A stretch of 64,000 bases of DNA from Dehalococcoidia bacterium (lineage in GTDB: Bacteria > Chloroflexota > Dehalococcoidia > UBA2979), in contig OZ252046.1 in the NCBI GenBank assembly GCA_965247895.1, positions 951,140 to 1,015,139 of the forward strand. Direction: 5' to 3'. The translations under genes were made by a program, and so were the position numbers. Within the stretch, counting starts at the first letter, position 1. Every line of letters begins with the position of its first letter. A model generated the notes under the pieces. It was not told where the DNA came from, did no database searches, and saw nothing but the letters and a program-made list of their open reading frames with translations. Of this stretch, positions 1-64,000 are shown in pieces.

Positions 1-3000
1 TCACGATGATGGTGTCGCTGAGTGTCCCTGGGTCGGTGGCGGTGACGGTGACGGTGTGCGAGGGCACCGTCTCGTAGTCGAACATGGGGTTGGCGGCCAC
101 CCGTATCTGGCCGGTTGCGCTGTCCACCGTGAACTTGTCGGAGCCCGTCAGCGTGTAGCTCAGATTCCCTGCGTCCTCGGCGTCGTCGGCCACCACCCGC
201 TCCCCGACGGTGGCAGTGGCCCCTGCGTCCTCGGGCACGGAGCGCGTCGTGTTCGCAGCGGGGAACTCCGGGGCGGTGTTCACGGGCGGCTTGGCCTGGA
301 CACGGTTTCGCGAGACCGCGGAGATACTTATGTCCGTGTCCGGGCTGTATCCGTCCCTATACGTGGCGGTGGCGCGCAGGTAGTAACCGATGTCGCCTAC
401 GACCGGCGTGTAGCTGTCAGCCGTGGCGCCGCTGATCAGCTGCCAGCCGCTCCCCCGGCTCGTCGACCGCTCCCACTTCCACGTCGTCGACTGCACGATG
501 TCGGCGTCGGTCAGTGTCGCCGTGAACGGCGCCTCCACCTGCGGCTGCGGCGAGGAGAGGCCGAGCATCGCCCGTTCGTTCACATTCGTGACATCCACCG
601 TGACCCTCGTGACCGCTGAGCCGTTCGCATCCGTGGCCGTGACCTCCACTTCGTAGCTGTCCTTGGTCTCGTAGTTGAGGGCGCTCTCCGTCCGCAGCTG
701 GCCGCTGGTGGCGACGATCGCGAACGATGAGGCGTCGGCTCCGCCGAGCGTGTACGTGGTCGAGCCGTCCGTGGCCGCGGCCGTAACCGGCGGGCCGATG
801 TTCCTGTTCCGCGACGTGTTCTCCTCGACGGTGCGCGTGGTGCGGACGGACTGGAGCGCGAAGGACAGAGTCGCGATCGGCTCCGTCGAGAATTTGCCCG
901 TTCCCCGGATGCTCGTGATGACCCCCTGCGGGTCGGTGGCCGCGTTGCCCAGGGAGAACCCCGTGCCTTCCTCCGTGCCCGCGTCCCACGGGTAGAGGTT
1001 GACGGTGTGGGAGCGCAGCCAGCGGCCGCTGCTGTTGAGCAGGGGCAGGCCGGAAACGCCCACGAACCAGTCGGGGCTGGGGGCGACCATCGTGACCAGC
1101 GTGACGCGCGGGTGGGTGGTGGCAAGCGTGGGGTTGAGGCTCTGTGTGGCCGTTACCCCGCCCGTGTCCGTGCTGCCCTGGAACAAGCTGAGCGCCGTGG
1201 CCGGGTTGGCGCCGATGGCTGTCTGCACCTCGCTCCGCAGGGTCGTGATCGTTCCGTCCTCCGCCATCGACTCGACCCCGGCGCTGGCCGTCCCGCCGCT
1301 CGCGAGGAAGCTCACGCCTGCGTTGTGGACGGCGCCGGCGAGGCGGGAGAAGTGCGCGCCGCCGGGAACGCCGTCAGGCGTGACCTTGGCGTACCACTTG
1401 CCCTCGAACTCGACGTCATAGGTCGCTGTCGATGGGAACGGCGCGACGGGATCGCTCGCCGGGGGGGTCAGCGAGGTGTCTTGCCTCGTACGGGTCACCG
1501 TCACGATGTAGGTCCTGGTGCTTCCGTTCGCGGCTGTCACCCTGATGGTGATGACGTTCTGGCCCACCGACGGGTTCACCTGGTAACCGTCGGCATTGGT
1601 GTCGGCGTCGACGCGACCTACGAGCGTAGCCACGGCACCGGCATCGTTCTCGCTCGCGGTCACCGTGATCCCCGTCACGGTGTAGCCGACGGATGCCGTG
1701 TACCAGGTGACCTCAGTGTCGAAGGAGGGGCTGAGCCTTGCCCCGCTCAGTGACAGCGCGCTCAGGGTGGCGTCCGCGGAGAGGGGGGTGCCTGTGCCCG
1801 TGTCCGACCAGTCCCCGTCGCCGGCGCTGTTGGCTGCCCGCACCTCCACGTCGTAGGAGACGCCGTTGGTCAGCCCCGCGATGGTGTATTCCAGGTCGCC
1901 CGAGGTCCAGGCGATCACTTCGTCCCAGTTGGCGTCGGCCTTGTCCGTCGCGTCGGTGCGGATTGAGTGCACGTCGTAACGGGTAATGGCGGCGCCGCCG
2001 TTGGAGGCGGGCGCGCTCCATTGCACGGCGAGCTCCCCGTCGCCGGCGGTCACGGAAGAAACCCCCGGCACTCCGGGCACCACGGGGGGCTGCATCTGCT
2101 CGGCGGCCTCGCCGATGTTGTTATAGTTTTCGGCAGAGACGCGCACACTCGAGCCGGGCGCTGTGGCAGTCGTCTGGTGGGCGAGAGTCCCCGAAACATC
2201 GGTGATCTTCGCGGAACGGGTGTCGTCGTACTCCTGGTCCGCATCCTTCCACTCCACCCGGTAGGCGGTGATGGCTTCACCCCCGTCGTAGGCCGGCTTC
2301 TCCCAGGTCACCCGGCCGTCCGCGGCCAGGGCGACCGCTGCGGGAGCCTGGGGGACGCAGCCGCCGGCTCGCCATGGATTGCGGGTGGGGGCCCTGCCGT
2401 ACAGGGCCTCCGTTGCTCGCTGCCGATCGCAGTAGGCCCCGAATGCGTTCCGCAACGCGAACGCAGCCGCGTGTTTCCATGCCCCCACGCCCTTGACATC
2501 AGTCCACACCTTTTCGAGGTCGTACTGCTTGTCGTATTTCGGATCCGTTGAGGTGTCATAGGGAACGGTGTCGTCCTCGTAGGTTGTGTCGAACCAGGCC
2601 GGCATTGTCTTGGCGAGGACGCTGTTGATCATGGTCAGTGTAGTTGCAGAGGGCGTATCTCCTGTTCTGGAACAAGGAGGGAAGTACGTCGAAAGAGAGC
2701 TTGCCACGGTGCCGCTCTCGACAGCATCGGCATAGAGCTCATGGATCTGACAGCCGGTTCCGCCCGCTACGAGGTCTGCAAAGTAGAGCCACGCGATGCC
2801 GCGACCCTCGGAGTCTCGTCCCATAAGCCGCGCTCCGGCATTGTAGACGTGGCCCAGCTCATGGAGATAGACGCCTGTGTCAGATGCGGCGTTATTACCA
2901 ATGTCAACGCGAGTGACTTCACAGGCAACCAGAGTCCCTATTCTTCTCGAACTGCAATCCAGGAAGACCCTGCTGTCGGAGACTGTTGCACCAATTGGAG

Positions 3001-3510
3001 TGTTTAAACGCCGCATGTAATCGTACAGCTCGCGCACCCATGGGTCGTCTGCTTCGTATGCGGCAACAACCCCCGTCTTCAGGAAGTGACCTCGTTGCTC
3101 ACTTTCGGACTGGGTTTTGAACCCAGGCGTACGAAGCTTGACATCGGTACCCAGGGTGACGAGGAGGGCGTAGAGCGTGTCCGCAGTCAGTCCCGTCAAG
3201 TCGAAGGTGACGGAGGTGCCGTTGGTCATCTTGCTCGTCACCAGGTCGGCGCCGTCGGGCTGGGCCCTGTACTTGAGAGCAACCGTCTGCTCCGTCGAGC
3301 CGGGATTGGCGATGGTGACTGTCACGCTCGCCGTCGTTCGTCCGGTCTCGCCGAACTCCACGCCGGTGATGTTCCCGCTTGGCGCAGCCGGCAGGTCGTA
3401 GGCATAGATCTTGACCTTCGCCTCATCGCCCACCCAGAGGGTGTTCCCGCTGGAGGTGACGCCCCACGGCGCCCCATTCTCGCGGGCCAGTTGTATCTCC
3501 GGGGGGGCTG
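1..3510 (-). CDS. C-terminal portion of giant secreted surface protein A: FN3-like modules, HEXXH Zn-metallopeptidase-like region, spondin_N-like domain, cadherin-like modules. The 3' end lies beyond the window start. Same gene as 3322..5499 after a +1 frameshift at the G7 run 3501..3507.
   Basis: Minus-strand frame with codon first bases at positions congruent to 1 mod 3 is open from 3510 to position 1. Hand translation gives ...PEIQLARENGAPWGVTSSGNTLWVGDEAKVKIYAYDL (a propeller blade)...VYLHELGHVYNAGARLMG (HEXXH)...ATYDVEFEGKWYAKVTPDGVPGGAHFSRLAGAVHNAGVSFLASGG...SPDWFVGVSGLPLLNSSGRWLRSHTVNLYPWDAGTEEG (spondin_N-like)...YETVPSHTVTVTATDPGTLSDTIIV (cadherin-like). It is absent from the ORF track because there is no stop codon inside the window. 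Confidence 0.6.
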
Positions 3511-5499
3511 CCGATCGCCGACACCGGCGGTACCCAGGGCATAGGCGAATATCCTGTCCAGGGCGTCGTCGGCGACCCACAGCGCGGACCCGTTGGACCA
3601 CATGCCCCTGGGTTGCATGTAGGAGGTGGCGAGGTCGCCCTCTTTCGTTGTGTCGCGCGCTCCGAAGGTACCGGTGCTGCCGATGTTGTAGGCGAAGACG
3701 TGCTCCCGGACGTGGCCTGCTATCCACATCGTGGTTCCGTCGGACCACACCCCCCTCGGGTGGCCATTCTCGGGCGCTATCTCGAAGCTCTTCGCGGTGT
3801 CGAGCCTTCCGAAGGGGCTGCCTGAGAGCGAATACGCGTACACCTTGTCGTCCTGCTCGTCGACTACCCACAAGGTGCCGCTGTTCACGTAGACGCCGCG
3901 TGGAGCGGCGTTCTCGCCGTCGAGCACGAAGCTCTTCGAGCTGACGAAGCCCTTGTTGCTCAGGTTGTAGGCGTCGACGCGGTCGCTGCCCCCCGTGGCC
4001 CTGTCGTACACGACCCACAGGGTGGCGCCGTCGGTCCCGATGCCGCGCATCTGCCCGATCCCGACCAGGGCAAGGTCACGCTGCGCCGGCCGCACCAGCA
4101 GCTCCGCGGTGACCTCGGTCCCGTCGGCGAAGGTGCTGTCGAGTGAGGCCTGGACCACGAGGCGCGGCGCCGATCGCGCCCCGGAGAGCGTGAAGTCGAT
4201 GGTCTGTCCGCCTGTCGCGTTGGTCGTGGACCATGCATCGGTGAAGGGCTCGCGGTAACGCAGGTACACCGTCTTGCTGGGGTTGGGGTAGCTGATGTCG
4301 GCGCGAATGGTGGCGGCGGTCTGCGTAGCGGAGACGAGGGACAGCGCGGATACGCTCGGGTCCGGCTTCGGCTGGTAGTAGGCGAAGACCTTCGATCCGC
4401 TGCGGCGGCCGTCCAGGATCCAGAGATACTCCCCGTCTCCCCACATGTCGCTGGCTCCCAGTGAGTCGACAGCATTGGCGTGAGCGGTGTTCAGCGGGAT
4501 ATTCAGGTGCGGCAGCGGGATGCCGACCCTCAGATCGAGGGCGTAGAGCATCCGGTCCCGGCCGTCGACCGCCCACATCGTCTGACCGTCGGACCAGATG
4601 CCGCTCAGGGCGTAGCTGCCGTCCTTGTGCAGGGTGATGTCCTTCGCCGTGTCGCGTCCGCCATACGGGCGTTCGTAGGCATAGGCGTCGTGCTGAGGGT
4701 AAACGACCCAGAACGTGTCGCTGTTGGCCCAGATGCCCTTCGCGTCGGAGTGGCCGCGGGCGAGCCTGAATTCCCTGCTCGATTGCCGGGAGCCGTCCGA
4801 AAGCTGGTAGGCGTAGGCTCGGAATTGGGACCGGTCCACGGCGTACAGGTAGGTCCCGTCGGACCAGAGGCCCCCTGGGCTGTGGTTGCCGAGGCCTGGG
4901 GTGATGTCTTTCGCCGTGTCGCGGTCGCCGTGCTGGGCGGCCGGTGTGCGCTTGTAGGCGAGAATCGTCGTCGAAGTGCCAAGAGTAAACCCGTCGGAGA
5001 TGACCCAGAGCGTGTTGGCGTCTCCCGCGATGCCCGTGGGAAGGTCGCTTCCGGCCAACGTGATGTCGAGATGCGCCGGCCGGTTCTGGAAGGTGCTGCT
5101 CTCGACGCCGGTCGCGAAGGTCGAGTCCGCCGACACCTCGATGTCGTAGTAGGCGTTCGCCGCCAACGCCGTGAGGCTGAAGGTCACGTCCCCCGCTTGC
5201 GACGCGTTGGCGGTCCACAACAACGCTCCCCAGTCGTCCTTGTCATGGAGAGAGAGCCGCAGATAGAACGTTCCCATCCCACTGACCGTCGCGGTGGCGG
5301 TCGCGGTGGTCCGGGCGCTGCTCGCCACTGTGCCGGCACTCACGGTGGCGGTCTGGGCGGAGACCGATGCGACACGACCACTCAGGGCTGCAAACACGAC
5401 AACAAGCAGCACAATGCCTATCAGGGTTGCGGAACGCGGCAGAGTGGCGCTCATACCCGCGCTTCGTGCCGGGAGCAGCCCACCGTGTTGCCGGAGCAC
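3322..5499 (-). CDS. N-terminal portion of giant secreted protein A: signal peptide plus at least 10 divergent WSDG-type (PD40/TolB-like) beta-propeller blades. The C-terminal ~60 aa of this ORF are out-of-frame junk after the G7 frameshift.
   Basis: 725-aa ORF in the track. N-terminus MSATLPRSATLIGIVLLVVVFAALSG...AQTA looks like a signal peptide. Repeats such as GIWSDGQTMWAVDGRDRMLYALDL, GVWSDGTTMWIAGHVREHVFAYNI and GMWSNGSALWVADDALDRIFAYAL. The Arg-rich tail ...DRQPPRRYNWPARMGRRGASPP follows the G7 run. Confidence 0.7.
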   Translation of the reverse strand: MLRQHGGLLPARSAGMSATLPRSATLIGIVLLVVVFAALSGRVASVSAQTATVSAGTVASSARTTATATATVSGMGTFYLRLSLHDKDDWGALLWTANASQAGDVTFSLTALAANAYYDIEVSADSTFATGVESSTFQNRPAHLDITLAGSDLPTGIAGDANTLWVISDGFTLGTSTTILAYKRTPAAQHGDRDTAKDITPGLGNHSPGGLWSDGTYLYAVDRSQFRAYAYQLSDGSRQSSREFRLARGHSDAKGIWANSDTFWVVYPQHDAYAYERPYGGRDTAKDITLHKDGSYALSGIWSDGQTMWAVDGRDRMLYALDLRVGIPLPHLNIPLNTAHANAVDSLGASDMWGDGEYLWILDGRRSGSKVFAYYQPKPDPSVSALSLVSATQTAATIRADISYPNPSKTVYLRYREPFTDAWSTTNATGGQTIDFTLSGARSAPRLVVQASLDSTFADGTEVTAELLVRPAQRDLALVGIGQMRGIGTDGATLWVVYDRATGGSDRVDAYNLSNKGFVSSKSFVLDGENAAPRGVYVNSGTLWVVDEQDDKVYAYSLSGSPFGRLDTAKSFEIAPENGHPRGVWSDGTTMWIAGHVREHVFAYNIGSTGTFGARDTTKEGDLATSYMQPRGMWSNGSALWVADDALDRIFAYALGTAGVGDRQPPRRYNWPARMGRRGASPPAGTPSGWAMRRRSRSMPTTCRLRQAGTSPAWSSARPDERRRA

Positions 5500-6329
5500 A
5501 TCGCCCGGCTCAGGGCAGCCTGCGCCCAGGCGCGATCCGGCGGGTGGCTAGCGAACAGCGAGCCGGCCAGGCTCGCGGCCCCTGGCACCGGAAGCCGTCC
5601 GGCGAGCACGCCACGGAGCAGCACGGCGCGGAAAGTGGAACCGGTGATCTGCGCCGAAGTCACGACGGTTCCCCCCCGCAAGAAGCGCCCCCGTGGGCGC
5701 CTAGCTAGGGCAACCTAGCACGGTCGTGTCGTTCAATCGATGCATATCCGTGATAAATACGTGAAACTTTGCTCAAACCCGTGAAGTTTTCGGTGAATCA
5801 AGTCCCATTGATGCTCACCACCAGCCTTTCACGGCACGCGCCCAGGGAACTCCAGCAGCGCATAGGCCAACCCGAAGGTGAGGGCGAGTCCTCCTCAGCC
5901 CGTCTCCGGCACGCTTGCTAGTGGCTGCTCTCCGGGCGCTCGGGTCGCGATCACAGGGGTGGTGCAGCGGCACGCGCACCGGGACGACAACGATGTCCAT
6001 GTCCGGACGCTGCACCCTGTCATCGATGTCGTGGAACGTCAGCTCGGCGCCGAATTGGGCGGCCGAGGCCCTCGCCGTGTCTTCGTGTGCCATGCAGACG
6101 GCCTTGAGCTCGTAGTCAGGGCAAAGAGGCCAGCGCTGGCACGCAGCACTCGATACGGTCACGCGGCTGGGCGCGGTGGACCCGGGGCTCGTGGCCATCG
6201 AGGCGGGCCGCATCGCCGACGGCCGCCGGGAGAGCGGCGTCGGGAATAGGACAACTTGGGCGGTTCGACCGCCCGAAGCCGAACCTGGCCGGCTACGACG
6301 CGCTGCTCGCCGCGAGCACGGGATGAGCA

Positions 6330-6513
6330 CGCCCATGACCGAGCAGGCGGCCGCGCTGACGCCCCGCACACTTGACTTCACTCGCTGCGGCATACGGCCG
6401 GGAGCCAGTCGATCCTGGCCGGCACCGACCTGCTGACGGTTTCGCGGCGGCTCGGGCAAGCGTCCGCGTCGTTCACGATGGATATCTACGGGCACATGTT
6501 GCCGGGGCAATAG
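6330..6513 (+). pseudogene. Degraded C-terminus of a tyrosine recombinase (phage integrase): box II and catalytic Tyr region, disrupted by an indel
   Basis: One frame reads ...LHSLRHTAGSQSILAGTDLLTVSRRLGQASASFTMDIYGHMLPGQ* (HxLRH...Y motif), ending at a stop at 6511..6513. The preceding ALTPRTL segment is in another frame, with a stop between them. Removing a 14-nt stretch would restore ALTPRTLRHTAGS. Confidence 0.5.
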
Positions 6514-6551
6514 GGCCCTGCGGCCGAGGCGCTTGACCACTTGATCAGGTG

Positions 6552-6617
6552 AATGGCCCCAGAATGGCCCCAGATTGGCCCCAGATTGGCCCCAGGATGG
6601 CCCCAGGATGGCCCCAC
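6552..6617. repeat. 11-bp tandem repeat, 6 units (aatggccccag / attggccccag / gatggccccag), between the integrase remnant and the tRNA-Glu 3' end
   Basis: Read directly at 6552..6617. Confidence 0.8.
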
Positions 6618-6664
6618 TCGAGCCGACTGAACGAACGCATGCGGCCGAAAAGGCCTGTGAACGT

Positions 6665-6740
6665 TGGTGCCCCCAAGGGGGTTCGAACCCCTGTTTCCAC
6701 CTTGAAAGGGTGGCGTCCTGGTCCCCTAGACGATGGGGGC
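6665..6740 (-). tRNA. tRNA-Glu (anticodon TTC)
   Basis: Reverse complement of 6665..6740 is GCCCCCATCGTCTAGGGGACCAGGACGCCACCCTTTCAAGGTGGAAACAGGGGTTCGAACCCCCTTGGGGGCACCA. 7-bp acceptor stem, anticodon loop CTTTCAA, T-loop GGTTCGAA, 3' CCA. Confidence 0.9.
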
Positions 6741-6919
6741 GAGCGCTGATCGAGCATACCAAGGACCGGGCGCAGTTGCCCCCGCACGCCGCGAGGCCGC
6801 TTCGACCGCGCGACGCCCCTCGGAATCTCCCGCACTGGGTGCGTAGCTCGCGCGCTGCGGCACTGGCGCGCACGCGCCGCGTGCCGCACCATTCGAGGCT
6901 CTAAGCCAGGAGCAGCCAT

Positions 6920-8386
6920 ATGACAAGCGATCCGATCCTTCCGCAAGCCCGCATCGTCGATGAGTACGAGAGCCCCATATCGGGGTATCAGCTGCTGATG
7001 ATGGTGCGGATCGCCAACTCGCCCGGCAAGCTCGGCATGCTCGCCACCACGATCGGTGAGTGCGGCGCAGACATCGGCGCGATCGACATCTACGAGGCGG
7101 GCCCCAACCACATGGTCCGGGAGTTGCGGGTCTTCTGCCGCGACGCCGTGCATGCCCGCGAGGTCGTGGACCGGGTTGACGCCCTCGACGGCGTGGAGGT
7201 GCAGCGCGCCTCGGACCGCACCTTCCAGCTGCATCGTGGCGGCAAGATCGAGATCGCGAACAAGGTGCACATCCGCACCAACGCCGAGCTCTCCCATGTC
7301 TACACGCCCGGCGTCGCGCGCGTCTCGATGATGGTGCACGACGAGCCGGACTCGGTGTGGGCGCTGACCGCGCGCCGCAATACCGTCGCCGTCGTCACCG
7401 ACGGCACCGCGGTGCTCGGCCTCGGCGACATCGGCCCGGAGGCGGCGATGCCGGTCATGGAGGGCAAGTGCATGCTCTTCAAGAGCTTCGGCTCGATCGA
7501 CGCCTGGCCGATCTGCCTCGACACCAAGGACCCCGACCGCATCGTGGACATCGTCGAGGCGATCGCGCCGGGCTTCGGCGGCATCCTGCTCGAGGACATC
7601 TCCGCCCCACGCTGCTTCGACATCGAAGAGCGGCTCGTGGAGAAGCTGGACATCCCGGTCTTCCACGACGACCAGCACGGCACCGCCGTCGTGGTCCTCG
7701 CGGCGCTGATCAACAGCCTCAAGATCGTCGGCAAGAAGCCCGAGGACCTGAAGGTCGTCGTGCTCGGCGTCGGCGCCTCCGGGATCGCCTGCGCTCGGAT
7801 CATGCTCAACTACGGCGTGCGCGACATCATCGGCTTCGACCGCACCGGGGCCGTCTACCCCGGCCGCGAGAACCTGAACCCGGCGAAGGAGTGGTTCGCC
7901 GAGCACACCAACCCGGACGGCTTCAGCGGCGACCTGACGCAGGCGATGCGCGGAGCGGACATGTTCCTCGGGCTGTCGGGCCCGCGCATGCTCTCGCCGG
8001 AGCAGGTGGGCAGTATGGCCGACGACGCGATCGTGCTGGCACTCTCCAACCCGGAGCCGGAGATCATGCCGGAGCTGATCCAGGGCAAGGCCCGCGTGAT
8101 CGCCACCGGGCGCTCCGACTACCCGAACCAGGTCAACAACGTGCTCTGCTTCCCCGGGCTCTTCCGCGGCGCCTTCGACGCCGGCGCGAAGCGCATCACC
8201 GAGGAGATGAAGCTCGTCGCCGCCCACGCCATCGCCGAGGTCATCCCCGACGACCAGATCAACGAGGACTACATCCTGCCCTCGGTCTTCAACGAGGCGG
8301 TCGCGCGCAACGTCGCCGCGGCAGTCGCCGCGGAGGCGCGCCGCACCGGCAACGTCCGCCAGCCCGGCTCGCGGGTCTTCGTCTAG
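6920..8386 (+). CDS. NAD(P)-dependent malic enzyme with N-terminal ACT domain
   Basis: 488-aa ORF with motifs VYTPGVA, VVTDGTAVLGLGDIG and VLGVGASGIA. Confidence 0.9.
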   Translation: MTSDPILPQARIVDEYESPISGYQLLMMVRIANSPGKLGMLATTIGECGADIGAIDIYEAGPNHMVRELRVFCRDAVHAREVVDRVDALDGVEVQRASDRTFQLHRGGKIEIANKVHIRTNAELSHVYTPGVARVSMMVHDEPDSVWALTARRNTVAVVTDGTAVLGLGDIGPEAAMPVMEGKCMLFKSFGSIDAWPICLDTKDPDRIVDIVEAIAPGFGGILLEDISAPRCFDIEERLVEKLDIPVFHDDQHGTAVVVLAALINSLKIVGKKPEDLKVVVLGVGASGIACARIMLNYGVRDIIGFDRTGAVYPGRENLNPAKEWFAEHTNPDGFSGDLTQAMRGADMFLGLSGPRMLSPEQVGSMADDAIVLALSNPEPEIMPELIQGKARVIATGRSDYPNQVNNVLCFPGLFRGAFDAGAKRITEEMKLVAAHAIAEVIPDDQINEDYILPSVFNEAVARNVAAAVAAEARRTGNVRQPGSRVFV

Positions 8387-8392
8387 CCTGTC
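8111..8392 (+). repeat. Left copy (~282 bp) of an identical direct repeat. It is the native 3' end of the malic-enzyme gene; the right copy is at 10816..11097.
   Basis: Nucleotide identity from gctccgactacccgaaccaggtcaac... through ...gtcttcgtctag. The two copies diverge immediately after the stop codon. Confidence 0.85.
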
Positions 8393-8574
8393 CAGTCTCG
8401 TTAGATGCGGCGGGCGCCGTCCCTCGCACGCCACTTGATCCCGAGCCGGATCGGGCTCCTTCGCGATGTCGAACGCGACCCGCGCCACTACAACTCAGAC
8501 TGCGCCCATACCAGCCGCTCGAATGGTCCCGACACGCAGCCGGATGTGTCGCCGGATTCTGGAGATAGGGCAGC

Positions 8575-9843
8575 CTAGCTGCCGCGCAGCGTACGGAGCA
8601 GGTCGCCCATCCTGGGTGGCTGGCCGTACGCCAGCAAGTAAGCCCGGAAGAGGCGGGCCGTGAGCCAAACGACGATCGCCACGCTGAGGGAGAGGACAGC
8701 GAGACTAACGAAGACCTCCAAGCCGTCCATGCCACCGAGACTCAGCCGCATGAGGCTCGCCATTGGGGCAGTAATCGGGACGAAGCTGAGCGCCCTCGCA
8801 AGCGTCCCGTCGGGGTCATCCAGCAGGGCGGGCAGGAACCACATCGGAGCGATAGCAGGCAGCATCACGAACGCGGTGATGCTCCCCGCCTGCTGTTGGT
8901 TGGTGGTGACCGCCCCGATGGCAGCCAGCAACGTGCCAATGAGAGCGTAACCAAGGAGGAAGTAGGCAAACGCAATAAAGAGCCACCCGGCCGAAGGTAC
9001 ATGCGTCAACTCGGAGGGCGCCCCGATCATGCGGCCGAGTGCGAGTAGGAAACCGACGCCAGATACGGCCCAGACTGCCACCTGCAAGAGGCTCGCGGCT
9101 CCCAGCCCGATGAGCTTTCCGAGCATCAGATGCTCCGGCTCGATCGAGGAGAGCAACACCTCCATGATGCGGTTCTCCTTCTCCTCGGACAGACCTTGCA
9201 ACAGGTAGCCAGACGCGGTGAGCGCCGACACGACGAACAATAAGCTCACAGCGACGAAGAGCAGGCTGTCGGCCACGTCAGAGTCCTCATCGGCGGGCGC
9301 ACCCGACTCGGTCACTTCATCAATCACGAGTCGATAGGGCGTGATGATGCGCTCGATCCGCTCCGAGTCGACCTGTCCGGATGTCAGGTTCTCGACGACG
9401 AATCGGTGAAGAGCGCCATCCCGTCGGCCGGAGCCGAACAACCCGGCGCTCTCCTCCTGAACCTCCACCACCGTCCCCGTCTCCAGGTAGTCTGCGGGAA
9501 ACACGAAGAGCCGCTCGATCCGTCCTTCAAGAAGCGCGCCTGTGGCTGTCTGCCGGTCCGGGTACGCCGTGAAGACCGTGCTGCCCTGCCTCTGGAACCT
9601 GGTGAAGTGCGGCTGGCCGTCCTCGCCAGTTGTGAGGTCGACGTAGCCGAACATGAACGTTTCGGGGGGAATAGCGGAAGGAGTGTCCTCTTCGGACGTG
9701 TCAGACCTCACCGTCTGAAATACGGCGGCGCCGACGAGGCCGAGTATTGCCAGGACGGGGACTGAAGCGACGAAGATGCGGTAGGCGAGTCGGCCGAGGG
9801 TGACGGAGAACTCGTGCCGCGCGACGAGCCATGTCTTACGCAT
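8575..9843 (-). CDS. ABC-2 family transporter permease
   Basis: The ORF 8575..10050 carries a 69-aa out-of-gene N-terminal extension. The likely start is ATG at 9843 (MRKTWLVARHEF...), which overlaps the ATPase stop within ATGCGTAA (translational coupling). About six transmembrane segments. Confidence 0.8.
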   Translation of the reverse strand: MRKTWLVARHEFSVTLGRLAYRIFVASVPVLAILGLVGAAVFQTVRSDTSEEDTPSAIPPETFMFGYVDLTTGEDGQPHFTRFQRQGSTVFTAYPDRQTATGALLEGRIERLFVFPADYLETGTVVEVQEESAGLFGSGRRDGALHRFVVENLTSGQVDSERIERIITPYRLVIDEVTESGAPADEDSDVADSLLFVAVSLLFVVSALTASGYLLQGLSEEKENRIMEVLLSSIEPEHLMLGKLIGLGAASLLQVAVWAVSGVGFLLALGRMIGAPSELTHVPSAGWLFIAFAYFLLGYALIGTLLAAIGAVTTNQQQAGSITAFVMLPAIAPMWFLPALLDDPDGTLARALSFVPITAPMASLMRLSLGGMDGLEVFVSLAVLSLSVAIVVWLTARLFRAYLLAYGQPPRMGDLLRTLRGS

Positions 9844-10771
9844 GACGGTCCTCGACGACTCGAAGGAAGATCTCCTCCAGGCTCGGCGTTGCAAACTCGT
9901 ACCGGTCAATCTTCGCGCCGCGGTCGAGCAGTGTCCGCAGCACCGCCTCCGGGGGGTGGCCGCTTGCAAGTTTGAGCACGTATCCGGAACCCTCCCGCCG
10001 GGACCCGAGCACTCCGTCAATCGCCTCCGACGCCCGGTCGCTCGCGACAAAGACCTCGCTACCAGCGAAGCGGCGCTTGATCTCGGTGAGAAGGCCTTCG
10101 AGCACGAGGCGGCCGTCGTCGACCATCAGGATGCGGTCGCACAGTTCCTCGACGTCCGTCATCTGATGGGTTGAGAACATGATGGCGACGCCTGCGGCAC
10201 GCCGCTCAGCGACGATGTCCTTCATGAGTCGCACGTTGATCGGGTCCAGCCCGCTGAACGGTTCATCGAGTACGACGAATGCGGGATCATGGATGAGCGT
10301 CGCCGCGAACTGCACGAGTTGGCCGAGTCCCCGGCTGAGTTCGCGGACCTTCTTGTCCCGGTGCTCCTCGAACCCGAGACGTTCGAGGAGTTCGTTGGCA
10401 CGGCGTAGAGCGGGTTCCCGGGAGACACCTCTGAGTTCGGCCAGATAGAGAAGGTTCGGGATGACCCGGAGATTGCGGTAGAGGCCGCGTTCTTCCGGGA
10501 GGTAGCCGATACGTTCACGGGTTTCCGGGGTAACGGCGGCACCGAATATCGCCACATCCCCAGCGTCCGGCCGGATGATGTCGAGGAGCATGCGGATGGT
10601 AGTGGTCTTGCCGGCGCCGTTCGGGCCAACCAGTCCGATGATCTCGCCGGGCCGCACGGACAGGGAGACATCCTGTACCGCTATCCGGTCGCCGAACCGC
10701 TTCCACAGGCCGGTGGCCTGGACGACGGGAGTAGTCGCCGGAGTCATTGCCATAGACCGGGATCGTAGCAC
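9836..10771 (-). CDS. ABC transporter ATP-binding protein
   Basis: Walker A GPNGAGKTT, ABC signature LSRGLGQ, Walker B VVLDEP. Confidence 0.85.
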   Translation of the reverse strand: MLRSRSMAMTPATTPVVQATGLWKRFGDRIAVQDVSLSVRPGEIIGLVGPNGAGKTTTIRMLLDIIRPDAGDVAIFGAAVTPETRERIGYLPEERGLYRNLRVIPNLLYLAELRGVSREPALRRANELLERLGFEEHRDKKVRELSRGLGQLVQFAATLIHDPAFVVLDEPFSGLDPINVRLMKDIVAERRAAGVAIMFSTHQMTDVEELCDRILMVDDGRLVLEGLLTEIKRRFAGSEVFVASDRASEAIDGVLGSRREGSGYVLKLASGHPPEAVLRTLLDRGAKIDRYEFATPSLEEIFLRVVEDRHA

Positions 10772-10815
10772 GGGGCCATAGCTGTGGTGCGTCGGGGCAC
10801 GCGCTCTCCAACGGC

Positions 10816-11091
10816 CGCTCCGACTACCCGAACCAGGTCAACAACGTGCTCTGCTTCCCCGGGCTCTTCCGCGGCGCCTTCGACGCCGGCGCGAAGCGCA
10901 TCACCGAGGAGATGAAGCTCGTCGCCGCCCACGCCATCGCCGAGGTCATCCCCGACGACCAGATCAACGAGGACTACATCCTGCCCTCGGTCTTCAACGA
11001 GGCGGTCGCGCGCAACGTCGCCGCGGCAGTCGCCGCGGAGGCGCGCCGCACCGGCAACGTCCGCCAGCCCGGCTCGCGGGTCTTCGTCTAG
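10816..11091 (+). pseudogene. Duplicated 3' fragment of the malic-enzyme gene (last 81 codons, identical to 8111..8386). This is the right copy of the direct repeat.
   Basis: ORF 10846..11091 encodes MLCFPGLFRG...RVFV, identical to the malic-enzyme C-terminus. No upstream gene body is present. Confidence 0.8.
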
Positions 11092-11099
11092 GCTGTCGC

Positions 11100-11400
11100 C
11101 CCCCCGAGGGCGCTCCGATCCCCTCTCCCCTGGCGGGAGAGGGTTAGGGTGAGGGGGACTCCGAGGCAGATCGCGTGTCGCCTGCCGGGGGGCTGCGCCC
11201 CCCACACCCCATCCCGGACGAGCGCGCTGCGCGGCTCCGGCCCACCCACCCGCCCTCGGATGTTCTTTCTGTGGGGGCTCCGCCCCCACGCCCCCGCCCG
11301 GATCGGCAGCCGGAACACAGCCTCGAGGGCGCGCCTTCGGATCCCCTCTCCCGCGAGGGGAGAGGGAGCCGGAGCGCCCTCGGAACGGGGTTTTCGCAAA
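11100..11400. repeat. Two copies of a REP-like GC-rich palindromic element (cccctctccc-N4-5-gggagagggg cores inside longer imperfect palindromes)
   Basis: First copy: cgagggcgctccgatcccctctcccctggcgggagaggg. Second copy: cgagggcgcgccttcggatcccctctcccgcgaggggagagggagccggagcgccctcgg. Confidence 0.5.
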
Positions 11401-11432
11401 GGTCTCCAGAGGGAGAGCGGACAGATCGCGGC

Positions 11433-12071
11433 CTACTGGTAGGAGTAGCGCTGCTCCTTCCACGGGTCGCCGTGGATGTGGTAGCCGTACATCTCCCAGA
11501 AGCCGGGGCGCACCTCGGGCAGGAACTCGATGCCGCGCACCCACTTCGCGCTCTTCCAGAAGTAGAGCTGCGGGATCACTCCGCGCAGCGGACCCCCGTG
11601 GTCGCGATCGATCGGGTTGCTGTCGTGCGTGTGCGCGAGCAGCACGCCCTCGTGCAGCAGCTCGTCGAGCGGCACGTTCGTCGTGTAGCCGCCGTAGGAG
11701 TGGAACATCACTTCCTTCGCCTCGGGCAGCACCTTGGCGAGGGCCATCACGTCGGTGAAGCGCACGCCGCGCCAGTGGTTGTCGTAGCGGCTCCAGGTGG
11801 TCACGCAGTGGATGTCCGAGGTGTCCTCCGCCTGCGGCAGCGCGTTGAACTCCTCCCAGTTGATGCGCACTTCCTCCTCGACCAGGCCGAAGATGCGGAA
11901 CTCCCAGGTCGCGAGGTCGATGCGCGGCGATGAGCCGTAGGTCAGCACCGGCCAGCCGTCCGTCAGCCGCTGCCCCGGCGGGAGCCGATCCTCGGGCGGG
12001 CGCACCGGCTTGCGGCCGGGCAGATTGCTTGTCGTCACGACGGCTTGCTCCTCACCCTGACGTCTCGTCAA
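11433..12071 (-). CDS. Molybdopterin-dependent oxidoreductase (sulfite-oxidase fold, YedY/MsrP-like catalytic domain)
   Basis: Conserved Mo-ligand Cys motif DIHCVTTWS. 212 aa. Confidence 0.8.
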   Translation of the reverse strand: MTRRQGEEQAVVTTSNLPGRKPVRPPEDRLPPGQRLTDGWPVLTYGSSPRIDLATWEFRIFGLVEEEVRINWEEFNALPQAEDTSDIHCVTTWSRYDNHWRGVRFTDVMALAKVLPEAKEVMFHSYGGYTTNVPLDELLHEGVLLAHTHDSNPIDRDHGGPLRGVIPQLYFWKSAKWVRGIEFLPEVRPGFWEMYGYHIHGDPWKEQRYSYQ

Positions 12072-12187
12072 TGGTCCTCAGTTGGGGCGTGCGCGCTCGC
12101 GCGCGCCGCTCACAGCCATCGTAGCGGATGCACGCTCAGAGGCGAGGGCGAACGGACCGCAACGGCGCCCTTCGATAGGATGGAGGC

Positions 12188-12712
12188 ATGGAGCAGGCCG
12201 TCGCCGCGACCGGATCGGACGAGGACGCCGCGCGTCCGGGCGCGATGCGCGGGCAGCTCCGGCGCTTCGCCGGCATCGCCGCGGCGGTCGTGATCCTCGA
12301 CCAGCTGACGAAGGCGCTCGTGCGCGCCTGGCTGAGCGAGGGCGAGACCTGGCCCGAGGGCTTCGATCTGATCCGCATCTCGCACGTCGAGAACTCCGGG
12401 GCCGCGTTCGGGATCCTGCAGGATGGAGGCCCGTTCCTGATCGCCAGCTCGATCCTCGGCGCCATGATCGTGCTGATCTTCCTGCGCGCAGCCCCGCCCG
12501 GCGACCGCCTCTACGAGACGGCGCTGGCGTTGGTGCTCGGCGGCGCGGTCGGCAACCTGATCGACCGGCTCTTCCGAGGCACGGTGACGGACTTTATCGA
12601 CCCCACCCACTACCCCTCCTTCAACATCGCCGACTCCTCGATCGTGGTCGGCGTGTTCGCGCTCGCCGTGATCTCCCTCTTCCGTCCCGGCAGCAAGCCG
12701 GAGAGCGCCTGA
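12188..12712 (+). CDS. lspA: Lipoprotein signal peptidase (signal peptidase II)
   Basis: Motifs VENSGAAFG, GGAVGNLIDR and FNIADS. Confidence 0.9.
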   Translation: MEQAVAATGSDEDAARPGAMRGQLRRFAGIAAAVVILDQLTKALVRAWLSEGETWPEGFDLIRISHVENSGAAFGILQDGGPFLIASSILGAMIVLIFLRAAPPGDRLYETALALVLGGAVGNLIDRLFRGTVTDFIDPTHYPSFNIADSSIVVGVFALAVISLFRPGSKPESA

Positions 12713-13662
12713 TGCAGCAGGAACGCTTCGCCGCAGCGCGCACGGACCGGCTCGACCGGCTCGTCGCCGAGCAGCTCGTGCACCTCTCGCGCAACCAGGC
12801 GCGGCGGCTGATCGACGAGGGCCGCGTCGAAGTCGCGGGCGAGCCGCGGACCCACGCCGGCCGCGAGGTCGCCGAGGGGACCGCGATCACCGTCCGGCTC
12901 CCGGCGCAGCCGGACCTCGACGCGATGGCGCTCGACGTGCCGCTCCAGGTGCTGTTCTCGGACGAGCACACGCTGATCATCGACAAGCAGGCGGGGCTGC
13001 TGGTGCATCCCGTGCAGGGCCGACCGGCGGTCACCCTGATACACGCCGTGCGCACCCGCTACCCCGAGGTGCAGGAGATCGGCGGGACGCGCTCCGGCCT
13101 CGTGCACCGCCTCGACCGCGACACCTCCGGGGTGATCGCCTTCGCACGCTCCGCCGCCGCGCGCGACGCGCTGCGCGCGCAGTGGAAGGCGCGCGAGACG
13201 CTCAAGATCTACCTCGCCATCGCCGAGGGCGTCGTCGAGCCGCGCCGCGGCCACATCGATGCGCCGCTCGGCCCCGACCCGGCGAACCCGACCCGCCGTG
13301 CCGTCGTCGAGCGCGGCGACTCCGCGTTCAGCGAGTACCGAGTGCTGGAGCAGTACGGCGAGGAGGCCGCCTTGCTCGAAGTCCGTATCCTCACCGGCCG
13401 CACGCACCAGATCCGCGTCCACCTGCAGGCGACCGGCCACCCGATCCTCGGCGACGGCGTCTACGGCCGGCCCTCGCCGCGGATCGCGAGGCAGGCGCTG
13501 CACGCTCGCCGGCTCGGGCTGTGCCTGCCCTCGAGCGGCGAGTGGCGCGAGTTCGAGGCGCCGCTCCCGCAGGACCTCAGCGACGCCATCGACGCGCTGC
13601 GCGCCGACCACGGCGTGGAGGCGCAGCCGCTGGCGGCGTCCGGCACGGGAGGCCCGCTATGA
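12712..13662 (+). CDS. rluD: RluA-family 23S rRNA pseudouridine synthase (RluD-like) with S4 domain
   Basis: MQQERFAA... start ATG overlaps the lspA stop (TGATG). Motifs HRLDRDTSGV and GRTHQIRVH. The long ORF 12082..13662 is an out-of-gene N-terminal extension. Confidence 0.85.
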   Translation: MQQERFAAARTDRLDRLVAEQLVHLSRNQARRLIDEGRVEVAGEPRTHAGREVAEGTAITVRLPAQPDLDAMALDVPLQVLFSDEHTLIIDKQAGLLVHPVQGRPAVTLIHAVRTRYPEVQEIGGTRSGLVHRLDRDTSGVIAFARSAAARDALRAQWKARETLKIYLAIAEGVVEPRRGHIDAPLGPDPANPTRRAVVERGDSAFSEYRVLEQYGEEAALLEVRILTGRTHQIRVHLQATGHPILGDGVYGRPSPRIARQALHARRLGLCLPSSGEWREFEAPLPQDLSDAIDALRADHGVEAQPLAASGTGGPL

Positions 13663-15143
13663 GCGTCCGCGTCCGCTACGCGCCCAGCCCCACCGGCGAC
13701 CCGCACGTCGGCAACATCCGCACGGCGATCTGGACCTGGCTGCACGCCCGCCGCCACGGCGGCGCCTTCATCCTGCGCATCGAGGACACCGACCAGTCGC
13801 GCGCCGTCGAGGGCTCCGTCGAACGCATCGAGGACTCGCTGCGCTGGCTCGGCCTCGAGTGGGACGAAGGCCCCGGGGCCGGAGGCGACTACGGCCCCTA
13901 CGTGCAGTCGCAGCGCCTCGATCGCTACCACGCCGCCAGCGAGGCGCTGCTTCGCGACGGCCACGCCTACCGCTGCTTCTGCACCCCGGACGACCTGCGC
14001 ACGATGCGCGAGCGCCAGCGCGCCGCCAGCCGGCCGCAGGGCTACGAGGGCGCCTGCCGCGACCTCGACGCCGCCCGGGCCGCCGAGCGCGCCGCCGCCG
14101 GCGAGCCGCACGTGATCCGCTTCCGCATGCCGCGCGAGGGCGTCACGACGTTCAGCGACCTGATCCGCGGCGAGATCCGCTACGAGAACCGCCTGCTCGA
14201 CGACCTCGTGCTGCTCAAGTCGGACGGCTTCCCCACCTACCACCTCGCCCACGCCGTCGACGACCACGCGATGGCGATCACGCACGTCACCCGAGGCGAC
14301 GAGTGGATCCCCTCGACGCCGCGCCACGTGCGGATCTTCGAGGCGCTCGGCTACGAGCCGCCGATCTTCGTGCACACGCCGGTGATCCTCGGGCCGGACG
14401 GGGGCAAGCTCTCCAAGCGCCACGGCGCGCAGTCCGTGCTCGACTACGCCGACCAGGGCTACCTGCCCGAGGCGCTGCTCAACTTCCTCGCGATCATGGG
14501 CTGGGCGATCGACGACAAGACCGAGATCCTCTCGGGCGAGGAGATGGCCGCCGCCTTCGACCTCGCCGACCTCAACCCCGCGCCCGCCGCCTTCAACAGC
14601 GAGAAGCTGGAGTGGATGAACGGCGTCTACATGCGCCAGCTTCCCGAGGCCGACCTGACCGCGCGCTTCGCCGAGCGCCTCGACCGCGACCTGCCGGACT
14701 CGGTGGAGCGGCCGGCCGACCGCGAGCTGGTCGCGCAGTTCACCCCGCTGATCCGCGAGCGCGTGAAGCTGCTCTCCGAGGTCGCCGGCCTGACCGACTT
14801 CTTCTTCGCCGAGGACGTCCCCGTCGCCGAGCCGGACGAGTTCCTCGGGCGCTCCTTCCGCAAGCAGCCGGAGCAGGCCGCGCCCGCGCTCGCCGCCGTC
14901 GCGACGGCGCTGGAGCCGCTCAGCAGCGACTGGACTACCGAGACCCTCGAGGCCGCACTGCGCGCGCTCGCCGAGGAGTTGGGCGTGCGCGCCGGCGACC
15001 TCTTCATGCTCTGTCGCGTCGCCGTCACCGGAAAGCGCATCACCCCGCCGCTCTTCGAGACGATGGAGATCGTCGGCCCCGCCCCCTCCCTCAAGCGCCT
15101 CGCCGCCGCCGAGGCGGCCCTGCGCGCCGCCTACCCCGCCTGA
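13659..15143 (+). CDS. gltX: Glutamyl-tRNA synthetase
   Basis: HIGH motif PSPTGDPHVGN and KMSKS-like KLSKRHG. Start ATG overlaps the rluD stop (ATGA). Confidence 0.9.
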   Translation: MSVRVRYAPSPTGDPHVGNIRTAIWTWLHARRHGGAFILRIEDTDQSRAVEGSVERIEDSLRWLGLEWDEGPGAGGDYGPYVQSQRLDRYHAASEALLRDGHAYRCFCTPDDLRTMRERQRAASRPQGYEGACRDLDAARAAERAAAGEPHVIRFRMPREGVTTFSDLIRGEIRYENRLLDDLVLLKSDGFPTYHLAHAVDDHAMAITHVTRGDEWIPSTPRHVRIFEALGYEPPIFVHTPVILGPDGGKLSKRHGAQSVLDYADQGYLPEALLNFLAIMGWAIDDKTEILSGEEMAAAFDLADLNPAPAAFNSEKLEWMNGVYMRQLPEADLTARFAERLDRDLPDSVERPADRELVAQFTPLIRERVKLLSEVAGLTDFFFAEDVPVAEPDEFLGRSFRKQPEQAAPALAAVATALEPLSSDWTTETLEAALRALAEELGVRAGDLFMLCRVAVTGKRITPPLFETMEIVGPAPSLKRLAAAEAALRAAYPA

Positions 15144-15223
15144 GCGGCAGCCTCGAGGCGCACGGCGCGCCCTCGGGGGATCGTGACCACTGGCCGAGGC
15201 TTTGCTAGGGTGGAGAGGTCCGC

Positions 15224-15297
15224 TGGGGACTCGTCTAATGGTAGGACAGCTGACTCTGGATCAGTAGGTCGGGGTTCGAATCCTCGGTCCCCAGCCA
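15224..15297 (+). tRNA. tRNA-Gln (anticodon CTG)
   Basis: TGGGGAC acceptor stem, anticodon loop CTCTGGA, T-loop GGTTCGAAT, discriminator G, then CCA. 74 nt. Confidence 0.85.
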
Positions 15298-15490
15298 ATA
15301 CGCCGTATACGATTTCGGGGCCGTACTGGACAAGCTGTCCATGAACGCTGTCCGGTACGGAGCGCGGGCGCAGGGGGTAGGAGCCGCCCGGACGAGCTAG
15401 AAGAGCGAGTCTCGTTCAACGAGCAGCCGCGACTGGGGAGGTCGATATGGAGAGCTTGCTTAGCTGCTGCACGACTGAGGTGCTGGCACA

Positions 15491-17122
15491 GTGAGCACAA
15501 TAGACGGCGCTATAGACCTCACTATACCTGGGCTATCTGGAAAGCCTTTGAGCATCACAATACAAACTGGTGAATCCATCTTTGTTATGGGTGCGAATGG
15601 AACAGGTAAATCAACTCTCATACATCACCTCAATAACGAGCACAACGCGCGAGCGCGATTCATACCTGCTAATCGTCAAACATGGATGGAATCTAACTCC
15701 GTTACTATGAACTCGCGCGACAAGGAACAGACAGAACGGAATATAAGACAAGGGACCACCCGTGCTGACGCCCGGTTCCGCGACAACTATTCTGGCGCGC
15801 GAGTCAGCTTGTCCATAGCGGAGCTGCTGGCAGCTGAGGCCGCGCGAGATCACGACATCGCGATTGCGATTGATCGCGGGAAGCCCAAACGTGCGCGGAA
15901 GATATCAAGGAACCGTCCGTCGCACTTGAGAACGATTTCTTCGCTCTTACAGTCATCAGGTCTTCCAATCACAATAAGCGCTCACAATGGTGAGGAACTC
16001 CGAGCCGTCAAGCACGGACAAGAGTATAGTATCGAACAACTATCGGACGGTGAGCGCAATGCCTTTTTACTTGCCGCAACCATCCTCACTACCGAACAAG
16101 GAACGCTTTTCCTGTTGGATGAGCCTGAGAGGCATCTGCATAGGTCCATTTCAGGAAGGCTGATTTCGTCGCTCATTGCGGAGCGAGCCGACTGTTCGTT
16201 TGTAATTGCCACACACGACATTACACTTCCGAGCAAGGAAGAGGATGCCAGAGTCATTCTCTTGACGGCTTGTCAATTCAGCAACGGGCAAGCTATCGGG
16301 TGGGATGCGAAGCTCCTTCCGCAGGGCGAAGCCATAGACGAGGATATCACGAGGGATATATTGAGCTCGCGCAAGAGGATTTTGTTCGTCGAAGGCGTGG
16401 ATGGTAGCCTCGATATTGAGCTCTACCGTATCGCCTTCTCCAGCGAGAACGATATTGACGTCGTGCCCAAGGGTGGGTATCCGGCAGTCGAATCTTCGGT
16501 TAGGGCGATCCGCGGGTCCGAAGCGCTCTATTGGATGGAAGCCTTCGGTATTATCGATCGGGATGGCCGCGCAGACGATGAAGTGTCAGCCTTACGCAAG
16601 ACTGGAGTGTACCCGCTGGAGGTGTACTCCGTGGAATCGATCTACTACCATCCAAAAATCCAGAGGGAGGTAGCGGAACACTTATACGAGAGCCCAGAGG
16701 ACAAGGTTACGGCAGCTCGCGCAGCCGCCATCGAAGAGATAGCCAAGCAAAAGGAAGGCTTGGCCACGCGGGCTCTTGAGAGGATGGTGCGCCGAGCTAT
16801 CCTCGAACGAATCCCTGGACGAGAGGCTATCTCGGCAGAACTGTCTGTCCGAATTGAGATCGACATGACGGACCTACCACAAGATCCGCGTGCAGATCTG
16901 GAGCGAGCGATCGACGACAACGATCTCGAGTACATCATGAAGCACTACCCGATTAAGCCGGGCAACGTCCGGGGAGTGATCGCGCGACAACTCGGGTTCA
17001 CGAACCGGACGGCATACGAGCGGAATGTCCGCAAGGTGCTCCGTCACAGGCCTCAAGCGTTGGAGTTCGTCAGGTCCTTGCTTGGAGGCCTCCCTTCGGA
17101 CCTTACCGCTTCAGGGTCATAG
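15491..17122 (+). CDS. Fused ABC-type ATPase + TOPRIM-type nuclease domain protein (OLD / PARIS-AriAB-like), on a low-GC islet
   Basis: Walker A GANGTGKST, ABC signature LSDGERNAF, Walker B LFLLDEPERHLH, H-loop ATHD. The C-terminal half has TOPRIM-like motifs ILFVEGVDG (conserved Glu) and GIIDRDGR (DxD). GC is about 45% against about 70% for the flanks. GTG start. Confidence 0.8.
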   Translation: MSTIDGAIDLTIPGLSGKPLSITIQTGESIFVMGANGTGKSTLIHHLNNEHNARARFIPANRQTWMESNSVTMNSRDKEQTERNIRQGTTRADARFRDNYSGARVSLSIAELLAAEAARDHDIAIAIDRGKPKRARKISRNRPSHLRTISSLLQSSGLPITISAHNGEELRAVKHGQEYSIEQLSDGERNAFLLAATILTTEQGTLFLLDEPERHLHRSISGRLISSLIAERADCSFVIATHDITLPSKEEDARVILLTACQFSNGQAIGWDAKLLPQGEAIDEDITRDILSSRKRILFVEGVDGSLDIELYRIAFSSENDIDVVPKGGYPAVESSVRAIRGSEALYWMEAFGIIDRDGRADDEVSALRKTGVYPLEVYSVESIYYHPKIQREVAEHLYESPEDKVTAARAAAIEEIAKQKEGLATRALERMVRRAILERIPGREAISAELSVRIEIDMTDLPQDPRADLERAIDDNDLEYIMKHYPIKPGNVRGVIARQLGFTNRTAYERNVRKVLRHRPQALEFVRSLLGGLPSDLTASGS

Positions 17123-17169
17123 CCAAGTCGCTGCGGCGTGGAGCGCTCTCGTTGGCACCCGACCACGAC

Positions 17170-17195
17170 GAGCCCCCGGCTCTCACCGGGGGCTC
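17170..17195 (+). terminator. Perfect 10-bp hairpin (gagcccccgg-ctctca-ccgggggctc) 48 nt after the stop of the 15491..17122 gene. No U-tract follows.
   Basis: Read directly. Confidence 0.35.
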
Positions 17196-17517
17196 CCCGC
17201 CTCGTAGGTCCGGGGGCCGCTGTCAGTCCTCGTCCCACTCGTGTTCATGGGGCTCCGCGCCGCCGGGGTGCTCGTGGACGGCGTAGAGCCACTCATCGTC
17301 CTCGTGGGCGTGCCGGACCGGGCTGTTCCCCGGCGGCGGGGCGCGGGCGATGTCGGACTCCCGAACGGGGCCGAATTCCCCCTGGTACTTGTCCCGCCAT
17401 CGCTTGGTCGGCACGGCTGCACCTTCTTCTTGAGCCGCATCTCGATCTGGTAGAGCGCGCCCGCGAGCGTGCGGTGCGGGTTGGCCTCGACGAACATCGT
17501 AGCCGCCCTGCCGGGCG

Positions 17518-18891
17518 ATGCGGCGCGGGCGCTATGCTCCCGCCATGAGTCGCGAGCCCGCGGCCCCCGTGGACGACGACGAGCCGCGATCACCGCCGCT
17601 GCCCGCCGGGAGGCGTCGCGGCGTCTTCTGGGGCTGGTGGATCGTCGTCGGGGCCGTCGTCGCGCAGTTCGCGGCGATGGGCGCCGGCGGCGGGATCGCC
17701 GGCGTCTTCCTCCGCCCGATGACCGAGGACCTCGGCTGGACCGCCGCCGAGTACACGCTCGGCGGCTCCTCCGCCTTCCTGCTCGGCGGCGTCGCCGGCT
17801 TCGTGCTCGGGCCGCTCGTCGACCGCTACGGGGCGCGGCCACTGATGCTTGCCGGCGCCTGCATCTACGCGGCCGCATTCCTCGCCATGTCACGCGTCGA
17901 GGAGCTGTGGCAGTTCGTCGCGCTCTCGATGATCGCCGGCGGCGCCGGCCTCTCGATGGTCGGGCCGCTGGTCGTAAACGCGACGCTCTCGAAGTGGTTT
18001 GTCGTGCGGCGCGGATGGGCGATCGCGCTCGGCTCCTCGGGCATCTCGTTCGCCGGGCTGATCATGCCGCTGACGATGACACGCATCGTCGACTCGGCCG
18101 GGTGGCGCGACGCCTACGCGATCCTCGCCGTGGTCGTGTTCGCGATCGTCGTGCCGGTCGCCCTCGTGATGCGCCGCCAACCCGAGGACTACGGGCTGCT
18201 GCCGGACGGCCTCGAGCCCGGCGCGACCGCGGACATCGACCGCCTCGCGGCCGAGGCGCAGGCGCGCGACGCCGCGAACTCCTACACGCGCGGCGAGGCG
18301 TTGCGCACGCCCGCCATCTGGCTCCTCGTCGTCGGCTACGGGCTGAACATCCTGGCGCTTTCGGCGGTGCTGGTGCACGCCATTCCGTTCATGACGGACA
18401 ACGGCTTCACGCGCGCCGAGGCCGCGCTGGCGCTCGCGGTCAACGGCGGCGCGAACCTCAGCTCGAAGTTCGTGTGGGGCTACTGCCTGCAGCGGGTGCA
18501 CGCCCGCTACCTCTCGGCGACGGCGCTCTCGATCTCGGCGACGGGCGTGGTGACCATGCTCGTCGCGGCGCAGCTGGGCGCGCTGCCGCTGATGTTCCTC
18601 GGGTTCTTCCTCTGGGGCTTCGGGTTCGGCGGCACGGTGCCGTTGAGCGAGTTCATCTGGGCGACGTACTTCGGGCGCGTGCACATCGGGGCCGTGCGAG
18701 GCGTCGGGGCGCCGTTCACGATCGTCTTCGGGGCGCTGGGGCCGATCCTCGGCGGGCTGTACTTCGACGCGGTCGGTTCGTACGACGGCGTGTTCGCGGC
18801 GTTCGTCGTCGCCTACCTCACGGGCGCCCTCGCGATCCTCGCCTCACGTGAGCCGCCGCCGAAGCGGCTGCCCGCCGAGGCAGCAGGGTAG
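17518..18891 (+). CDS. MFS transporter (oxalate/formate antiporter-like)
   Basis: 12 transmembrane-like hydrophobic segments. An alternative start is MSREP at 17545. Confidence 0.8.
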   Translation: MRRGRYAPAMSREPAAPVDDDEPRSPPLPAGRRRGVFWGWWIVVGAVVAQFAAMGAGGGIAGVFLRPMTEDLGWTAAEYTLGGSSAFLLGGVAGFVLGPLVDRYGARPLMLAGACIYAAAFLAMSRVEELWQFVALSMIAGGAGLSMVGPLVVNATLSKWFVVRRGWAIALGSSGISFAGLIMPLTMTRIVDSAGWRDAYAILAVVVFAIVVPVALVMRRQPEDYGLLPDGLEPGATADIDRLAAEAQARDAANSYTRGEALRTPAIWLLVVGYGLNILALSAVLVHAIPFMTDNGFTRAEAALALAVNGGANLSSKFVWGYCLQRVHARYLSATALSISATGVVTMLVAAQLGALPLMFLGFFLWGFGFGGTVPLSEFIWATYFGRVHIGAVRGVGAPFTIVFGALGPILGGLYFDAVGSYDGVFAAFVVAYLTGALAILASREPPPKRLPAEAAG

Positions 18892-19015
18892 TCCCGGGCC
18901 GCGCTTTCGCGACGACCGCGTCCTCGACAGGGTGCGCGCGCGTACCGATACTCGCGCCGACGCACCAGCGAGGACGCGAGCGCGATAGCGAGCGGGTCCA
19001 GCCGAGGAGACCAGG

Positions 19016-19825
19016 ATGACGACCGCCGAAACCACGACCGACGAGCTGCTGGCAGAACGCGATGGCCACGTCCTCGTCCTGACCATGAACCGGCCCCACC
19101 GGCTCAACGCCATCAGCGGACCGATGCTGCGGGAGTTGGTGGACCAGCTCAACGCCGCGAACCGCGACCCGGAGGTGCGCTGCATCATCCTCACGGGGGC
19201 CGGCCGGGGCTTCTGCTCGGGCCTCGACCTGGTCGACCGCTCCGCTGCGCTGAACGACGAGTCGAGCGAGCGCCCGGCGCCACAGCTGTTCGACACGCGG
19301 GGCACGCCTCCGTCGACGTTGTTCCACATGGACAAGCCGGTGATCGCCGCCGTGAACGGCGCCGCCGCCGGCTACGGGATGGACCTCGCGCTGCTCTGCG
19401 ACATTCGCATCGCGGGCGAGTCGGCGAAGTTCGCGCCGGTGATGGTGAAGCGCAACGTGCTGCCCGAGTCGGGCGGCAACTGGCTGCTCCCACGCCTCGT
19501 GGGCTGGGGGAAGGCCGCGGAGATCTTCTTCCTCGGCCGCAACCTCGACGCCCGGCAGTGCCTCGAGTACGGCCTCGTGAACAGGGTCGTCGCGGACGCT
19601 GAGCTGATGACCGAGACGATGGCCTGGGCCCAGGAGATCGCGGCCAACGCGCCGATGGCGGTGCAGGCGACCAAGCGCATGATGCGCCAGGGCCTCGACG
19701 AGGGCTTCGACACGACGGTCGACCACGTCTACGGGCACCTCGGCCGGCTCTTCGCCGCCGACGACTTCCGCGAGGGCGTCGCGAGCTTCATCGAGCGACG
19801 CAACCCGGAGTTCAAGGGGCGGTAA
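19016..19825 (+). CDS. Enoyl-CoA hydratase/isomerase (crotonase family)
   Basis: Motifs GAGRGFCSGLDL and AAVNGAAAGYG. Confidence 0.85.
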   Translation: MTTAETTTDELLAERDGHVLVLTMNRPHRLNAISGPMLRELVDQLNAANRDPEVRCIILTGAGRGFCSGLDLVDRSAALNDESSERPAPQLFDTRGTPPSTLFHMDKPVIAAVNGAAAGYGMDLALLCDIRIAGESAKFAPVMVKRNVLPESGGNWLLPRLVGWGKAAEIFFLGRNLDARQCLEYGLVNRVVADAELMTETMAWAQEIAANAPMAVQATKRMMRQGLDEGFDTTVDHVYGHLGRLFAADDFREGVASFIERRNPEFKGR

Positions 19826-19909
19826 TCAGGGGACGGGACTGACCTCGAGCGACTCGTATCGCGCGCGCTCGAGGGTTCGCGGGCAGTCCCGTTGGCCGGA
19901 CGGCTACAG

Positions 19910-20644
19910 CTACCCCAGGATGCCGATGCGCATGGCGGTGAGGACCGCCTGCAGCTTCGTCGTTGCGTTCAGCTTGCGCCGGAAGTGGCGGACGTGATTG
20001 CGCACCGTGTGCAGGCTGATGCCGAGGTCGTCGGCTATCTGCTGCGTCTCCCGGCCCAGCGCCACCAGACGCAGCACCTCCAGCTCGCGCGCAGTCAGCG
20101 GCATGGTGTCGGCCGGGTCCGCTGCATCGACGGGAGCGCCAGAGACGATCTCGACTCCCTGCTCGCTCAGCTCGCTCCTGATGCCGTCCGTGGTGCGCCC
20201 GGCCTCGGGGCTATCGTCGAAGAGGTGCACCAGCAGGGGCGCGTCCATGTCGGCACAGACCGCGACCATGGGAGTGAGCTTGACCGTCTTGTGCTCCCCG
20301 GAGGCGGAGCGCATCTGCATGGTGGCAGCGCCCGGAACTCCACCGGTCCTCAGAGCGGTGATCGAGGGGCAGCCCTCCACGCATGCGGGAGTGAAGCCCC
20401 CTGGCGCCTGCCCCGCCACCACGTCGTAGCACCGCCGCCCGACGACCTGCTCGGGCGAAAAGCCGAGGATCCGCTCTGCCTCCGGGTTCCAGAACAGGAT
20501 GGTCTGGTCCAGGGACATCGCGTAGACGCCGAACGGCGCCGGGCTCAGCAGTGCGAAGATGCGTTCTGCGTTCAAGGTCGCCCACCTGTTAACACAATCA
20601 GCAGGGGGGAAATCGGTCCGTCCTGTGACGCGACGGCCCACCAT
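19910..20644 (-). CDS. PAS-domain LuxR-family transcriptional regulator
   Basis: PAS-like LDQTILFWNPEAERILGF, with a C-terminal HTH LTARELEVLRLVALGRETQQIADDLGISLHTVRNH. Confidence 0.8.
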   Translation of the reverse strand: MVGRRVTGRTDFPPADCVNRWATLNAERIFALLSPAPFGVYAMSLDQTILFWNPEAERILGFSPEQVVGRRCYDVVAGQAPGGFTPACVEGCPSITALRTGGVPGAATMQMRSASGEHKTVKLTPMVAVCADMDAPLLVHLFDDSPEAGRTTDGIRSELSEQGVEIVSGAPVDAADPADTMPLTARELEVLRLVALGRETQQIADDLGISLHTVRNHVRHFRRKLNATTKLQAVLTAMRIGILG

Positions 20645-20862
20645 GCCATGCCCGTGCTACCGATACGCCAAGAGACTTACTCACACCGGGGAGACCGTCC
20701 ATAACACAACCATGCTGGAGTGCGCCACCACGCGCCACGCTTCCCGGTGCGACCCTCCATCGGACAGAGCAGTCCCCTCCCGATCAGACGGCCGCCGGCG
20801 ACGCCGCGCCGTCCGAATTCGCTGTGCACGCCTGACAATCTTCGCGATACCGCACTCCCCCG

Positions 20863-21744
20863 CTAGACCCGCAACTCGATCGACTCGAGGGCGGGGACCA
20901 GCAGCGCGGGGACGCGCTCGCGCACCAGATCCACGGTCCACCCGCCCTCGTGGAAGATACGGATCTTCGGGTCCGGGTGCGAGTAGAGCGAGAGCCGGTC
21001 CGCGCCCATGCCGAAGATTTGCCCGGTGATCTCCTGCGCCTCGTCGCTCGCGAGGTAGACGACGATCGGGGCGCACTCCTCGGGCTGGCCGGTGCGCGTC
21101 GCGGCCCGGCCGCCGTGCGTGAGGCCTCGCGCGCCCTTTATGTCGCCAATGTTGTCGGGGATGGTCGCGGTCATCTCCGTCTCCGCCGAGGGCGAGATCG
21201 CGTTGACGGTGATGCCGTACTTGATCAGCTCCAGCGCCCAGCCGCGCGTGATCGTGGCGATCGCGCCCTTCGTCGCCGAGTAGTTGGAGTTGCCCGTGTA
21301 GCCGCTCAGGCCGCTGTCGGCGGTCATGTTGATGATGCGGCCGCTCCCCTGCGCCCGCATGTGCCGCGAGGCGAAGCGCGTACAGGCGAAGTGACCCTTG
21401 AGGTTCGTCGCCAGCACCTCGTCGTACTCCTCCTCGGTCATGTTGAAGATCATGCGGTCGCGCACGATCCCCGCGTTGTTCACGAGAACGTCGATGCTCC
21501 CGAACGCCTCGATGCAGGTCTCGACGATACGCTCGCCCGCATCCCAGCTGGCGATGCTCTCGGCGAAGGTCACGGCGTTGCCGCCGGGGCCGGCGTTGAT
21601 CTCCTGCGCGAGCGCCTCGCACTGGTCCGGATTGCGCCCGTTGACCACCACGTTCGCGCCCGCCTCGGCCAGTCCCACGACGTAGGCGCGCCCCAGCCCG
21701 CGCGTCGAGCCCGTCACCACCGCGTTCTTTCCTGCCAGCAGCAC
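20863..21744 (-). CDS. SDR-family oxidoreductase
   Basis: Motifs TGSTRGLG and NNAG. Catalytic YxxxK is inferred. Confidence 0.85.
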   Translation of the reverse strand: MLLAGKNAVVTGSTRGLGRAYVVGLAEAGANVVVNGRNPDQCEALAQEINAGPGGNAVTFAESIASWDAGERIVETCIEAFGSIDVLVNNAGIVRDRMIFNMTEEEYDEVLATNLKGHFACTRFASRHMRAQGSGRIINMTADSGLSGYTGNSNYSATKGAIATITRGWALELIKYGITVNAISPSAETEMTATIPDNIGDIKGARGLTHGGRAATRTGQPEECAPIVVYLASDEAQEITGQIFGMGADRLSLYSHPDPKIRIFHEGGWTVDLVRERVPALLVPALESIELRV

Positions 21745-21850
21745 GCCTGCCTCCCTTCCAATACGCTCGTTGCGGCCACTTTAGCGGACCGCGACGCCCT
21801 CGGAGCGGCCGGCGCGCTACCCTCCCGGCGATGACGAGAGGAGCCAGGCC

Positions 21851-22621
21851 ATGACCGACACGGAGCAGGACCGCGAACAGACACTCGAGGGCAAGGCGGC
21901 GCTCGTGACCGGAGGCGCCTCCGGCATCGGCGCGGCCACGGTCGAGGAGCTCGCGCGGCGCGGCGCGCGTGTGGCGGTGCTGGACCGCGACGGCGAGGGC
22001 GCAGCGCGTAGCGCCGCAGCCGCCGAGGCGCTCTCGGGCGAGGCGCTGACGCTCCCCTACGACCTCGCCGACACCGCCGGCATTCCCGGCGTCGTGCGCC
22101 AGGTGCTGGACGCCTTCGGGCACATCGACATCCTCGTCAACTGCGCCGGGATCAGCGCGCGCGGCGGGCTGCTCGACCTGGCGGAGGCGGACTGGGATCG
22201 CGTCCACGTCGTCAATCTCAAGGCGCCGATGCTGCTCATGCAGGAGGTGGCGAGGCACATGATCGAGCGCGGCGAGGGTGGGCGGATCGTGAACGTCAGC
22301 TCCAGCTCGGCGTTCCGCGCGCGCTCACACGTCGCCTACGCAAGCTCGAAGGCGGCGATCGTCCAACTCTCCCGCAGCGCCGCCGCCGACCTCGCGCCGT
22401 ACGGCATCAACGTCAACGCGGTCGCGCCGGGGCTGACCCGCACGGGCATGACAGGCGACAGGGACATCGACGAGGACGCGCGCGACGGGCACCTCTCGAA
22501 TCTCTTCGGGCGCGCCGCCGAGCCGCCCGATGTCGCCGCGGCGATCGTCTTCCTCTGCCTGCCGGAGAGCCGCCAGATCACCGCGCAGACGATTCACACC
22601 TCGGCTGGCCTCGTCGTCTGA
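21851..22621 (+). CDS. SDR-family oxidoreductase (3-oxoacyl-ACP reductase-like)
   Basis: Motifs TGGASGIG, NCAG and YASSKAA. Confidence 0.85.
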   Translation: MTDTEQDREQTLEGKAALVTGGASGIGAATVEELARRGARVAVLDRDGEGAARSAAAAEALSGEALTLPYDLADTAGIPGVVRQVLDAFGHIDILVNCAGISARGGLLDLAEADWDRVHVVNLKAPMLLMQEVARHMIERGEGGRIVNVSSSSAFRARSHVAYASSKAAIVQLSRSAAADLAPYGINVNAVAPGLTRTGMTGDRDIDEDARDGHLSNLFGRAAEPPDVAAAIVFLCLPESRQITAQTIHTSAGLVV

Positions 22622-22682
22622 GGACCGCGCGGCGCGGTACCATCCGCGCGAGGCAGCACGCACGGGCACGAGGGGGCGAACC

Positions 22683-23660
22683 ATGGCGGATCGGGGCATC
22701 GACATCGCAAGCCGGCTGGACGAGATGCACCTGGAGGCCTACCAGGGCATGGAGGTGCGCGAACTCGACGTCGACGATGTCGCCGGCTCCGTCGCGTCGC
22801 TGCGCGCCAGCGCAGCCCTGCGCGAGCGCCAGCCCCTGCCCGAGGGCGTCACGACCGAGGACCACTACGCGCCCGGCCCGGACGGCGCGCCGGACGTGAT
22901 GGTGCGGCTCTACCGCCCGGAGGGCCTCGCCCCCGGCGGACCGGCCTTCTACTGGATTCACGGCGGGGGGATGGTCCTCGGAAGCGTCGACAACAGCGAC
23001 GGCTTCTGCGGGGAGCAGGCCGCCAACCTCGGCATCCTCGTCGCCTCGGTCGAGTACCGGCTCGCGCCGGAGCACCCCTACCCCGCACCGCTGGAGGACT
23101 GCTACGCCGGCCTGCGCTGGTTCGCCTCATCGACCGACGAGCTGGGGATCGACCCGGCGCGGATCGCGATCGGCGGCGGGAGCGCGGGCGGTGGGCTCGC
23201 CGCCGGGCTCGCGCTGCTCGTGCGCGACCGCGGCGAGATCGATGTCTGCTTCCAGTTGCTCGTCTACCCGATGATCGACGACCGCAACATCAGCAACAGC
23301 AGCCACACGATCACGGACCTGCGGCTCTGGAACCGCCAGAAGAACCTCGTCGGCTGGAGCGCCTACCTCGCGGGCAACAACGGTGGCGACGACGTCTCTC
23401 CCTACGCCGCGCCGGCGCGCGCCACCAACCTCGAGGGCTTGCCGCCCGCCTACATCAACGTCGGCGCGCTCGACCTCTTCATGGACGAAGACGTCACGTA
23501 TGCGCAGGCGCTCCTCGCCGCGGGCGTGCGCACCGAGCTGCACGTCTACCCGATCGCCTTCCACGGATCGTCGAACAGCGTCCCCGACTCGCCGATCTCG
23601 CAGCGCTGGTCCGCGGACCAGCAGGACGCCCTGCGCCGAGCGCTGCGCGGCGAGGGCTAG
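22683..23660 (+). CDS. Alpha/beta hydrolase (HSL/Abhydrolase_3 esterase-lipase family)
   Basis: HGGG oxyanion motif, nucleophile elbow GGSAGG. The start MADRG at 22683 sits inside the longer track ORF 22530..23660. Confidence 0.8.
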   Translation: MADRGIDIASRLDEMHLEAYQGMEVRELDVDDVAGSVASLRASAALRERQPLPEGVTTEDHYAPGPDGAPDVMVRLYRPEGLAPGGPAFYWIHGGGMVLGSVDNSDGFCGEQAANLGILVASVEYRLAPEHPYPAPLEDCYAGLRWFASSTDELGIDPARIAIGGGSAGGGLAAGLALLVRDRGEIDVCFQLLVYPMIDDRNISNSSHTITDLRLWNRQKNLVGWSAYLAGNNGGDDVSPYAAPARATNLEGLPPAYINVGALDLFMDEDVTYAQALLAAGVRTELHVYPIAFHGSSNSVPDSPISQRWSADQQDALRRALRGEG

Positions 23661-23678
23661 GAGGCGCCGCCGGCGCCG

Positions 23679-24476
23679 CTACGGCAGATCCGCAGGCGTC
23701 AGCTCGAACTCCTCGAGCATCTCCGCGGTCGTCACGATCCGGCCGCTGATCATCGACGGCTCCGTGACGGCCAGCCGCAGGCAGGCCTCGGCGACGTGCT
23801 CGACCGGGGTGACGCGGTCCTTGTTCGCCTCCGTGATGAGCCCGAAGTACTCGACGCCCGGGGTGGCGATCAGTCCCGGCTGGATCGCGTTGACGGCGAT
23901 CGCCGGCTGCTCGGCCGCGAACCCGGTACTGAAGCGCTCCAGCGCCGCCTTGCACATGCCGTAGATCGTGCTGCCCCTGCCCTCCGTGCCCAGCTCCGAG
24001 TGCAGCGCGGCGCCGGATGACATGTTCACGATCGCCCCCCGCTCCCGCTCGCGCATCCCGGCCGCGACCAGCTGGGAGAGGTGCACGGCGGCGTGCACCT
24101 GGATCTCGAACATCACGCGCTCCTGTTCGGCGGGGAACGCATCGGTGGGGTTGTACCAGGTCACCGCGCCGTTGTTGACGAGGATGTCGACCGGACCGAG
24201 TTCGGCCTCTGCCGTCTCGATCAGGCGCTCGCGATCCTCGGCGGAGACGAGGTTGCAGGGCACCGCGAGCGCCTCCCCGCCCGCCGCCTCGATGCGCGCG
24301 ACGACGCCGTTGAGGCTGCCGGAGAGCAGCCGGTGGTCGCCCTCGTTCACGGTTCGCGCGGCCAGCGCGACGCGCGCGCCCTCCATCGCGTAGCGCACCG
24401 CGATCGCCTCACCGATGCCGCGCGAGGCCCCGGTGACCACCGCGACGCGCCCTTCGAGCTGTCCGCCCTCAGCCAT
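23679..24476 (-). CDS. SDR-family oxidoreductase
   Basis: Motifs TGASRGIG and NNGA. Start at MAEGG. Confidence 0.8.
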   Translation of the reverse strand: MAEGGQLEGRVAVVTGASRGIGEAIAVRYAMEGARVALAARTVNEGDHRLLSGSLNGVVARIEAAGGEALAVPCNLVSAEDRERLIETAEAELGPVDILVNNGAVTWYNPTDAFPAEQERVMFEIQVHAAVHLSQLVAAGMRERERGAIVNMSSGAALHSELGTEGRGSTIYGMCKAALERFSTGFAAEQPAIAVNAIQPGLIATPGVEYFGLITEANKDRVTPVEHVAEACLRLAVTEPSMISGRIVTTAEMLEEFELTPADLP

Positions 24477-24636
24477 TTTCGTCCCTCCCATGCATATTCA
24501 AGCCACCCGCTCAGCCCGGATGCCGGACAGCGGCGGCCCCATCCCGATATGCTGTCGCAGGTCTCGCCCGCGCTGCGGGCCTGACGTTACGACACCCGTG
24601 ACCAAGCCACGAGGGGAACACGAGGGGAATCCGCAC

Positions 24637-25428
24637 ATGTCGCTCGAGAACAAGGTCGCACTCGTCGCCGGCGCCAGCCGCGGCATCGGCGCGGACGTCG
24701 CGAAGTACCTCGCCCGCGCCGGCGCGAAGGTCGCCGTCGCCGCCCGCACCGTCGAGGTCACCGACCCGCGCCTGCCCGGCACGATCCACTCGGTCAGCGC
24801 GGAGATCGCGGCCGAGGGCGGGACGGCGCTCCCGGTGGTGATGAACCTGCGCGACATCGAGAGCATCACGGGCGCCGTCGACCAGGTGATGGCCGAGTGG
24901 GGCCAGATCGACATCCTCGTCAACAACGCCGCGATCTTCATCCCGGGCGGGATCGTCGATGCGCGCGAGCGCCACATCGAGCTGAGCATCGCGATCAATC
25001 TCGTCGGCCCGATCGTCTCGATGCGCGCCGTGGTGCCGCACATGCAGGCGGCGGGCGGCGGGCACATCATCAACGTCTCCTCGCGCGGCTCGACCTTCCC
25101 GGGCGTCGGCCCCTACACCGAGGAACAGATCGCCCGTGTTGGCGACCTGCTGTACGGGCCGGAGAAGTCCGGCCTGGAGCACTTCTCGCAGCGCCAGGCG
25201 ATGGCGCTGCAGGCCGACAACATCGCCGTCAACGTGCTCTCGCCCAACGGCCGTGTGAGGACGCCGGGCAATCTCTTCTTCGAGAACGACCCGGAGAACC
25301 CGGACCTCGACTTCGAGACCGCCGACGCGATGGGCAAGGCGACCGTCTGGATCTGCGAGCAGGACGCGAGCAGCTACACCGGCAACATCGTCTACGACGA
25401 GGATCTCGTGGGAGAGCACAACCTCTAG
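24637..25428 (+). CDS. SDR-family oxidoreductase
   Basis: Motifs AGASRGIG and NNAA. Start MSLENK inside track ORF 24415..25428. Confidence 0.8.
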   Translation: MSLENKVALVAGASRGIGADVAKYLARAGAKVAVAARTVEVTDPRLPGTIHSVSAEIAAEGGTALPVVMNLRDIESITGAVDQVMAEWGQIDILVNNAAIFIPGGIVDARERHIELSIAINLVGPIVSMRAVVPHMQAAGGGHIINVSSRGSTFPGVGPYTEEQIARVGDLLYGPEKSGLEHFSQRQAMALQADNIAVNVLSPNGRVRTPGNLFFENDPENPDLDFETADAMGKATVWICEQDASSYTGNIVYDEDLVGEHNL

Positions 25429-25438
25429 CGTCCGCCTC

Positions 25439-26631
25439 GTGGCCCGGCCCGGCCTGCGGCGAGCCTGCGGCGAGCCTGCGGCCCGGCGCTCGCCGCGCTG
25501 CTGCTCCTGCTCGCCGCCTGCGGCGGGCTGTTGCCCGGCGAGGATCGCGAGGCCTCAGCGACTCCGTCCACACCCGCCCCGGCGGCGGCCACCCCGGCGG
25601 CGACGTCACCCTCGGCTGCGACGGCCTCGCCCACGCCGCGCGCCGCCTCGCCGGCTCCGTCCGCGACGCCGACGGCCACACCGACACCCGCGGTGGCGCC
25701 GACCGAAGAGCCAATCACGCTGACCGTCGCCGCCGTCGGGGACCTGATGTTCGCGCGGGACATCGTGACGCTGATGGAGCAGTTCGGCCCCGCCTACCCG
25801 TTCGAGCGGATCGCGCCGCTGCTGGCCGGGAGCGATCTGCTGATCGGCAACCTCGAGGGCACGTTCACCGAGCGCGGGCAACCGCTCGACAAGTACTACA
25901 CCTTTCGCGCTCCGCCGGTGCTCGCCGAGACGCTGACCGCCGCGGGTTTCGATGCCGTCTCGCTGGCGAACAATCACGCGCTCGACTTCGGAACCGAGGG
26001 GCTGCTCGATACGCTCGACGCGCTCGACACGCTCGGCGTCGCGCACTTCGGCGCGGGCCTCGATCGCGGCGAGGCGGAGGCGCCACTGATCCTGGCCGCG
26101 GATGGCGCGTTCGTCGCGCTGCTCGGCTTCAGAGGGGTAGCGTCCTCGGTCTTCGCGGACGGGGACGCGCCCGGCGTCGCCCGCGCCGAGCTCGAGGCTG
26201 TGGCCTCATCGGTCGGCTCGATCGCGCCCGCGGTGGACTTCGTGATCGTCGTCTTCCACTTCGGGACCGAGTACGACGCCGTGCCGACCGAGCAGCAGCG
26301 CGCACTGGCCGCGGCCGCCGCCGATGCGGGCGCCTCGCTGGTGATCGGCCATCACGCCCACACGCTGCAGCCGTGGGAGCGCCGCGGGAATGCGCTGATC
26401 CTCTACGGCCTCGGCAACTTCGTCTTCGACCTGGACCGCGACGATCTCGCGACGCTCGGCGAGGGGCCGTTCGCGACCGTCGTCGCGATTGTCGAGCTCA
26501 GCAGCGCCGCCCCTCCGCGAGTTCGCTTCCGGCCTGCATACATCGATCCGGACGAGAACCGCCCACGGCCCGCCACCGCCGCGGAGCGCGCACGCATCCT
26601 CGAAGCGCTGTCGGAGATCGGGGCTGACTGA
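25439..26631 (+). CDS. CapA/PGA_cap-family (poly-gamma-glutamate biosynthesis-like, metallophosphatase fold) lipoprotein. The GTG start plus lipoprotein signal peptide are put out of frame with the body by an 11-bp tandem duplication.
   Basis: GTG at 25439 reads MARPGLRRACG... If one copy of cctgcggcgag (25453..25474) is removed, it continues in frame as ...PALAALLLLLAACGG (lipobox LAAC) into the 25531..26631 ORF. Body motifs: AVGDLMF, LEGT, SLANNHALD, GHHAHTLQP. Confidence 0.7.
25453..25474. repeat. 11-bp tandem duplication (cctgcggcgag x2, plus a partial third unit) that causes a frameshift
   Basis: Read directly. Confidence 0.8.
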
Positions 26632-26658
26632 CCGCCTCACGGGAGCCGCAACGGGGGC

Positions 26659-28128
26659 ATGTTACGCTGCGGCCACGCCCCGTTCGCGCGAGCCGATGGA
26701 CGCGCAGCGTCGCTCGCGAGGCGCCATACGCGGGGCCGGGGAGGCCGTTTGAGCGACGAGCGCGCCCCGGGCGCCCGCGCGGCACTCGATTCCGCGACGC
26801 TGCGGAGTCCGGAGCGGCCGGGTACCTGGGCCTCCCTCAAGATCACGAACTTCCGTTACCTCTGGCTCGGCCAGGCCGGCCACGCCGCCGGCATCTGGAT
26901 GGAACAGGCCGCGCGGCCCTTCCTGGTCCTCGATCTCACGGACGGGTCGGCGAGCCACGTCGGCGGCGTGCTCGCCGTGCGAACGGTTCCGCAGTTCATC
27001 TTCGGCATGTGGGCCGGCGTGATCGCCGACTCGTTCGACCGCCGCCAGGTGCTGCTGATCGGCAAGGCGGCGACGTTCGTCCTGAACATCGCCTTCGCCG
27101 TGATCCTCGCGCTCGGGCTACTCGAGCTCTGGCACATGTACGCCTACAGCGTCGTCCGGGGCACGCTGATGGCGTTCGACCAGCCGGCGCGCATGGGCCT
27201 CGTGCCCTCCGTGGTTCCCGACACGCATGTCACGAACGCGGTCGCGTTGATGAGCGCGACGCAGAACTCAATGCGCATCCTGGGGGCCGCGAGCGGGGGC
27301 ATCCTCTACGCGGTGTTCGGCGCGACCGGGGCGTTCGCGCTGATCGCCGCCGTCTACACCGTGCCGGTCGCGGCCACGTACCTGCTGCAGACGACACCGA
27401 TGACGAGCGCCGTCACCCGCAGCGCGAGCGGCCTCGCCGGCGGGTTGATCGAGGGCATGCGCTACTGCTTCTCGCACGCCTCGATTCGCGGCGTGCTGCT
27501 GCTCTCGATGATCTACTTCATGTTCGGGATGTCGTTCCTGCAGGTCTTCTCGCCGCTCTTTGCCGAGAAGGTCTTCAACATCGGCAGCGCCGGCTTCGCC
27601 GGCATGACCGCGCTGATGGGAGCGGCCGCCCTGCTCGCCTCGCTGCTGATCGCCAACCGGCAGCCGGATCGCCTCGGTGCGATCCTGCCGATGATCACCA
27701 CCGTCTTCGGCGTGGTGCTGGTCATCTTCTCGCTGACCAGCTACATCCCCGGACCGACCGGGCTCGTGATCCCGTTCGCGATGCTGGCGCTGCTGGGCGC
27801 GCTGCAGACCAGCTACATGGCGCTCTCGCGCTCGGCCCTGCTGCAGACCGCGCCCGCCCAGATGCGCGGCCGCGTCTTCGGCGTGCTCACGCTCGATCGC
27901 GCCTTCATGACCGCGGGCGCGGCGAGCGCCGGGTTCCTCTCCGATGTAGTCGGCGTGCAGCCCGCGCAGATCGCTTTCGGCATCGTCTGCGCCCTCGGCG
28001 GCATCCTGATCTTCGCCGTTGCGGGCGAGTTCCGGCGCGCACGCGTCGGGGCGCACTACAACGTGCCCACGAGCAGCGAGGGTCAGCGCAGCGACGCCAG
28101 CGCCAGCGGAGAGGCCGCAGAACGCTGA
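26659..28128 (+). CDS. MFS transporter (MFS_3 / EntS-like)
   Basis: 12 hydrophobic segments. Start uncertain. Confidence 0.75.
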   Translation: MLRCGHAPFARADGRAASLARRHTRGRGGRLSDERAPGARAALDSATLRSPERPGTWASLKITNFRYLWLGQAGHAAGIWMEQAARPFLVLDLTDGSASHVGGVLAVRTVPQFIFGMWAGVIADSFDRRQVLLIGKAATFVLNIAFAVILALGLLELWHMYAYSVVRGTLMAFDQPARMGLVPSVVPDTHVTNAVALMSATQNSMRILGAASGGILYAVFGATGAFALIAAVYTVPVAATYLLQTTPMTSAVTRSASGLAGGLIEGMRYCFSHASIRGVLLLSMIYFMFGMSFLQVFSPLFAEKVFNIGSAGFAGMTALMGAAALLASLLIANRQPDRLGAILPMITTVFGVVLVIFSLTSYIPGPTGLVIPFAMLALLGALQTSYMALSRSALLQTAPAQMRGRVFGVLTLDRAFMTAGAASAGFLSDVVGVQPAQIAFGIVCALGGILIFAVAGEFRRARVGAHYNVPTSSEGQRSDASASGEAAER

Positions 28129-28190
28129 CCGGCTCGCCCGGCGGTGCACGCTACTCTCCCGCACTGGTACCCTCCGAAAAGGAGGGTGCC

Positions 28191-29012
28191 ATGCCTCGCT
28201 ACCTGATCGTCGCGGACCAGACCGCCACCAGCCTCGAACTCGTCTCGACGGCAACCGAGCTGTCGAAGGAGCACCCGGGCTCGACGTTCGTGCTGCTGCT
28301 GCCGGCGCTGCTGCCCTCGCACGTGCGGGGCGGACCGTTCGACGCCGTCACGCGCGGACGCGCCGAGCAGGCGCGCAGCTTGCTGGAGCGCGCGGGCGTC
28401 ACCGTCGAGCGCACCACCATCGGCGACGCCGCCCCGCTGCTCGCGATCGAGGACGAGCTCGACGAGCACCCCGGGGCCTACGACGAGCTGCTGCTCTGCA
28501 CGCTGCCCGCCAGCATCTCGCGCTGGCTGCGCCTCGACCTGATCGAGCAGGTGGAGCAGCGCTTCGAGCTGCCGATCCGGCACATCGAGGCGCAGTTGCC
28601 GAGCCGCCTCGAGTTCCGCCGCGCCACGCTGCGCGACCACGAGCGCATCCAGGCGCTCTGGGACGAGTCCCGCCTCGAAACCGTCGACGAGGACGAGTGG
28701 GACACGCTGATCACGAGCCCGGGCGCGATCGCGCTCGTCGCCGAGGAGGAAGGTGCGATGGTCGGCGCGATCGTCGCCACGGTCGATGGCTGGCGGGCGT
28801 ACGTCTACCACGTCGCCGTCGTCCCTGCGCGCCGCCGCCGCGGCGTCGCGCAGGCGCTCTTCGTGGAGGCCCACGCGCACCTCGCGCGCGCCGGCAACCG
28901 GATCATCTACGTGATGGTCAACGAGGAGAACGACGCCGGCATGGCGCTGCTGCGCTCGCTCGGCTACCGCACCCAGGGCGACATCGTGATGGTCCACCAG
29001 CTCGAGCCCTGA
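28191..29012 (+). CDS. Two-domain protein: N-terminal USP-like (universal stress protein fold) domain + C-terminal GNAT N-acetyltransferase
   Basis: ATG at 28191 is preceded by aaaggaggg. C-terminal GNAT motif RRRRGVAQALFVEAH. The long track ORF 27009..29012 is an N-terminal artefact. Confidence 0.7.
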   Translation: MPRYLIVADQTATSLELVSTATELSKEHPGSTFVLLLPALLPSHVRGGPFDAVTRGRAEQARSLLERAGVTVERTTIGDAAPLLAIEDELDEHPGAYDELLLCTLPASISRWLRLDLIEQVEQRFELPIRHIEAQLPSRLEFRRATLRDHERIQALWDESRLETVDEDEWDTLITSPGAIALVAEEEGAMVGAIVATVDGWRAYVYHVAVVPARRRRGVAQALFVEAHAHLARAGNRIIYVMVNEENDAGMALLRSLGYRTQGDIVMVHQLEP

Positions 29013-29124
29013 GCCGCCGGGCGCCCGGCCGAGCCCGCACCAACACCTCGGCGCCGCCTACCACACTGCGAACCGTGCGGGCCGCGTATCATGCGGACCG
29101 CGAAGCACCACGGAGGAGTAGCGC

Positions 29125-30240
29125 ATGACCACCGGCCGCATCGTCGTCGTCAAGGAGTACAACGAGCCGTTCACGATCGAGGAGTACGAGGTCCCCGAGC
29201 CGGAGCCGGGCGGCATGATCCTGCGGATGACGCAGGCCGGTGTCTGCGGCTCCGACCTCCACACCTGGCGCGGCGACCAGATCAACGTCCCGCTCCCGCC
29301 CTCCGGCAAGAACATGGGCCACGAGGGCACCGGCGTCGTCTGGAGCCTCGGCGCGGGCCGCACCACGGACTCGCTCGGCCGCCCGCTCGAGGAGGGCGAC
29401 CGCGTGATGTACGCGGCGATCTTCCCCTGCAACAACTGCTACCAGTGCGGCCGCGGCGAGCACAACTGGTGCTCAGACCGCCAGGCCGGCATCGGCGCTC
29501 GCGTCGCCGGCGATTGGCCCTACTTCACCGGCACCTACGCCGACTACTTCTGGATCCCCGCCAACCACCCCGTCTACAAGGTGCCGGACGAGCTGCCCGA
29601 CTCCGTACTCGGCTGGATCAACTGCGCGATGGGCACCGTCACCGAGGGCCTGCTGCGCAGCGGCCTCGGCGAGGGCGACTACCTCGTCATCCAGGGCGCG
29701 GGTGGCCTTGGCCTCAACGCGACCGCGATGGCGAAGGACATGGGCGCGCACCGCGTGATCGTGCTCGACCGCATCCCCGAGCGCCTCGCGCTCGCCGAGG
29801 AGTTCGGCGCGGACCACACGATCAACATCGACGAATACGACAGCCTCGAGGCGCGGCGCGACCGCATCTTCGAGCTCACGGACGGGCGTGGCTCGAACTA
29901 CGTGATGGAGCTGGTCGGGCGCGCGGAGCTGCTGGTCGAGGGCCTCGAGTACCTCACCAACGGCGGCACGTTCATCGAGATCGGCGACATCGTGCGAGGC
30001 CGCACGGTGGCCATCGACCCGTCCACGATCCTGCGCGGCAAGAAGATCATGGGCTCCTCAATGTACCGGCCGCACCTGCTGCCGGTGATGATGGAGATGC
30101 TCGTCAAGAACCTCGACAAGCGGCCGTACACCAAGCTGGTGTCCGACAACTACCCGCTCGCCGAGGTCAACGAAGCGTTCTCCCAGGCAGAGTGGAACGA
30201 GCGCCAGACCCGGATCTCGCGCGCGATGCTCGTGCCCTGA
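29125..30240 (+). CDS. Zn-dependent alcohol dehydrogenase (MDR family)
   Basis: Motifs CGSDLH, GHEGTG and GAGGLG. Confidence 0.85.
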   Translation: MTTGRIVVVKEYNEPFTIEEYEVPEPEPGGMILRMTQAGVCGSDLHTWRGDQINVPLPPSGKNMGHEGTGVVWSLGAGRTTDSLGRPLEEGDRVMYAAIFPCNNCYQCGRGEHNWCSDRQAGIGARVAGDWPYFTGTYADYFWIPANHPVYKVPDELPDSVLGWINCAMGTVTEGLLRSGLGEGDYLVIQGAGGLGLNATAMAKDMGAHRVIVLDRIPERLALAEEFGADHTINIDEYDSLEARRDRIFELTDGRGSNYVMELVGRAELLVEGLEYLTNGGTFIEIGDIVRGRTVAIDPSTILRGKKIMGSSMYRPHLLPVMMEMLVKNLDKRPYTKLVSDNYPLAEVNEAFSQAEWNERQTRISRAMLVP

Positions 30241-30298
30241 TCCCGAGGGGCAACGAGGCTCCGGAACCGCCCGGCGGCGATCGCGTACGCTGGCGGCG

Positions 30299-31183
30299 AT
30301 GGACGTCTACCTCCTCGACGGCACCTACGAGCTGTACCGCCACTTCTACGCGGTGCCCTCGCACCGCGACCGCGAGGGCCGCGAGGCCGGCGCGGTCGTC
30401 GGCGTGCTCGAGTCGGTGCTCCGCCTCTTCGCCGAGGGCGTCACTCACCTCGGCGTGGCGACGGACCACGTGGTCGAGTCCTTCCGCAACGACCTCTGGC
30501 CGGGCTACAAGACCGGCGAGGGCATCGACCCGGCCCTCGCCGGGCAGTTCGCGCCGCTCGAGGACGCGCTCCGGGCGCTCGGCGTGCGCGTCTGGCCAAT
30601 GGTCGACCTCGAGGCTGACGACGCGCTCGCGGCCGCCGCCGTCCGGGCCGCCGAGGACGTCTCCGTGCGCCGCGTCGTGATCGCGACGCCGGACAAGGAC
30701 CTGGCGCAGTGCGTCGGCGGCAAGATCGTCCAGCTCGACCGCCGCAAGCGCGAGACTCGCGACGCCGCGGCCGTCGAGGAGCGCTTCGGCGTGCCCCCGC
30801 CCGCGATCCCGGACTACCTCGCGCTCGTCGGCGACAGCGCGGACGGCTTCCCCGGCCTGCCGGGCTGGGGCGCGAAGTCGAGCGCCGTCGTGCTCGCCCG
30901 CTACGGCCACATCGAGGCAATCCCAACCCACGCCGACCTATGGGACATCAAGGTACGCGGCGCGCAGAAGCTGGCCGCCACGCTGGCCGAGCAGCGCGAC
31001 CTCGCCTTCCTCTTCCGCGACCTCGCCACGCTGCGCACCGATGCCGAAGTTTTCGCCTCCGTCGAGGAGCTGCGCTGGGCGGGCCCCACGCCCGACTTCG
31101 CGGCGATGGCCGAGCAACTCCGCACGCCGGCACTGCTCACCCGCGCCGAGGCCGTCGCCGCCCGCGCAGGCGCGAGCGCGTAG
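30299..31183 (+). CDS. Stand-alone 5'-3' exonuclease (FEN/Pol I N-terminal domain family)
   Basis: Motifs VATDHVVESFRNDLWPGYK and DLEADDALA, with an H3TH region. Confidence 0.85.
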   Translation: MDVYLLDGTYELYRHFYAVPSHRDREGREAGAVVGVLESVLRLFAEGVTHLGVATDHVVESFRNDLWPGYKTGEGIDPALAGQFAPLEDALRALGVRVWPMVDLEADDALAAAAVRAAEDVSVRRVVIATPDKDLAQCVGGKIVQLDRRKRETRDAAAVEERFGVPPPAIPDYLALVGDSADGFPGLPGWGAKSSAVVLARYGHIEAIPTHADLWDIKVRGAQKLAATLAEQRDLAFLFRDLATLRTDAEVFASVEELRWAGPTPDFAAMAEQLRTPALLTRAEAVAARAGASA

Positions 31184-31192
31184 AATGTAGCC

Positions 31193-32494
31193 ATGATTCG
31201 GCGCATCGCGATTCAAGGCTACAAGTCACTGCAGGATGTCAACCTGCGCTTGGATCCGCTGACCATCGTCATCGGGCCGAACGCCGCCGGCAAAAGCAAT
31301 CTCCTCGACGCGATCGGCCTGCTCAGCCGCACGGTAGAAGGCGACCTTCAATCCGCGTTCATGGAACACCGTGGCGAGCCTCTGCGCTCGTTCACGTTGG
31401 ATGAGACAGGCATCGAAGGCCTCATGACGCGCGCGAGTGCATCGTTCCGCCTGGACGTTGACGTCGAGCTGTCGAAGGCCACGGTGAATCAGGTGAACCG
31501 GACCATTAACGAGGCGCGCGAGGGCTACGAGCCCTCGCGCGCCCTCGTCCGCGAGACGCTCCTGCGCTACTCACTGGACATGCAGATCCGAACCGACTCA
31601 GGAGTCCTGCAAGTGATCGACGAGTCGCTGCACGCGCTGAATGTGGACCTAGGTGAGAAGCAGTCGCGTCGTCCGTTCCTATCAGCCGAGAACAAGTCCG
31701 GCGGCGTGAAGCGGCTTTCGCTGCGCCTCGAGCGCCAGAGCCACCCCTTCGAGCACGACCTCGGGATGGATCGAACTGTCGTGTCGCTCCCGCACTACGC
31801 GCCGCATCACCCCCACCTGGTGGCGCTCCGTCATGAACTAGCCTCGTGGCGAACCTACTATCTCGAGCCCGAGGCCATGCGCCAAGACTCTTCGCTGCGG
31901 GAGGTTAGGCGCTTACCTCACGATGGATCAGACCTCGCGGCGTTCTACAACACCATGGAGAAGGAGCACTCGCGCGTGTTCGACGCGATGAACCGCGCCC
32001 TGCGCGGCGTGCTGCCGGGGATCGAACGTGTCGGCGTTTCGACCACGGAGTCAGGGCGCCTCCGCCTCTATGTCATCGAACGGGGAGTACGTTTCGAGGC
32101 GAGCGCACTCTCGGAGGGCACGCTCCGTATCCTGGCCCTGATCGGCATCACCAACTCTCCGGAGCCCGCAGCAGTCATTGGCTACGAAGAGCCGGAGAAT
32201 GGTGTACACCCTGCCCGCCTCTCGTGGATCGCCTCGTTGTTCGAGGAAGCGTCTCGTGACGACACAACCCAGTTCATAATCAACACCCATTCGGCACAGT
32301 TTCCCGCGATGTTCTCTGGAGACGAGTCGCTCACCCTTCGTTGCTACAAGGAGAACGGTGTCACGAATTTCGAGGAAATCGACCGCGCACTCCCGTTGCT
32401 TGAGGACCTCGAGATCTCGGCCGCCCTCGACGAGAATCAGCCAACGCCGGTTTCGCCGCTCTCTGCGCGCATCGAGCGGGGCGACTTCCTCTAG
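31193..32494 (+). CDS. AAA_21/AAA_15-type ABC ATPase (OLD / AriA / GajA / RloA-like), first gene of a two-gene cassette
   Basis: Walker A GPNAAGKSN (residues ~28-36). After a ~250-aa insertion: signature-like LSEGTLRILAL, Walker B/D-loop VIGYEEPENGVHP, H-loop NTHS. Lower GC (~58-60%). Confidence 0.8.
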   Translation: MIRRIAIQGYKSLQDVNLRLDPLTIVIGPNAAGKSNLLDAIGLLSRTVEGDLQSAFMEHRGEPLRSFTLDETGIEGLMTRASASFRLDVDVELSKATVNQVNRTINEAREGYEPSRALVRETLLRYSLDMQIRTDSGVLQVIDESLHALNVDLGEKQSRRPFLSAENKSGGVKRLSLRLERQSHPFEHDLGMDRTVVSLPHYAPHHPHLVALRHELASWRTYYLEPEAMRQDSSLREVRRLPHDGSDLAAFYNTMEKEHSRVFDAMNRALRGVLPGIERVGVSTTESGRLRLYVIERGVRFEASALSEGTLRILALIGITNSPEPAAVIGYEEPENGVHPARLSWIASLFEEASRDDTTQFIINTHSAQFPAMFSGDESLTLRCYKENGVTNFEEIDRALPLLEDLEISAALDENQPTPVSPLSARIERGDFL

Positions 32495-33088
32495 GTGCGA
32501 GTTCTGTACGTCCTTGAAGACAACGCGCATGCGCAGTTCGTCCCACCACTCTTTCGGAGGATTGCGCGAGACGAAGTTGTAGATCTCGCCGAGCAGGAAC
32601 TAACACCGATGCGAGGCGACGGCCGTACGATTAGCGGCCTGCGGAGACTGCTCGCCGACATCAGGACTGGCAGCCCCACGCGGCCCGATCTGATCGTCGT
32701 TGGCATTGACGCGGACTGCAGCTCGCGAGGTGAGCGCGATCGGCAGGTCCACCGCGCATGCGAACTCGAAGGTTACGAGGGCGACGTCATCGTCGCCGAG
32801 CCGGACCCGCACATCGAGATTTGGTACCTCGCCGATCCTGTGCTCCTGCAGCAGTTACTCCAAACGCCAAGTCTCTCTGCTATACCGGACATTCGTTGCA
32901 AGAAGGACGAGTTCAAGAAGGAACTGCGCTCAATCGCGCTGTCGAGCGGGGCGCCCGCACCCCTAGGCGGAGTAGAGTACGGGCCGGAGATCGCGGAAGG
33001 CATGAACCTTTACCGGGCCGGCCGCAGTGTCGCGTCGCTCGGCCGGTTCGTCGACGCGGCGCGCGCACGCCTTCAAGCGCACGTGTAG
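32495..33088 (+). CDS. Small (197 aa) TOPRIM-like protein (E...DxD). Partner of the upstream ATPase.
   Basis: GTG start directly after the ATPase TAG stop. Conserved Glu in LYVLEDN (E8) and IVVGIDADCSS (D72, D74), spaced like a TOPRIM core. No other recognisable domain. Confidence 0.6.
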   Translation: MRVLYVLEDNAHAQFVPPLFRRIARDEVVDLAEQELTPMRGDGRTISGLRRLLADIRTGSPTRPDLIVVGIDADCSSRGERDRQVHRACELEGYEGDVIVAEPDPHIEIWYLADPVLLQQLLQTPSLSAIPDIRCKKDEFKKELRSIALSSGAPAPLGGVEYGPEIAEGMNLYRAGRSVASLGRFVDAARARLQAHV

Positions 33089-33108
33089 GGGCAGGCAGCG
33101 GAGGCGAG

Positions 33109-33912
33109 ATGCAGGACTTCGAGGGCAAAGTCGCCGTCATCACCGGCGGGGCGAGCGGGATCGGCTTCGGCATGGCCGAGCGCTTCGCCGCCGCGGGCAT
33201 GACGGTCGTCCTCGCCGACATCAACGAGGACGCCCTGCCGGAGGCCGAGTCGCGCCTCGCCGAGCGCGGCGCGAGCGCCCTCGGCGTGCCGGTCGACGTC
33301 GCCGATCCCGATCAGGTCGAGGAACTCGCGCGGCGCGTGCTGGACGAGTTCGGCGCGGTCCACGTGCTCTGCAACAACGCCGGGGTCAACTCCTCCGACG
33401 AGCCGATCTGGGAGGTCTCGCGGCAGGACTGGGAGCGCGTGATCGACATCAACCTGCGCGGGGTGATCCACGGCATCCGCGCCTTCCTGCCGCACATGCT
33501 CGCGCAGGACTCCGAGGGCTGCATCGTCAACACCGCCTCGGCGGCGGGCCTCGGGTCACGGCCGGGCATCTCGCCCTACGTGGCGACGAAGCACGCCGTG
33601 ATCGCGCTCAGCGAGTCGCTGCATCACGACCTCGTCGCGGAGGGGTCGAAGCTGCGCGCCGCGGTGCTCTGTCCGGGCCGCATCCGCACGCCGATGATGG
33701 CGGAACACCTGGAGCGCGAGGGCAAGGATGTCGAGGAGGCCGCGGCCGGCTACCTGCTCCCGAGCGAGGTCGGCGAGCTGGTCTTCCAGGCGATCCGGGA
33801 CGAGCGCTTCTACATCCTCACCCACCCCGAGGGCGAGAGGGATCGCGTCAGGGGGGCCGCAGACGATATCCTGCTCGGGCGCGACCCGACGCATTCGTCG
33901 CCGATCTACTAG
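33109..33912 (+). CDS. SDR-family oxidoreductase
   Basis: Motifs TGGASGIG, NNAG and YVATKHA. ATG preceded by ggagg. Confidence 0.85.
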   Translation: MQDFEGKVAVITGGASGIGFGMAERFAAAGMTVVLADINEDALPEAESRLAERGASALGVPVDVADPDQVEELARRVLDEFGAVHVLCNNAGVNSSDEPIWEVSRQDWERVIDINLRGVIHGIRAFLPHMLAQDSEGCIVNTASAAGLGSRPGISPYVATKHAVIALSESLHHDLVAEGSKLRAAVLCPGRIRTPMMAEHLEREGKDVEEAAAGYLLPSEVGELVFQAIRDERFYILTHPEGERDRVRGAADDILLGRDPTHSSPIY

Positions 33913-33945
33913 CCAGCCAGCGCGTCAGCCACGTCAGGAGCCCGT

Positions 33946-34374
33946 ATGACCAGCGAAGCACTCCTCCAGCCGCAGCCCGAGGGCATCCCGCTCCCGACTC
34001 CCTCCACGATCTCCGAGCCGCACTGGGAGGGCTGCAAGCGCGGTGAGTTGATGGTGCAGCACTGCCAGGACTGCGACGGCTACGTCTTCATCCCGCAGCC
34101 GGCCTGCACGCACTGCCAGAGCGAGAACCTGGAGTGGGTGCAGAGCAGCGGCAAGGGCACCGTCTACAGCTGGACCATGGTCTACCGCCCGCAACAGCCG
34201 AGCTTCGATACCCCATACGCCTCGGCGATCATCGAGGTCGAAGAGGGCTGGTACATGCTGACGAATCTGGTGGACGTCGCCGTCGAGGACGTGCGCATCG
34301 GCCTCCCCGTTGAGGTCGTCTTCCACGCCATCAACGACGAGACCACGCTCCCCTACTTCCGCCCCGCGGGGTAG
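33946..34374 (+). CDS. Zn-ribbon OB-fold protein (DUF35 family, thiolase/SCP-x accessory type)
   Basis: CxxC...CxxC (CQDCDG...CTHCQS) plus an OB-fold region. Confidence 0.75.
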   Translation: MTSEALLQPQPEGIPLPTPSTISEPHWEGCKRGELMVQHCQDCDGYVFIPQPACTHCQSENLEWVQSSGKGTVYSWTMVYRPQQPSFDTPYASAIIEVEEGWYMLTNLVDVAVEDVRIGLPVEVVFHAINDETTLPYFRPAG

Positions 34375-34404
34375 CGCCCCGGGGCCGTCCGCGCCCGCCC
34401 TCGC

Positions 34405-35262
34405 CTACGTCTCCGAGAACGCCGAGCCGCGGCGTTCGACGCCGCCGCCCGTGGCGTGGTCGATCACGCCGCACTCGACGAGGAAGGGCTGGCTGTGGAC
34501 CACGCGCCCGGACACACGCTCGGCGGGCTCGGAGACGAGCCACAGCGCCGCATGCGCCATGTGCTCGACCGGCTCCGTGACCGCCGCATCGAGGTTCGCA
34601 CCCGGCCCCAACTCGCTCGCCGTCGCACCCGGCGTCGGCACCAGGTTCGAGGGCGAGAGCGCGCTGACGGCGATGCGGTGCGGCCACAGCTCCGCGGCCA
34701 GCCCCTGCGTGAAGCGCTCCAGCGCCGCCTTCGAGGCGCCGTACATCGTCCCCGCATCGACGCGCTCCTGCTCGGCGTAGGGCCCGCGCCCGGGACCGCC
34801 CGAGGAGCTGGAGGAGATATTGCAGATCGCCCCCCGCCCGCGCTCGATCATCCCCGGCAGGACGAGCTGCGAGAGGTAGAACGGCGCGTGGATGTTGACA
34901 TCGAAGCCCAGCTTCCAGCGTCGCAGCGGGAACTCCGTGAGCGGGTGGTAGGTGGTCATCGCGGCGTTGTTGACGAGCACGTCGACGCGCCCGAAGGCGT
35001 CCACGGTCTGCTCGACGATCGCCTCGCAGCCTTCCTCGCTGCCGACGTTCGCCTGCACGGCGATTGCGGTTCCGCCCGCCTGCTCGATCGCCTCGATCGT
35101 GCCGCGCAGCGAGCCCTCGAGGCGGTGATCGCCCTCTTCCAGCGTGCGCGCGACGCAGGCTACCTGCGCGCCCTCGGCGGCGAACAGCTCGGCGATCGCC
35201 TTGCCGATGCCGCGGCTGGTCCCCGTCACGATCGCGACCCGATCGTCGAGCCGGCCCATCAT
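34405..35262 (-). CDS. SDR-family oxidoreductase
   Basis: Motifs TGTSRGIG, NNAA and YGASKAA. Start MMGRLDD inside track ORF 34405..35343. Confidence 0.8.
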   Translation of the reverse strand: MMGRLDDRVAIVTGTSRGIGKAIAELFAAEGAQVACVARTLEEGDHRLEGSLRGTIEAIEQAGGTAIAVQANVGSEEGCEAIVEQTVDAFGRVDVLVNNAAMTTYHPLTEFPLRRWKLGFDVNIHAPFYLSQLVLPGMIERGRGAICNISSSSSGGPGRGPYAEQERVDAGTMYGASKAALERFTQGLAAELWPHRIAVSALSPSNLVPTPGATASELGPGANLDAAVTEPVEHMAHAALWLVSEPAERVSGRVVHSQPFLVECGVIDHATGGGVERRGSAFSET

Positions 35263-35413
35263 CGCCTCCCGTTCTCGCGCGCACGTCGTGCGGCCTGCTG
35301 CGCCTGTCGCGAGCACTGTAGAGGGACACCGGCGGAGGCGCATCGGCGGCCTGTGCGCGTGACGTCGAGCGTCTTGCCGCTCTCTACCCCATCGCGCACA
35401 CTGGATTCGCCGC

Positions 35414-35489
35414 TCCCCGATAGCTCAATTGGTAGAGCGAGCGGCTGTTAACCGCTAGGTTCGTGGTTCGAGTCCACGTCGGGGAGCCA
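35414..35489 (+). tRNA. tRNA-Asn (anticodon GTT)
   Basis: TCCCCGA acceptor stem, anticodon loop CTGTTAA, T-loop GGTTCGAGT, then CCA. 76 nt. Followed by an AT-rich stretch gattatgtctcttatatattg. Confidence 0.85.
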
Positions 35490-35655
35490 GATTATGTCTC
35501 TTATATATTGAGCGGGAGCCACGACGGCTCACGCCCCCGAGCATGGCACGGCGGCCGGGGACTTCGGCAGGCTCGTCAGGCGGCACAATCCTGAGAGTGT
35601 CCGGTTCCCGGGCCGAGCGACGGGCGCCGGTCTCCGGCGACCCGCCGCAGCGAAC

Positions 35656-37826
35656 TCAGGAGCCTCCCGTGCCCGCACTCGGGAGCTCGGGCGCCTTGAG
35701 CGCGCACTCCTCGCGCAACCAGGACGTGACGCCATCGGCCGACACCAGGAGCCAGCCCACGCAGCGCCCAACTCCCTGACCGAGTACCTCGACCTCCGTG
35801 CCGTCCAGCCAGCCGCCGACGAGTCGTGCACCATCGGCGCAGTCGATACGGTGCGCGACACCCCTGCCGCCCGTATTCCCGATGATCCTCAGAGCCTCCG
35901 GCCCCACTGCCGCAGGCGCCGCGAATTCGACCAGATACGTCCCCCGCACCCACGAGCTGGCGCCGTCCGCCTGGACCCACAGCCAGCCCACGCAGCGCCC
36001 AACCCCGTGCGCGAGCGCCTCGACCTGCGTGTCGTCCAGCCAGCCGCCGCCGTCCGAGCGTCGCGCATCATCGGCACAGTCGTCGCGCTGCGAGACGCCG
36101 TCGCCGCCGGTATTCCCAATCAGCCACCAGATCGTCGGGGCCAGCGCGGGAACACCGCCCGAGTCGACGACCTGCTCGGCGCGCGCCCACGAGCTGACGG
36201 CGTCCGCCCGCACCCAGAGCCAGCCCGTGCAGCGCCCAACCCCCTGAGCGAGAATCTCGACCTCCGTGCCGTCCGGCCAGACGCCGCCGTCCGAGCCTCG
36301 CGCATCCTCGGCACAGTCGCTGCGGTGCGAGACGCCCTCGCCGCCCGTGTTGCCGATCAGCCTGCGTGGCCCCGGATCCGGCGGCTCGACCGGCTCCGCT
36401 GTCTCGACCGGCTCCGCCGGCTCGTCCGGCTCCAGCGTCCCGTCCGGCTCCGCTGTCTCGACCGGCTCCGCTGTCTCGACCGGCTCCGCTGTCTCGACCG
36501 GCTCCGCTGGCTCGTCGGGCTCCGCTGGCTCGCCGGGCTCCGCTGGCTCGTCGGGCTCCGCTGGCTCGTCGGGCTCCGCTGTCTCGACCGGCTCCGCTGT
36601 CTCGACCGGCTCCGCTGTCTCGACCGGCTCCGCTGTCGCCACCGGCTCCGCTGTCTCGACCGGCTCCGCTGTCTCGACCGGCTCCGCTGTCTCGACCGGC
36701 TCCGCTGTCTCGACCGGCTCCGCCGTCTCGACCGGCTCCGCTGCATCTTCGCGGCCTGGAGGGTGCATGATTCGCACTCGGTAGACACGCGAGCGATGAC
36801 CATCTTCGGAGGTGACGGTGACCGTGATCTCCGCGATCTCCTCCAGCGCCAGCTGATGCCCGTTCTCCGGATTCCCATCTGCGTCATCGGGAGCGATCAC
36901 CACGGTCGCTCCCGGCCGCATGGCGCGTGCATCAATGACTACGCGGCCGGTCGCGACCCCTTCGTAGCCGGTGCGGCTGCTTGTGAAGTCGCCAATCTGG
37001 ACGCCGACCAGTCTCAGCAGGGCGAGGCGGGTGTCCGCGCTCGCGCGCAGCTCGGTGGTGAAGTAGACGCGGTCGTCGGCGAGGTCGCCGACGTAGATCA
37101 GGCCTCCATCGGACCAGAGACCTCGCGTCTCTCCGTTCTCGTTGCGGACCCTGAACTCCTCGTCACGGACGCGCACGAGGTCGTCTCCCTGCAACTGATA
37201 CGCGAACAACCTCGCGCTGCCCCTCTCGGAGACCAGGATCACGTACCCATCCGACCAGAGCCCGTGCGGGTCGTTGTTGGCCGGATCGAGCGAGTAGACG
37301 CCGAGCGTTTCCCCGGTCGCAGGTCGTAGCTGAAGAGACTGTCCGTGCCGCCATCCAGCACCCACATCGTGTCGCCGTCGGACCAGATGCCTCGGGCGTG
37401 GGCGTTGCGTTCGTCGAGCCTGATGTCCCGCTCCGGAAGCGGCGTCCTGGTCTCCATGTCGTAGGCGAAGACCCGGTCCTGCCCGCTGTCGGAGACCCAG
37501 GCCGTCTCGCCGTCGGACCACAGGCCGCGCGGGGCCACGTTGCGCCTGGCGAGCTTGAAGTCGAGCTCCTCGAGGCGCTCGCGGCTCTCGATGTCGTAGG
37601 CAAAGACGCCGTCGTCGGCCCCGACTCCGTTCCAGGCTACCCACAGCGTCTCGCCGTCGGACCAGAGTCCCGTCGTGACGCCGCAGCCGGGTTGAGGAGG
37701 GTCAAGACTGCAGGTGGCTCCCGAGGCTGCCGGAACCGCGCCACCCAGATGCGCGAACAGGAGAACCAGAGCAACTATTGCCGAGCTGGCCGCAAGCCGG
37801 GCATACGTCCTCGCCTCGACCGCCAT
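35656..37826 (-). CDS. Giant secreted surface protein B: signal peptide, WSDG beta-propeller blades, 18-bp-unit acidic tandem repeat (PVETAE)n, three C-terminal SH3b-like Cys-containing domains. A single-base frameshift near 37305..37325 splits it into track ORFs 37239..37826 and 35656..37644.
   Basis: N-terminus MAVEARTYARLAASSAIVALVLLFAHLGG. Blades GLWSDGETLWVAWNG...FAYDI and GIWSDGDTMWVLDGGTDSLFSYDL. At the junction one frame reads ...DSLFSYDLRPGKR and the other ...RPATGETLGVYSLDPANNDPHGLWSDG. C-terminal repeats IGNTGG[DE]GVS[HQ]R.DC..DAR.S.GG.W.DGTEVE.L..GVGRC.GWL.V.ADG..SW.R. Confidence 0.65.
36376..36750. repeat. About 20 tandem copies of an 18-bp unit (gtctcgaccggctccgct and variants) encoding (PVETAE)n/(PDEPAE)n inside gene B
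   Basis: Read directly. Coding low-complexity repeat, not CRISPR (units are contiguous, no spacers). Confidence 0.8.
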
Positions 37827-38006
37827 GATTGCAGCCCTTCCTGTCCGGCTTCGGGAGACGCGACACGCACACCCCTCGACCGGTGTACGGGGTGAGGATT
37901 CTAAAGGATCGGCGAGACGCAGCGCGCGGACTCCGGAAAACGCAATTGTCGATGCGTGAGGCGAATCGTGGGCGCGGCACGACCTCTGCCCGGATCGCGG
38001 CCCTCG

Positions 38007-41000
38007 CTAGTCTCCGGCGCCCGTACCCGATCCGGGGGTGTACTCGACCACGTACTGCTCGCGCACCCACGAGGTGACGCCGTCCGCCTGCACACGCAGC
38101 CAGCCGGCGCAGTCGCCGCTGCCCTCCTCGAGGACCTCGACCTCCGTGCCGTCGGACCAGCCGCCGATCTTGGACACCCGCGCGCCATCGGCGCAGGCGC
38201 TGCGGTACGAGACGCCGTCCCCGCCCGTGTTCGCGATCACCATCCAGATCTCCGGCGCCGAGGCCATGCCGCTGGACTCGACCACGTACTGCTCTCGCAC
38301 CCACGAGCTGACGCGGCCAGCCTGCACACGCAGCCAGCCCGCACAGTCGCCGCTGCCCTCCTCGAGTATCTCGACTTCCGTGCCGTCGTACCAGCCGCCG
38401 ATCTCGGAGAGGCGTGCGTCGTCGGAGCACCGGTTGCGGTGCGAGACACCGTCGCCGCCCGTGTTCCCGATCACCCACCGGATCTGCGTGGCGGCAGCGT
38501 CCTCCGTAGCCGGGGTCTCATCCGCAGCCGGGGTCTCATCCGCAGCCGGGGTCTCATCCGCAGCCGGGGTCTCGTCCGCAGCCGGGGTCTCGTCCGCAGC
38601 CGGGGTCTCGTCCGCAGCCGGGGTCTCGTCCGCAGCCGGGGTCTTGTCCGCAGCCGGGGTCTCGTCCGCAGCCGGGGTCTCATCCGCAGCCGGTTCATCG
38701 TCCGTGGCACTCGGCGTCGGCGCAGCCTCGGCGGGCCCGAGCAGGTATTCCTCGCGCACCCACGAGGTGACCCCGTCGGCCTCCGCCCAGAGCCAGCCGG
38801 CGCAGCGCCCGCGGCCGTCGGCGAGCACCTCGATCTCCGTGCCGTCTGCCCAGCCGCCGATCTCGGAGAGGCGCGCGGCATCGGCACACTCGTTGCGGTG
38901 CGAGACGCCATCGCCGCCCGTGCTCCCGATCGCTCGCCCGGTCTGCTCGCCCGCGGCGGCGGGAGAGAACCCGAGAACGTAGTCCGTGTGCACCCACGAG
39001 GTGGCATCGTCGGCCTGTACCAGGAGCCAGCCCTCGCAGCGCCCGCGGCCCTCGCCCAGCACCTCGACTTCCGCGCCGTCCGACCAGCCGCCTACCGCGG
39101 AGACGCGTGCCTCAGCAGCGCAGTCGGTGCGGTGCGAGACGCCGTCGCCGCCGGTGTTGCCGATCACTGGCTGGGCCTGCGTATCCGGCGCCACGCCTGT
39201 ACCTGGCGTTGGCGTCGGGGCCGGCGTGGCGGTGGGCGTGGGGGCCGGCGTGGCGGTGGGCGTGGGGGCCGGCGTGGCGGTGGGCGTGGGGGCCGGCGTG
39301 GCGGTGGGCGCCGGGGCCGGCGTAGCGGTGGGCGCCGGGGCCGGCGTGGCGGTGGGCGCCGGGGCCGGCGTAGCGGTGGGCGCCGGGGTCGGCATCGGCA
39401 GATCGTGCTGGGCGACGAACGGTGTGCTGGGAGGAACGCCCTCGGGGAACAGATCCACGAACGGGCGGTTCACGAGCTCGGTCCCCTCGATGAGCAGCGG
39501 CACCCACTCCCCTTCGGGGTCGTCCCAGACCGCTATCAACTCGAACTCGCGCATGCACTCCTGGAGCTCCGCTACGCTCCCGCCCGCGTAGATGGTGAGA
39601 TCGAAGCGGCCTCCCCTCACGCCGATCAGGCACTCGGCGGGCGTCGGGAGAGCGCGCTGCGCGACGAACGGAGTGCTGGCGGGAACGCCATCGGGGAACA
39701 ACGCGACGAACGGGCGATTCACGAGCTCGGTCCCGCCGATCAGCAGCGGCACCCACTCCCCTTCGGGATCATCCCAGACCGCCATCAACTCGAACTCACG
39801 CATGCAGTCCCTGAGCGCCGCCAGGCTCCCGCCCGCGTAGATGGTGAGGTCGAAGCGGCCTTCGGTCAGGCCAATCAGGCACTCGCCCTCGGGCTCCGCG
39901 ACTACCGGCGCCTCGGTGGGCGTCGGCAGAGCGCGCTGGGCGACGAACGGAGTGCTGGCGGGAACGCCATCGGGGAACAACGCGACGAACGGGCGATTCA
40001 CGAGCTCGGTCCCGCCGATCAGCAGCGGCACCCACTCCCCGTCGGGATCGTCCCAGACCGCCATCAACTCGAACTCGCGCATGCAGTCCCTGAGTTCCGC
40101 CAGGCTCCCGCCCGTGTAGATGGTGAGGTCGAAGCGGCCTTCGGTCAGGCCAATCAGGCACTCGCCCTCAGGCTCCGCGGCTACTGGCTCCTCGATCGGC
40201 GGCTCGACAACCGGGGGCTCCTCGATCGGCGGCTCGACAACCGGGGGCTCCTCGATCGGCGGCTCGACGACCGGGGGCTCTTCGACGGGCGACTCGACAA
40301 CCGCCACAATCTCGATCTGGACGCGGTAGGTCCTGGTCCGGCTGCCGTCCTCCGAGGTCACCGTGACCGTGATCTCGCTGCCGTCCAGCAAGACCTGGTG
40401 CCCGTTCCGCGCGTTGCCGTCCGCGTCGTCGGGCGCGATGACGATCGTGGCGTCGTCCTGCACCGCCACGGCCGTGACCGTCGTCTCGGTCGCGCCATCG
40501 GCGGGGATGCCCGTGTACTCGGTGCGGTAGCTCGCGAACTCGCCGATCTCGACGTCGCTCAGCGTCAGCGAGGCGAGCCGCGCGTCGAACGCGGCCGGCA
40601 TGTTGTAGGTGTAGATCTTGTCGTCGTTGGCATCGACGACGTACATCAGGCCGCCGTCGGACCAGATGCCGCGCGGGCTGTTGTTGCCGGCGCCCCTCAG
40701 CTCCGTGAAGTCCTCGTCGGATTCGCGAGCGAGCCCGCCGTTCTCGAGGTGGTAGGCGAAGATCTTCCGCTCCCCGTCGTCCGAGACCCAGATCGCCACG
40801 CCATCGGACCAGATGCCTTGCGGATCGTCGTTCGCGCTCGCCAGCGCGAACTCGCCGAGGCTTTCGCCGCTGGCGAGGTCATACCTGACGATGATGTCCC
40901 TGCGGGCATCGAGCACCCACATGGCGTCGCCGTCCGACCAGATACCGCGGGCATCGCCGTTCCTGGAGGACAGAACGAACTCGGCATCCCCGACGCGGTC

Positions 41001-44000
41001 GCCGCTCTCCAGGTCGTAGGCGAAGAGCCGCTCCTGGCCGCTGTCCGAGACCCACATCGTCTCGCCGTCGGACCAGACGCCGCGGGGGGCGCGGTTGTCT
41101 TCGGCGAGCTCGAACTCGAGGTCCTCAAGGCGGTCGCCGCTCCAGCGGTCGTAGGCGAAGACGCCGTCGTTGGCGCCGTCGCCGTTCTGGCCCACCCACA
41201 GCACCTCGCCGCGGCCCCAGAGACCCGTCGGATCGTCGTTGGCGGGATCGAGGTCGATGTCACCCGTCACGTGCCACTCGAAGTCCTCGTCGCTCGGGGT
41301 GGGGCCGATGGGGGTAAAGGGGATGAAGGGGATGGTGCCGCCACCGGTGTTGGTGTTCCCGCCGGTGTTCCCGGGGTTGTCCCAGTTGTGCTCGATGACG
41401 TCGGTGACGGTGATCGTCACCGTGATCTCGGCGGTCGCGAGGGACGGATCCGTCGCCGTGACAATCACGGTGTAGCTCGACTTCTCCTCGTAGTCGAGGA
41501 AGGTCGAGGTCCGCAACTGGCCGGACAGCGGGACGATAGCGAAGGAGTCTCCGTCCGTACCGCTGAGGCTGTAGGTCAGCACCTTGCCTTCGGGATCGGT
41601 GGCGATGACCGGGAGCCCGATGTTCACGTTCGGGGCCGTCTCCTCCGGCACGCTGCGCTGTCCCGTTTCGCTCGAGGGGAAGGTGGGGGCGTTGTTGCTG
41701 GTCGGCTCGGCGAGGACCGCGTTCAGTGTCCGCTGGACCTGGTCGGCACCGGTCACCGCGTCGGTGTAGTCGGCGGTGACGCGGATGACGTCGCCGACAT
41801 CGTCCGCGACCGGCGCGTACGAGGACGATGAGGTATTCGGCGTGGTCTGATGCGTCAGGGTCGTCCAGGTGACCTGGTCCGGGGACTTCTCCCAGGTCCA
41901 TGTCGTGACGGACACGCCGCCGTCGGGGTCGTCCACGGTTGCGAGCAGCGCCGTGCCCACCTGCGGTTGCTCCGAGGAGAAGAGGAGCTGGCCGTCGTCC
42001 TCGGCGTTGGTGATCGTGACGGTGATCTGCTCGATCGTCATGCTCTCGCGGTCACCGCTCCCGCTCATCGCCATGACCGTCACGCGATAGACGTTACTGT
42101 CGTCGACGCTGCGGGGATCCTCGTAGTCCGCGCCGTGCGCCGCCCTGAAGGACAGCACTCCGGCACTGGTGATCGCGAACATCCGCCCGTCGTCCTCGGG
42201 AACTGCAGCCTTGAGGATGAAGGTAACGCTGTCCTGGGTATCGGGATCCTCGGCCACCACCGTCCCGACGGCCTGCGTGTTCTCCGCGACGGTGAGTCCG
42301 GGCGTGCTGAACGTCGGGCTGTTGTTGGTGATGTTCTTGACGGGGAGATCGGTCAGCGTCCCCGCAGGAGTTCCGTCGTCGTCCTGCAGCGGGCTCGTCT
42401 GCGGTGGCTGGTAGCTCACGGTGACCGGCTCGCCACCGACGACCGCCGACGCCAGGGTCAGCGTCACCGTCATCCCGCTGACCGACACGGTGTTCACCGC
42501 GCGTGGCACGGTGTCCACCTTCACCGTGTACGCCGGCTCCGAGGCCTCATCGAGCGCCTTGTTGTAGGTGAGCGTCAGCGTTTCGCCGTCCACCACTGCC
42601 GAGTCATTGGTCGAGACAAGCGACGGGGCACGTCGGTGTTGTTCGTGATGGGAACGTCCGTGAGCGGCGCCGCGTCTTCCCCGTCCAGGTCTTGCAGGGG
42701 ATCCGTCGAGGGCGGCACGTCGTAACTCAGACGCACGGTCTGGCCAGCCAACACGGGCGTGGAGAGCATCAGCGTTACGGTCACCTCGCTGATCTCGACG
42801 TCGCTGACCGTGTGCGTCGTGCTGTCGGCGGTCACCGTGTACGTGGTCGTCGCCGGCTCCGAGTCCGGGTCGAGGGCCTCGCTGTACATCAGCGTCAGCG
42901 TGTCGCCGTTGACGACGCCGCTCAGGTGCACGTAGACGGGCGGGTCCGGCTGGGTGCTGTTCGTGACGGGGTGGTCCCTGAGCGCCACCGCGTCGGCGCC
43001 TTCGGAGTCCTGCACCGGGCTCTCGTCCGGCGTGTAGCTCACGAGGGCGATGTCGCTCGCCACCACGGCCGGGTCGAGCGTGAGCTTCACGGTGCTCCCG
43101 CTGACCACCACGGCGGTCACCACGTGGTCACTCGTCGAGTCGTTGACCGTGACGGTGTAGTCCTCCGGGTCCGGCTGCGAGCCGGTGTCGAGCGCCTCGC
43201 TGTAGGTCAGTGTGAGCGTGTCGCCGTCGACGGTCGCGTCGGAGATCGACGGCGGCGCGTTGGTGTTGGTGCTCGACCCGCAGACGGTGAGGCCGTAGAA
43301 CTCGAAGTTGTCGGGGTCGACCATGAACCGAAGGTCGGTGGTCTCGACATCGAGCAAGAGCGGCGGCACGCAGCCTGTCCATGCGTTGGCGCCAAGATTC
43401 AGCCTTCGCAGTCCGGGCAGCAGTTTCTCGAGTTCCGATGGGATCGATCCCGTGAGCAGATTGTCACGCAAGTCCACGTCCGTGAGCGGCAAGCTGCCAA
43501 GTCCCGGTGGGAGAGTCCCCGTGAACCCGTTCCCATAAAGCGTCAAGGATCCCAGCTCAGAAAGTTCGGTGATCTCTGTCGGTATGGGCCCGGAGAATCT
43601 GTTCCCATGCAGGCTCAACGTCATCAGCTTGGTGAGGTTCTTGATCTCGGCCGGGATCGTTCCCGTGAGGCCGAGTCCACCGTGGATGTTCTTGTTGCCG
43701 TGGAGACGCAGCGTGCGCAGCTCCGTGAGGTCCCATATCTCCGACGGTATGTCGCCGTCGAGGTTGTTTCCCCCTAGATCCAGGTGCTGCAACGTCTCTT
43801 TGAGCTTCCCCAGCTCCGACGGGATCCCGGGTTCGTAGTACAGATTCCGGGGGTCGTCGTAGTTGAGTGGACTGCTGAACCTGTTGTAACTGAGATTGAG
43901 CGTTACCAGATTCGGAAGGTCCCCGAGTTCCGGAGGGATCGGACCGGACAGCTGGTTCTGCTTCAGGTTTATCGTGACCAAACCCGTGAGCACCCCGATG

Positions 44001-44452
44001 GCTGCCGGCATCCTCCCGTTTAGCCGGGGCGGCGTCGTAGGAGTGCCACCGCCCGAATCCAGAATTATCGAAGTCACCCGCCTGGGCGAGCCCCCGGCGG
44101 TGATCCCCTCCCACGTCGATATTTCCTTGCTGGCGCTCCAGTCGAGCCGTCGCCGGACGTTGCTGGTGCCCTCGAGCGTCTCCTTCAACCCCGCCAGGAC
44201 CCTGCAATCAGCGACAAGCTCGGCGTTGTCCGCGGCATCCTCGACAATGACGCCGTCGTCGCAAGCTTCCGGATCCACCGGTGTCGCCGGCACATCCACT
44301 GCCAGGGCCGTCTGCTGCACGGCCAACATGGCGACCGCGACCGCGACGACGAGGAGCCAGCGGCTCACGAGGCGCCTCGCAGTGTGCTGTTGCCCGCGAG
44401 TGCGGGGACGCGGGCGTGGACCTGCTCCGCGTCGCGAGGGTCTGCGGCGCAC
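38007..44452 (-). CDS. Giant (~2150 aa) secreted surface protein C. N to C: signal peptide; plant-type LRR N-cap + ~8 LRRs; >=5 Ig-like 'GDTLTLTYSEALD' beta-sandwich repeats; cadherin-like modules; WSDG beta-propeller; (VVEPPIEEPP)n; 3x ~95-aa Cys-containing domain; (TPAPTA)n; (DETPAA)n; 4x SH3b-like domains. A frameshift near 42618..42628 splits it into track ORFs 42575..44452 and 38007..42596.
   Basis: LRRs: LTGLVTINLKQNQLSGPIPPELGD, LTKLMTLSLHGNRFSGPIPTEITE. N-cap CDDGVIV...ADCRVLAGLKETL...W.GIT. Junction: the 625-aa frame ends ...PITNNTDVPRRLSRPMTRQWWTAKR*. The -1 frame reads ...SLVSTNDSAVVDGETLTLTYNKALDE, matching the intact repeat junctions. Propeller blades GVWSDGETMWVSDSGQERLFAYDL and others. 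Confidence 0.65.
38505..38700. repeat. About 11 tandem copies of an 18-bp unit (cagccggggtctcatccg) encoding (DETPAA)n in gene C
   Basis: Read directly. Confidence 0.8.
39405..40160. repeat. Three near-identical ~240-bp tandem copies encoding a ~95-aa Cys-pair domain (AEPEGECLIGLTEGRFDLTIY.GGSLAELRDCMREFELMAVWDDP.GEWVPLLIGGTELVNRPFVALFPDGVP), flanked by (TPAPTA)n at 39196..39396 and a 30-bp x3.5 repeat at 40187..40300
   Basis: Read directly from the translation of the 38007..42596 ORF and the underlying DNA. Confidence 0.75.
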
Positions 44453-44658
44453 AGGTGCACCGGGTGCTGCGAGTCATTGCCAGCGTAGGGGACGCGAGGC
44501 ACCAAGGGGCAACCCTACGGACTATCCCCCACCGCCTGAGTATTGTACACGCGCCTACCCGGTATCGCCAATGCAGGCATCCCGGCATCGGCGCGGCTGA
44601 ACTGGTCCTGGGAACGCGCCCGTGTGGAATCGGAGGTCGACCGCCTGGCCTCGGGCGA

Positions 44659-46982
44659 CTACCCCTCGACGGTCAGCCGCGGCAGGATGCGATCGAGCCA
44701 GCCCGGCAGCCACCAGTTGCGCTCGCCCAGCAGCGCCATCGTCGACGGCACCAGCAGCATCCGCACCACCGTCGCATCGAGGAACACCGCGACGGCGAGG
44801 CCCAGCCCGAACATCTTGAGCGTGCGGAAGTCCTCGAACACGAAGCTGCCGAAGACGACGACCATGATCGCGGCGGCGGCGGTGATCAGTTGCGCCGTCG
44901 AGGCGAGCCCGTCGGCGACGGAGTCGATCGCCTTGCCCGTGCGCTGGTACGCCTCCCGCACGCGTGAGAGCAGGAACACCTCGTAGTCCATCGAGAGCCC
45001 GAAGACGATGGCGAACAGCATCATCGGGATGAACGGGTCGATCGGCCCACCGGCGATGCCGATCAGCGAGCCCAGCCAGCCCCACTGGAAGATCGCCACG
45101 ACCACGCCGAAGGCCGCCGCGATCGAGAGCAGGTTCATGAGCACGGCCTTGATCGGCACGATGATCGAGCGGAAGACAACCATCAGCAGCACGAACGAGA
45201 GCGCGAGCACCGCGCCGACGAACAGCGGGGTGCGCCCGGACAGGTAGGTTGTGAAGTCGATGCTCGATGCCACCGAGCCGGTGACGTTGACGTCCAGCGT
45301 GCTGCCGGCGACGGCGGACGGTACCACCTCGCCGCGCAGATTCCTCACCAGGTCGGACGTTGCCGCGTCCTGCGGGGCCGTCTCCGGGACGACCTCGATC
45401 AGGTAGGCGGAAGCGTTCGCGGGGTCGGAGAGATCGCTCGGCAGCGGGCCGGTCGCGAGCGCCACACCGTCGGCGTTGCCGAGCGCCACGAGGAGCGGCT
45501 CGAGCGCCGCGCGGTCCTCCGCGACAGTGGGCTGGGCGGTGATGATCAGCGGCCCGTTGAAGCCGGGCCCGAAGCCTTCGGCCAGCAGATCGTAGGCGCG
45601 CCGCGTCGTCGTCTCCTCGGGGTTGTTGCTTTCGTCGGGGAAGTTGAGGTGCAGGGAAGGGATGGGGACGGCCAGCGTCAGCAGCAGCACAACTCCGACG
45701 GACAGCCCCACCCAGGGATGCGCCTGGACCAGCCGGCTCCAGCGCCAGGCGAGCGTGCGTTGCAGCGGCCGCGGCGCGCGGCGCGGGACAATCGCTCGCA
45801 GCGGCGGCAGCACGGACCCGGCCAGCAACACCAGCAGCGCCAGTGGCACGCCCAGCAGCAGCGGCCGGAACCCCAGACCCACGCCGAGCAGCGCCATCGC
45901 CCCCAACCCGGCGGCGATCAGTCCTCGCCAGCGCGTGATCTCGATACGCTCGCGTACGAACCCGATCAGCGCGGGCAGCAGCGTCACCGACGCGATCATC
46001 GTCGCGGCAACCGTCAGCGTCGCGCTGATGGCCAGCCCGGTCACGAAGGGAAGCCCGACCAGGACCATGCCAAGCAGCGAGATCACCACCGTCGTCCCGG
46101 CGAAGATGACGGAGCGCCCCGCGGTGTCCATCGCCCGGGAGAGCGGCCACACCGGTCCACCGCCGCCAGTGTGGATCCCGTCGCGGTAGCGGCTGACGAT
46201 GAACAGCGCGTAGTCGATGCCGACGCCGAGCCCGATCATCGCGCCGATCGACACCGCGAACTCGGGAATCGCGAGCAGGTTCGAGAGCAGCGAGGTGAGC
46301 GCCGCGCCGACGCCGACGCCGGCGCCCGCCACTGCGATCGGCAACCCCATCGCCAGCACCGAGCCGAACGCCAGAATCAGCACGACGACGGCGAAGGCGA
46401 GGCCGATGAACTCCGACTCGGGCGTCTCGAACTGCGCAAGCGCGTCACCGGCGATCTCAACCTGCAGGCCGGGCTGATCCGGCGCAAGCGGCCGATCCCG
46501 GCTCCGATCTCCGATGCCCGCCCGAAGTCGACATCCGGGGAGAAGTTCACGTTGGCGTACGCGATGCGGCCGTCGGCGCTGATCTGATGCAGTCCCTCCG
46601 GCGCGTACGGACTGCTTACGGTCACGCCCTCGATCGCCGCGACCTCCTCCAGCATCTGCTCGATGGCGGCGCGCACCTGCGGGTCGTGGACACCGGACTC
46701 GGCGCGGAAGACGATCGCCCCGCTGGCGCGGCTGGCGAGTTCGCCGAAGTGCTCCTCGAGCACCTCCCGTCCGTTGCGGCTATCGGATGCGGGTGCGTCG
46801 AACTGGGTATCGAACCGCGAGCCCACCGCAAACATCGCGACGACCACCGCGGCGATCAGCGCGACCCAGACCGCGAGCGTCTTGCGCGGATTGCTGAAAC
46901 ACCAGACGCCGAGCCGGGCAAGCATCGGATCCCCCGTGCGGGCGGGCGCATCGCCGAGGAGGCAGGCAGAGCGCGCACCCAT
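44659..46982 (-). CDS. MMPL-family (RND superfamily) membrane transporter, interrupted by a single-base frameshift near 46478..46490. Track ORFs are 46377..46982 (N-terminus) and 44659..46383.
   Basis: N-terminus MLARLGVWCFSNPRKTLAVWVALIAAVVVAMFAVG...NFSPDVDFGRASEIGAGI. Then the frame switches to ...LAPDQPGLQVEIAGDALAQFETPESEFIGLAFAVVVLILAFGSVLAMGLPIAV. The Arg/Ser-rich tail of the upstream ORF is junk. Confidence 0.7.
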
Positions 46983-47081
46983 GCCGGATCGGCGCGCAGC
47001 CGCCCCAGGTGGCTCATGTACCCGTGAAGATTCACCCTACCAGCGCCGCCCCAAACAGGCATGCCGCTGACGGCCGCGCCA

Positions 47082-47630
47082 CTACGCGGGCGAGGCGATC
47101 CGTTGCACCTGCTCGCGCCAGTCGTCGGCGGCGAGGTCCACGATCTCCGCCTGCGGAGGCTTCCCCGCCTCGAGCGTGAGGTAGGCGACGTGGCCGAGGC
47201 GCGGGCTCATGTTGCGCGGCAGCGTCGCGCTGCCTGGATTGACGACGAGGATCTCCTCGAGCCAGTCGATCCGCTCGTAGTGGGTATCGCCGCAGACGAT
47301 GATGTCCGGCCGCGCGCCGCCCAGGTACTGGTTGAGCAGCCGCTGCAACTCCCAGTTGAGCGGCTCGAAGATGTGCAACAGCGCGATCGAGAAGCCTTCC
47401 AGTTCGAGGAAGTGGACCGGCTCGATGCGCGGGTCATCCTTCAGGTGCGGGTCGTGGTTGCCCTCGGCGGCATAGATCGGCGCGATCTGCTCGAGTTCGT
47501 CGAGCACCCGCGCGACCACCAGATCGCCGGCGTGGAAGATCAGGTCGACGCCTTCCAGCGCCTCGATGATCTCGGGGAAGATCCGCGGCGCCTCGGGGAC
47601 GTGCGTGTCGCTGAGAATGCCGATCCTCAC
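47082..47630 (-). CDS. Metallophosphoesterase (YfcE/MJ0936-type phosphodiesterase)
   Basis: Motifs ILSDTHV, HAGD and GNHD. Confidence 0.85.
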   Translation of the reverse strand: MRIGILSDTHVPEAPRIFPEIIEALEGVDLIFHAGDLVVARVLDELEQIAPIYAAEGNHDPHLKDDPRIEPVHFLELEGFSIALLHIFEPLNWELQRLLNQYLGGARPDIIVCGDTHYERIDWLEEILVVNPGSATLPRNMSPRLGHVAYLTLEAGKPPQAEIVDLAADDWREQVQRIASPA

Positions 47631-47637
47631 GCCGGCC

Positions 47638-48786
47638 TCAGGACGCGGCGCGCGAGGGCAGCGCGACGACCACCGGACCCGGACCGACGGAGACGCCCTG
47701 CGACATCTCCGAGCGGATCTCCAGCTCCACCAGGTGCTCGCCGTTCTCCACCCACTTGCGCTTGACCTCGCCGTGGGTGGTCACGGTCTCCCCGACGACG
47801 TTGAAGATGTTCATGCGGAACGGGCCGGTCTTCTTGAAGCGACCCGCCAGCCCGACGTATTCGCGCGCGCAGCGCTCCCACCAGCCCTGGATGAAGCCGT
47901 TGTTGGCGTACATCTCCGGCGCGCCGGTCGCGATCGAGACCGGGCTGTTGTGGTGGATCTGGTTGAAGTCGCGGTTTGCCCCGGCCTCGACGACGAGGCG
48001 GGCGATCGTGACGTTGATCGCGATCGGCGGGACCGGGTCGCCCTCCTGCACGTCCTCGAAGTAGCGCTGCTGCGACCAGTCGACGGGGCTCGCCTCGCCG
48101 ACCTGCACGTTGCGGATCGCCAGCAGATCCTCCTCCTCGGCCTCGGCGGCGTCGTCCTCCGGAGGCGGAGGCGCCGAGGCGGACGGCCGAGGTGTCTCGA
48201 AGGCGACGTAGCGGTAGCCGCCGTTGCGCAGCAGCGCGACCAGCTCGCCGCGCTGATTGACGACCTGGCGCTGCCAGATCATGAACGCGCCGCGGCCCAC
48301 GCGCGTCTCGCGCGGCAGGCAGGAGACCAGCTCGCGGCCCTTCACCGTGAGGCGATCGCCGACGACCGGCGGCTGGTGGTACTCGATCTCGATGTCGGTG
48401 GCGAAGCCTGCCGTCGTCGGCGGGTCCGGCGGCTCCGGCATCACCGGCCCGCGCACACGCGGGATGTCGACGTGCGGGTGCGCCAGCGGGTAGCGCGTGC
48501 CCTCGCCCGGCCGCCAGATGCCGGGGTCGATCCAGGTGGAAGAGACGCCGCTGTGCGGCGCGAGGATGCCGGCGTAGCCCTGCGCCTTCGCCACCTCCTC
48601 GTCGTAGTGCAGCGGGCACGAGAACTCGAGCGGCTCGCAGTAGCGGCGGATCGTGGCGCGCTCGATCGCGTCGATGGCGGTCGACTCGATGCCGCCGGAG
48701 AAGTCCTGCCCGACGACATCGACCGTGGGCTGCCAGGCTTGCGTCCAGTCTTCGCTCATCGAGTCACTCCTCTGCACGCGCGCCAC
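47638..48786 (-). CDS. Double hot-dog fold MaoC-family (R-specific enoyl-CoA) hydratase/dehydratase
   Basis: Two hotdog halves. The C-terminal half carries a MaoC-like motif region. Confidence 0.8.
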   Translation of the reverse strand: MARVQRSDSMSEDWTQAWQPTVDVVGQDFSGGIESTAIDAIERATIRRYCEPLEFSCPLHYDEEVAKAQGYAGILAPHSGVSSTWIDPGIWRPGEGTRYPLAHPHVDIPRVRGPVMPEPPDPPTTAGFATDIEIEYHQPPVVGDRLTVKGRELVSCLPRETRVGRGAFMIWQRQVVNQRGELVALLRNGGYRYVAFETPRPSASAPPPPEDDAAEAEEEDLLAIRNVQVGEASPVDWSQQRYFEDVQEGDPVPPIAINVTIARLVVEAGANRDFNQIHHNSPVSIATGAPEMYANNGFIQGWWERCAREYVGLAGRFKKTGPFRMNIFNVVGETVTTHGEVKRKWVENGEHLVELEIRSEMSQGVSVGPGPVVVALPSRAAS

Positions 48787-48891
48787 GGCGGCGGCTCCGC
48801 AGTTCGTAGCGAAGGGCCGGGCGCGGTGTCAATAGCATGGACCACGCACCGGTACTGTGCGCCCGCACGGGAGAGGCACTATCCTGCCCTC

Positions 48892-49791
48892 GTGGCACAC
48901 CTCATCTTCGACGAACAGCAGGAACTGGACCGGCCAATCCTGATCGCGGCCTGGACCGGGTGGAACGACGCCGGCGAGTCCGCGACCGGCGCGATCCGCT
49001 TCATGCTGCGCCGCTGGCGCTCCAAGGCGTTCGCACACATCGACCCCGAGTACTTCTACGACTTCACCCAGGCCCGCCCCAAGGTGAAGCTCGAAAACGG
49101 CGAGCGCATCCTCGAGTGGCCGCAGAACAAGTTCTCGTCGCGGCGCCGCGAGGGCGACACGCCCGACCTCGTGCTGCTCGAGGGTGTGGAGCCGCACCTC
49201 TCCTGGAACGAGTACTCCGACACGATCATGGAGTGCTGCGAAGCGCTCGGTGTGAAGACCGTGATCACCCTCGGCGCGCTGCTCGCGGAGGCGAGCCACA
49301 CGCGCCCGATCCGCGTCTCCGGCAGCTCCGAGGACGCCGACCTGCGCGAGCAGCTTGGCCTCGAGCCTCCGCGCACGACGGGCTACCAGGGACCCACCGG
49401 GATCGTCGGCGTGCTCAACAACCGCCTCCGCGACGCCGGCTACCGCACGGCCTCGATGTGGGCGAACGTGCCGCACTACGTGAACGCCTCGCCGAACCCC
49501 AAGGGCGCGCTCGCCCTGCTCGAGCAGCTCAACTCCAGCCTCGCGCTCGACCTCAGCCTGCACGACCTGGAGGTCTTCGCCGCCCGCTTCGACGCACAGG
49601 TCGGAGCCGAGATCGCGAAGAACCCGGAGATGGCCGAGTACGCCCGCCGCATCGAGGAGCAGCTCGAGGAGGAAGAGGACGCTGCCGAGGCCGAGGACGC
49701 CTCGGACGGCGGCGCCAGCCTCCCCGACGCCCAGGACATGGTCGACGAGCTGGAGCGCTTCCTGCGCGAGCAGCGCAGCGACGAGGAATAG
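48892..49791 (+). CDS. PAC2-family protein (proteasome-assembly-chaperone-2-like, actinobacterial type)
   Basis: GTG start at 48892 in frame with the long artefactual ORF 47566..49791. The ILIAAWTGWNDAGES region is PAC2-like. Acidic C-terminal tail. Confidence 0.75.
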   Translation: MAHLIFDEQQELDRPILIAAWTGWNDAGESATGAIRFMLRRWRSKAFAHIDPEYFYDFTQARPKVKLENGERILEWPQNKFSSRRREGDTPDLVLLEGVEPHLSWNEYSDTIMECCEALGVKTVITLGALLAEASHTRPIRVSGSSEDADLREQLGLEPPRTTGYQGPTGIVGVLNNRLRDAGYRTASMWANVPHYVNASPNPKGALALLEQLNSSLALDLSLHDLEVFAARFDAQVGAEIAKNPEMAEYARRIEEQLEEEEDAAEAEDASDGGASLPDAQDMVDELERFLREQRSDEE

Positions 49792-49974
49792 CACAGAGCC
49801 GCTCGCCCGCGCGGCCGCCGTCCCTGGACTCCGCCCGCACCCAATCCCCGCATTGGACACAGCACTCAAGCGCCCCGTGATGCACCCGGGCAGCCTGATC
49901 TGGAACCGCACGCCCGCCGGCGACGTCAAGAACCCATCACACCCCGCATCGCAGCGGGGGGATGGGACAGCCCG

Positions 49975-52083
49975 ATGCGGATCATTCTCAGATCGTTCTC
50001 GCCCTCCCTCCTCCTAGCGGCCGCGCTGACGGCGAGCGTCCTCGTTGCATGCAGCGGCGGAGCGGACGACCGGCCTCTGCCGCCAGCCACGCCTGCACCG
50101 GCGGCCACCGCCACGTCAGTCGAAGCAGCCTCGCCCGCGCCTGCACCGACAGGCACCGCGACGCCCACCGCCTCGCCCACGCCTGCACCGACCGCCTCCG
50201 CGACGCCCACCACCGCGCCCACCACCGCGCCGATAGCCGCTCCGGCGCCCAGCGCCTCGCCCACGCCCGCGCCGACAGGCACCCCGACGCCCACCGCCTC
50301 GCCCACGCCCGCGCCGACCGCCACCCCGACGCCCACCGCCTCGGCCACGCCCACGCCGGCGGCCACGCCGAGGCCCACCGCCACGGCCACGCCCGCGCCG
50401 ACCGCGACTCCGACGCTCTGCCCACCAACCGCTTCCCCCGAGGCAGCCACATCCACCCCCGCCGCGGCTGCAATGGGGACCGGGTTGGTCAGCCGCGAAG
50501 ACCTCGGCATTCGCGAGGTCGATACCGCCGAGGCGCTCGCGGCTGCTGGTCTCCGCTACGTGCGCTGCGCGGCGGGGGAGGTCGTCTCCCAGGAGGTCGG
50601 GCTCTACCTGCTGGACGTGCAGACGGGCGCCGTGGAGGGGTGGGTGCTGGCATCCGTCGAAGCAGCCGCAGCGGACTCGATGGATGGCTTCGTATCCGCC
50701 GGTGTGAGTCTCTCGCCGGGGAACCGCTTCCTCTCCTTCGATCGATTCCGGCACGACCGCGTGACCGAGCGAACCTTCGAATGGGACGCGCCTCCGCTGC
50801 GACGGTGGGGATCGGACAGCGAGCGGCGGCTGCTCTTCCGGCTGGCGGACGAGGGTGGCGACCTCTTCGTCATCACGGACGGCGCGCTGCAACCCGTGGC
50901 GCAGTTCGCGATCCCCGACGGGCAGGAGGGCCAGCTCCAGTGGCTCAACTTCGAATACCGCTCGCTCGTCGTGCGCGGCCGGGAGCGTGACGGAGGATTG
51001 CACTCCTCCCTGCACTTCTTCGACTTCAGCGAGGAGGCCGTCGGGACCTTCGAGCCGGCCGCAACGCAGCTGCTGCCGGGGACCACGAACACCTGGAGCG
51101 AGGGGCTGTACCGGCTGAGTTCCCTCGGTTCGGCCATCGAGGTGGCGATTGCGGGCCCCGACTCCTGCCACGTCATGCACTACGGCTGGGACGGGGCGAC
51201 GCTGCTCGATGTCTCTGTCCCGGTCGTGCCGCTGTACGGCCGAGGTGACTGCCGCATCTCCCCGGATGGCCGCTGGCTGACGGCGGTTACGGCAACGGGC
51301 GCCAGCGGCACCGCGTGGGGCGCTCGACTCATGGCCGTCTCCATTCTCGATACGACCACCGGCGACGAGGTCTACCGCGTCAAGGGCGTGGACGGCCCCG
51401 GCCGGTGGCTTCCCGACAGCTCCGGCGTCTCCATGAGCACCAGCCGGGGCACGCGGTTCGTGACCCTCGACGGACAGTGGGCGAGCGAGGCGCCGCGACC
51501 GACGAGCGTGAGCGCCAAACCGGCTCCCGCGATCGCCAAGCCGGCCCCGGCCCCGACGCAACCGCAGTACCGGATCGACCACAACCGGAGAAGGGTCACC
51601 GTCCGGGACCATGAGGGGGAAACGCTCGCCTCGCTGCACTTCGTCGAGACCAGCACTCCCTTCTTCGGGTACCCCGGCATCTCCGGCTCGTGGACCGGCA
51701 CGCGTGACGAGCTGCGGGTCCGGGTGTCGATCGTCCCCGGCGGCCGTTGCGGGTGTGGCGGGGACTACAGTGGCCCGCCGCCTCTCGCCCCCGTGATCGA
51801 GTCGCCGCCGTTCGAGGACCGGCTGCAGGTCGAGGTGGTCGTCGACAGCTGCCTGCGCCTGCGCGACGAGCCATCGCTCCGCGCTGCGGTCGTGACCTGC
51901 CTCCCCAACGGCGTCATCGCGGACACGGACGGCTACACCGTCGACTACTACGACTACGTTCCGTGGATGCACGTGCGCACCGCCGACGGCCTCGAGGGCT
52001 GGGCCAGCGCCGACTACCTGCGCTGGGCATCGGACGGCGTGCAGCTCGAGGGCGAGCGGCTGCCCATCAGCGGCGGCGTATAG
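49975..52083 (+). CDS. Secreted lipoprotein with a long Pro/Thr/Ala-rich linker and a C-terminal SH3b-like domain
   Basis: Signal MRIILRSFSPSLLLAAALTASVLVACSGG (lipobox VAC). About 110 aa of (PTPTASPTPAPTA)n. C-terminus ...CLRLRDEPSLRAAVVTCLPNGVIADTDGYTVDYYDYVPWMHVRTADGLEGWASADYL. Confidence 0.7.
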   Translation: MRIILRSFSPSLLLAAALTASVLVACSGGADDRPLPPATPAPAATATSVEAASPAPAPTGTATPTASPTPAPTASATPTTAPTTAPIAAPAPSASPTPAPTGTPTPTASPTPAPTATPTPTASATPTPAATPRPTATATPAPTATPTLCPPTASPEAATSTPAAAAMGTGLVSREDLGIREVDTAEALAAAGLRYVRCAAGEVVSQEVGLYLLDVQTGAVEGWVLASVEAAAADSMDGFVSAGVSLSPGNRFLSFDRFRHDRVTERTFEWDAPPLRRWGSDSERRLLFRLADEGGDLFVITDGALQPVAQFAIPDGQEGQLQWLNFEYRSLVVRGRERDGGLHSSLHFFDFSEEAVGTFEPAATQLLPGTTNTWSEGLYRLSSLGSAIEVAIAGPDSCHVMHYGWDGATLLDVSVPVVPLYGRGDCRISPDGRWLTAVTATGASGTAWGARLMAVSILDTTTGDEVYRVKGVDGPGRWLPDSSGVSMSTSRGTRFVTLDGQWASEAPRPTSVSAKPAPAIAKPAPAPTQPQYRIDHNRRRVTVRDHEGETLASLHFVETSTPFFGYPGISGSWTGTRDELRVRVSIVPGGRCGCGGDYSGPPPLAPVIESPPFEDRLQVEVVVDSCLRLRDEPSLRAAVVTCLPNGVIADTDGYTVDYYDYVPWMHVRTADGLEGWASADYLRWASDGVQLEGERLPISGGV

Positions 52084-52108
52084 CCGCCCCGGGAGGACGG
52101 GCACGCAG

Positions 52109-52472
52109 ATGCGGATCAGTCGTCGCTCGTTCACTGCTCCGCTTCTGCTCGCAGCCGCGCTGACGGCGAGCGTCCTCGTCGTTGGGCGCGCTCGCCCTGC
52201 TCGAGCAGCTCAACCCCAGCCTCGCGCTCGACCTCAGCCTGCACGACCTGGAGGTCTTCGCCGCCCGCTTCGACGCACACGTCGGAGCCGAGATCGCGAA
52301 GAACCCGGCGATGGCCGAGTACGCACGCCGCATCGAGGAGCAAATCGAGGAGCAGGAAGAGGCGGAGGCAGACGAGGCCGCCTCGGAAGGCGGCGCCAGC
52401 CTCCCCGACGCCCAGGACATGGTCGACGAGTTGGAGCGCTTCCTGCGCGAGCAGCGCGACGGCGAGGAGTAG
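52109..52472 (+). repeat. Composite duplication scar. A 77-nt copy of the lipoprotein 5' end (52109..52185) is fused to a ~93%-identical copy of the PAC2 3' end (52186..52472; the native copy is at ~49505..49791).
   Basis: MRISRRSFTAPLLLAAALTASVLVV against MRIILRSFSPSLLLAAALTASVLVA. ORF 52182..52472 GALALLEQLNPSLALDLSLHDLEVFAARFDAH... against PAC2 KGALALLEQLNSSLALDLSLHDLEVFAARFDAQ... Confidence 0.75.
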
Positions 52473-52714
52473 CCGGGCGGGCTCCTCGGCGGGCCGCGGC
52501 CCTCATCAGCGGCCGTCGCGGCAGTCGATCCTCTGAGCCGAGTGCTTCGGCGGAGGGCCCCACGCGGCGGCCCCGGAGCGGCGCGTGCGGAACGCTGCGC
52601 CGGCGGGTGGCGCTGTGGTGATGGTTTCGTCTTTGCCGGGTTCCGGGGGAACGGAACGCCTGCCGGCGTCGTCGGGCATGCGCGCGGCGTAGCGACGCGC
52701 CGGGAAGGATCGGG

Positions 52715-53476
52715 CTAGCGCGCGTCGCGCAGCAGGGCCCAGCCCTCCCCGTGTTCTACCACCCGCGGGACCGCCGCCGAGCTGTCCTCTCGCGCCGCGA
52801 AGGCGATGTCGGCGTCCAGCCCCAGCGCCCTCAGGGCGCGCGCGGACTTCGCGCCCGCCACCAGGCGTGCGCTCCGGTCCGTCCGCTCGGGGAGTTCGGG
52901 CGTAATCCCGCCCTCGGTACCGCTCGCCTGCGCCGCCACGCGCGCGGCGTCCCCCAGCTCGAGCCCGGGACTCTCCCGCGCGATCAGCCGCACGAGTCGC
53001 GCCGCCGCTGCGAAGTCCTCCAGCGCGAACCGTCTCCCTCCCGACCCTCCAGCGCACACGAGCGCCACGCGCTCGTACCCGGCCGCCCAGCGCGCCGTCG
53101 CCCCTCCGTTCGCGAACGATGCGGCCGCTGCCTCGCCCCGGCCCGCCACACCGCAGAGCGCGAGCGTGCCGTTTGTCGTGAAGAGCGCCGCCCGCTTCCC
53201 CCGCAGCTCCAGCGTGGCAGCCTCCGCGGGCGAGTTGCCGTGGTCGAACCCCTCCGGCGGTAGCCCCCCGACCTCTCCGAAGAGGATGCGTCCCTCTGCC
53301 CGCGCCCCCTCCCGTGCGGCCTCGATCGTGTCGACGACCAGAAGGTCAGACAGACCCCGCGTGAACAGCGTGGCGATCGTCGTCGTCGCGCGCAGCACGT
53401 CGATCACGAGGAAGGCATCCGCCTCCATCGCGGCCGCCTCCGAGGGCAGCAGCGCCACCTCGAGCCGTGTTGTCAT
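52715..53476 (-). CDS. comB: 2-phosphosulfolactate phosphatase (ComB family)
   Basis: MTTRLEVALLPSEAAAMEADAFLVIDVLRATTTIATLF...FGEVGGLPPEGFDHGNSPAE...TTNGT. This is the real gene inside the artefactual 575-aa ORF 52715..54442. Confidence 0.75.
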   Translation of the reverse strand: MTTRLEVALLPSEAAAMEADAFLVIDVLRATTTIATLFTRGLSDLLVVDTIEAAREGARAEGRILFGEVGGLPPEGFDHGNSPAEAATLELRGKRAALFTTNGTLALCGVAGRGEAAAASFANGGATARWAAGYERVALVCAGGSGGRRFALEDFAAAARLVRLIARESPGLELGDAARVAAQASGTEGGITPELPERTDRSARLVAGAKSARALRALGLDADIAFAAREDSSAAVPRVVEHGEGWALLRDAR

Positions 53477-53649
53477 GGGCGCAGCATGCCCCCACGCGGG
53501 GGCGCGCGCACCCCAGGTACACGTGGCGGCCATACTTGGTCCGTACCGGCCCCGGCTCCCGCCTCGCACGCCGTGAGTAGCCGCCGCCCCCCTCGCAGGC
53601 GATTGGGCGCTGGCGCGCTCTGGTGGTACGATGCGCGTCAGCAATCGCA

Positions 53650-55484
<1,835 letters not shown>

Positions 55485-55488
<4 letters not shown>

Positions 55489-56863
55489 GCACGCTCGCCA
55501 TCCACAACGGCCGCGTGATCGACCCCGCCCTCGGGCGCGACAGCATCGCCGACATCGTGATCGTCGACGGGCGAGTCGCCCGCGTCGGGCCGAACGAGGG
55601 CGACGCGGTGATCGAGGCGGACCGCATCGACGCGACGGGGCTGGTGGTGACGCCCGGCTTCGTGGACCTGCACGTCCACCTGCGCGAGCCCGGCTTCGAG
55701 TACAAGGAGACGATCACCAGCGGCACGGCCGCCGCCGCGCGCGGCGGCTTCACCACGGTCTGTGCGATGCCCAACACGGACCCGCCGCTGGACCGCCGCG
55801 CCGCCGTCGAGTCCGTGCTGCGCCAGGCCGAGGAGCACGCAGCCGTGCGCGTGCTGCCGCTCGGCTGCATCACGCGCGACCGCGCCGGCAAGGAACTCGC
55901 GCCCGCCGGCGAGCTGGCGCAGGCCGGCGTCGTCGCGCTCTCCGACGACGGCGACGCCGTCGCCGACGCGCGGCTGATGCGCCACGCCCTCGAGTACGCG
56001 GGCGCCTTCGGGCTGCCGATCTCGCAGCACTGCGAAGACCCGACGCTCGTTGACGAGGGGCAGATGCACGAGGGCTGGGTCGCCACCCGGCTCGGCCTGC
56101 GAGGCCGCCCCGCGAGCGCCGAGGAGACGTTCGTCGCGCGCGATATCGCCCTCGCCGACCTGGCCGGGGCGCACCTGCACATCGCCCACGTCTCGACCGC
56201 CGGCTCGGTCGCGCTGATCCGCGCCGCACGCGAGCGCGGCGTGCACATCACCGCCGAAGTGACCCCGCACCACCTCACCCTCACCCATGAGGAGGTCGGC
56301 TTCTCGCCCTCGGACTCGCACACCCGAGCCAACAGCGACAGCGGCGCGAACGGCTACCGCAGCATCGGCTACCACTCCAACGCCAAGGTGAACCCGCCGC
56401 TGCGCGCGCACAGCGACGTCGCCGCCTGCGTGGAGGCGCTGCGCGACGGCGTGATCGATGCGATCGCGACGGACCACGCGCCGCACGCCATCTCCGACAA
56501 GGAGATCGAGTTCGACCTCGCCGCGCCCGGCATCAGCGGCCTCGAGACCGCCTTCGGGCTGTCGATGAGCCTGGTGCATGACGGCCGCATCGATCTGCCG
56601 ACGCTGATCGAGCGGCTCACGGCCGGCCCCGTCCGCGCCTGGGGTCTGGACCGCCGCCCCGGCCTCGGGGGTCTCGGCACCCTCTCGCCGGGCGCCGTCG
56701 GCGACGTCACCATCCTCGACCCGGACGCCACCTGGACGGTGACGCCCGAGGACTTCGCCTCGATGGGCAGGAACACGCCGATCGCCGGCCGCGAGCTGCG
56801 CGGGCGCGTGCTGGCGACCGTCTACGGCGGTCGCGTCGTGCATACGCTGGAGGGGGTCGCCCT

Positions 56864-56867
<4 letters not shown>
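55485..56867 (+). CDS. pyrC: Dihydroorotase
   Basis: GTG start overlaps the pyrB stop (GTGA). Motif DLHVHLREPG, and carbamylated-Lys / His metal-ligand regions (DHAPH). Confidence 0.85.
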
Positions 56868-57990
<1,123 letters not shown>

Positions 57991-57991
<1 letters not shown>

Positions 57992-58464
57992 TGGCCGCCG
58001 CAGAGTCGCAGCCTATGTGTCGCCGAGCGGTGCCCGACGACGACGTCCAGATCGCCGCGATCATCGCGGAGCTGATCGAGGAGCCGCAGCCCGTCGCCTT
58101 CGACCGCGCGCTCAGCACGGACGAGGTGCGCGACGCCTGGCTGGGCGACGAAGACGGCGGAGCCGCCGTCTTCGTCATCGAGGACGGCGGGCGGCTACTC
58201 GCGTTCGCGGTCGTCGAGCCGCTCGAGGGCGCCTCCGAGGACTGCTCGCTGGGTGCCTGGGTGCGCGCCGAGGAACGCCGCAAGGGCTACGCGACCGTGC
58301 TCGCCGAGGAGGCGCTGGCGTTCACGCGCGAGCGCGGCTACCAGGCGATCCGCGCCCGCCTGCCCGAGGATAACGAGCCGGCGCTCTCGTACCTGTCGTC
58401 GATCGGCGCGCTCGTGCCGCTCGCCAACCCCGGCGCACACTTCGTGCTGCCAGCGGAGGAGTAA
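57991..58464 (+). CDS. GNAT-family N-acetyltransferase, inserted between carA and carB
   Basis: RRKGYATVLAEEALAFTRERGY acetyl-CoA binding-like motif. Confidence 0.7.
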
Positions 58465-58467
58465 CCC

Positions 58468-59229
58468 GTGAGCGAGCAGGCCACCCCGACCCCGGACACC
58501 AGCCACTACGCCGCCAAGCGCCAGCGTGACTGGGAGGCGTTCACCTCGGGCGACGGCCCGTTGGCCAGCTACTGGGAGCTGTGGGCCGAGGAGTCCTTCG
58601 ACTGGCGTCCGGCGATCAGCTTCTTCCAGCCCGTCGGCAAGGACTACCCGGACCTGGGCGAGCGCATCCAGCCGCTGTTCGACGCGCTCGAGGGCCTCGA
58701 TGAGGTGGAGCTGCCTCCAGCCAGCTTCCTGCACCTCACCGCCGTGCAGGTCGGGTTCCTGCGCGCCGCCGATCTTTACTGGTCGCAGGTGGAGACGTTC
58801 TACGTGAACGCGGCGCCGCGCCTGCACCGCATCGAGCCGTTCAGCATCCGCATCGGCGGCGTCTCGGCGGGGCTGGACGCGCTCTACCTCGGCGTCGACG
58901 ACGGCCTCGTCTTCCGCGAGGCGCGCCGCCTGATCGCGCTGGGCGTGCCGAAGGTCTACCAGGTGTTCCGCGAGGCAGGCATCGAGACCGGCGACGCCGA
59001 CGCCTTCGTGCCGGAGATCCCCTTCGCCTACTTCACCGGTAAGGGCGACCGCGCGCGGGTGATCGAGGCGATTACGCCGCACCTCGATGCCGATCTGGGC
59101 GAGTATCCGGTGAGCCACATCAAGATGGGGCGCATCGCACCGGACCCCGACATCCACTTCTCAGACCCCGACGTTGTTGCCGAGATCATCCTCTTCGGCA
59201 AGGACCACCGGAAGGGCTACCACAACTGA
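58468..59229 (+). CDS. Hypothetical protein, 253 aa. Family not identified.
   Basis: ORF with protein-like composition. GTG start. Confidence 0.55.
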
Positions 59230-59300
59230 GCCCCGCGACCGCATCCGACGCCCCCGCGCCCCCCGGCGAGCCGTCAGGCAACCCGGAAAAGCCCCGCAAG

Positions 59301-62542
<3,242 letters not shown>

Positions 62543-62546
<4 letters not shown>

Positions 62547-63268
62547 CGCCCGAGAGCCGGCCGGGACGGCTCGGCGCCGTGCTCTTCGACCTCGATGGCA
62601 CGCTCGCCGATTCGATGCACTCGATCGCCGTGGCGCTCGCCGAGACGCTCGGCGAGCAGGGCTACCGCACGAGCCCCGAGGAGTTGCTGCCGCAGTTCGG
62701 GCCGGACATGCAATCGGTGATCCGGCGCGCCATCGGCGTCGACGAGGCCGAGGCCGGGCGCCTCTACAGCCTCTACCTGCCGAACTACTACGAGCGCTAC
62801 ATGCCCGACACGCCGCCGCTGCCCGGCGCGGGCGAGCTGCTGGATGACCTCGCGGCCCGGCTGCCGCTCGGCATCGTCACCTCGAAGCTCGAGGCGGGCG
62901 CACGCGCGCTGATCGCGAACCTCGGCTGGAGCGACCACTTCGGCCCGATCGTCGGGCGCGACACGACCGGCATCATGAAGCCTCTGCCGGAGCCGCTGCT
63001 CCACGCCCTCGCGGAGCTCGCGGTCGAGGGCGAGCACGCGGCGTACGTCGGCGACACCGAGGAGGACATGCAGGCCGCCCTCGCGGCCGGGGTCGCGGTC
63101 CGTGTCGGCGTCACGGTGATTCGCAGCGAGCAGCAACTGCGCGAGGCGGGCGCGACCGCCGTCTGCCGCGACCTGTTCGCGGTCCGCGCGCTGCTCAACG
63201 CCGCCATCGACGGGCTGCCCGGCACACAGCCCCCCGCCGCGCCGGCGTCCGGGAGCGCGCCGGCATGA
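62543..63268 (+). CDS. HAD-superfamily hydrolase (phosphoglycolate phosphatase-like)
   Basis: Motif I FDLDGTL, motif II IVTSK, motif IV GDTEED. Confidence 0.8.
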
Positions 63269-64000
63269 GCGGCGCGGCGTCCGGCCGCAGCTCGCTCGCG
63301 GGGCTGCTCGGGCAGTTCGGGCGTCTCGGCGCCACCGCCTTCGGCGGCCCGGCGGCGCACGTCGCGATGATGGAGGACGAGTTCGTGCAGCGGCGGCGCT
63401 GGCTCGACCGCGACACGTTCGCGCGCGCCCTCGCCGCGACGAACCTCGTGCCCGGCCCCAACTCCACCGAGATGGCGATCCACCTCGGCTACCGCCGCCG
63501 CGGCGTGCCCGGGGCGATCGCCTCGGGCAGCGCCTTCATCCTGCCCGCCGCGCTCGCCGTCGCCGTGCTCGCCTGGGCCTACTTCCAGTGGGGCACGACG
63601 CCGCGCGCCGACGACCTGTTCGCGGGCATCCGTCCCGCCGTCGTCGTGCTCGTCGCGCTCGCCGCCTGGCGGCTGCGCGGCCCCGCCGCGCGCAACCCGC
63701 TGTCGATGGTCCTCGCGGCCTCAGCCTTCGCGATCGCGCTGCTCGCACCGCGCTGGGAGGTGATCGCGCTGCTCGGCGCGGGCGTCGTCGCGCTGCTCGC
63801 GAGCGAGCACGGACCGCGACAGCGACTCCAGCGCGCTGTGGTCGCCCTCCCCGCGCCGCTGCTCCCGCTGGCGCTGCCCGCGCTCGCCGTCACGCTGCCC
63901 GAGGTCGTGCCGATCGCGCTCATTCACCTCAAGGCCGGGGCGCTGCTCTTCGGCGGCGGCTACGTGATCATCCCGCTGCTGCAGCCCGACGCCGTCGCGC
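63265..64000 (+). CDS. chrA: Chromate transporter (CHR family), 5' partial; runs off the window end
   Basis: FGGPAAHVAMMEDEFVQRRRWL...GPNSTEMAIHLGY. Not in the ORF track because there is no stop codon inside the window. Confidence 0.75.
   Translation, partial: MSGAASGRSSLAGLLGQFGRLGATAFGGPAAHVAMMEDEFVQRRRWLDRDTFARALAATNLVPGPNSTEMAIHLGYRRRGVPGAIASGSAFILPAALAVAVLAWAYFQWGTTPRADDLFAGIRPAVVVLVALAAWRLRGPAARNPLSMVLAASAFAIALLAPRWEVIALLGAGVVALLASEHGPRQRLQRAVVALPAPLLPLALPALAVTLPEVVPIALIHLKAGALLFGGGYVIIPLLQPDAVA

Follow-up and report, generated by a model that had tools for sequence, protein, structure and literature searches.

The 64-kb stretch of DNA analysed here (the window) opens on the minus-strand coding sequence of a very large, predicted secreted protein whose reading frame is interrupted, which raises the question of whether this sequence is one gene and, if so, whether the interruption belongs to the organism or to its assembly. 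A previous sequence-only reading had proposed that a 725-aa ORF (3322..5499) is the first part of a single gene, here called gene A, split at a run of seven G, and the run was confirmed (G7 on the plus strand at 3501..3507, corresponding to C7 on the coding minus strand). The ORF switches frame inside CCCCCCCGG (window 3499..3507): the upstream frame runs from 5550 to a stop at 3322..3324 without interruption, and another minus-strand frame has no stop between 4078 and base 1. Insertion of one C joined the two frames into 1,833 codons reaching position 1 with 0 stops, and the fused reading (...GVGDRQPPPEIQLARENGAPWGVTSSGNTLWVGDEAKVKIYAYDL...) was identical to that proposed before. The Arg-rich tail (RRYNWPARMGRRGASPP...) that had been described after the run was verified as an out-of-frame translation, and the downstream part is indeed missing from the ORF track, where ORFs running past the window edge are not listed. 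Downstream of the break, gene A has 1,167 open codons and no second lesion.

By an independent GC3 Viterbi segmentation, the frame changes at 3489/3490. Support for the upstream frame ends with the P at 3505..3507, support for the downstream frame starts with the E at 3497..3499, and the lost base may have been anywhere within the interval given in Table 1. Orthologs carry the codons CCC GCC/CTC CGG GAG ATC (P-A/L-R-E-I) at this point, and since the window reads CCC CCC CGG-AG, the loss of a G from CGGGAG is more parsimonious than the loss of a C. The first of these repairs gives RQPPREI, as in the closest orthologs, and the second gives RQPPPEI. The earlier proposal of C8 instead of C7 was right in that one added base restores the frame; the missing base, however, may have come from the GGG of CGGGAG. 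G/C runs of at least 7 are few, four in the 64 kb and two of these in gene A, so that a break meeting one by accident is unlikely. The frame and the stop of the 725-aa ORF were also upheld, but its start is probably ATG 5454 (MSATLPRSATL...), with which the N-termini of orthologs agree, and not GTG 5499. Counted from this ATG, the window contains 1,818 codons, the first ~63% of the gene.

Table 1. Features of gene A and frameshift sites of the window (positions in nucleotides from the first base of the window).
Feature	Position	Strand	Basis
Gene A, secreted multidomain protein; 3' end past window position 1	1..5454	-	0 stops in fused reading; single-frame ortholog ORFs
Probable Sec signal peptide, MSATLPRSATLIGIVLLVVVFAALSGRVASVSA followed by Q	5356..5454	-	Read from sequence; N-termini of P0001 and P0002 conserved
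FN3-like beta-sandwich 1	5083..5352	-	AF2 model of P0001, residues 38-122, all-beta, pLDDT about 90
Beta-propeller 1, five blades, motif G-x-W-S-D-G-x-T-x-W-V...Y-A-Y	4369..5076	-	Repeats and AF2 model of P0001
FN3-like beta-sandwich 2	4090..4362	-	AF2 model of P0001, mapped
Beta-propeller 2, blades 1-4, upstream frame	3505..4083	-	Repeats and AF2 model of P0001
Interval holding the one-base loss, coding strand CCCCCCCGGAG	3497..3507	-	Frame support by residues and Viterbi switch
Arg-rich tail of the cut-short 725-codon ORF, up to stop 3322..3324	3322..3496	-	Not real protein sequence
Beta-propeller 2, blade 5, downstream frame, severed from blades 1-4 by the frameshift	3389..3499	-	Repeats and model
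FN3-like beta-sandwich 3	3107..3379	-	AF2 model of P0001, mapped
Uncharacterised ~255-residue domain; HELGH 2849..2863, invariant ELYAD 2726..2740	2342..3106	-	Homolog conservation
Two fibronectin type III domains	1799..2341	-	Pfam fn3, fused residues 1148-1234; PDB FN3/titin matches to flanks
Cadherin-like beta-sandwich PF12733	1490..1765	-	Pfam
Spondin_N PF06468	902..1426	-	Pfam, E = 1.4e-36, profile positions 1-174 of 194
Cadherin PF00028, two stretches, running off the window	1..829	-	Pfam
Second frameshift, paralogous giant gene B (start 44452, stop 38007)	42625..42628	-	Coding-strand C4; one added C gives a 2,148-codon ORF
Third frameshift, paralogous gene C (start 37826, stop 35656)	37310..37313	-	Coding-strand G4; one added base gives a 723-codon ORF
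Fourth frameshift, MMPL-family transporter gene (start 46925, stop 44659)	~46476..46499	-	One added base gives a 755-codon ORF

It is virtually certain that gene A is a single gene broken by the loss of one nucleotide at or beside the homopolymer, as had been claimed. About ten homologous loci from other sponge-symbiont assemblies cross the break site in one frame. Two of them lie in intact orthologs of 2,882 codons (L009, 68% identity over fused residues 76-1642) and 2,995 codons (L010, 49% identity over fused residues 51-1815), and L002-L008, L001 and L060 likewise read through the site. The junction was gap-free in a protein alignment of seven sequences, and a paralog located within the window aligned straight through the equivalent point. 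In an AF2 model of the ortholog P0001 (pLDDT 79.6), the break falls within a folded propeller, between blade 4 and blade 5. Across the N-terminal ~1,100 residues, the proteins of Dehalococcoidia symbionts are about 41% identical to those of Acidimicrobiia (Ca. Poriferisocius) symbionts. The species of the window was not found in the protein collection, where the best match had 62% identity, and a DNA scan of JGI metagenome contigs for the junction gave 0 matches.

As shown in Table 1, the window contains at least four frameshifts, every one of them mended by adding one base, and all four are backed by homologs or by a Pfam match across the repaired junction. At the break site of gene C, whose frameshift was picked up with heterologous queries, at least 12 homologous loci are contiguous at about 50% identity; in the MMPL gene, where no run at the break site exceeds 3, the Pfam MMPL match (profile positions 4-305) spans the repaired junction. 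The run at the break is C7 plus GG once, 4 bases twice and at most 3 once, and some 20 G/C runs of 6-7 elsewhere in the window are free of frameshifts. Each of the four affected genes has one lesion only, with no nonsense mutation and no larger deletion, and about 38 remaining genes are intact with full-length Pfam matches. The three giant propeller genes make up 14 of about 60 kb, yet they hold three of the four lesions (length-adjusted p about 0.04-0.05); counted by gene, 3/3 giant propeller genes are hit versus 1/39 others (p = 3e-4). Such clustering is also compatible with real inactivation of dispensable, fast-evolving genes. One high-quality relative, L053, carries a break of this kind, and real ones may exist in the family.

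With regard to the cause, which the earlier reading had left open between sequencing error, pseudogene and phase variation, we rank a consensus or assembly indel above a genuine recent or polymorphic frameshift, and the latter above homopolymer phase variation. The balance tilts towards an error in which the assembly consensus lost one base, an artefact that we infer and did not observe, because the same type of lesion is present in at least three further genes of the 64 kb, including an unrelated transporter. Under this explanation, the consensus would have dropped one base within CCCCCCCGG, which shifts the frame where blade 4 of the second propeller gives way to blade 5, and the organism itself would make the full-length protein. 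The density of frameshifts in the window (about 6 per 100 kb) is of similar order to that of long-read metagenome assemblies of a mock community (about 4 indels per 100 kb; PMC13087279), and HiFi assembly routinely compresses homopolymers (PMC13087279). Similar to the long-read assembly indels that truncate predicted proteins and are addressed by IDEEL-type tests, an otherwise intact ORF is split by one base at or beside a homopolymer, and multiple events, all with one sign, are found in a single stretch of assembly; unlike them, short runs are present at three of the four sites and the events are gathered in one gene family. Since three of the breaks are at short runs and ~20 longer runs are clean, a homopolymer-length error model alone appears to fit poorly, and the artefact reading would consequently need low coverage or a mixed-strain consensus. 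Related low-coverage long-read contigs are also broken, L061 (2x) twice and L001 (8x) once. GTDB representative genomes contributed 57 homologous loci with 317 kb of coding sequence, and only one such break was detected there with a test that recovers two frameshifts in this window.

A real, very recent frameshift, either a young pseudogene or a null allele segregating in the symbionts and caught in the consensus, is conceivable but doubtful. Such an event would belong to the turnover, by birth and death, of eukaryote-like surface proteins that form a large and dispensable family, and the gathering of lesions in the giant propeller genes speaks for it, as do the several loci per genome found in relatives, where single copies may be expendable. 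L001 and L060, which come from different samples, are both broken at fused residue ~853 by different indels, which suggests a real break passed down within that lineage; L053, a chromosome-level MAG, has one as well, and bacterial mutation is biased towards deletions. Against a genuine event, the unrelated MMPL transporter shares the lesion type, sign and size are identical in all four cases, no affected gene has acquired further damage, and in the homologous genes of the 57 reference loci the frequency of such breaks is about 45 times lower. In addition, a relative-rate test against two orthologs showed that window-specific substitutions in gene A are not elevated past the break (down/up ratio of 1.5 in the window versus 1.41 and 1.2; Fisher p = 0.72), a result with which a very young pseudogene is still compatible. 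The broader proposal that real one-base losses preferentially strike giant eukaryote-like surface-protein genes (3/3 versus 1/~39) is improbable. If true, the symbiont population would vary or shed host-facing adhesins through simple indels, a contingency-like or birth-and-death regime for the host-interaction genes of a non-pathogenic uncultured symbiont, and the C7 tract of gene A would be the most mutable site in this regime.

Slightly less probable still is slipped-strand phase variation, with the C7/C8 tract as an on/off contingency switch of a surface adhesin or protease. The tract has seven bases, a borderline length for slippage, where at least 7 would be needed, and is located in coding sequence for a host-facing secreted protein, the bacterium being host-associated; besides the rarity of runs this long and the presence of two in gene A, runs of at least 6 are over-represented in the first 5.7 kb (7/24, Poisson p = 0.006). 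A precedent in a high-GC genome is the glpK 7C tract of M. tuberculosis, which together with other tracts undergoes reversible frameshifts (bioRxiv 10.1101/717272; PMC10334774) and in which, as in gene A, a change of one base in a coding C/G run turns the protein off. In contrast to that system, the tract of gene A is absent from 9/9 orthologs whose codons were read (CCC GCC/CTC/ACA CGG or other non-repetitive codons), and the most parsimonious repair leaves C7 in frame, placing the change perhaps outside the tract, in the neighbouring GGG. The other C7 of gene A (1461..1467) is in frame, the scan of JGI metagenomes, with its 0 matches to the junction, showed no variation in tract length, and an incomplete propeller would be made in the OFF state. 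Moreover, the window has the same type of lesion at non-repetitive sites nearby: the three remaining frameshifts are at runs of at most 4, which slip too seldom to be useful, so that a general process already accounts for the break in gene A. We regard it as highly improbable that the frameshift is real and that full-length protein arises through slippage on the C-run, either ribosomal (-1) or transcriptional. RQPPPEI is precisely what a -1 slip on CCC CCC C would yield, and polymerase slippage on homopolymers rescues frameshifted genes in insect endosymbionts; however, the orthologs are all in frame at the break and hence have no conserved recoding site, seven C are short for transcriptional slippage, and the three other frameshifts have no slippery sequence.

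Gene A encodes a eukaryote-like multidomain protein of ~2,900 residues, probably secreted, in a sponge-associated bacterium. A probable Sec signal peptide is followed by two five-bladed propellers alternating with three FN3-like sandwiches, the HEXXH domain, two FN3 domains, a cadherin-like domain, Spondin_N and cadherins. Nine blades (5 + 4), and not ten as had been claimed, were counted before the break, and the additional blade past it turned out to be the fifth of the second propeller. The modules predicted further downstream were recovered by Pfam in the fused protein (fn3 2.8e-15, Cadherin 4.7e-15, Cadherin-like 4.2e-13, and Spondin_N as in Table 1), and HELGH was located at 2849..2863. 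To judge by its domains alone, the protein is likely to function in adhesion to, or remodelling of, the host matrix.

The domain with the HELGH motif gave no sequence match in Pfam, NCBIfam or PDB, and just 7 homologs were retrieved from a collection of 5.8e9 proteins. The HEXXH motif is kept in 7/8 homologs, P0003 carrying HELALVH instead. A gluzincin-like metalloprotease is possible: similar to gluzincins, which combine HEXXH with a downstream Glu, the domain has an invariant Glu (ELYAD) 37 residues past the second His, and a low-confidence model predicts the order beta-sheet, HEXXH helix, Glu helix. Unlike gluzincins, it matches none of the families searched and has the divergent motif in P0003. 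The AF2 model of this domain (pLDDT 49.7) was unusable.

A Foldseek search with the ortholog model gave as its top matches the ectodomains of ROS1/Sevenless and the YWTD propellers of LRP6/megalin (E down to 1e-20), which share with it the alternation of FN3 and beta-propeller modules; identity was about 10% with TM-scores of 0.2, and gene A has five blades, not six, by repeat count. This likeness would be a resemblance of architecture only. Gene A also places eukaryote-type adhesion domains (cadherin, FN3, spondin; Pfam) in a bacterial, predicted secreted protein, and sponge symbionts are enriched in eukaryote-like and adhesion proteins (cadherin, fibronectin III, repeats) that were laterally transferred (PMC8163846). 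Like those, the product is a very large, predicted secreted protein composed of cadherin, FN3 and propeller repeats; unlike them, it combines two five-bladed propellers, a HEXXH domain and Spondin_N. The arrangement of alternating propellers and FN3-like domains with an unclassified HEXXH domain and Spondin_N is, as far as we could find, undescribed. The closest relatives of the bacterium are Dehalococcoidia MAGs. The 57 homologous loci come almost solely from sponge-associated MAGs of several phyla, many with sponge-symbiont candidatus names (Poriferisocius, Poriferisodalis, Spongiisociaceae) or with isolate labels that we take to be sponge MAG series (SB06xx, IRC), and the rest are from Dehalococcoidia/Tepidiformaceae MAGs.

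The reading frames on both sides of the GGGGGGG run at 3501..3507 (plus strand) were compared in gene A, a giant secreted-protein gene encoded on the minus strand. The upstream frame is open from 5550 to a stop codon at 3322..3324 and corresponds to the listed 725-codon ORF (3322..5499), and the second frame is stop-free from 4078 to base 1. Addition of one C in the run fused both frames into 1,833 codons with 0 stops and a junction reading GVGDRQPPPEIQLARENGAPWGVTSSGNTLWVGDEAKVKIYAYDL, as the sequence-only reading had noted for a +1 shift, and the Arg-rich tail that it had taken for the degenerate end of the ORF proved to be an out-of-frame continuation. The peptide sequence 3' of the junction is exemplified by EIQLARENGAPWGVTSSGNTLWVGDEAK. 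A homology-free, window-wide Viterbi segmentation of the six frames, which rests on codon-position GC, placed the frame switch of gene A on the same strand at 3489/3490; this method was adopted because opposite-strand shadow frames made simpler frame maps (a GC3 minus GC2 sliding score and a stop-to-stop ORF filter) too noisy. From its agreement with ortholog N-termini, the start of gene A is probably ATG 5454 (MSATLPRSATL...) rather than GTG 5499. A scan for promoters and terminators 5' of gene A found none. About 220 nt 5' of the start, directly after a GC-rich hairpin (GGCGCCCACGGGGGCGC), the coding strand carries a G7 run (5671..5677), one of four G/C runs of at least 7 in the window.

In a search of a large protein collection, the homologs P0001 and P0002 read straight across the junction (...GVGGRQPAREINLVRENGAPWGI...), P0003 covered 99% of a 577-residue junction-spanning query, and the junction was gap-free in a seven-sequence protein alignment. 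A scan of GTDB species representatives yielded 57 homologous loci from Dehalococcoidia, Tepidiformaceae, Ca. Poriferisocius and Acidimicrobiia, many of them bearing sponge-symbiont candidatus names or isolate labels typical of sponge MAG series. We examined tblastn results locus by locus for single-frame alignments across the break site, numbering residues on the fused protein obtained by the one-base repair. Such alignments were found in L009 (OZ244720.1, a chromosome-level Dehalococcoidia MAG; residues 76-1642, 68% identity, inside a 2,882-codon ORF), L010 (residues 51-1815, 49% identity, inside a 2,995-codon ORF), L003-L007 (from residues 31-53 to about 1,130-1,163, about 41% identity), L002 (residues 410-1240, 41% identity) and L008 (residues 421-1155, 39% identity). 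L001 and L060 also aligned across the site with about 66% identity, both being broken at another place, and the window paralog at 38007..42596 aligned across the equivalent point. The single-frame orthologs, the gap-free alignment and the location of the break inside a propeller uphold the earlier view of one gene split by a one-base frameshift at or beside a homopolymer. Two naturally separate genes are untenable, since a propeller is interrupted by the break and no signal peptide precedes the downstream part.

The limits of the lesion are 3497..3507. Orthologs read CGG CAG CCC GCC CGG GAG ATC (RQPAREI) at this site, with CCC CTC CGG GAG in L009, and the window reads CGG CAG CCC CCC CGG-AG ATA. 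A G added back (CGG GAG, for RQPPREI) preserves the Arg that is present in each of the eight relatives with more than 40% identity among those read at codon level, and costs one substitution fewer than the C8 repair (RQPPPEI). Of the former proposal of C8 instead of C7, the loss of one base stood; these codons do not tie that loss to the C-run, a lost G of CGGGAG being more parsimonious. A second C7 of gene A (1461..1467) is in frame. The suggested comparison of the homopolymer among relatives was made with orthologs, and those whose codons were read lack the tract. The species of the window is absent from the protein collection, where the best match is 62% identical, and from JGI contigs. No public assembly was on record with exactly this 725-aa ORF, and the junction DNA pattern, with 6-10 G allowed, had 0 matches in JGI metagenome contigs.

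Modules of gene A and other frameshifted genes, in window coordinates
Feature	Position	Strand	Lesion	Repair
Gene A, probable signal peptide	5356..5454	minus		
Gene A, FN3-like 1	5083..5352	minus		
Gene A, propeller 1	4369..5076	minus		
Gene A, FN3-like 2	4090..4362	minus		
Gene A, propeller 2	3389..4083	minus		
Gene A, FN3-like 3	3107..3379	minus		
Gene A, ~255-residue domain with HELGH and invariant ELYAD	2342..3106	minus		
Gene A, two FN3	1799..2341	minus		
Gene A, cadherin-like	1490..1765	minus		
Gene A, Spondin_N	902..1426	minus		
Gene A, cadherins	829 down to base 1 and beyond	minus		
Gene B	38007..44452	minus	one-base loss at C4, 42625..42628, GTGCCCCGTCG	+1 C, 2,148 codons
Gene C	35656..37826	minus	one-base loss at G4, 37310..37313, CCGGGGAAA	+1 base, 723 codons
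MMPL-family transporter gene	44659..46925	minus	one-base loss at ~46476..46499, runs of 3 or less	+1 base, 755 codons

Gene A encodes a secreted protein some 2,900 residues long, of which 1,818 residues fall within the window. Pfam matches on the fused protein (Spond_N, E = 1.4e-36; fn3; Cadherin-like; Cadherin) bear out the spondin, FN3-like and cadherin-like modules previously read downstream of the break. The AlphaFold model of P0001 (pLDDT 79.6) consists of FN3-like, five-bladed propeller, FN3-like, five-bladed propeller and FN3-like domains followed by helices, and places the junction (P0001 residues ~645-650) between blades 4 and 5 of the second propeller, so that the truncated ORF would end in an incomplete propeller. 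The ten blades formerly counted before the break are nine (5 + 4), and the blade after it is the tenth. ROS1/Sevenless and LRP6/megalin ectodomains were the top structural matches of the FN3/propeller array, a similarity confined to architecture. The N-terminal ~1,100 residues (two propellers, FN3-like domains and the HEXXH domain) share ~41% identity between two phyla, as represented by Ca. Poriferisocius/Acidimicrobiia (L004-L007) and Dehalococcoidia (L009, L010, L003, L008) symbionts. Such sharing points to possible lateral transfer among members of the sponge microbiome, and agrees with the report that cadherin and FN3 genes are enriched and laterally transferred in sponge symbionts (PMC8163846). 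Judging by its domains, gene A most likely serves in host-matrix adhesion or processing, and its product is part of the eukaryote-like adhesion repertoire, a class already known, that is thought to mediate the sponge-symbiont association.

Gene A also carries a rare, unclassified HEXXH domain of ~255 residues (HEXXH...ELYAD) with conserved Cys residues. Its profile, compared with Pfam, NCBIfam and PDB sequences, retrieved flanking FN3 domains or nothing, and only 7 homologs, all from ENA metagenome assemblies and one of them missing HEXXH, were present in a collection of 5.8e9 proteins. Motifs and predicted helix order are similar to those of gluzincins, in a poor structure prediction (pLDDT 49.7) that was left out of fold searches. 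The domain is possibly a new zincin-like family confined to sponge symbionts, with a hypothetical protease activity.

The Viterbi segmentation also revealed three further same-strand frame switches off gene boundaries, each mended by +1 base, in the paralogous giant propeller genes B and C and in the MMPL gene; all four lesions of the window have one sign, 1 base missing. An L049 alignment crosses the gene B junction, at least 12 homologous loci (the 12 best listed, about 50% identity) read through the gene C site, whose frameshift was also found with heterologous queries, and a Pfam MMPL match (profile positions 4-305) spans the repaired MMPL junction. Gene B, a secreted paralog, contains LRR, Ig-like repeats, cadherins, a five-bladed propeller, three ~93-residue repeats, SH3-like repeats, and Pro/Thr and ETPAAD low-complexity arrays; gene C, a smaller paralog, contains a signal peptide, a five-bladed propeller, a cadherin-like domain, an AEPVET x20 array and SH3-like repeats. 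About 38 other window genes, including malic enzyme, ABC transporter, LspA, RluD-like, GluRS, several SDRs, a pyrimidine operon and CarB, gave full-length Pfam domain matches and no sign of disruption.

Breaks were also detected in relatives of gene A. In L001 and L060, from two ENA samples, different indels break the frame at one position (fused residue ~853), directly 5' of the HEXXH domain: L001 (~12480..12500, AGGGGGCAAAAG) needs +1 and L060 (~12495..12510, AGGGAGGGCAAGAG) needs -1. Either consensus errors coincide here or the lineage has inherited a real break. L061 (labelled 2x) has two breaks, one near the ~853 spot and one at residue ~1061. L053 (OZ220739.1, a chromosome-level Tepidiformaceae MAG) switches frame inside a blade of a propeller gene at ~10380..10400 (SLFSYDLETGELLGKYA / LDSGNRDPRGIWSDG), which is the sole such event in 317 kb of homologous coding sequence from the 57 reference loci; by the same tblastn criterion, heterologous queries found 2 frameshifts in 14 kb of the window, a ~45-fold higher rate (Poisson p about 1e-3).

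The cause of the frameshifts is most probably mundane, and we infer, with a slight leaning, that an assembly or consensus artefact broke gene A. Four lesions are of the same kind and sign, one of them in the unrelated, housekeeping-type MMPL gene, each affected gene has one lesion with no nonsense mutation or larger deletion, 1,167 codons are open 3' of the gene A break, and low-coverage relatives are broken too (L061, 2x, twice; L001, 8x, and L060 once each), all of which counted for an artefact, as did the ~45-fold higher rate than in the reference loci. A relative-rate test that took L010 as outgroup counted 14 substitutions unique to the window lineage among 581 sites upstream of the break and 35 among 966 sites downstream of it, a down/up ratio of 1.5 compared with 1.41 in L009 and 1.2 in L001, both intact here (Fisher p = 0.72), that is, no excess. 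Frameshift density in the window (about 6 per 100 kb) is similar in magnitude to that reported for long-read metagenome assemblies, where a mock community gave about 4 indels per 100 kb; the same paper names homopolymer compression as a standard step of HiFi assembly (PMC13087279). The relatives stem from long-read sponge metagenome projects, and tandem arrays (190-360 nt, 92-97% identity), examined as a clue to the sequencing platform, pointed to none in particular. An artefact accounts less well for the fact that three of the four lesions lie in the three giant propeller genes (length-adjusted p = 0.036-0.047), and three of four are at runs of 4 or less while about 20 other G/C runs of 6-7 have no frameshift, which fits a pure homopolymer-length error model poorly. 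Such a pattern would result from low local coverage, or from a consensus of mixed strains in genes that are hypervariable and internally repetitive.

Inactivation of dispensable paralogs by genuine recent or polymorphic frameshifts would explain it too, and real breaks probably exist in the family, since L001 and L060 are broken at one spot by different indels; we consider a genuine frameshift in gene A rather unlikely. Phase variation at the C7 tract appears improbable: the tract is of barely sufficient length, M. tuberculosis offers a precedent with its 7C tracts (bioRxiv 10.1101/717272; PMC10334774) and G/C runs of at least 6 are mildly over-represented in the first 5.7 kb (7/24, p = 0.006), but orthologs whose codons were read lack the tract, the altered base may be outside it, and the neighbouring frameshifts are at non-slipping sites. 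Recoding is very hard to credit, a conserved recoding site having been rejected because orthologs are in frame. Beside the favoured artefact, it is a residual possibility that indels silence the giant host-facing genes of the symbiont in preference to others.

For annotation, gene A is to be treated as one ~2,900-residue gene or flagged as frameshifted, rather than as a 725-residue protein plus an unannotated stretch; genes B and C and the MMPL gene call for corresponding treatment. With four one-base losses in 64 kb, the assembly consensus warrants a read-level check before claims on pseudogenes or gene content. If the frameshifts are real and concentrated in the propeller-gene family, they would bear on symbiont variation of the host-facing surface.

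At their ends, genes B and C both carry a ~60-residue module in repeated form (IGNTGGDGVSHR...C...GW.DGTEVEVL...G.C.GWL.V...SWV; 38007..38900 and 35656..36400, respectively). A third secreted protein (49975..52083) has a C-terminal bacterial SH3 domain (51850..52083; Pfam SH3_3), which the module may resemble, and the module is possibly a shared cell-surface anchor. tRNA-Glu (6665..6740, minus) lies ~1.2 kb 5' of gene A and tRNA-Asn (35414..35489, plus) adjoins the gene C 3' end; such tRNA-adjacent giant-gene clusters may be islands. tRNA-Gln (15224..15297) precedes a stretch of lower GC (0.63-0.66) encoding a 543-residue ATPase-DUF4435 protein that matches fused PARIS AriAB over nearly its full length (PADLOC E = 2.4e-52), and the region 15224..17119 resembles a small, tRNA-associated defence island. 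A 436-residue AAA_15/AAA_21 ATPase (31184..32491, plus), accompanied by a weakly coding stretch (32026..33104), matches the candidate defence protein HEC-01A (PADLOC E = 4.9e-61).

Follow-up and report, generated by a model that had tools for sequence, protein, structure and literature searches.

Five frame-breaking lesions were identified in the window, the 64,000-nucleotide stretch of DNA analysed here, and all five fall in genes for envelope proteins. The window lies on a 3,579,381-bp (3.58-Mb) contig of an uncultured Dehalococcoidia bacterium (63–74% GC). Against a comparison set of about 40 related metagenome contigs and MAGs (85–98% nucleotide identity), the lesions are four 1-bp deletions, in genes A, B and C and in an MMPL transporter gene, and one 11-bp tandem duplication in a PGA_cap lipoprotein gene. 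All five are private to the window's assembly. Every informative relative carries the in-frame allele (gene B 7/7, MMPL 9/9, gene C 3/3, PGA_cap 7/7), and the truncated products in the public protein collection are confined to one contig, that of 3,579,381 bp. Neither the truncated nor the repaired alleles were found on any second contig, and the lesions thus stand without replication. From these comparisons we hold, with moderate confidence, that the five lesions are real, recent loss-of-function mutations that are private to the strain and have been filtered by selection. The features discussed below are:

Gene A, from 5454 to beyond position 1 (off the left window end), minus strand: giant secreted surface protein gene, frameshifted
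Gene A lesion, 3499–3507, minus strand: one base absent at 3499–3500, adjoining a G7 run at 3501–3507
Putative integrase (tyrosine recombinase) relic, 6328–6510, plus strand: C-terminal part only, about 57 residues, seen in the six-frame translation
tRNA-Glu(TTC), 6665–6740, minus strand: found with ARAGORN, the integrase relic alongside
gltX, 13659–15143, plus strand: intact control, 494 aa, length as in 7 clean relatives
PGA_cap (capA-like) lipoprotein gene, 25439–26631, plus strand: native GTG start, then signal peptide and lipobox
PGA_cap lesion, 25452–25481, plus strand: 11-bp tandem duplication of GCCTGCGGCGA at codon 5
Gene B, 35656–37826, minus strand: secreted repeat protein of about 711–723 aa, frameshifted
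Gene B lesion, 37321, minus strand: 1-bp deletion, TT to T, which turns coding-strand GACCTTGCG into GACCTGCG
Gene C, 38007–44452, minus strand: surface protein of about 2150 aa, frameshifted, with Pfam matches on both pieces
Gene C lesion, 42625–42628, minus strand: C4 run on the coding strand (G4 on the plus strand), where the relatives have one more base
MMPL (RND-type) transporter gene, 44659–46925, minus strand: PF03176, 755 aa when repaired, frameshift at about codon 145
MMPL lesion, 46489–46490, minus strand: 1-bp deletion
carB, 59301–62546, plus strand: intact control, 1081 aa, length as in relatives

Repair of one lesion per gene restores a complete reading frame with zero internal stops in all five (MMPL 755, gene B 723, PGA_cap 393, gene C 2148 and gene A at least 1849 codons). 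One lesion per gene and full read-through on repair indicate that the events are young. A collinear intact orthologue in close relatives, the criterion for a frameshift pseudogene, was found for gene B, MMPL and PGA_cap; gene C is in frame across the site in three relatives, and the homologues of gene A are gapless at the junction. The original prediction had named frameshifts in gene B, gene C, MMPL and the capA-like gene (with its 11-bp duplication), and each of them was found to exist when checked against homologues. All five breaks lie no further than 28% into the coding sequence (P of about 0.002 for uniform positions, computed post hoc). MMPL, gene C and gene B are co-oriented neighbours, and all three are broken.

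The predicted product of gene A has a signal peptide, beta-propeller-like WSDG/YAY blades, an HExxH motif, and fn3, cadherin-like, Spondin_N and cadherin domains, with Pfam matches to Spondin_N, cadherin and fn3. Its frame switches at 3499–3500, where one added base gives the long open frame, and the alignments of homologues P0241 and P0242 pass over the junction ungapped. The frameshift had been attributed to the G7 run; the shift is real, but the base was lost beside the run. The close homologues P0391 and P0393 read QPPREIQ (DRQPPREIQ) at this point, so that the missing base belongs to a CGN arginine codon next to the run, and the G7 run itself is probably unaltered. The N-terminal fragment of gene A (P0386) is present on one contig only, and the homologue P0391 runs into an IS integrase. 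The integrase of the window had been listed among the frameshifted genes. A remnant is present, but the gene has been truncated, which goes beyond a simple frameshift. The remnant covers profile positions 116–168 of 172 in PF00589 (E = 5e-4; 20.2 bits, under the gathering cut-off of 27.1) and shows HSLRHT...IYGH motifs, with HxLRH and the Y visible; the remainder of the gene is absent or out of frame. Similarity to the relatives ends about 80 bp past the 3' end of the tRNA-Glu gene (the alignments of L009–L018 begin at 6583–6598), and positions 1–6583 look like a strain-specific island bearing gene A.

In the PGA_cap gene, GCCTGCGGCGA occurs in 2.7 copies, versus 1.7 copies in 7/7 relatives, and the duplication sets the start out of frame relative to the catalytic domain. 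Translation from this GTG yields 392 aa in the relatives, and the repaired window product has the lipobox LLLLAAC. The downstream ORF matches PF09587 over profile positions 1–254 of 255 (E = 2.4e-71; 240.7 bits, cut-off 27), and the predicted product is a member of the PGA_cap/CapA-like family. Two 8-bp direct repeats flank the duplication, the outcome expected of replication slippage.

The product predicted for gene B consists of propeller blades, a cadherin-like domain, AEPVET linker repeats and SH3-like C-terminal repeats. The extra T at the lesion site is present in 7/7 relatives (6/6 in another comparison), and tblastn with the L028 orthologue places the frame change at 37317. Gene B is intact in these seven relatives, and its private nonsynonymous to synonymous (N:S) count in the window is 4:9, which is not raised. 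For gene C, a signal peptide, LRR, SWM repeats, cadherin domain, propeller blades and SH3-like repeats were recognised. Three relatives (L029, L031 and L042) have the extra base and a single reading frame. One added C gives an open frame of 2155 codons from the preceding stop, or the 2148 codons listed above from the GTG at 44452. In L028 an IS3-type element is inserted within gene C. In support of real lesions, such IS disruptions of the same giant genes in other strains are undeniably real, and so, certainly, are the old relics in the window, namely the integrase fragment and a malic-enzyme fragment of 81 aa that is kept in all relatives.

MMPL matches PF03176 with E = 2e-57 (195 bits, cut-off 20.5), which upholds the family assignment, and is 97% identical to P0001 over 755 aa. 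The extra base at its lesion site is present in 9/9 relatives, species-level outgroups included. The gene is intact and syntenic at 14 related loci, in several GTDB species-representative genomes and in same-species metagenome contigs. The bias towards accessory and surface genes claimed at the outset is real, but 'accessory' is a loose term for a gene with this distribution. Because MMPL is conserved and syntenic across species, its loss appears less expected than that of a variable surface protein, and this counts against a gene-loss reading. The private N:S count of MMPL is 8:16 in the window versus 2:23 in L028 and L030 (P = 0.037, with two close relatives only).

None of the 41 other genes (40.1 kb) is broken, and their lengths are as in relatives, against 5/5 of the envelope genes (17.5 kb). 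The genes named in the original prediction as reading through cleanly do so: gltX, lspA, rluD, the malic-enzyme gene, pyrR, pyrB, pyrC, carA, carB, comB and six SDRs have product lengths equal to those of the relatives. Among the contigs compared, gltX is broken only in L016–L018 (6–11x), and L021 (4x) is the only one with a broken carB. As 30% of the coding bases belong to the five broken genes, P is 0.0026 for 5/5 events there; this class was drawn up after the events were seen, and all the statistics are likewise post hoc. An envelope class fixed beforehand (42% of coding) gives P = 0.014, and nulls weighted by homopolymer count give P = 0.016–0.042 for the four 1-bp events. The bias exceeds chance only moderately: P lies between about 0.003 and 0.04 under the different nulls. 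The accompanying argument, by which carB or gltX should not have escaped random homopolymer errors, is weak: runs of at least 6 number zero in gltX and one in carB. The only two coding runs of at least 7 belong to gene A, and in other genes ten runs of G6 or C6 are stable.

The lesions most likely lie in the DNA itself rather than in the consensus alone. Purifying selection would purge frameshifts from strongly constrained genes and leave the remainder of the window clean, while large, fast-evolving envelope and host-contact proteins could tolerate loss, or loss could even be favoured. Loss of one gene in a co-oriented module may make the rest dispensable. Selection accounts for the clean essential genes, but less well for about 25 kb of clean non-essential enzyme genes (SDRs, GNATs, MFS). 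The rate in the window, five per 64 kb, is that of 11–13x sister contigs, and this too counts against real lesions.

We compared the window with an empirical error model, the low-coverage sister contigs, whose depth (2–13x) was taken from the contig names. A frameshift occurs in them every 10–15 kb or so, the density of the window, as would be the case if the lesions were errors left by consensus calling or polishing in a long-read metagenome assembly and clustered where strains vary. We regard this explanation as possible but doubtful. Conserved genes would be polished by reads of sister strains (97–98% identical) and so reach a high effective depth, and divergent surface genes (83–93% identical) would rely on their own reads, so that run-length miscalls would survive only there. 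Many strains do co-occur in the same samples, the broken genes are the most divergent of the window, and all four 1-bp events shorten a run (2 to 1, 2 or 3 to 1 in MMPL, 3 to 2, and 5 to 4). According to the developers of one assembler for long-read metagenomes, a truncated protein in an assembly of this type will generally be an error (PMC13087279). In a variant of this explanation, reference-guided frameshift correction would have repaired only genes with good database matches; MMPL and PGA_cap, however, have abundant database homologues and should have been fixed. Errors are also expected regardless of gene function, whereas 0/41 other genes and 5/5 envelope genes are broken (P = 0.0026–0.042). 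The spectrum differs as well. In the sister contigs, which are other assemblies and perhaps made differently from that of the window, 20 private frameshifting indels were resolved to the nucleotide; 16 are insertions and 4 deletions, many lie away from runs, and most fall in housekeeping-type genes (gltX, carB, pyrC, pyrR, HAD). The 1-bp events in the window are 4/4 deletions with no insertion, versus 4/20 deletions (Fisher P = 0.0066), and 5/5 window lesions are in envelope genes (P = 0.0024 against the sister-contig errors). The 11-bp tandem duplication is atypical as a consensus error and does not fit. The site of the gene B lesion is not strain-unique, the window being near-identical there to L003, L005 and L007. 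Contigs named 17x, 23x and 131x, and unlabelled ones of up to 2.65 Mb, have no frameshifts in the compared genes. In this data set contigs of 0.85–0.9 Mb have depths of 8–13x and the single comparably long contig with known depth (3.5 Mb) is at 131x; the window's contig measures 3.58 Mb. Among the three options originally offered (gene decay, phase variation and poorer assembly or polishing), gene decay is the best supported, since private 1-bp deletions and a tandem duplication are unlike the insertion-rich errors in housekeeping genes.

Phase variation, in which slippage at simple repeats would turn surface proteins on and off and the lesions would mark contingency loci in the 'off' state, is very improbable. 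The targets are surface and envelope genes and the lesions lie in the 5' quarter; the gene A lesion adjoins G7, and the PGA_cap lesion alters how many copies of an 11-bp unit are present. However, no hypermutable tract was found at the lesions: the runs are of 2–5 bases, the 11-mer has 1.7 copies in relatives, and the G7 run beside the gene A lesion appears unchanged. On/off polymorphism was not found either, the relatives sharing one in-frame length per site (7, 9, 3 and 7 relatives), and the ten G6/C6 runs elsewhere are stable. Programmed recoding, in which the genes would stay functional because a ribosomal -1 frameshift or slippage during transcription brings back the frame, is hardly credible. 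All four 1-bp lesions would need a -1 shift, and gene A has a C7 run in the mRNA beside its lesion, yet a slippery X XXY YYZ heptamer is in frame at none of the sites, the PGA_cap lesion adds 11 bases, and the orthologues of the relatives are single-frame, so that a shift is not conserved. The lesions could also be real and non-independent, a symbiont strain having switched off a whole cell-surface module under selection, for example to avoid being recognised by a host or by phages. Such a module would consist of the co-oriented block (MMPL, gene C and gene B), the cap-like lipoprotein and the adhesin encoded by gene A on the tRNA-Glu island, and its shutdown would explain both the breaks in the first 28% and the genes kept intact in clean sister genomes. 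We consider this unlikely, and favour the reading of recent losses filtered by selection.

For annotation, the five genes deserve a flag as possible pseudogenes rather than silent splitting; the public protein collection holds the split fragments P0361, P0362, P0370, P0371 and P0386. Low-coverage sister contigs provide an empirical error spectrum with which real lesions and consensus errors can be sorted without reads. If real, the lesions add one more case in which a strain, here of an uncultured lineage of Dehalococcoidia, has lost large proteins of host contact together with an envelope transporter.

Simple-sequence contingency loci are the phase-variable surface genes of Haemophilus, Neisseria and Campylobacter. 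There, as here, small length changes near the 5' end switch off surface genes, but the window lesions are without long homopolymers or multi-copy repeats, and tract length is constant in 7–9 relatives. Watson and Warr reportedly showed in 2019 that indel errors truncate predicted proteins in long-read assemblies. The window shares with such errors the splitting of genes by single-base run-length changes, at a density like that of low-coverage sister contigs; unlike the sister-contig errors, mostly insertions and in housekeeping genes, its lesions are deletions and an 11-bp duplication that spare 41 genes on a 3.58-Mb contig. Eukaryote-like repeat proteins (LRR, cadherin, fn3) occur in sponge-associated bacteria, Chloroflexi included, and several related MAGs carry names that we take to be sponge-derived. 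LRR, cadherin, fn3 and Spondin_N modules are likewise combined in genes A, B and C, which vary between strains; here, however, it is frameshifts in such genes and not their function that are described.

In host-associated lineages, such as host-restricted Salmonella, Shigella and Mycobacterium leprae, young frameshift pseudogenes are found most often among genes for surface proteins, transport and mobile elements. The window differs from these in comprising five events in one 64-kb stretch of one MAG, known from assembled sequence, in that one target (MMPL) is conserved across species, and in that no sign of genome-wide reductive evolution was seen. It resembles them in its single small indels in otherwise intact ORFs with intact orthologues in close relatives, in the enrichment of large envelope genes and the sparing of essential ones, in the IS insertions in the same genes of sister strains, and in the excess of deletions over insertions. 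The finding is of an ordinary kind: if the losses are real, such genes are expected to behave so, and the mechanism would not be new.

Five genes of the window contain a frame break, and a sixth locus is an integrase relic:

5454 to beyond position 1, minus strand: gene A, a giant secreted surface protein gene with Spondin_N, cadherin, cadherin-like and fn3 domains
6328–6510: integrase relic, a C-terminal fragment of approximately 57 residues beside tRNA-Glu, scoring below the Pfam threshold
25439–26631, plus strand: PGA_cap, a capA-like lipoprotein gene with an extra copy of the 11-mer GCCTGCGGCGA from codon 5
37826 to 35656, minus strand: gene B, a giant secreted surface protein gene; one T of TT is gone at 37321
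About 44452 to 38007, minus strand: gene C, a giant surface protein gene whose domains are LRR, SWM repeat, cadherin and SH3
46925 to 44659, minus strand: MMPL, a transporter gene; one base is gone at 46489/46490

The window was compared with around 40 informative loci from related metagenome contigs and MAGs, obtained from exact-product look-ups and one genome scan. In that scan, which queried species-representative genomes with the FAS1_DH-region protein, the closest relatives were all "MAG: Dehalococcoidia / Chloroflexi bacterium" records, the best at 98% amino-acid and approximately 93% nucleotide identity. Exact-product look-ups with malic enzyme, FAS1_DH, a 253-aa protein, the metallophosphoesterase, PAC2, P0002 and the MMPL N-fragment gave no match. 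Nucleotide-level relatives are 93–98% identical inside the species-level group, and identity to other species is 75–92%. The names of several related MAGs (the SB066x bins) and of one match, Candidatus Poriferisodalis, hint at a putative sponge-associated lineage. The GC content of the window is 63–74%, and it carries three tRNA genes. The relatives cover it as follows:

Window 6.6–21.8 kb: L009–L018
Window 21.8–40.8 kb: L001–L008
Window 35–58 kb: L028–L033
Window 48.6–64 kb: L019–L027

Positions 1–6583 (left of tRNA-Glu) and 15370–17508 had no counterpart among the relatives. The latter stretch is a strain-variable insert directly after tRNA-Gln that encodes a defence-like ABC/AAA_21 plus DUF4435 protein. 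Another strain-variable insert (31193–33088) holds a defence-like AAA_15/AAA_21 ATPase and, after it, a weak match to DUF4276; L003 lacks this pair.

In each of the genes with relatives at the lesion, the unbroken frame is the one that the relatives share. The base lost from MMPL is kept in 9/9 relatives, including species-level outgroups, and 14 relatives encode the gene at full length in one frame. The T missing from gene B is present in 7/7 relatives, and tblastn with the 711-aa orthologue of L028 put the frame switch at the 37321 point. The frame of gene C changes at a C4 run, where L029, L031 and L042 have one extra base and a single frame throughout; adding one C opens 2155 codons from the preceding stop codon, or 2148 from the GTG at 44452. 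The frame of gene A changes at 3499–3500, adjoining a G7 run (3501–3507), and one added base leaves at least 1849 codons open. P0242 (70% identical) and P0241 (59%), both homologous proteins, align over this junction without a gap. In the close homologues P0391 and P0393 the sequence there is DRQPPREIQ, so the base lost is part of the Arg codon beside the G7 run; judged from these alignments, the length of the run itself is probably unaltered. The extra 11-mer copy in PGA_cap is absent from 7/7 relatives and is flanked by two 8-bp direct repeats. It places the native start, signal peptide and lipobox out of frame with the catalytic domain, which lies downstream and is still open. Gene calls of 312 and 392 aa in relatives do not reflect a strain-polymorphic cap frameshift: the DNA is identical there, and the difference comes only from the gene caller's choice of start codon. 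The lesions lie at relative gene positions of approximately 0.24 (3499), 0.01 (25452), 0.23 (37321), 0.28 (42625) and 0.19 (46489), all inside the first 28% of the gene (P≈0.002 if uniform, computed post hoc).

Genes of the window were called by codon score, and the relatives' gene calls were supplied with their loci. For 41 window genes, the ORF has the length of its orthologue in clean relatives. These include the malic enzyme, the ABC pair, lspA, rluD, gltX, two MFS genes, ECH, six SDRs, the esterase, ADH, the 5′–3′ exonuclease, PAC2, HAD, comB (PF04029), pyrR, pyrB, pyrC, carA and carB. A candidate three-piece frameshifted MMPL at 12185–15134 was rejected: relatives hold three intact genes here, lspA, rluD and gltX, whose overlapping stop and start codons account for the tight frame switches at 12.2–15.1 kb, and no gene is broken. 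The frameshift flags for PAC2 and a 96-aa ORF in relatives are likewise false and stem from a 290-bp direct paralogous repeat (49503–49792 and 52184–52473; 92% identical, gapless). The ORF (52182–52472) duplicates the C-terminal third of the PAC2 gene. The repeat copies enclose a 2.4-kb segment with an SH3-domain protein gene, a slot that holds other genes in relatives, such as a 723-aa protein (L022) or an RCC1-repeat protein (L025).

Further features were seen around the intact genes. Next to the intact malic enzyme locus lies an old relic, an 81-aa malic enzyme fragment (PF03949; 10846–11091, plus strand) present in 10/10 relatives; the spacer next to it (11099–11400) has many C7, G6 and C6 runs and is strain-variable. 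In several relatives (the comparison took in L019–L021, L023 and L024) the pyrimidine operon has a 246-aa NucS_C/DUF7669 gene inserted between pyrC and carA; this gene is absent from the window (56867–56889), L022 and L025.

The original prediction, that frameshifts are concentrated in accessory and surface genes with housekeeping genes intact, held with small corrections (P=0.0026–0.042 across nulls). Of the 57.6 kb of coding sequence, 17.5 kb (30%) belongs to the five broken genes, giving P=0.0026 for 5/5 events there, with a class set by the events themselves. An envelope/membrane class fixed beforehand, which includes the intact MFS, ABC2, lspA, chrA and SH3 genes, covers 42% of coding and gives P=0.014. 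Homopolymers are denser in the broken genes than elsewhere; weighting the four 1-bp events by runs gives P=0.042 (runs ≥5) or P=0.016 (runs ≥4). The accompanying argument that homopolymer errors should also reach carB or gltX proved weak: gltX has no run of ≥6 and carB has one. Runs of ≥7 occur only twice in coding, both in gene A, and none of the lesions alters the length of a long run. Phase variation, which had also been proposed, is disfavoured: none of the lesions lies in a hypermutable tract, and all informative relatives share one in-frame allele. Recoding is disfavoured as well, the orthologues being single-frame.

Consensus error concentrated in strain-variable regions is the serious rival and the less likely of the two. 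The event density of the window equals that of 11–13x sister contigs, and the run is shortened in 4/4 1-bp events. The broken genes are the most divergent, so that fewer co-occurring sister-strain reads could assist polishing, and MMPL is conserved across species. Exact-sequence look-ups placed the window's own proteins, truncated fragments included, on one public contig only (3,579,381 bp; in NCBI and ENA), and the lesions thus have no independent copy in public sequences. Nor did the repaired products of MMPL, gene B and PGA_cap have an exact match among public proteins, which leaves no sister haplotype with intact alleles. An assembler paper (PMC13087279) states that, in general, protein truncations seen in a long-read metagenome assembly will be errors, which we counted towards an artefact. 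Mis-assembly of paralogous repeats was rejected: at the lesion regions, mutual identity among the gene A, B and C repeats is only 65–77%, too low for long-read confusion. Elsewhere, genes B and C (35950–36750 and 38030–39250) both have repeated SH3-like modules and long tandem linker repeats that stay in frame (AEPVET, PAADET, TPAPTPTA). These match from one gene to the other at 75–90% nucleotide identity and probably give rise to length differences between strains.

Sister contigs show what such errors look like when "2x" to "131x" in their names is read as assembler-reported depth. Frame tracking was done gene by gene, since raw blastn indel lists contained many indel pairs that cancel out where sequences diverge. 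Contigs named 2x–13x have frameshifts in genes that include gltX (at a different site in each of three contigs), carB, pyrC, pyrR and HAD, and further chrA, ABC2, MFS, ChsH2, MMPL and genes B and C. The same genes had zero frameshifts in contigs labelled 17x, 23x and 131x and in unlabelled contigs, the longest of 2.65 Mb. The low-depth contigs carry 20 private frameshifting indels, 16 insertions and 4 deletions at the nucleotide level, many outside runs and most in housekeeping-type genes. In the window, all four 1-bp events are deletions (Fisher P=0.0066 against the low-depth contigs), and 5/5 of its events fall in envelope genes versus 4 envelope and 16 other in relatives (P=0.0024), in a comparison where surface genes are less covered in the relatives than in the window and the assemblies may differ from the window's. 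L029 (6400–10000; same contig as L023, 13x) has an MMPL frameshift at another site, around codon 430, and one around codon 1500 of gene C, whose LRR part has only 63% amino-acid identity; the two frameshifts may be errors, or the module may have decayed independently in this strain.

On balance, we favor ordinary, recent, strain-private inactivation of envelope genes, filtered by selection, as the most likely explanation, with moderate confidence. The 3.58-Mb contig suggests good depth. Lying between direct repeats, the PGA_cap duplication is a classic slippage product and atypical as a consensus error. Gene C of L028 is interrupted by an IS3-type element (L028 14395–15527), and the gene A homologue P0391 runs into an IS integrase, an rve-type sequence fused at its C-terminus; the giant genes are thus truly disrupted in nature. 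An IS21 element also adjoins gene B in L003 (16234–18476). Private non-synonymous to synonymous changes in MMPL are 8:16 on the window branch, relatively more non-synonymous than the 2:23 of L028 plus L030 (P=0.037). MMPL, gene C and gene B lie next to each other in one orientation, an arrangement that fits successive decay of one module. Whether mutation or error, the phenomenon is of a known kind.

Follow-up and report, generated by a model that had tools for sequence, protein, structure and literature searches.

In the lambda attP, P'3-P'2-P'1, H' and the core succeed the int stop codon in this order, and in the attP of mycobacteriophage L5 the arm-type sites lie in adjacent pairs. Sublocation classes of tRNA-gene integration were reportedly distinguished by Williams in 2002. 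Genomic islands integrate in tRNA genes, and the gene is regenerated (Islander, PMC4383910). Arm-type sites are required in the attP of an ICE, ICEMlSymR7A, which has five IntS sites; winged-helix recombination directionality factors (RDFs) and BldC occupy direct repeats in which successive protomers are one DNA turn apart (PMC11963761).

The locus described here lies in a 64,000-nt stretch of DNA (the window, to whose numbering all positions refer), in which the end of a tyrosine-integrase gene, a tandem 11-bp repeat and a short spacer lead up to the 3' end of a tRNA-Glu gene (Table 1). We interpret 6359-6740 as the probable remains of a dead attachment junction of an integrative element in tRNA-Glu(UUC), carrying a truncated integrase and an array of putative arm-type sites; the probability that we attach to this interpretation is roughly 0.85.

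Table 1. Features at and beside the tRNA-Glu junction, in window coordinates.
Feature	Position	Strand	Basis
Gfo/Idh/MocA oxidoreductase N-terminal pseudogene fragment	5959-6171	minus	Pfam PF01408, E 7.4e-5, profile 24-77/120
Tyrosine-integrase pseudogene stub, codons ~319-382 of a 382-aa family	6359-6552	plus	Pfam; alignments to L081 and L111/L118
Six tandem 11-bp units, TGGCCCCA(G/C)nn	6551-6616	plus	TRF
48-bp spacer, apparently element-derived, from array to tRNA 3' end	6617-6664	plus	Strong divergence between strains; missing from L119
Intact tRNA-Glu(UUC)	6665-6740	minus	ARAGORN (anticodon TTC); Rfam tRNA, 61.3 bits
3'-terminal ~37 nt of this gene (6665-6701, minus), putative recombination core, …GGTGGAAACAGGGGTTCGAACCCCCTTGGGGGCACCA			

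The integrase stub and the DNA joined to it

ARAGORN placed the CCA-encoding 3' end of the tRNA-Glu gene at 6665, pointing left. Rfam agreed on the gene, as a preliminary description of this DNA had it, and a scan of 5400-7000 with Rfam gave nothing else credible. To the left of the tRNA, the plus-strand frame from 6379 reads HSLRHTAGSQSILAGTDLLTVSRRLGQASASFTMDIYGHMLPGQ, a stop, GPAAEALDHLIR and a second stop; up to the first of these, a TAG, it runs HSLRHTAGS...MDIYGHMLPGQ. The stub matched Pfam PF00589 at profile positions 130-168 of 172 (E 7e-4, 19.8 bits); with no more than ~45 aa to score, it stays under the gathering threshold. It matched 1,790 phage records with a best E of 3e-6, and among the matches listed the annotations were integrases. 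Aligned with residues 326-381 of a 382-aa integrase from a metagenome contig (L081), the stub shows 80% identity (45/56), and the alignment reads straight through the window's TAG at 6511. Together with the PF00589 match, it upholds the integrase C-terminal remnant of the preliminary description. The closest database proteins were integrase tails of 39-72 aa at 72-79% identity, in a short-query search that favoured short database entries. The occurrence of ~60-aa stubs in several metagenomes as a conserved small protein was considered and rejected on account of stops, frameshifts and differing start codons.

The C-termini of intact family members read ...GQQGPAAEALDHLIG. The TAG at 6511-6513, which is CAG in relatives, is therefore a mutated CAG, and the gene originally ended with the TGA at 6550-6552, right where the repeat begins; the residues of the stub beyond the TAG are the family's normal GPAAEALDHLIR. 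The distance of 150 bp from integrase to tRNA given earlier applies to the TAG, which is 151 bp away, but the real TGA is 112 bp away. The frame is indeed broken as had been described, but the repair proposed then, removal of 14 nt, was rejected, because alignment with L111/L118 identifies the break as a 1-nt deletion at 6377/6378: TPRTLD and, across the break, HSLRHT of the window align with VPRTVNCHSLRHT of the relatives, TPRTLD corresponding to VPRTVN. The catalytic residues left are H-x-x-R (HSLRH) and Tyr (DIYGH) only; deletion has removed the first Arg as well as the Lys region, and the second conserved His has been lost (LGH to LGQ). Judged from its sequence, then, the stub is a tyrosine recombinase (phage integrase), but a pseudogene without a complete catalytic set. 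The frameshift and stop calls may include long-read assembly errors; the truncation itself is present in nine independent assemblies.

No integrase similarity was found upstream of ~6359, so ~318 of the 382 codons have been lost by truncation. Within 5800..6520, where likeness to phage integrases had been anticipated, similarity was accordingly confined to the stub, and the stretch 6176-6358, with which the boundary signature described earlier begins, is not integrase and adjoins the Gfo/Idh/MocA fragment. A tblastn search of the 64 kb with an intact family integrase gave no match apart from the stub at E<0.01, and the island portion of the window holds no functional integrase gene, only the stub. 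The truncated integrase is now joined to the DNA of the Gfo/Idh/MocA fragment, of which six-frame reading suggested further decayed remains in other frames down to ~5815. Since the stub abuts an unrelated pseudogene, little of the original element can have escaped deletion or replacement. Farther left, the gene for a giant secreted cadherin/spondin/fn3 protein (giant protein A of the preliminary description) starts at 5454, and it is plausible that this protein is part of the island. The giant gene changes frame near 3550; split genes also occur in low-coverage long-read contigs of relatives.

The 11-bp array and intact members of the integrase family

The repeat scored 104 in TRF (period 11, 6.0 copies, 94% matches), and it is abutted by the integrase's original stop codon. 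Nowhere else in the 64 kb does a pattern of two units occur, and shuffling gave an expectation of 0. Close relatives have three units in 8/8 cases and six units occur only in the window genome, which makes the six a local expansion; the 6-unit repeat described earlier between integrase and tRNA is thus present, with its copy number particular to this genome.

The same motif recurs beside integrases elsewhere. On L082, an unrelated JGI contig, a family stub precedes a pair of TGGCCCCA units spaced by 11 bp, beyond which lies the 3' end of a tRNA-Glu(CUC). L081 and L120 have two units past the integrase stop, L081 also having three inverted units upstream, and in L121 two units are followed by a spacer, a tRNA-Met-like 3' fragment and two further units. 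The low-GC loci L085, L086 and L089 are arranged alike, a tRNA 3' fragment being flanked on either side by TTGACCCC or TTGACATC units. In all, TGGCCCCA was found in 11-bp tandem beside int genes or relics in L081, L082, L120, L121, L122 and L124-L126. Across 1.83 Mb of loci, chains of at least two TGGCCCCA-like units at 10-12 bp spacing occurred almost only beside int genes or relics of the family, and unit chains were placed likewise in further loci outside this set. A scan of IMG/VR for two units returned 11 contigs in about seven groups (GC 38-69%), most with more units nearby and several beside integrase genes. Irrespective of motif, an exact tandem 8-mer (10-12 bp period) was found within 150 bp after int in 16/27 family loci vs 19/897 control windows (2%; binomial p ~2e-20, at least nine different motifs, the 27 loci not all being independent, e.g. 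L094/095/097/098/099). From the recurrence of the motif beside integrases and this enrichment after int, the repeat is best read as a putative integrase-proximal arm of an attachment site, that is, as arm-type sites. A literature search for the motif TGGCCCCA found nothing relevant. The order of int and then array is not universal, since L122 and L125, the intact integrases closest to the stub, have one degenerate unit only after the stop; their well-formed arrays lie ~2 kb upstream, inverted and attached to another stub (an adjacent inverted scar).

That the units are functionless, a slippage-prone minisatellite that lies by chance between stub and tRNA, is highly improbable in our judgement. 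Such an origin would suit the variable copy number (3 vs 6) and the degenerate units of L112-L117, and the element is dead, so that the array is now without selection. It would not be expected to place the same 8-bp motif, with 11-bp phasing, beside integrases or their relics in unrelated contigs whose GC ranges from 38% to 69%, and chance pairs were rare in the controls.

Intact members of the family indicate what could have bound such an arm. On L081, a 321-aa integrase ORF is directly followed by a tail piece, and together these form a 382-aa integrase with one in-frame TAG, which scores 79.9 bits on PF00589; intact 382-aa relatives were found at 93% down to 48% identity. The N-terminus of the L081 integrase matched PF14657 (Arm-DNA-bind_4) with E 7.6e-4 and 19.5 bits, under the gathering score of 22.3. 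The most likely binder of the putative arm sites would be the N-terminal domain of Int, a region deleted from the window's own integrase copy. Upstream of the intact relatives lie a 51-aa ORF and an HTH_17 excisionase-like gene, and in 8/27 distant family loci a minus-strand tRNA is located ~95-245 bp past the integrase match. Convergence of int on a tRNA gene therefore appears, from these gene arrangements, to be the norm for the family. A search of IMG/VR with an intact integrase (P0138) found no relatives and hence no evidence that the element is a phage.

The HTH_17 gene overlaps int in intact family members, and a head-to-tail array of 11-bp units fits one DNA turn per protomer of polymerising RDFs. 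The array could accordingly be a binding track of the HTH_17 excisionase (the recombination directionality factor) and not of the integrase, the main alternative to our reading and one that we consider unlikely. L121 and L089 have arrays to either side of the core, and viral contigs contain several separated pairs; both patterns are typical of Int arm sites, while RDF tracks usually occupy one arm. Tandem repeats after int across at least nine motif types, and the sub-threshold match to an arm-binding domain in the L081 Int, likewise argue for integrase arm sites.

The junction in related strains

Relatives were available as long metagenome contigs, comprising eight loci with a malic enzyme 98-99% identical to that of the window (L111-L118) and one at 92% (L119). 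They came via protein search, the window's malic enzyme having no identical record; among GTDB species representatives the best malic enzyme was 60% identical, and tRNA-Glu/malic synteny was not found. A malic-enzyme match at 91% is named Chloroflexi.

The tRNA-Glu(UUC) gene occupies the same place in all of L111-L119, and its sequence is that of the window in 8/9 relatives, L116 being one base off (75/76). The scar was present in 8/8 close relatives. In L119, which carries glnE, phosphodiesterase, LPG synthase and YjeF_N genes here, glnE ends 66 bp from the tRNA and neither stub nor repeat is found; homology between the window and L119 begins at 6664, so that the island-side boundary coincides with the tRNA 3' end and L119 represents an empty site. 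The locus is a tRNA-gene island in the usual sense: the tRNA is intact, island DNA starts at its 3' end, and an island-free allele exists in the 92% relative. Comparison of the locus in relatives, which the preliminary description had proposed, in this way bore out its account of an element integrated at a tRNA with a decayed integrase, and the common int-tRNA layout agrees with it.

The left limit of homology to the window varies, at 6361 for L111 and L118, 6477 for L112, ~6585 for L113-L117 and 6664 for L119. The stub starts at codon ~313 in L111/L118, ~319 in the window, 359 in L112 and ~370 in L113-L117, each time beside different DNA. To its left are genes for TIR, MazG, UDG and reverse transcriptase in L111; an IS21 and a cadherin-like gene in L118; ADH, LPG synthase, YjeF_N and a tRNA-Glu(CUC) in L112; and a DDE transposase, a histidine kinase and a 4,053-aa cadherin/S8 protein in L113-L116, the sequence of L117 spanning only 483 bp left of the tRNA. 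The left flank of the window is unique, cargo is unrelated between strain groups, and at least five scar alleles with five different left flanks can be distinguished. Giant genes of the cadherin type, whole or in fragments, were located in several strains close to the scar or to intact integrases; the window's giant gene is ~66% identical to those of L113-L116, over 285 bp only.

Sequence identity changes abruptly at the junction. Between the window and L111 it is 98.6% in the malic gene, 99% in the tRNA-malic spacer and 100% in the tRNA, vs 71% in the 48 bp on the island side and 90% in the integrase stub, and the drop falls exactly at the tRNA 3' end. The 48-bp spacer is 67-75% identical between the window and its relatives and the spacer across the tRNA 92-99%; between allele groups the corresponding ranges are 64-88% and 92-100%. 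Stems were visible by eye in the 48-bp spacer of several alleles, but as a hairpin or terminator it folded no better than shuffles (z -1.4 to +0.9). Such a step argues for insertion of, or exchange with, different related elements and not for neutral decay of one insertion, and we infer from the differing scar alleles that integration or exchange probably recurred at the same attB.

The preliminary description had instead seen one fixed old island, and a single ancient insertion in neutral decay, with giant protein A as its original cargo, would account for the presence of the scar in all nine conspecific assemblies and its absence from the 92% relative, for the nested truncation depths and for the giant cadherin-type genes that are often nearby. 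This history is unlikely in view of the alleles themselves. Spacer and stub have diverged by 10-33%, the other side of the tRNA by about 1-6%, with the step at the tRNA 3' end; the five left flanks are unrelated, the giant genes share little, and related intact integrases circulate in the same samples, so that the claim of one fixed island is not sustained. Intact family integrases occur in the same samples as the scars, even on the L119 contig itself.

L122, L125 and L126 each contain a displaced scar. Its stub begins at codon ~344 and is followed by three repeat units, by the same spacer and by a tRNA-Glu 3' fragment of 37 nt, which is degenerate (28/37, manual count) and terminates at the anticodon loop. 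These displaced scars identify tRNA-Glu as the family's target here and suggest that the core spans the anticodon loop to CCA. The core for recombination would then be the 3'-terminal ~37 nt of tRNA-Glu (6665-6701, from the anticodon-stem 3' strand to CCA), with the crossover probably located at the anticodon loop. An anticodon-loop sublocation is known among tRNA-integrating elements, and the putative core fits it; the general principle is that of the Islander survey (PMC4383910). A second copy of the tRNA 3' end was found neither in the 64-kb window nor within 10 kb left of the tRNA in the eight relatives, and a distal junction, second array or P' arm for the window's island was likewise not found in window or relatives. 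The far-end copy may be located past the left edge of the window or have been lost by deletion.

Intact relatives in the same samples and genomes, displaced scar copies directly beside intact xis-int modules and the extreme diversity of scar alleles and cargo could also mean that the scar is still used in trans by circulating relatives, in the manner of a cis-mobilisable element, with turnover of neighbouring cargo as the result. We regard this as very unlikely. A new integration into the core would put variable DNA between array and tRNA, but the variable DNA of all strains begins within the stub or to the left of it. A matching distal site was not detected, and units are decaying in several strains.

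History of the junction and comparison with known systems

We favour a dead junction with the following history. An integrative element with a xis-int module would have inserted site-specifically into the 3' ~37 nt of tRNA-Glu(UUC), supplying the replacement 3' end of the tRNA. Its integrase would have read toward the tRNA and been followed by three tandem 11-bp TGGCCCCA units, the integrase-proximal arm, and a spacer of ~48 bp. Deletions or replacements from the island interior may then have left only the last ~64 integrase codons, which would have gained a frameshift, a nonsense codon and a substitution in the catalytic box, and slippage may have doubled the array from 3 to 6 units. The junction is unable to act on its own any longer. 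As a genomic-island scar it is ordinary, left at a tRNA-Glu hotspot that varies between strains of an uncultured Chloroflexota-like species, and the current understanding of site-specific integration is unchanged by it.

The scar locates one boundary of a region that varies among strains of an uncultured soil Chloroflexota-like species, and the tRNA-Glu 3' end provides a precise anchor from which the cargo of strains can be compared, including giant cadherin-type proteins, TIR/reverse-transcriptase defence genes and IS elements. The strain series also illustrates how islands erode from the inside while the bases beside an essential tRNA survive, and TGGCCCCA is a candidate arm-site motif for a large uncharacterised integrase family. 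A wider and improbable extension is that the TGGCCCCA 11-bp tandems might be a shared, undescribed arm-site (or excisionase-site) code of a broad integrase clade whose members range from elements of high-GC Chloroflexota to viral contigs with 38-69% GC, and that scars with array and tRNA-Glu core might still be substrates for circulating relatives. If this were true, tRNA-Glu would serve as a hotspot at which giant adhesin-like genes and defence systems are reshuffled among strains.

Compared with cis-mobilisable elements and tandem accretion, the scar is similar as an integrase-less remnant with one att junction and with displaced copies beside intact elements, but the locus has a single junction and shows no sign of mobilisation. 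With the actinomycete elements pSAM2 and SLP1 it shares, by layout, the xis (HTH_17)-int module, the convergence of int on a tRNA 3' end and short repeats on the int-proximal side; unlike in those elements, no replication or transfer genes were identified, and the host belongs to another phylum. Another likeness is to the genomic islands or prophages that tyrosine integrases have placed in tRNA genes, as catalogued in Islander. An integrase lies beside an intact, regenerated tRNA, island DNA starts at the exact tRNA 3' end, a relative has the empty site, the proposed identity block runs from the anticodon loop to CCA, and an integrase fragment is left by decay. The scar differs from them in its integrase, cut to ~64 codons, in its host, an uncultured high-GC Chloroflexota-like lineage, and in that the search for a tRNA fragment or direct repeat at the far end gave none. 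As for the lambda and L5 attP, the motif TGGCCCCA differs from theirs, the array is doubled to six units in a dead element, and the arm sites are putative. In other respects the arrangement corresponds: int reads toward the core, tandem ~11-bp direct repeats (ancestrally three) run from the stop codon, and a spacer of ~50 bp follows, then the core. The sub-threshold PF14657 match may mark an arm-binding N-terminal domain in the integrase family as well. At the sequence level, the locus and its relatives resemble the systems of heterobivalent lambda/L5-type integrases in having repeated candidate arm-type sites that flank the core.

Sequences flanking the integrase stub and a second tRNA-Glu gene

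A gene and a pseudogene fragment lie on the minus strand to the left of the tyrosine-integrase stub. In the giant secreted protein gene, the coding frame judged by GC3 shifts near 3550, and a low-GC stretch spans ~2400-3300. The shift is due either to a genuine frameshift or to an indel introduced in assembly. Giant genes related to it are present at ~37200-42600 in the same window. Between its promoter region and the stub sits an N-terminal pseudogene fragment of a Gfo/Idh/MocA oxidoreductase, in which the Rossmann glycine motif has decayed.

A second tRNA-Glu gene, tRNA-Glu(CUC), was located 3.5-5.6 kb to the left of tRNA-Glu(UUC) in L112, a metagenome locus with a 98-99% identical malic enzyme, and in L119, the 92% relative with a scar-free tRNA-Glu(UUC) site. 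YjeF_N and LPG synthase genes adjoin tRNA-Glu(CUC) in both, and the L119 copy is overlapped by a gene call for a serine recombinase. A tRNA-Glu(CUC) is likewise the site of the distant integrase stub in contig L082.

Coordinates of features in the window and in related contigs
Feature	Source	Position	Strand	Remarks
Giant secreted protein gene	window	2-5454	minus	Spondin_N, cadherin and fn3 domains; start MSATLPRS at 5454
Gfo/Idh/MocA oxidoreductase fragment	window	5959-6171	minus	decayed remains possibly to ~5815
Direct repeat, 298 bp	window	8095-8392; 10800-11097		98% identical overall; long identical core
Cassette between repeats	window	8393-10799		2.4 kb; lower GC; ABC-2 permease and ATPase genes
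Palindromic elements CCCCTCTCCC…GGGAGAGGGG	window	11114-11143; 11337-11366		intergenic
Palindromic elements CCCCTCTCCC…GGGAGAGGGG	L081	1960-2079
Palindromic elements CCCCTCTCCC…GGGAGAGGGG	L120	1320-1370
Palindromic elements CCCCTCTCCC…GGGAGAGGGG	L124	11180-11370
tRNA-Gln(CTG)	window	15224-15297		start of region 15224-17122
tRNA-Glu(CUC)	L112	6110-6186
tRNA-Glu(CUC)	L119	4070-4146
Tandem duplicated 51-aa/HTH_17/integrase modules	L122	10001-12614
Tandem duplicated 51-aa/HTH_17/integrase modules	L123	1568-4181

The malic-enzyme repeat and the tRNA-Gln site

Both copies of the 298-bp direct repeat correspond to the 3' end of the malic-enzyme gene, and the duplication leaves an orphaned malic C-terminal ORF at 10756-11088. 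The ABC-2 cassette enclosed by the repeats, within which no recombinase gene was found, is also carried by the close relatives L111-L117; the contig of L118 stops just beyond the malic gene. It is absent from L119, where a molybdopterin oxidoreductase gene directly follows malic enzyme.

After tRNA-Gln(CTG) the GC content falls sharply to 47-57%, and a fused AriA-AriB (PARIS-type) defence protein of 543 aa is encoded (PADLOC AriAB, E 2.4e-52). The gene following this tRNA is a different one in each relative compared (nucleoside deoxyribosyltransferase-like, PIN, HipA/DUF3037 and recombinase zinc ribbon genes). The site seems to be a second variable spot linked to a tRNA.

Duplicated integrase modules and short repeats

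In two contigs with integrases of the same family as the stub (L122, L123), the second integrase of the tandem modules is shortened to 314 aa. Just upstream lies a separate tyrosine recombinase of 461-469 aa, head-to-head with a displaced integrase stub.

Multi-unit arrays of the motif TGGCCCCA were found at 11-bp spacing in the IMG/VR viral contigs L127-L137, which range in GC from 38% to 69%. The arrays are often close to contig ends, and several adjoin integrase genes only 24-34% identical to the stub's family. By a rough estimate, a handful of chance matches to a 17-base pattern is expected in a collection of this size; the extra units next to the matches speak for real arrays.

The short palindromes CCCCTCTCCC…GGGAGAGGGG recur in intergenic DNA of the window and, in other contigs, immediately downstream of integrases of the family. 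They have the appearance of a REP-like repeat dispersed in this lineage.

Follow-up and report, generated by a model that had tools for sequence, protein, structure and literature searches.

Gene content of the locus and geometry of the repeat

Annotation of the window (the whole 64,000-nucleotide stretch of DNA that was analysed) revealed an intact malic enzyme gene (6920..8386, plus strand) whose 488-aa product carries the Pfam domains malic and Malic_M. The product also matches the NCBIfam model of NADP-dependent malic enzyme, with a score under the curated cut-off, and its homologues at 98-99% identity are 488 aa long in every case. The last 92 codons of the gene and its stop form the left copy of a direct repeat, H(left) (8103..8386, plus strand), which is exactly identical over 8111-8386 to a right copy, H(right) (10808..11091, plus strand). 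In Pfam searches the right copy corresponds to the C-terminal part of Malic_M only.

Alignment and string comparison both gave 276/276 identical positions between 8111-8386 and 10816-11091; a perfect repeat of this length in 64 kb cannot have arisen by chance. The exact block terminates at the TAG stop of the malic enzyme ORF (6920-8386). The sequence-only reading had described the copies as identical throughout 8111..8392 and 10816..11097. The repeat is real and exact up to 8386/11091, but the identity does not hold over the full range, as 8387 is C and 11092 is G; the next five positions (CTGTC, 8388-8392) agree once more, after which the two sequences diverge. At the left edge, 8095-8110 and 10800-10815 have only about 10/15 bases in common. 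In the relatives the exact repeat extends 8 nt further to the left, to the position corresponding to 8103, and the window carries one private substitution per copy at this edge (8110 and 10811, respectively); the ancestral repeat unit is about 284 nt. It is one contiguous piece of the target gene, in which 8103/8111-8386 corresponds to 10808/10816-11091, i.e. the last 92-94 malic enzyme codons plus the stop. A repeat search of the window found a single direct-repeat family (8095-8392 / 10800-11097, 298 nt, 98%).

The 2,429 nt between the copies (8387-10815) are composed of a 188-nt spacer, a minus-strand ABC-2 operon and about 50 nt upstream of this operon. The non-coding, insert-derived spacer S (8387..8574) separates the malic enzyme stop from that of the permease gene; its three forward-strand frames gave no Pfam match, and the Lit and MR_MLE genes, neighbours of the operon in other lineages, have left no trace in it. 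The left novel joint reads TAG|CCTGTCC and has patchy microhomology to the native TAG GCTGTCG. The segment U (10754..10807), a short region upstream of the operon, ends at the second novel joint with malic enzyme codon ~395.

The operon comprises two genes whose ORFs overlap at 9836-9843. The first encodes an ABC-2 type permease (8575..9843, minus strand; 422 aa; Pfam ABC2_membrane_3, 5e-39) and the second a DrrA-like ABC ATPase (9836..10771, minus strand; 311 aa from the GTG at 10771; Pfam ABC_tran and DrrA1-3_C), for which the start called in the relatives is the ATG at 10753 (305 aa). These domains confirm the two-gene exporter that had been read at the same positions from the ORFs alone, and the operon is, by its domain content, a predicted DrrAB-like ABC-2 exporter. 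As in DrrAB-type systems, an ATPase with ABC_tran and a DrrA C-terminal domain is combined with an ABC2_membrane_3 permease in overlapping ORFs. In contrast to those systems, the scores lie under the NCBIfam curated cut-offs (212.7 bits for the ATPase with TIGR01188 drrA, cut-off 312; no NCBIfam match for the permease), and no solved structure in the PDB is similar in sequence.

Pfam searches of 8387-10815 identified no gene for replication, mobilisation or recombination and no transposase domain, and no inverted repeats are present at the ends of this segment. Since a transposase and terminal inverted repeats are missing and the duplication is ~284 bp rather than 2-14 bp, a transposon or insertion sequence (IS) was rejected as the source of the insert. 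No similar plasmid or phage record was found for it.

Downstream of the right copy, the repeat search distinguished a 280-nt element (11104..11383; z-score -3.8) with 40-nt inverted arms (11104-11143 and 11344-11383), each containing a REP-like CCCCTCTCCC...GGGAGAGGG hairpin; the two REP-like palindromes proposed earlier for 11100..11400 are thus borne out. The next gene encodes an Oxidored_molyb protein (11433..12071, minus strand; Pfam) and is the native convergent neighbour of the malic enzyme gene.

Distribution among relatives and age of the insertion

An empty site was identified in a relative whose malic enzyme is 92% identical at the aa level (locus L089). Its malic enzyme stop is followed by GCTGTCG, as is the stop of the right copy in the window, and the Oxidored_molyb gene adjoins after a 94-nt spacer with no transporter in between. 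The transporter and one repeat copy are therefore an insertion, as the sequence-only reading had proposed when it suggested looking for relatives without the transporter. Its further proposal, that a piece of the target directly duplicated on both sides fits a single crossover or a duplication-insertion, agrees with the layout that such events give.

The same arrangement is present in 11/11 related loci (98-99% identity) that span the region (L081-L087 and L097-L100), which come from at least seven ENA assemblies, most of them with contigs of 0.13-4 Mb; the twelfth related locus, L088, stops inside the spacer. A second malic enzyme 3′ fragment was found in this 98-99% clade only and in 0/84 other malic enzyme loci fetched (L001-L080, L089 and L094-L096). 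The spacer S is likewise confined to the clade. Homologues of the permease with 75-78% aa identity sit in unrelated contexts, and DNA homology to the operons of other lineages ends at about 10756. No malic enzyme gene lies naturally next to S or the operon in the 84 other malic enzyme loci or in 84 other operon loci (L090-L093 and L101-L180), and no recombinase occurs between the copies in the 11 spanning loci apart from later IS insertions.

The identity of the repeats had been taken to imply a recent event, i.e. Campbell-type integration or duplication-insertion in the window genome itself. The 276/276 identity and the presence of an empty site in one relative speak for youth. The same reading had, however, named relatives sharing the arrangement with diverged repeats as evidence against it, and this is what was found: all 11 spanning loci have the arrangement with the same joints, and their left and right copies differ at 2-11/276 positions, compared with 0 in the window. 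Divergence between strains is, moreover, about the same for the insert and for its flanks (two genes 96.5-99.1%, spacer 95.2-96.8%, flanking core genes 96.0-98.9% identity), which argues that the insertion is not recent, and window-specific derived alleles occur in both copies. A recent insertion in the window genome is contradicted by these data and is highly improbable. The insertion is old: it took place in the ancestor shared by a species-level clade of uncultured Chloroflexota.

Identical repeats carry a general risk of collapse or mis-joining by assemblers, and an assembly artefact had been put forward as a possible refutation of the structure. The copies of the relatives are non-identical and hence distinguishable, which excludes collapse, and the structure was assembled independently in the ENA assemblies mentioned above; the chance of an artefact is negligible.

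The two copies have different fates. The left copy provides the malic enzyme gene with its functional 3′ end and completes a working gene: it is joined to insert-derived sequence (spacer S), the ORF is intact, and the private changes of left copies among the clade loci are three synonymous and no non-synonymous ones. The right copy is contiguous with native downstream sequence, as at the empty site, and is the displaced native end of the gene, i.e. a promoterless, truncated and decaying relic that lacks a gene start. Private changes of the right copies in the relatives are mostly non-synonymous (12 non-synonymous, 5 synonymous) and the stop codon has been lost in six genomes; together with the alleles shared by both sets of copies (next section), this points to a relic that decays and is repeatedly overwritten by gene conversion.

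Insertion sequences interrupt the operon in L082 and L084, the permease gene is truncated in L099, and most of the operon is deleted in L098. Being broken or deleted in several strains, the exporter operon is dispensable. The 280-nt palindrome element sits in the native spacer next to the Oxidored_molyb gene and does not belong to the insertion event; one such hairpin is found in the 94-nt spacer of the empty site, and most relatives have a PNPOx_N gene in place of the element.

Probable homogenisation of the two copies by gene conversion

Both sets of copies, left and right, vary at seven positions (8224, 8238, 8311, 8319, 8323, 8344 and 8374), with the same alleles in each set; at 8224 there are three alleles, each of them present in both sets. 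The mean distance between left and right copies is 4.2 within genomes and 4.9 between genomes (permutation p = 0.02), a modest difference among genomes that are related and not phylogenetically independent, to which L081, with 11 differences, is a strong exception. The derived states 8311C and 8319C are found in both window copies and in the left copy of L081 and are absent from the L081 right copy, a distribution that indicates conversion in the left-to-right direction. The right copy of L081 retains the outgroup states 8298A, 8304T and 8315T and is thus an unconverted older version. The sequences of the joints differ among strains (the L081 and L082 right copies and the L084 left copy), as variable end points of conversion tracts would predict.

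As judged from these allele distributions, gene conversion between left and right copy, and not youth, is the best explanation for the identity seen in the window. Being in direct orientation and 2.7 kb apart, the 0.28-kb copies would exchange sequence repeatedly, by RecA-type gene conversion or an equivalent unequal exchange. Variants would be carried in this way from one copy to the other, and in the window genome H(left) would most recently have overwritten H(right) to give the 276/276 match; the window is the fully homogenised case. The shared polymorphisms could also have come about by repeated excision and re-integration, or by exchange between strains, rather than by strictly intrachromosomal conversion.

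Dispersed repeats are known to evolve in concert by gene conversion, examples being tufA/tufB of Salmonella and rRNA operons. As in those cases, the same alleles segregate in both copies, tract ends vary and the window is homogenised; they differ from the present locus in that one partner here is a non-functional 0.28-kb fragment which decays between conversions. The locus is of practical use mainly as a caution: the perfect identity of repeats flanking an insert is no date for the insertion, and such structures should be weighed against population data before they are called recent or artefactual.

Origin of the insertion and comparison with known systems

The explanation as a whole, in which an old insertion duplicated the gene end and displaced the native one as a relic and the copies were homogenised by conversion, is probably correct. 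The event itself may have been a single crossover of circular DNA, the integration of an element of the e14/icd kind that was later stripped down, or a microhomology-mediated event. A 2.43-kb segment (S, the operon and the ~50 nt on its upstream side) would have entered at the 3′ end of the malic enzyme gene and duplicated its last ~284 bp. The resulting order would be the malic enzyme 5′ part, H(left), S, permease, ATPase, U, H(right) and native downstream sequence. The route that we infer, as the most economical one, is that circularised DNA carrying H-S-operon-U recombined with the chromosome in a single homologous crossover, the circle having been closed at the U|H joint by illegitimate joining at patchy microhomology.

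During conjugation in E. coli, circular molecules that integrated by a single crossover duplicated 109-950 bp of the homologous segment, and such events accounted for 56/60 clones, far above homology-facilitated illegitimate recombination (PMC3240628). As in Campbell-type insertion-duplication, a contiguous piece of the target is directly duplicated on both sides and a relative has the empty site. The present case differs from it in that no vector, replicon, circular form or donor with H linked to S was found, and in that the event is old and clade-wide. The insert lacks genes for replication, mobilisation and recombination, and the H-S linkage needed in the donor is undocumented among the 84 malic enzyme and 84 operon loci. 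The homology also ends exactly at the stop codon, which a plain crossover does not predict and a replacement 3′ end borne by an element does.

This last observation favours another origin, in which a site-specific integrative element, of the kind that e14 and phage 21 represent in the icd gene of E. coli, would have been stripped down to the present insert. Such an element integrates into a metabolic gene, within its 3′ part, and supplies a replacement 3′ end, while the native end becomes a pseudogene on the far side; here its integrase and remaining genes would have been lost at a later stage. An identical layout is known from icd - e14 - icdC, where the ORF is likewise kept by the inserted copy of the 3′ end, the native end persists as a fragment (icdC), and the two copies are direct repeats able to recombine, as here (PMC13626634). 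A replacement 3′ end has to stop at the stop codon, as the homology does, and the left copy joins foreign DNA and the right copy native DNA. The oldest-looking right copy, that of L081, moreover departs from every left copy at several clustered positions and retains outgroup states, as if the two had differed at the outset. The element e14 is, however, 15 kb long and has an integrase and an excisionase, whereas the insert here is 2.4 kb, consists of the ABC exporter operon only and contains no integrase, excisionase or remnant of either (8387-10815) in any strain. The ~284-bp repeat is also longer than in e14 and long for an attachment site, and, as a second 3′ fragment is missing from the other 84 malic enzyme loci, there is no sign of an element family directed at this gene. 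We consider a remnant of this type unlikely.

Somewhat more credible, if still doubtful, is a one-step illegitimate event, such as MMBIR-like template switching, end-joining capture of a fragment at a break with long staggered ends or homology-facilitated illegitimate recombination; in the last case the non-homologous end of a linear donor would have been joined inside the malic enzyme gene 284 bp upstream of the stop. Short patchy similarity at the joints, with TAG-N-CTGTC at 8384-8392 / 11089-11097 and about 10/15 matches at 8095-8110 / 10800-10815, is consistent with such an event, although in DNA of 70% G+C these matches could be due to chance. The insert reaches little beyond the operon (188 nt on one side and about 50 nt on the other) and has no further genes, and displaced 3′ ends in T6SS and Rhs loci have been ascribed to homology-facilitated illegitimate recombination (PMC5361080). 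In the conjugation experiment cited above, on the other hand, illegitimate events were greatly outnumbered by single crossovers (PMC3240628).

The operon might also be an integrase-free mobile cassette, which loops out as an H-S-operon-U circle and re-enters naive relatives by a single crossover at the malic enzyme 3′ end. The end of a housekeeping gene would then serve as an attachment site, and repeated cycles, not simple conversion, would explain the alleles common to both copies. We regard this as very improbable.

The preferred reading, an old insertion, perhaps by single crossover, followed by conversion, makes the locus a structure of a known kind and the case an ordinary one, which opens no new biological question. 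It offers a clean natural example, from an uncultured Chloroflexota population covered by many long assemblies, in which a single 4-kb locus combines three textbook processes: an operon was gained and the end of the target gene duplicated, the displaced fragment decays, and gene conversion erases this decay. Orphan 3′ ends of Rhs and T6SS genes arise in a comparable setting, in which DNA is anchored in a conserved gene and the old 3′ end is pushed downstream and persists (PMC5361080). There the new 3′ end differs in function and provides a new toxin domain, whereas here both ends encode the same protein sequence.

Structure of the duplicated malic-enzyme end

A repeat search of positions 6000-13000 revealed a single long direct repeat, with copies at 8095-8392 and 10800-11097 (298 nt, 98% identity). 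Pairwise alignment and a direct string test distinguished within it a 276-nt core without any mismatch (8111-8386 and 10816-11091, left and right copy, respectively), which terminates at the TAG stop codon of a malic-enzyme ORF of 488 aa (6920-8386; Pfam malic and Malic_M). The sequence-only reading had extended the identity to 8392 and 11097. The core was confirmed as exact, and the boundary was corrected owing to a mismatch at 8387 (C) versus 11092 (G), after which 8388-8392 (CTGTC) agree between the copies before they diverge. Agreement left of the core falls to about 10 of 15 bases. The length of the duplication is 284 bp.

The copies are separated by 2,429 nt, composed of a 188-nt spacer, S (8387-8574), genes encoding a permease (8575-9843, minus strand; ABC2_membrane_3) and an ATPase (9836-10771, or 10753 by the start called in relatives; ABC_tran and DrrA1-3_C), and a region of approximately 50 nt upstream of the operon, U. 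The G+C content of the operon is 0.61-0.65 vs 0.67-0.72 in the flanks. It encodes a generic DrrA-like ABC-2 exporter, which scores under the NCBIfam cut-offs and has no PDB relative by sequence. Exact-protein look-ups returned no record for either the malic enzyme or the ATPase of the window. No Pfam matches to S were obtained in three forward-strand frames, a consensus scan of 8000-12200 identified no promoter or terminator sites, and an Rfam scan of 6000-16000 revealed two tRNAs and nothing else. A transposon was considered and rejected, since the insert encodes no transposase (nor any recombinase), has no terminal inverted repeats and is accompanied by a duplication of 284 bp.

Conservation of the arrangement and age of the insertion

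Species-representative genomes were searched with the malic enzyme (best match, 60% identity) and provided 80 further malic loci for comparison, among which neither a second 3′ fragment (0/80) nor an adjacent ABC-2 permease (0/80) was found. A large protein collection contained 26 malic enzymes with 98-99% identity and a few with 90-92%, one of the latter labelled “Chloroflexi bacterium” by its source. Twelve loci of the 98-99% clade (L081-L088 and L097-L100) were fetched from at least seven ENA assemblies, most of them on contigs of 0.13-4 Mb. The region is spanned by 11 of these loci (L088 stops within S), and all 11 show, intact or degraded, the order malic gene, S, permease, ATPase, U and malic 3′ fragment. 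An assembly artefact, which had been a concern, can be dismissed: the structure is resolved in independent assemblies whose two copies differ in sequence.

An empty site was found in L089, a relative with 92% identity (1.9-Mb contig). Its malic gene runs straight into the native downstream region, with the stop codon followed by GCTGTCG and a convergent Oxidored_molyb gene 94 nt on, as expected for the transporter-free relative that the sequence-only reading had proposed to look for. The same GCTGTCG lies directly 3′ of the right copy in the window, so the right copy is in its native context and the left copy is joined to foreign DNA. The sequence-only reading is thus partly supported: DNA was inserted and the end of the target gene was duplicated. 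The insertion is neither recent nor an artefact, however, and the structure adds one more case to known phenomena, i.e. insertion-duplication at a gene 3′ end and subsequent concerted evolution of the repeats. Both short-read contigs of a 91% relative (L094 and L095) stop about 260 nt past the malic stop codon (9700-9732), within a long stretch of poly-G; the assembly seems to have broken there, in the REP-rich spacer, and these contigs are hence uninformative on the empty site.

The identity of the repeats had been taken as a sign of a recent event. This view was overturned by the outcome that the sequence-only reading had itself named as refuting: every spanning relative has the same layout, and its repeats have diverged. 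Left and right copy differ by 2-11 of 276 positions in each of these 11 genomes; the window alone shows no differences. S, permease, ATPase and U of the other strains show 95-100% identity to the window, as against 96-99% for Oxidored_molyb, lspA-rluD and the 5′ part of the malic gene; the insert has thus diverged together with its flanks. The insertion is older than the diversification of the clade and younger than its split from the 92% lineage. The main value of this case is a caution: the identity of flanking repeats does not date an insertion.

The operon is dispensable in this population. It is broken by insertion sequences in L082 (11143-12468) and L084 (11032-12357), and the permease is truncated in L099. 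In L098 (9468-11313), S through most of the ATPase gene is replaced by insertion-sequence debris, while L097 (9756-10676) carries an IS481-type element within S. These insertion-sequence hits (types DDE_Tnp_1_4 and IS481-like) are independent across strains and are accompanied by a replacement deletion. The operon is undergoing piecemeal loss in an insertion sequence-rich population.

Probable sequence exchange between the copies

Seven positions of the repeat (8224, 8238, 8311, 8319, 8323, 8344 and 8374) are polymorphic with the same alleles in the sets of left and right copies; position 8224 has three alleles, each present in both sets. Parallel mutation at 7 of 276 sites is implausible, so the variants have probably moved between the copies. 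Both copies of the window and the left copy of its nearest relative, L081, have the derived states 8311C and 8319C, which are missing from the right copy of L081. This distribution is indicative of conversion from left to right in the lineage of the window, which would account for the perfect identity of its two copies. In the right copy of L081, differences cluster at 8296-8315, among them three outgroup states (8298A, 8304T and 8315T); this copy resembles an older version that has not been converted.

Changes exclusive to the left copy comprise three synonymous and no non-synonymous substitutions, while those exclusive to the right copy comprise five synonymous and 12 non-synonymous ones, with the stop codon lost in six genomes. 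Purifying selection acts on the left copy, and the right copy is a relic in decay. Strains differ at the joints as well: malic-like sequence reaches further left at the right copies of L081 and L082, and the left copy of L084 has 11 nt of native-type sequence 3′ of the stop codon. Such variation is what conversion tracts with different end points would produce. The left-right distance is slightly lower within than between genomes (4.2 vs 4.9; permutation p = 0.02), which provides modest support given the relatedness of the genomes.

Origin of the insertion and neighbouring features

The closest operons outside the clade (L090-L093; 75-78% aa and 81-82% DNA identity) occupy unrelated contexts, flanked by MR_MLE and Lit genes or surrounded by insertion sequences. 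Homology to them is restricted to the coding sequences (8575-10756) and stops at the coding ends; no remnants of Lit or MR_MLE were identified in S or U. In no sampled locus does a malic gene naturally adjoin this operon or S. Metagenome contigs searched with the permease gave a best match of 54% identity and none adjoining a malic gene, while plasmid and phage collections yielded only generic ABC ATPase motif matches.

Three routes fit this layout. The homology between the copies stops exactly at the stop codon, which is best explained by a stripped integrative element of the e14/icd-icdC type (PMC13626634); such an element fits, but an integrase is missing and no reuse of this target is seen elsewhere. 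The patchy matches at both joints, along with precedents for displaced 3′ ends (PMC5361080), suggest a microhomology-mediated event, i.e. template switch, end-joining capture or homology-facilitated illegitimate recombination. We rank slightly first a single crossover, in which a circularised molecule composed of the malic 3′ end, S, operon and U would have recombined with the chromosome. This route was dominant in E. coli experiments, with duplications of 109-950 bp (PMC3240628).

The palindromes reported downstream of the right copy are real. They are 40-nt inverted arms (11104-11143 and 11344-11383), each with a CCCCTCTCCC...GGGAGAGGG hairpin, that delimit an element of 280 nt (11104-11383) with strong folding (z-score -3.8). 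Other Chloroflexota loci contain single hairpins of the same kind (L089, 9500-9545; L091-L093, ~16806-16841), and the element therefore resembles a REP- or MITE-like dispersed repeat.

Most relatives (L082-L087 and L097) contain a PNPOx_N gene (171 aa; e.g. L083, 12598-13113) between the malic fragment and Oxidored_molyb, which is absent from the window (11092-11432), L081 and the outgroup L089. The sequence type changes immediately past the stop codon of the fragment, which makes the PNPOx_N gene a second presence/absence polymorphism at this position. In L099 and L100 (12175-17467), VTT_dom, PAC2 and further genes take the place of Oxidored_molyb-lspA-rluD after the right malic fragment, which marks a rearrangement breakpoint directly behind the fragment and its REP-like sequences.

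The sole block collinear with the 98-99% relatives (~6584-15371) is bracketed by tRNA-Glu(ttc) (6665-6740, minus strand) and tRNA-Gln(ctg) (15224-15297, plus strand). Past each tRNA 3′ end the genes differ in every strain (insertion sequences, RVT_1, histidine kinase and cadherin-like giants), and these regions resemble variable islands linked to tRNAs. Exactly at the left synteny break, immediately 3′ of tRNA-Glu, lie six copies of an 11-nt tandem repeat, GAATGGCCCCA (6551-6616), which may be an attachment-site or island-border feature. Window positions 1-6500 are strain-specific island content; the six longest ORFs before the break all lack Pfam matches. The ORF directly after tRNA-Gln (15491-17122, plus strand; ABC_tran/AAA_21 and DUF4435) has a predicted OLD-like ATPase-nuclease architecture, typical of defence islands. 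Large tandem arrays (18 nt x20; 234-279 nt x2; 18/24/30-nt arrays; 42 nt x7) lie within long ORFs at 36385-36743, 38042-40317 and 50128-50450, which probably encode repetitive surface proteins.

Follow-up and report, generated by a model that had tools for sequence, protein, structure and literature searches.

A merged PARIS-type (AriAB) gene in a strain-variable, tRNA-Gln-linked slot of an uncultured Dehalococcoidia lineage

Gene content and composition of the locus

The strain-variable interval described here is bounded on the left by a tRNA-Gln gene (anticodon CTG), which occupies positions 15224 to 15297 on the plus strand of a 64,000-nucleotide stretch of Dehalococcoidia DNA (hereafter the window), as identified by ARAGORN and Rfam (Rfam tRNA model, 59.2 bits); beyond this tRNA, the Rfam scan matched nothing. 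A spacer of 193 nt (15298 to 15490, plus strand), alignable with sequences from related contigs, separates the tRNA from a gene at positions 15491 to 17122 on the plus strand, which is designated ariAB-like on the basis of its PADLOC and Pfam matches, its third-position GC content (GC3), and an AF2 model, and which encodes 543 amino acids from a GTG start codon. A GAGG Shine-Dalgarno motif is located at positions 15478 to 15481, 8 to 13 nt upstream of this start codon, and a scan of the spacer for sigma-70-like promoters found none. The preliminary description of this DNA had presented the gene as the only one in a low-GC islet, and it is indeed the sole long open reading frame (ORF) with a non-host composition; its neighbors are the tRNA-Gln gene, a 63-amino-acid ORF, and a gene for an MFS transporter, with no separate AriA or AriB partner.

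The window has a mean GC content of 0.694 (standard deviation 0.043 across 500-nt segments), and the lowest values of the whole 64 kb fall within the islet. The drop after tRNA-Gln that had been reported earlier is real, but its depth, given as approximately 45%, was overstated: the gene has a GC content of 54.0% (0.47 to 0.58 in internal 300-nt segments), and values of 0.40 to 0.48 are reached only in 60-nt segments near positions 15500 to 15600. Nor does low GC set in at the tRNA end, as the spacer stands at 0.62 and the low-GC stretch corresponds to the extent of the ORF; GC is already 0.70 to 0.80 directly after the stop codon. The GC3 of the ariAB-like gene is 0.594, versus 0.976 for gltX, 0.953 for the MFS transporter gene, and 0.952 for the ECH gene. 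By its composition, the ariAB-like gene is foreign DNA.

Domain architecture and family assignment

The N-terminal half of the 543-amino-acid protein harbors an ABC-type ATPase domain (residues ~8 to 250; positions 15512 to 16240, plus strand), which was delineated by Pfam, invariant alignment columns, and Foldseek. All of the motifs previously named are present, namely, Walker A, GANGTGKST (34 to 42), the signature LSDGERN (184 to 190), the Walker B/D-loop LFLLDEPERHLH (206 to 217), and the H-loop ATHD (240 to 243), each of which is invariant across 43 aligned homologs, together with ILFVEGVDG (297 to 305) and GIIDRDGR (353 to 360) in the nuclease half. Pfam matches to this protein included ABC_tran (42.3 bits; E value, 1.5e-10) and AAA_21 (40.6 bits against a gathering score of 27; E value, 4.3e-10).

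The nuclease half comprises the TOPRIM core of a DUF4435 domain (residues 295 to 403; 16373 to 16699, plus strand), followed by a C-terminal helical bundle which resembles that of AriB (residues 404 to 543; 16700 to 17119, plus strand). DUF4435 (PF14491) scored 26.6 bits in this protein (E value, 6e-6), marginally short of the gathering score of 27, and was matched in 41 of the 43 aligned homologs at an E value of ≤1e-3 (best, 5e-11). The PADLOC AriAB profile (PDLC02982) matched end to end, with residues 25 to 530 aligned to positions 43 to 563 of 570 (E value, 2.4e-52; 176 bits), and also matched all 43 aligned homologs. For AAA_21-DUF4435 fusions, the DefenseFinder threshold quoted by Rousset 2022 (PMC9122126) is 20 bits. 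PADLOC, Pfam, and the homolog profiles thus agree with the earlier assignment of a fused ABC-ATPase and TOPRIM (DUF4435) protein of the PARIS type.

Invariant residues of the TOPRIM domain are E301-G302, D308, D356-x-D358, R360, and E382, with D304/D308 also present among its invariant or nearly invariant acidic positions. The metal-binding acidic residues of the AriB TOPRIM domain are E26, D30, D88, E90, and E122, and, judging by motif order and spacing, E301, D304/D308, D356/D358, and E382 would represent their equivalents.

An AF2 model of the full protein (pLDDT, 86.8) displays a compact helical insertion at residues ~75 to 155 of the ATPase domain instead of a long coiled coil. Because Foldseek, queried with the model of the whole protein, matched nothing but ABC/SMC heads (Rad50, SMC, PtuA, and ABC heads), the C-terminal half was modeled separately, and this half is predicted to adopt the AriB fold, consisting of a TOPRIM domain and a helical bundle. 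Sequence searches of the PDB with the full-length protein and its profile recovered generic ABC ATPases and, weakly, AriA (E values of 1e-3 to 4e-6), while Escherichia coli AriB was not reached by searches with the C-terminal sequence or profile, its similarity being undetectable by HMM-to-sequence search; the link to the studied PARIS systems therefore runs through profiles and fold. In the two-gene PARIS system of E. coli B185 (PDB 8ux9 and 8v45 to 8v49), AriA has 464 amino acids and AriB has 305. Here, by comparison, the two parts are fused, which precludes release of the nuclease from an AriA hexamer; only ~250 amino acids make up the ATPase part, and the short helical insertion replaces the long coiled-coil and trigger-binding region. 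Based on these findings, we consider it probable that the product of positions 15491 to 17122 is a single-chain merged PARIS (AriAB) anti-phage protein, whose N-terminal half would represent the AriA part (sensor and motor) and whose C-terminal half would represent the AriB part (nuclease effector).

Such single-gene AAA_21-DUF4435 fusions have been described and modeled previously (Rousset 2022, PMC9122126), and two clades of merged ariAB were reported by Burman 2024 (PMC11464382), in which merged AriAB is nested within the AriB tree with a single origin from two-gene clade 9. The present protein shares with them a single chain of ~540 amino acids, an order of domains in which a compact ABC ATPase precedes a DUF4435 TOPRIM domain and helical bundle, a profile match from end to end, and a stand-alone occurrence, and merged PARIS genes are found in mobile elements and defense islands; no architectural difference was apparent, the distinction being the host, an uncultured high-GC Dehalococcoidia lineage. 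The preliminary description had entertained a distinct subtype on the grounds that fused PARIS proteins measure ~750 to 800 amino acids. This suggestion is not sustained by the family, in which the best 120 homologs have a median length of 537 amino acids (exactly 537 in 60 of the 120), the AriAB profile has 570 positions, and approximately 700 clusters (50% identity) are matched at an E value of ≤1e-30, nearly all with lengths of 530 to 560 amino acids.

The protein is 40 to 45% identical to most members of merged AriAB and, an allele from a close relative aside (L139; see below), 58 to 72% identical to its nearest full-length public relatives. Homologs with ≥80% coverage of the protein were found in 24 plasmid records, while no full-length homolog was found in the phage collection. 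In the contexts examined, homologs are likewise solitary, without a partner gene. One adjoins conjugation genes, including that for TrbL (contig L081; 72% identity); others follow a tRNA-Met or tRNA-Arg gene at a distance of 280 to 320 nt, where an intact or decayed prophage ends; another is located within a type I restriction-modification operon, with HicAB and an integrase close by; and a further homolog sits among toxin-antitoxin genes.

Cargo replacement among closely related genomes

Three closely related Dehalococcoidia genomes were available for comparison of the slot: that of the window, L001 (the one close relative found by a genome scan with GltX), and L139 (found via a 96%-identical protein fragment). 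Their flanks are 96 to 97% identical. In L001, blastn and alignments place the end of the 96 to 98% identity at the last base of tRNA-Gln (15297/15298), in agreement with the earlier placement of the insertion. The slot of this contig, from the tRNA 3' end to a conserved hairpin, is filled by an unrelated low-GC gene (GC3, 0.60) encoding AAA_21 and OLD-like TOPRIM domains. L139 carries the same AriAB at 96.3% identity, with flanks at 96.5%, its frame being broken by two 1-nt insertions, which may reflect either homopolymer errors of long-read sequencing or genuine decay. Comparison of the tRNA-Gln locus shows that the gene is present in some close relatives and absent from others. In L014, a more distant relative, GC after tRNA-Gln is host-like. 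A metagenome scan based on the MFS neighbor was uninformative for the slot, the nearest loci being 77 to 78% identical and lacking an upstream tRNA.

Between the window and L139, the count of nonsynonymous to synonymous differences was 37:21 for ariAB versus 43:55 for gltX and the MFS gene pooled (Fisher, P = 0.02), an elevation which fits an arms race or relaxed selection alike. The protein differences were not enriched in the helical insertion and were concentrated downstream of the L139 frameshifts. The slot is a strain-variable, tRNA-linked, cleanly delimited defense hotspot of an ordinary kind. As in the P2/P4 hotspots (Rousset 2022) and tRNA-linked islets, a fixed site carries differing, compositionally atypical defense cargo in close genomes, with involvement of a tRNA 3' end; in contrast to such hotspots, the window site lacks an integrase, a cos site, and a phage backbone, and the slot, as seen in three related genomes only, holds one gene between the tRNA and the conserved hairpin.

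Borders of the exchangeable cassette

The 10-bp perfect hairpin noted earlier after the stop codon was confirmed at positions 17170 to 17195 (GAGCCCCCGG-CTCTCA-CCGGGGGCTC), 47 nt beyond that codon. It is unique within the 64-kb window, with a chance expectation of 0 matches, and the plus-strand RNA fold of the segment has an energy of -31 kcal/mol. In L001, the stem is intact on the plus strand via G-U pairs and broken on the minus strand. The hairpin was not called by a terminator scan, since it lacks a T-run. The segment at 17170 to 17229 (plus strand) is ~87% identical to positions 13568 to 13626 of L001, directly after the OLD-like gene, and is also found in L139; it probably acts as a transcription terminator and marks where the exchangeable cassette ends on the right. 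Further downstream, a high-GC filler specific to the window (17244 to 17507), recognized by blastn, alignments, and composition, overlaps a minus-strand 63-amino-acid ORF at 17223 to 17414 (GC3, 0.89) and gave no Pfam or PADLOC match; two host-type genes, for an enoyl-CoA hydratase paralog and a DDN-like protein, stand in its place in L001 and L139. The filler belongs to the variable interval, outside the defense cassette.

On the left side, a spacer core at approximately 15338 to 15363 (GTCCA...TACGGAGC) is common to the window, L001, and L081, and identity over ~100 aligned post-tRNA columns is 0.59 for window-L001, 0.55 for L001-L081, and 0.41 for window-L081. Consistent with the earlier observation that no clear att repeat exists, no second tRNA-Gln 3' end was found in the 64 kb, either among repeats with 7-nt seeds or with a 25-nt pattern allowing ≤3 mismatches, and no integrase ORF was found in the window, including positions 15298 to 17507. 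A partial tRNA-Gln repeat, while absent from the window, does occur in the related contig L081 as a 48-nt 3' fragment (45 of 48 nt identical), 218 nt upstream of its AriAB gene. The sequence AGCCAA, present at the tRNA end and after the stop codon, was considered as an att repeat, but at 6 nt and absent from L001, it was taken as a chance occurrence.

Proposed origin and mode of action

The cassette slot is an exchangeable unit of ~1.8 kb bordered by the tRNA-Gln 3' end and the conserved terminator hairpin. The cargo most likely started out as the att-proximal part of a prophage or conjugative element which integrated at the tRNA and whose remaining genes have been lost, with later replacement between strains probably occurring via homologous recombination at the conserved borders. 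Support for an element-remnant origin is indirect, because the window contains neither an integrase nor an att repeat.

Abortive infection triggered by phage proteins (e.g., Ocr), with cleavage of tRNA, is known for two-gene PARIS only (PMC11464382 and PMC12409363), and experimental studies of any merged AriAB were not found in the literature searched. If the analogy with the E. coli B185 system holds, the nuclease would be kept off by the ATPase part until a phage protein binds, candidate triggers being anti-restriction DNA mimics such as Ocr. ATP-dependent rearrangement may then pair two TOPRIM domains, and the paired nuclease would cleave the anticodon stem-loop of one host tRNA or a small number of them, resulting in a translation stop and abortive infection. 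A fused protein is unable to release its nuclease, and that step of the known mechanism is therefore inapplicable as such; with both parts in one covalent chain, activation would instead be a rearrangement inside the oligomer. A more far-reaching proposition, in which a dedicated one-gene slot of this Dehalococcoidia lineage swaps unrelated single-chain ATPase-TOPRIM genes (AriAB and OLD-like) without integrase or att repeat and AriAB is activated in cis, unlike the release and dimerization of two-gene PARIS, perhaps against another RNA target, is tentative, and we regard it as rather doubtful. A functional tie between the putative tRNase and the adjacent tRNA-Gln, as a resistant or cotranscribed tRNA, was rejected and the link regarded as positional, because L081 has only a nonfunctional fragment of 48 nt, the OLD-like gene of L001 takes the same position, and other homologs adjoin tRNA-Met or tRNA-Arg.

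Alternative explanations

[quoted passage not shown] A review leaves undecided whether fused AriAB acts as a class 1 OLD (PMC10568477), and the same slot in the sister genome L001 is filled by an OLD-like gene. Nevertheless, no match to Pfam OLD-like_TOPRIM (PF20469) was obtained at an E value of ≤0.001, OLD was not the closest structural match, PADLOC Old lay outside the best 25 families whereas AriAB scored 176 bits, and merged AriAB falls within the AriB tree of Burman 2024 (PMC11464382), all of which render an OLD-type nuclease unlikely. The label of ordinary ABC-transporter ATPase subunit, which some source annotations apply (a JGI homolog is named "ABC-type Mn2+/Zn2+ transport system ATPase subunit"), draws on the ABC_tran match and on weak, subthreshold NCBIfam matches to transporter and ABC-F ATPases; the latter, however, score far under their cutoffs (e.g., 51.8 versus 380), no permease or binding-protein gene is adjacent, the gene is of foreign composition, and the fused TOPRIM and helical domain of 270 amino acids, as part of the domain architecture, effectively refutes this label.

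It could also be argued that the gene is an addiction or stabilization (toxin-antitoxin-like) module left by a decayed mobile element, with no present role in phage defense, considering that Pfam labels AAA_21 a "putative AbiEii toxin," that homologs occur on plasmids, at prophage ends, and amid toxin-antitoxin genes, that the window retains no mobility genes, and that the nonsynonymous-to-synonymous ratio is elevated and the frame of the L139 copy is broken. Against this, the ORF is intact with all family-invariant catalytic residues kept, and its divergence from L139 equals that of the flanks, which indicates that the gene has been retained since the common ancestor of the two genomes; moreover, the alternative cargo of the slot is another defense-type gene, and PARIS systems are anti-phage by experiment. 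An addiction module is accordingly deemed improbable, even more so than an OLD-type nuclease, and a merged PARIS protein remains the favored interpretation.

Implications

Systems of this type, their fusion variants, and hotspots linked to tRNA genes have all been described previously, and the mechanism of PARIS and the active site of AriB have been characterized, such that current understanding is unchanged by this locus. With it, an uncultured, high-GC lineage of the Chloroflexota (Dehalococcoidia) gains a merged PARIS gene, and the locus provides a clean natural case of strain-level replacement of defense genes, in which the borders are constant while two genomes carry AriAB and a third carries an OLD-like nuclease. 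Fused AriAB is abundant, with hundreds of clusters at 50% identity, and, because the nuclease is not releasable from the sensor, any merged member, this one included, would be suitable for studying how a single-chain PARIS stays inactive and how it turns on.

Family assignment of the AriAB gene product

The open reading frame (ORF) at 15491 to 17122 (+), which begins with a GTG codon preceded by a GAGG ribosome-binding site, encodes a single 543-amino-acid (aa) chain containing all of the motifs quoted in the preliminary description of this DNA. It matches the Pfam families ABC_tran, AAA_21, and DUF4435, the last with a score of 26.6 bits, marginally below the gathering score of 27. The PADLOC model for fused AriAB (PDLC02982, 570 positions) aligned from profile position 43 to 563 with residues 25 to 530 (E value of 2.4e-52), and the remaining defence families all scored far below it. 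NCBIfam returned transporter and ABC-F matches only, all of them far below threshold, and the reading of an ordinary transporter ATPase, to which such matches would correspond, is weaker than that of a merged PARIS protein.

PARIS has been found in a two-gene and in a fused, single-gene form, and profiles for AAA_15 plus DUF4435 and AAA_21 plus DUF4435 fusions have been built (Rousset et al. 2022, PMC9122126); of the 11 PARIS clades, two represent merged ariAB, with a single origin from the two-gene clade 9 (Burman et al. 2024, PMC11464382). A word-indexed protein search recovered upwards of 2,300 homologues; the top 120 share the Pfam set of the window protein, and their median length is 537 aa. 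In an exhaustive comparison with 1.84 billion representatives, 700 clusters reached an E value of ≤1e-30, almost all of 530 to 560 aa. The suggestion of a distinct short subtype thus fails, because a size of 543 aa and a compact ABC head are the norm of a known and very large merged clade.

Across an alignment of 43 sequences, all of which match PADLOC AriAB and 41 of which match DUF4435, the active sites are intact: Walker A, the signature, Walker B/D-loop, and the H-loop histidine are invariant, as are TOPRIM residues E301, G302, D308, D356, D358, R360, and E382. The full-length AF2 model (pLDDT of 86.8) begins with a compact ABC head, in which residues ~75 to 155 form a short helical insertion; a β-hairpin linker then leads to the TOPRIM core, which is Rossmann-like, and the chain ends in a helical bundle. 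Foldseek, queried with this model, retrieved only Rad50, SMC, PtuA, and ABC heads, and E. coli AriB was not reached by sequence searches alone.

Composition of the tRNA-Gln locus

AriAB is the first ORF after tRNA-Gln(CTG), which both ARAGORN and Rfam place at 15224 to 15297, and a perfect 10-bp hairpin (17170 to 17195), occurring only once within the 64-kb window, lies 47 nt 3′ of its stop codon; tRNA, ORF, and hairpin are thus as previously described. The GC content of the gene is 54%, its 300-nt windows spanning 0.47 to 0.58, values which are the minimum across 64 kb (mean of 0.694; standard deviation of 0.043), and its GC3 is 0.594, compared to 0.976 for gltX, 0.953 for the MFS transporter gene, and 0.952 for the enoyl-CoA hydratase gene. 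The reported GC drop is therefore real, the earlier figure of ~45% being too low. This foreign composition is coextensive with the ORF, GC reaching 0.70 to 0.80 directly past the stop codon. As noted before, a second copy of the tRNA-Gln 3′ end was not found anywhere in the 64-kb window.

Several other stretches of the window are also low in GC. A second defence-type ATPase (31193 to 32494, +; 433 aa; Pfam AAA_21, 1.6e-25, and AAA_15), which matches PADLOC HEC-01A (PDLC04184; E value of 4.8e-61), lies in mildly low-GC surroundings (~0.61) and is followed by an ORF (32495 to 33088; 197 aa) with no Pfam or PADLOC match. A 624-aa protein with leucine-rich repeats and SWM_repeat domains (42575 to 44452, −) occupies a stretch of 0.58 to 0.62, and positions 2501 to 3250 (0.56 to 0.58) carry ORFs, such as 2741 to 3007 and 3086 to 3544, with no Pfam match.

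Cassette exchange among close relatives

The host belongs to a Dehalococcoidia (Chloroflexota) lineage, and one closely related contig, L001 (GltX 97% identical), shares 96 to 97% nucleotide identity with the window over 6586 to 15363 and 17508 to 19871, the high identity ending at the final tRNA-Gln base. In L001, the place between these flanks is taken by another low-GC gene (GC3 of 0.60), encoding a 578-aa AAA_21 plus OLD-like TOPRIM protein which PADLOC matches to Old (3e-20), AriA (3e-21), and also GajA, and which has only ABC motifs in common with the window AriAB. A hairpin-bearing segment of ~60 nt lies directly 3′ of both cargo genes (87% identity). Two stem positions are changed to G-U pairs in L001, leaving the stem unbroken in + strand RNA only; this comparison of two sequences hints that the hairpin may be a + strand terminator.

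A second close relative, L139, located via a 96%-identical protein fragment, matches the window (96.5% identity) from gltX as far as position 17243, a stretch that takes in tRNA-Gln, AriAB, and the hairpin; past that point it tracks L001, with a host-type enoyl-CoA hydratase (ECH) paralogue and DDN-like gene, then MFS. The order after tRNA-Gln is accordingly AriAB, hairpin, ECH paralogue-DDN, and MFS in L139; OLD-like gene, hairpin, ECH paralogue-DDN, and MFS in L001; and AriAB, hairpin, a unique 264-nt filler, and MFS in the window. From these three arrangements it follows that the ~1.8-kb cargo is a cassette bordered on one side by the tRNA-Gln end, together with a short core that is shared, and on the other by the hairpin. 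Since AriAB has diverged between the window and L139 to about the same extent as its flanks (96.3% versus 96.5% identity), it was present in their common ancestor; codon differences between the two number 37 nonsynonymous to 21 synonymous in AriAB versus 43 to 55 in gltX and MFS pooled (P = 0.02). In a more distant relative (GltX 61% identical), gltX-tRNA-Gln is followed by DNA of host-like composition.

The L139 allele (2222 to 3855; 96% identical) is called as two ORFs, an ABC part of 258 aa and a DUF4435 part of 253 aa, owing to two 1-nt insertions in short homopolymers (equivalent to window positions 16157 and 16249); these insertions are either errors of long-read assembly or a sign that the fusion is genuinely decaying or being re-split. 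The filler (17244 to 17507) stands in for the ECH paralogue and DDN-like gene of L001 (13627 to 15014) and L139. A 63-aa ORF in this stretch (17223 to 17414, −; host-like GC3 of 0.89) has no Pfam or PADLOC match, and no homologue was found in any of the compared loci. A further indel separates these relatives: L139 (6749 to 6783 versus window 18897 to 20854) lacks ~1.9 kb after MFS, including the enoyl-CoA hydratase gene (19016 to 19825), that the window and L001 possess.

Association with mobile elements and defence islands

The closest full-length homologue apart from that of L139 (72% amino acid and 77.6% nucleotide identity) is located on contig L081, where no full tRNA is present. Here the 3′ part of tRNA-Gln is represented by a copy of 48 nt (45 of 48 positions identical), lying 218 nt upstream of AriAB and preceded by unrelated DNA which includes a TrbL conjugation gene. 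This border is an att-type junction: either attR, left by a conjugative element that inserted into tRNA-Gln upstream of this slot, or attP, belonging to an element with AriAB as terminal cargo. The copy (2523 to 2570) has a G-to-A change which converts a T-stem G-U pair to A-U, and on this reading of the sequence it therefore derives from a different, valid tRNA-Gln allele and not from random decay.

Two further homologues (GC3 of 0.62 to 0.64 in hosts of 0.68 to 0.70 GC) lie 280 to 320 nt downstream of tRNA-Met and tRNA-Arg. Downstream of the first, the phage head module is intact; after the second, all that is left of the phage is a 70-aa fragment of a cement gene, beyond which host genes begin, so that this locus is a decayed prophage with the defence gene retained. 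Another homologue (58% identity; contig L082, 172 to 7152) is embedded in a type I restriction-modification locus, with hsdS on one side, hicAB-hsdR on the other, and an integrase in the vicinity, a placement which is suggestive in that PARIS is known to detect anti-restriction proteins. When coverage of at least 80% of the protein was required, homologues were found in 24 plasmid records, and the phage collection contained none. One more homologue resides among toxin-antitoxin genes and a transposase; a leftover addiction module, a reading with which that setting would agree, is a weaker explanation of the window gene than merged PARIS.

Proposed role of AriAB and the defence slot

The best-supported interpretation is that AriAB is a horizontally acquired, merged PARIS abortive-infection gene, the sole cargo of a strain-variable slot downstream of tRNA-Gln, as the earlier proposal of a fused PARIS-like gene at a tRNA hotspot had rightly held. 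The cassette swap, the foreign composition, and the architecture, family, fold, and intact active sites of AriAB are shown directly by the analysis. The slot content probably remains from a tRNA-integrating element, by which AriAB would have been acquired, with later cargo exchange through the conserved borders.

In two-gene PARIS, it is established that an AriA hexamer keeps AriB sequestered until AriA binds a trigger, Ocr being one example; the freed AriB then dimerises and cleaves a small number of tRNAs, tRNA-Lys(UUU) among them (PMC11464382, PMC12409363). By extension, AriAB presumably acts against phages, with a phage protein as its likely trigger and tRNA as its likely target. Because release of the nuclease is impossible in a fusion, activation would occur in cis. 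Our literature search found no experiments on merged AriAB, and it is considered unclear whether AriAB fusions act differently from class 1 OLD (PMC10568477); an OLD-like, DNA-directed mechanism is the weaker reading beside the PADLOC assignment to AriAB.

The most useful by-product of this analysis is a clean three-genome view of a one-gene defence slot, with AriAB as the cargo of two genomes and an OLD-like gene as that of the remaining one.
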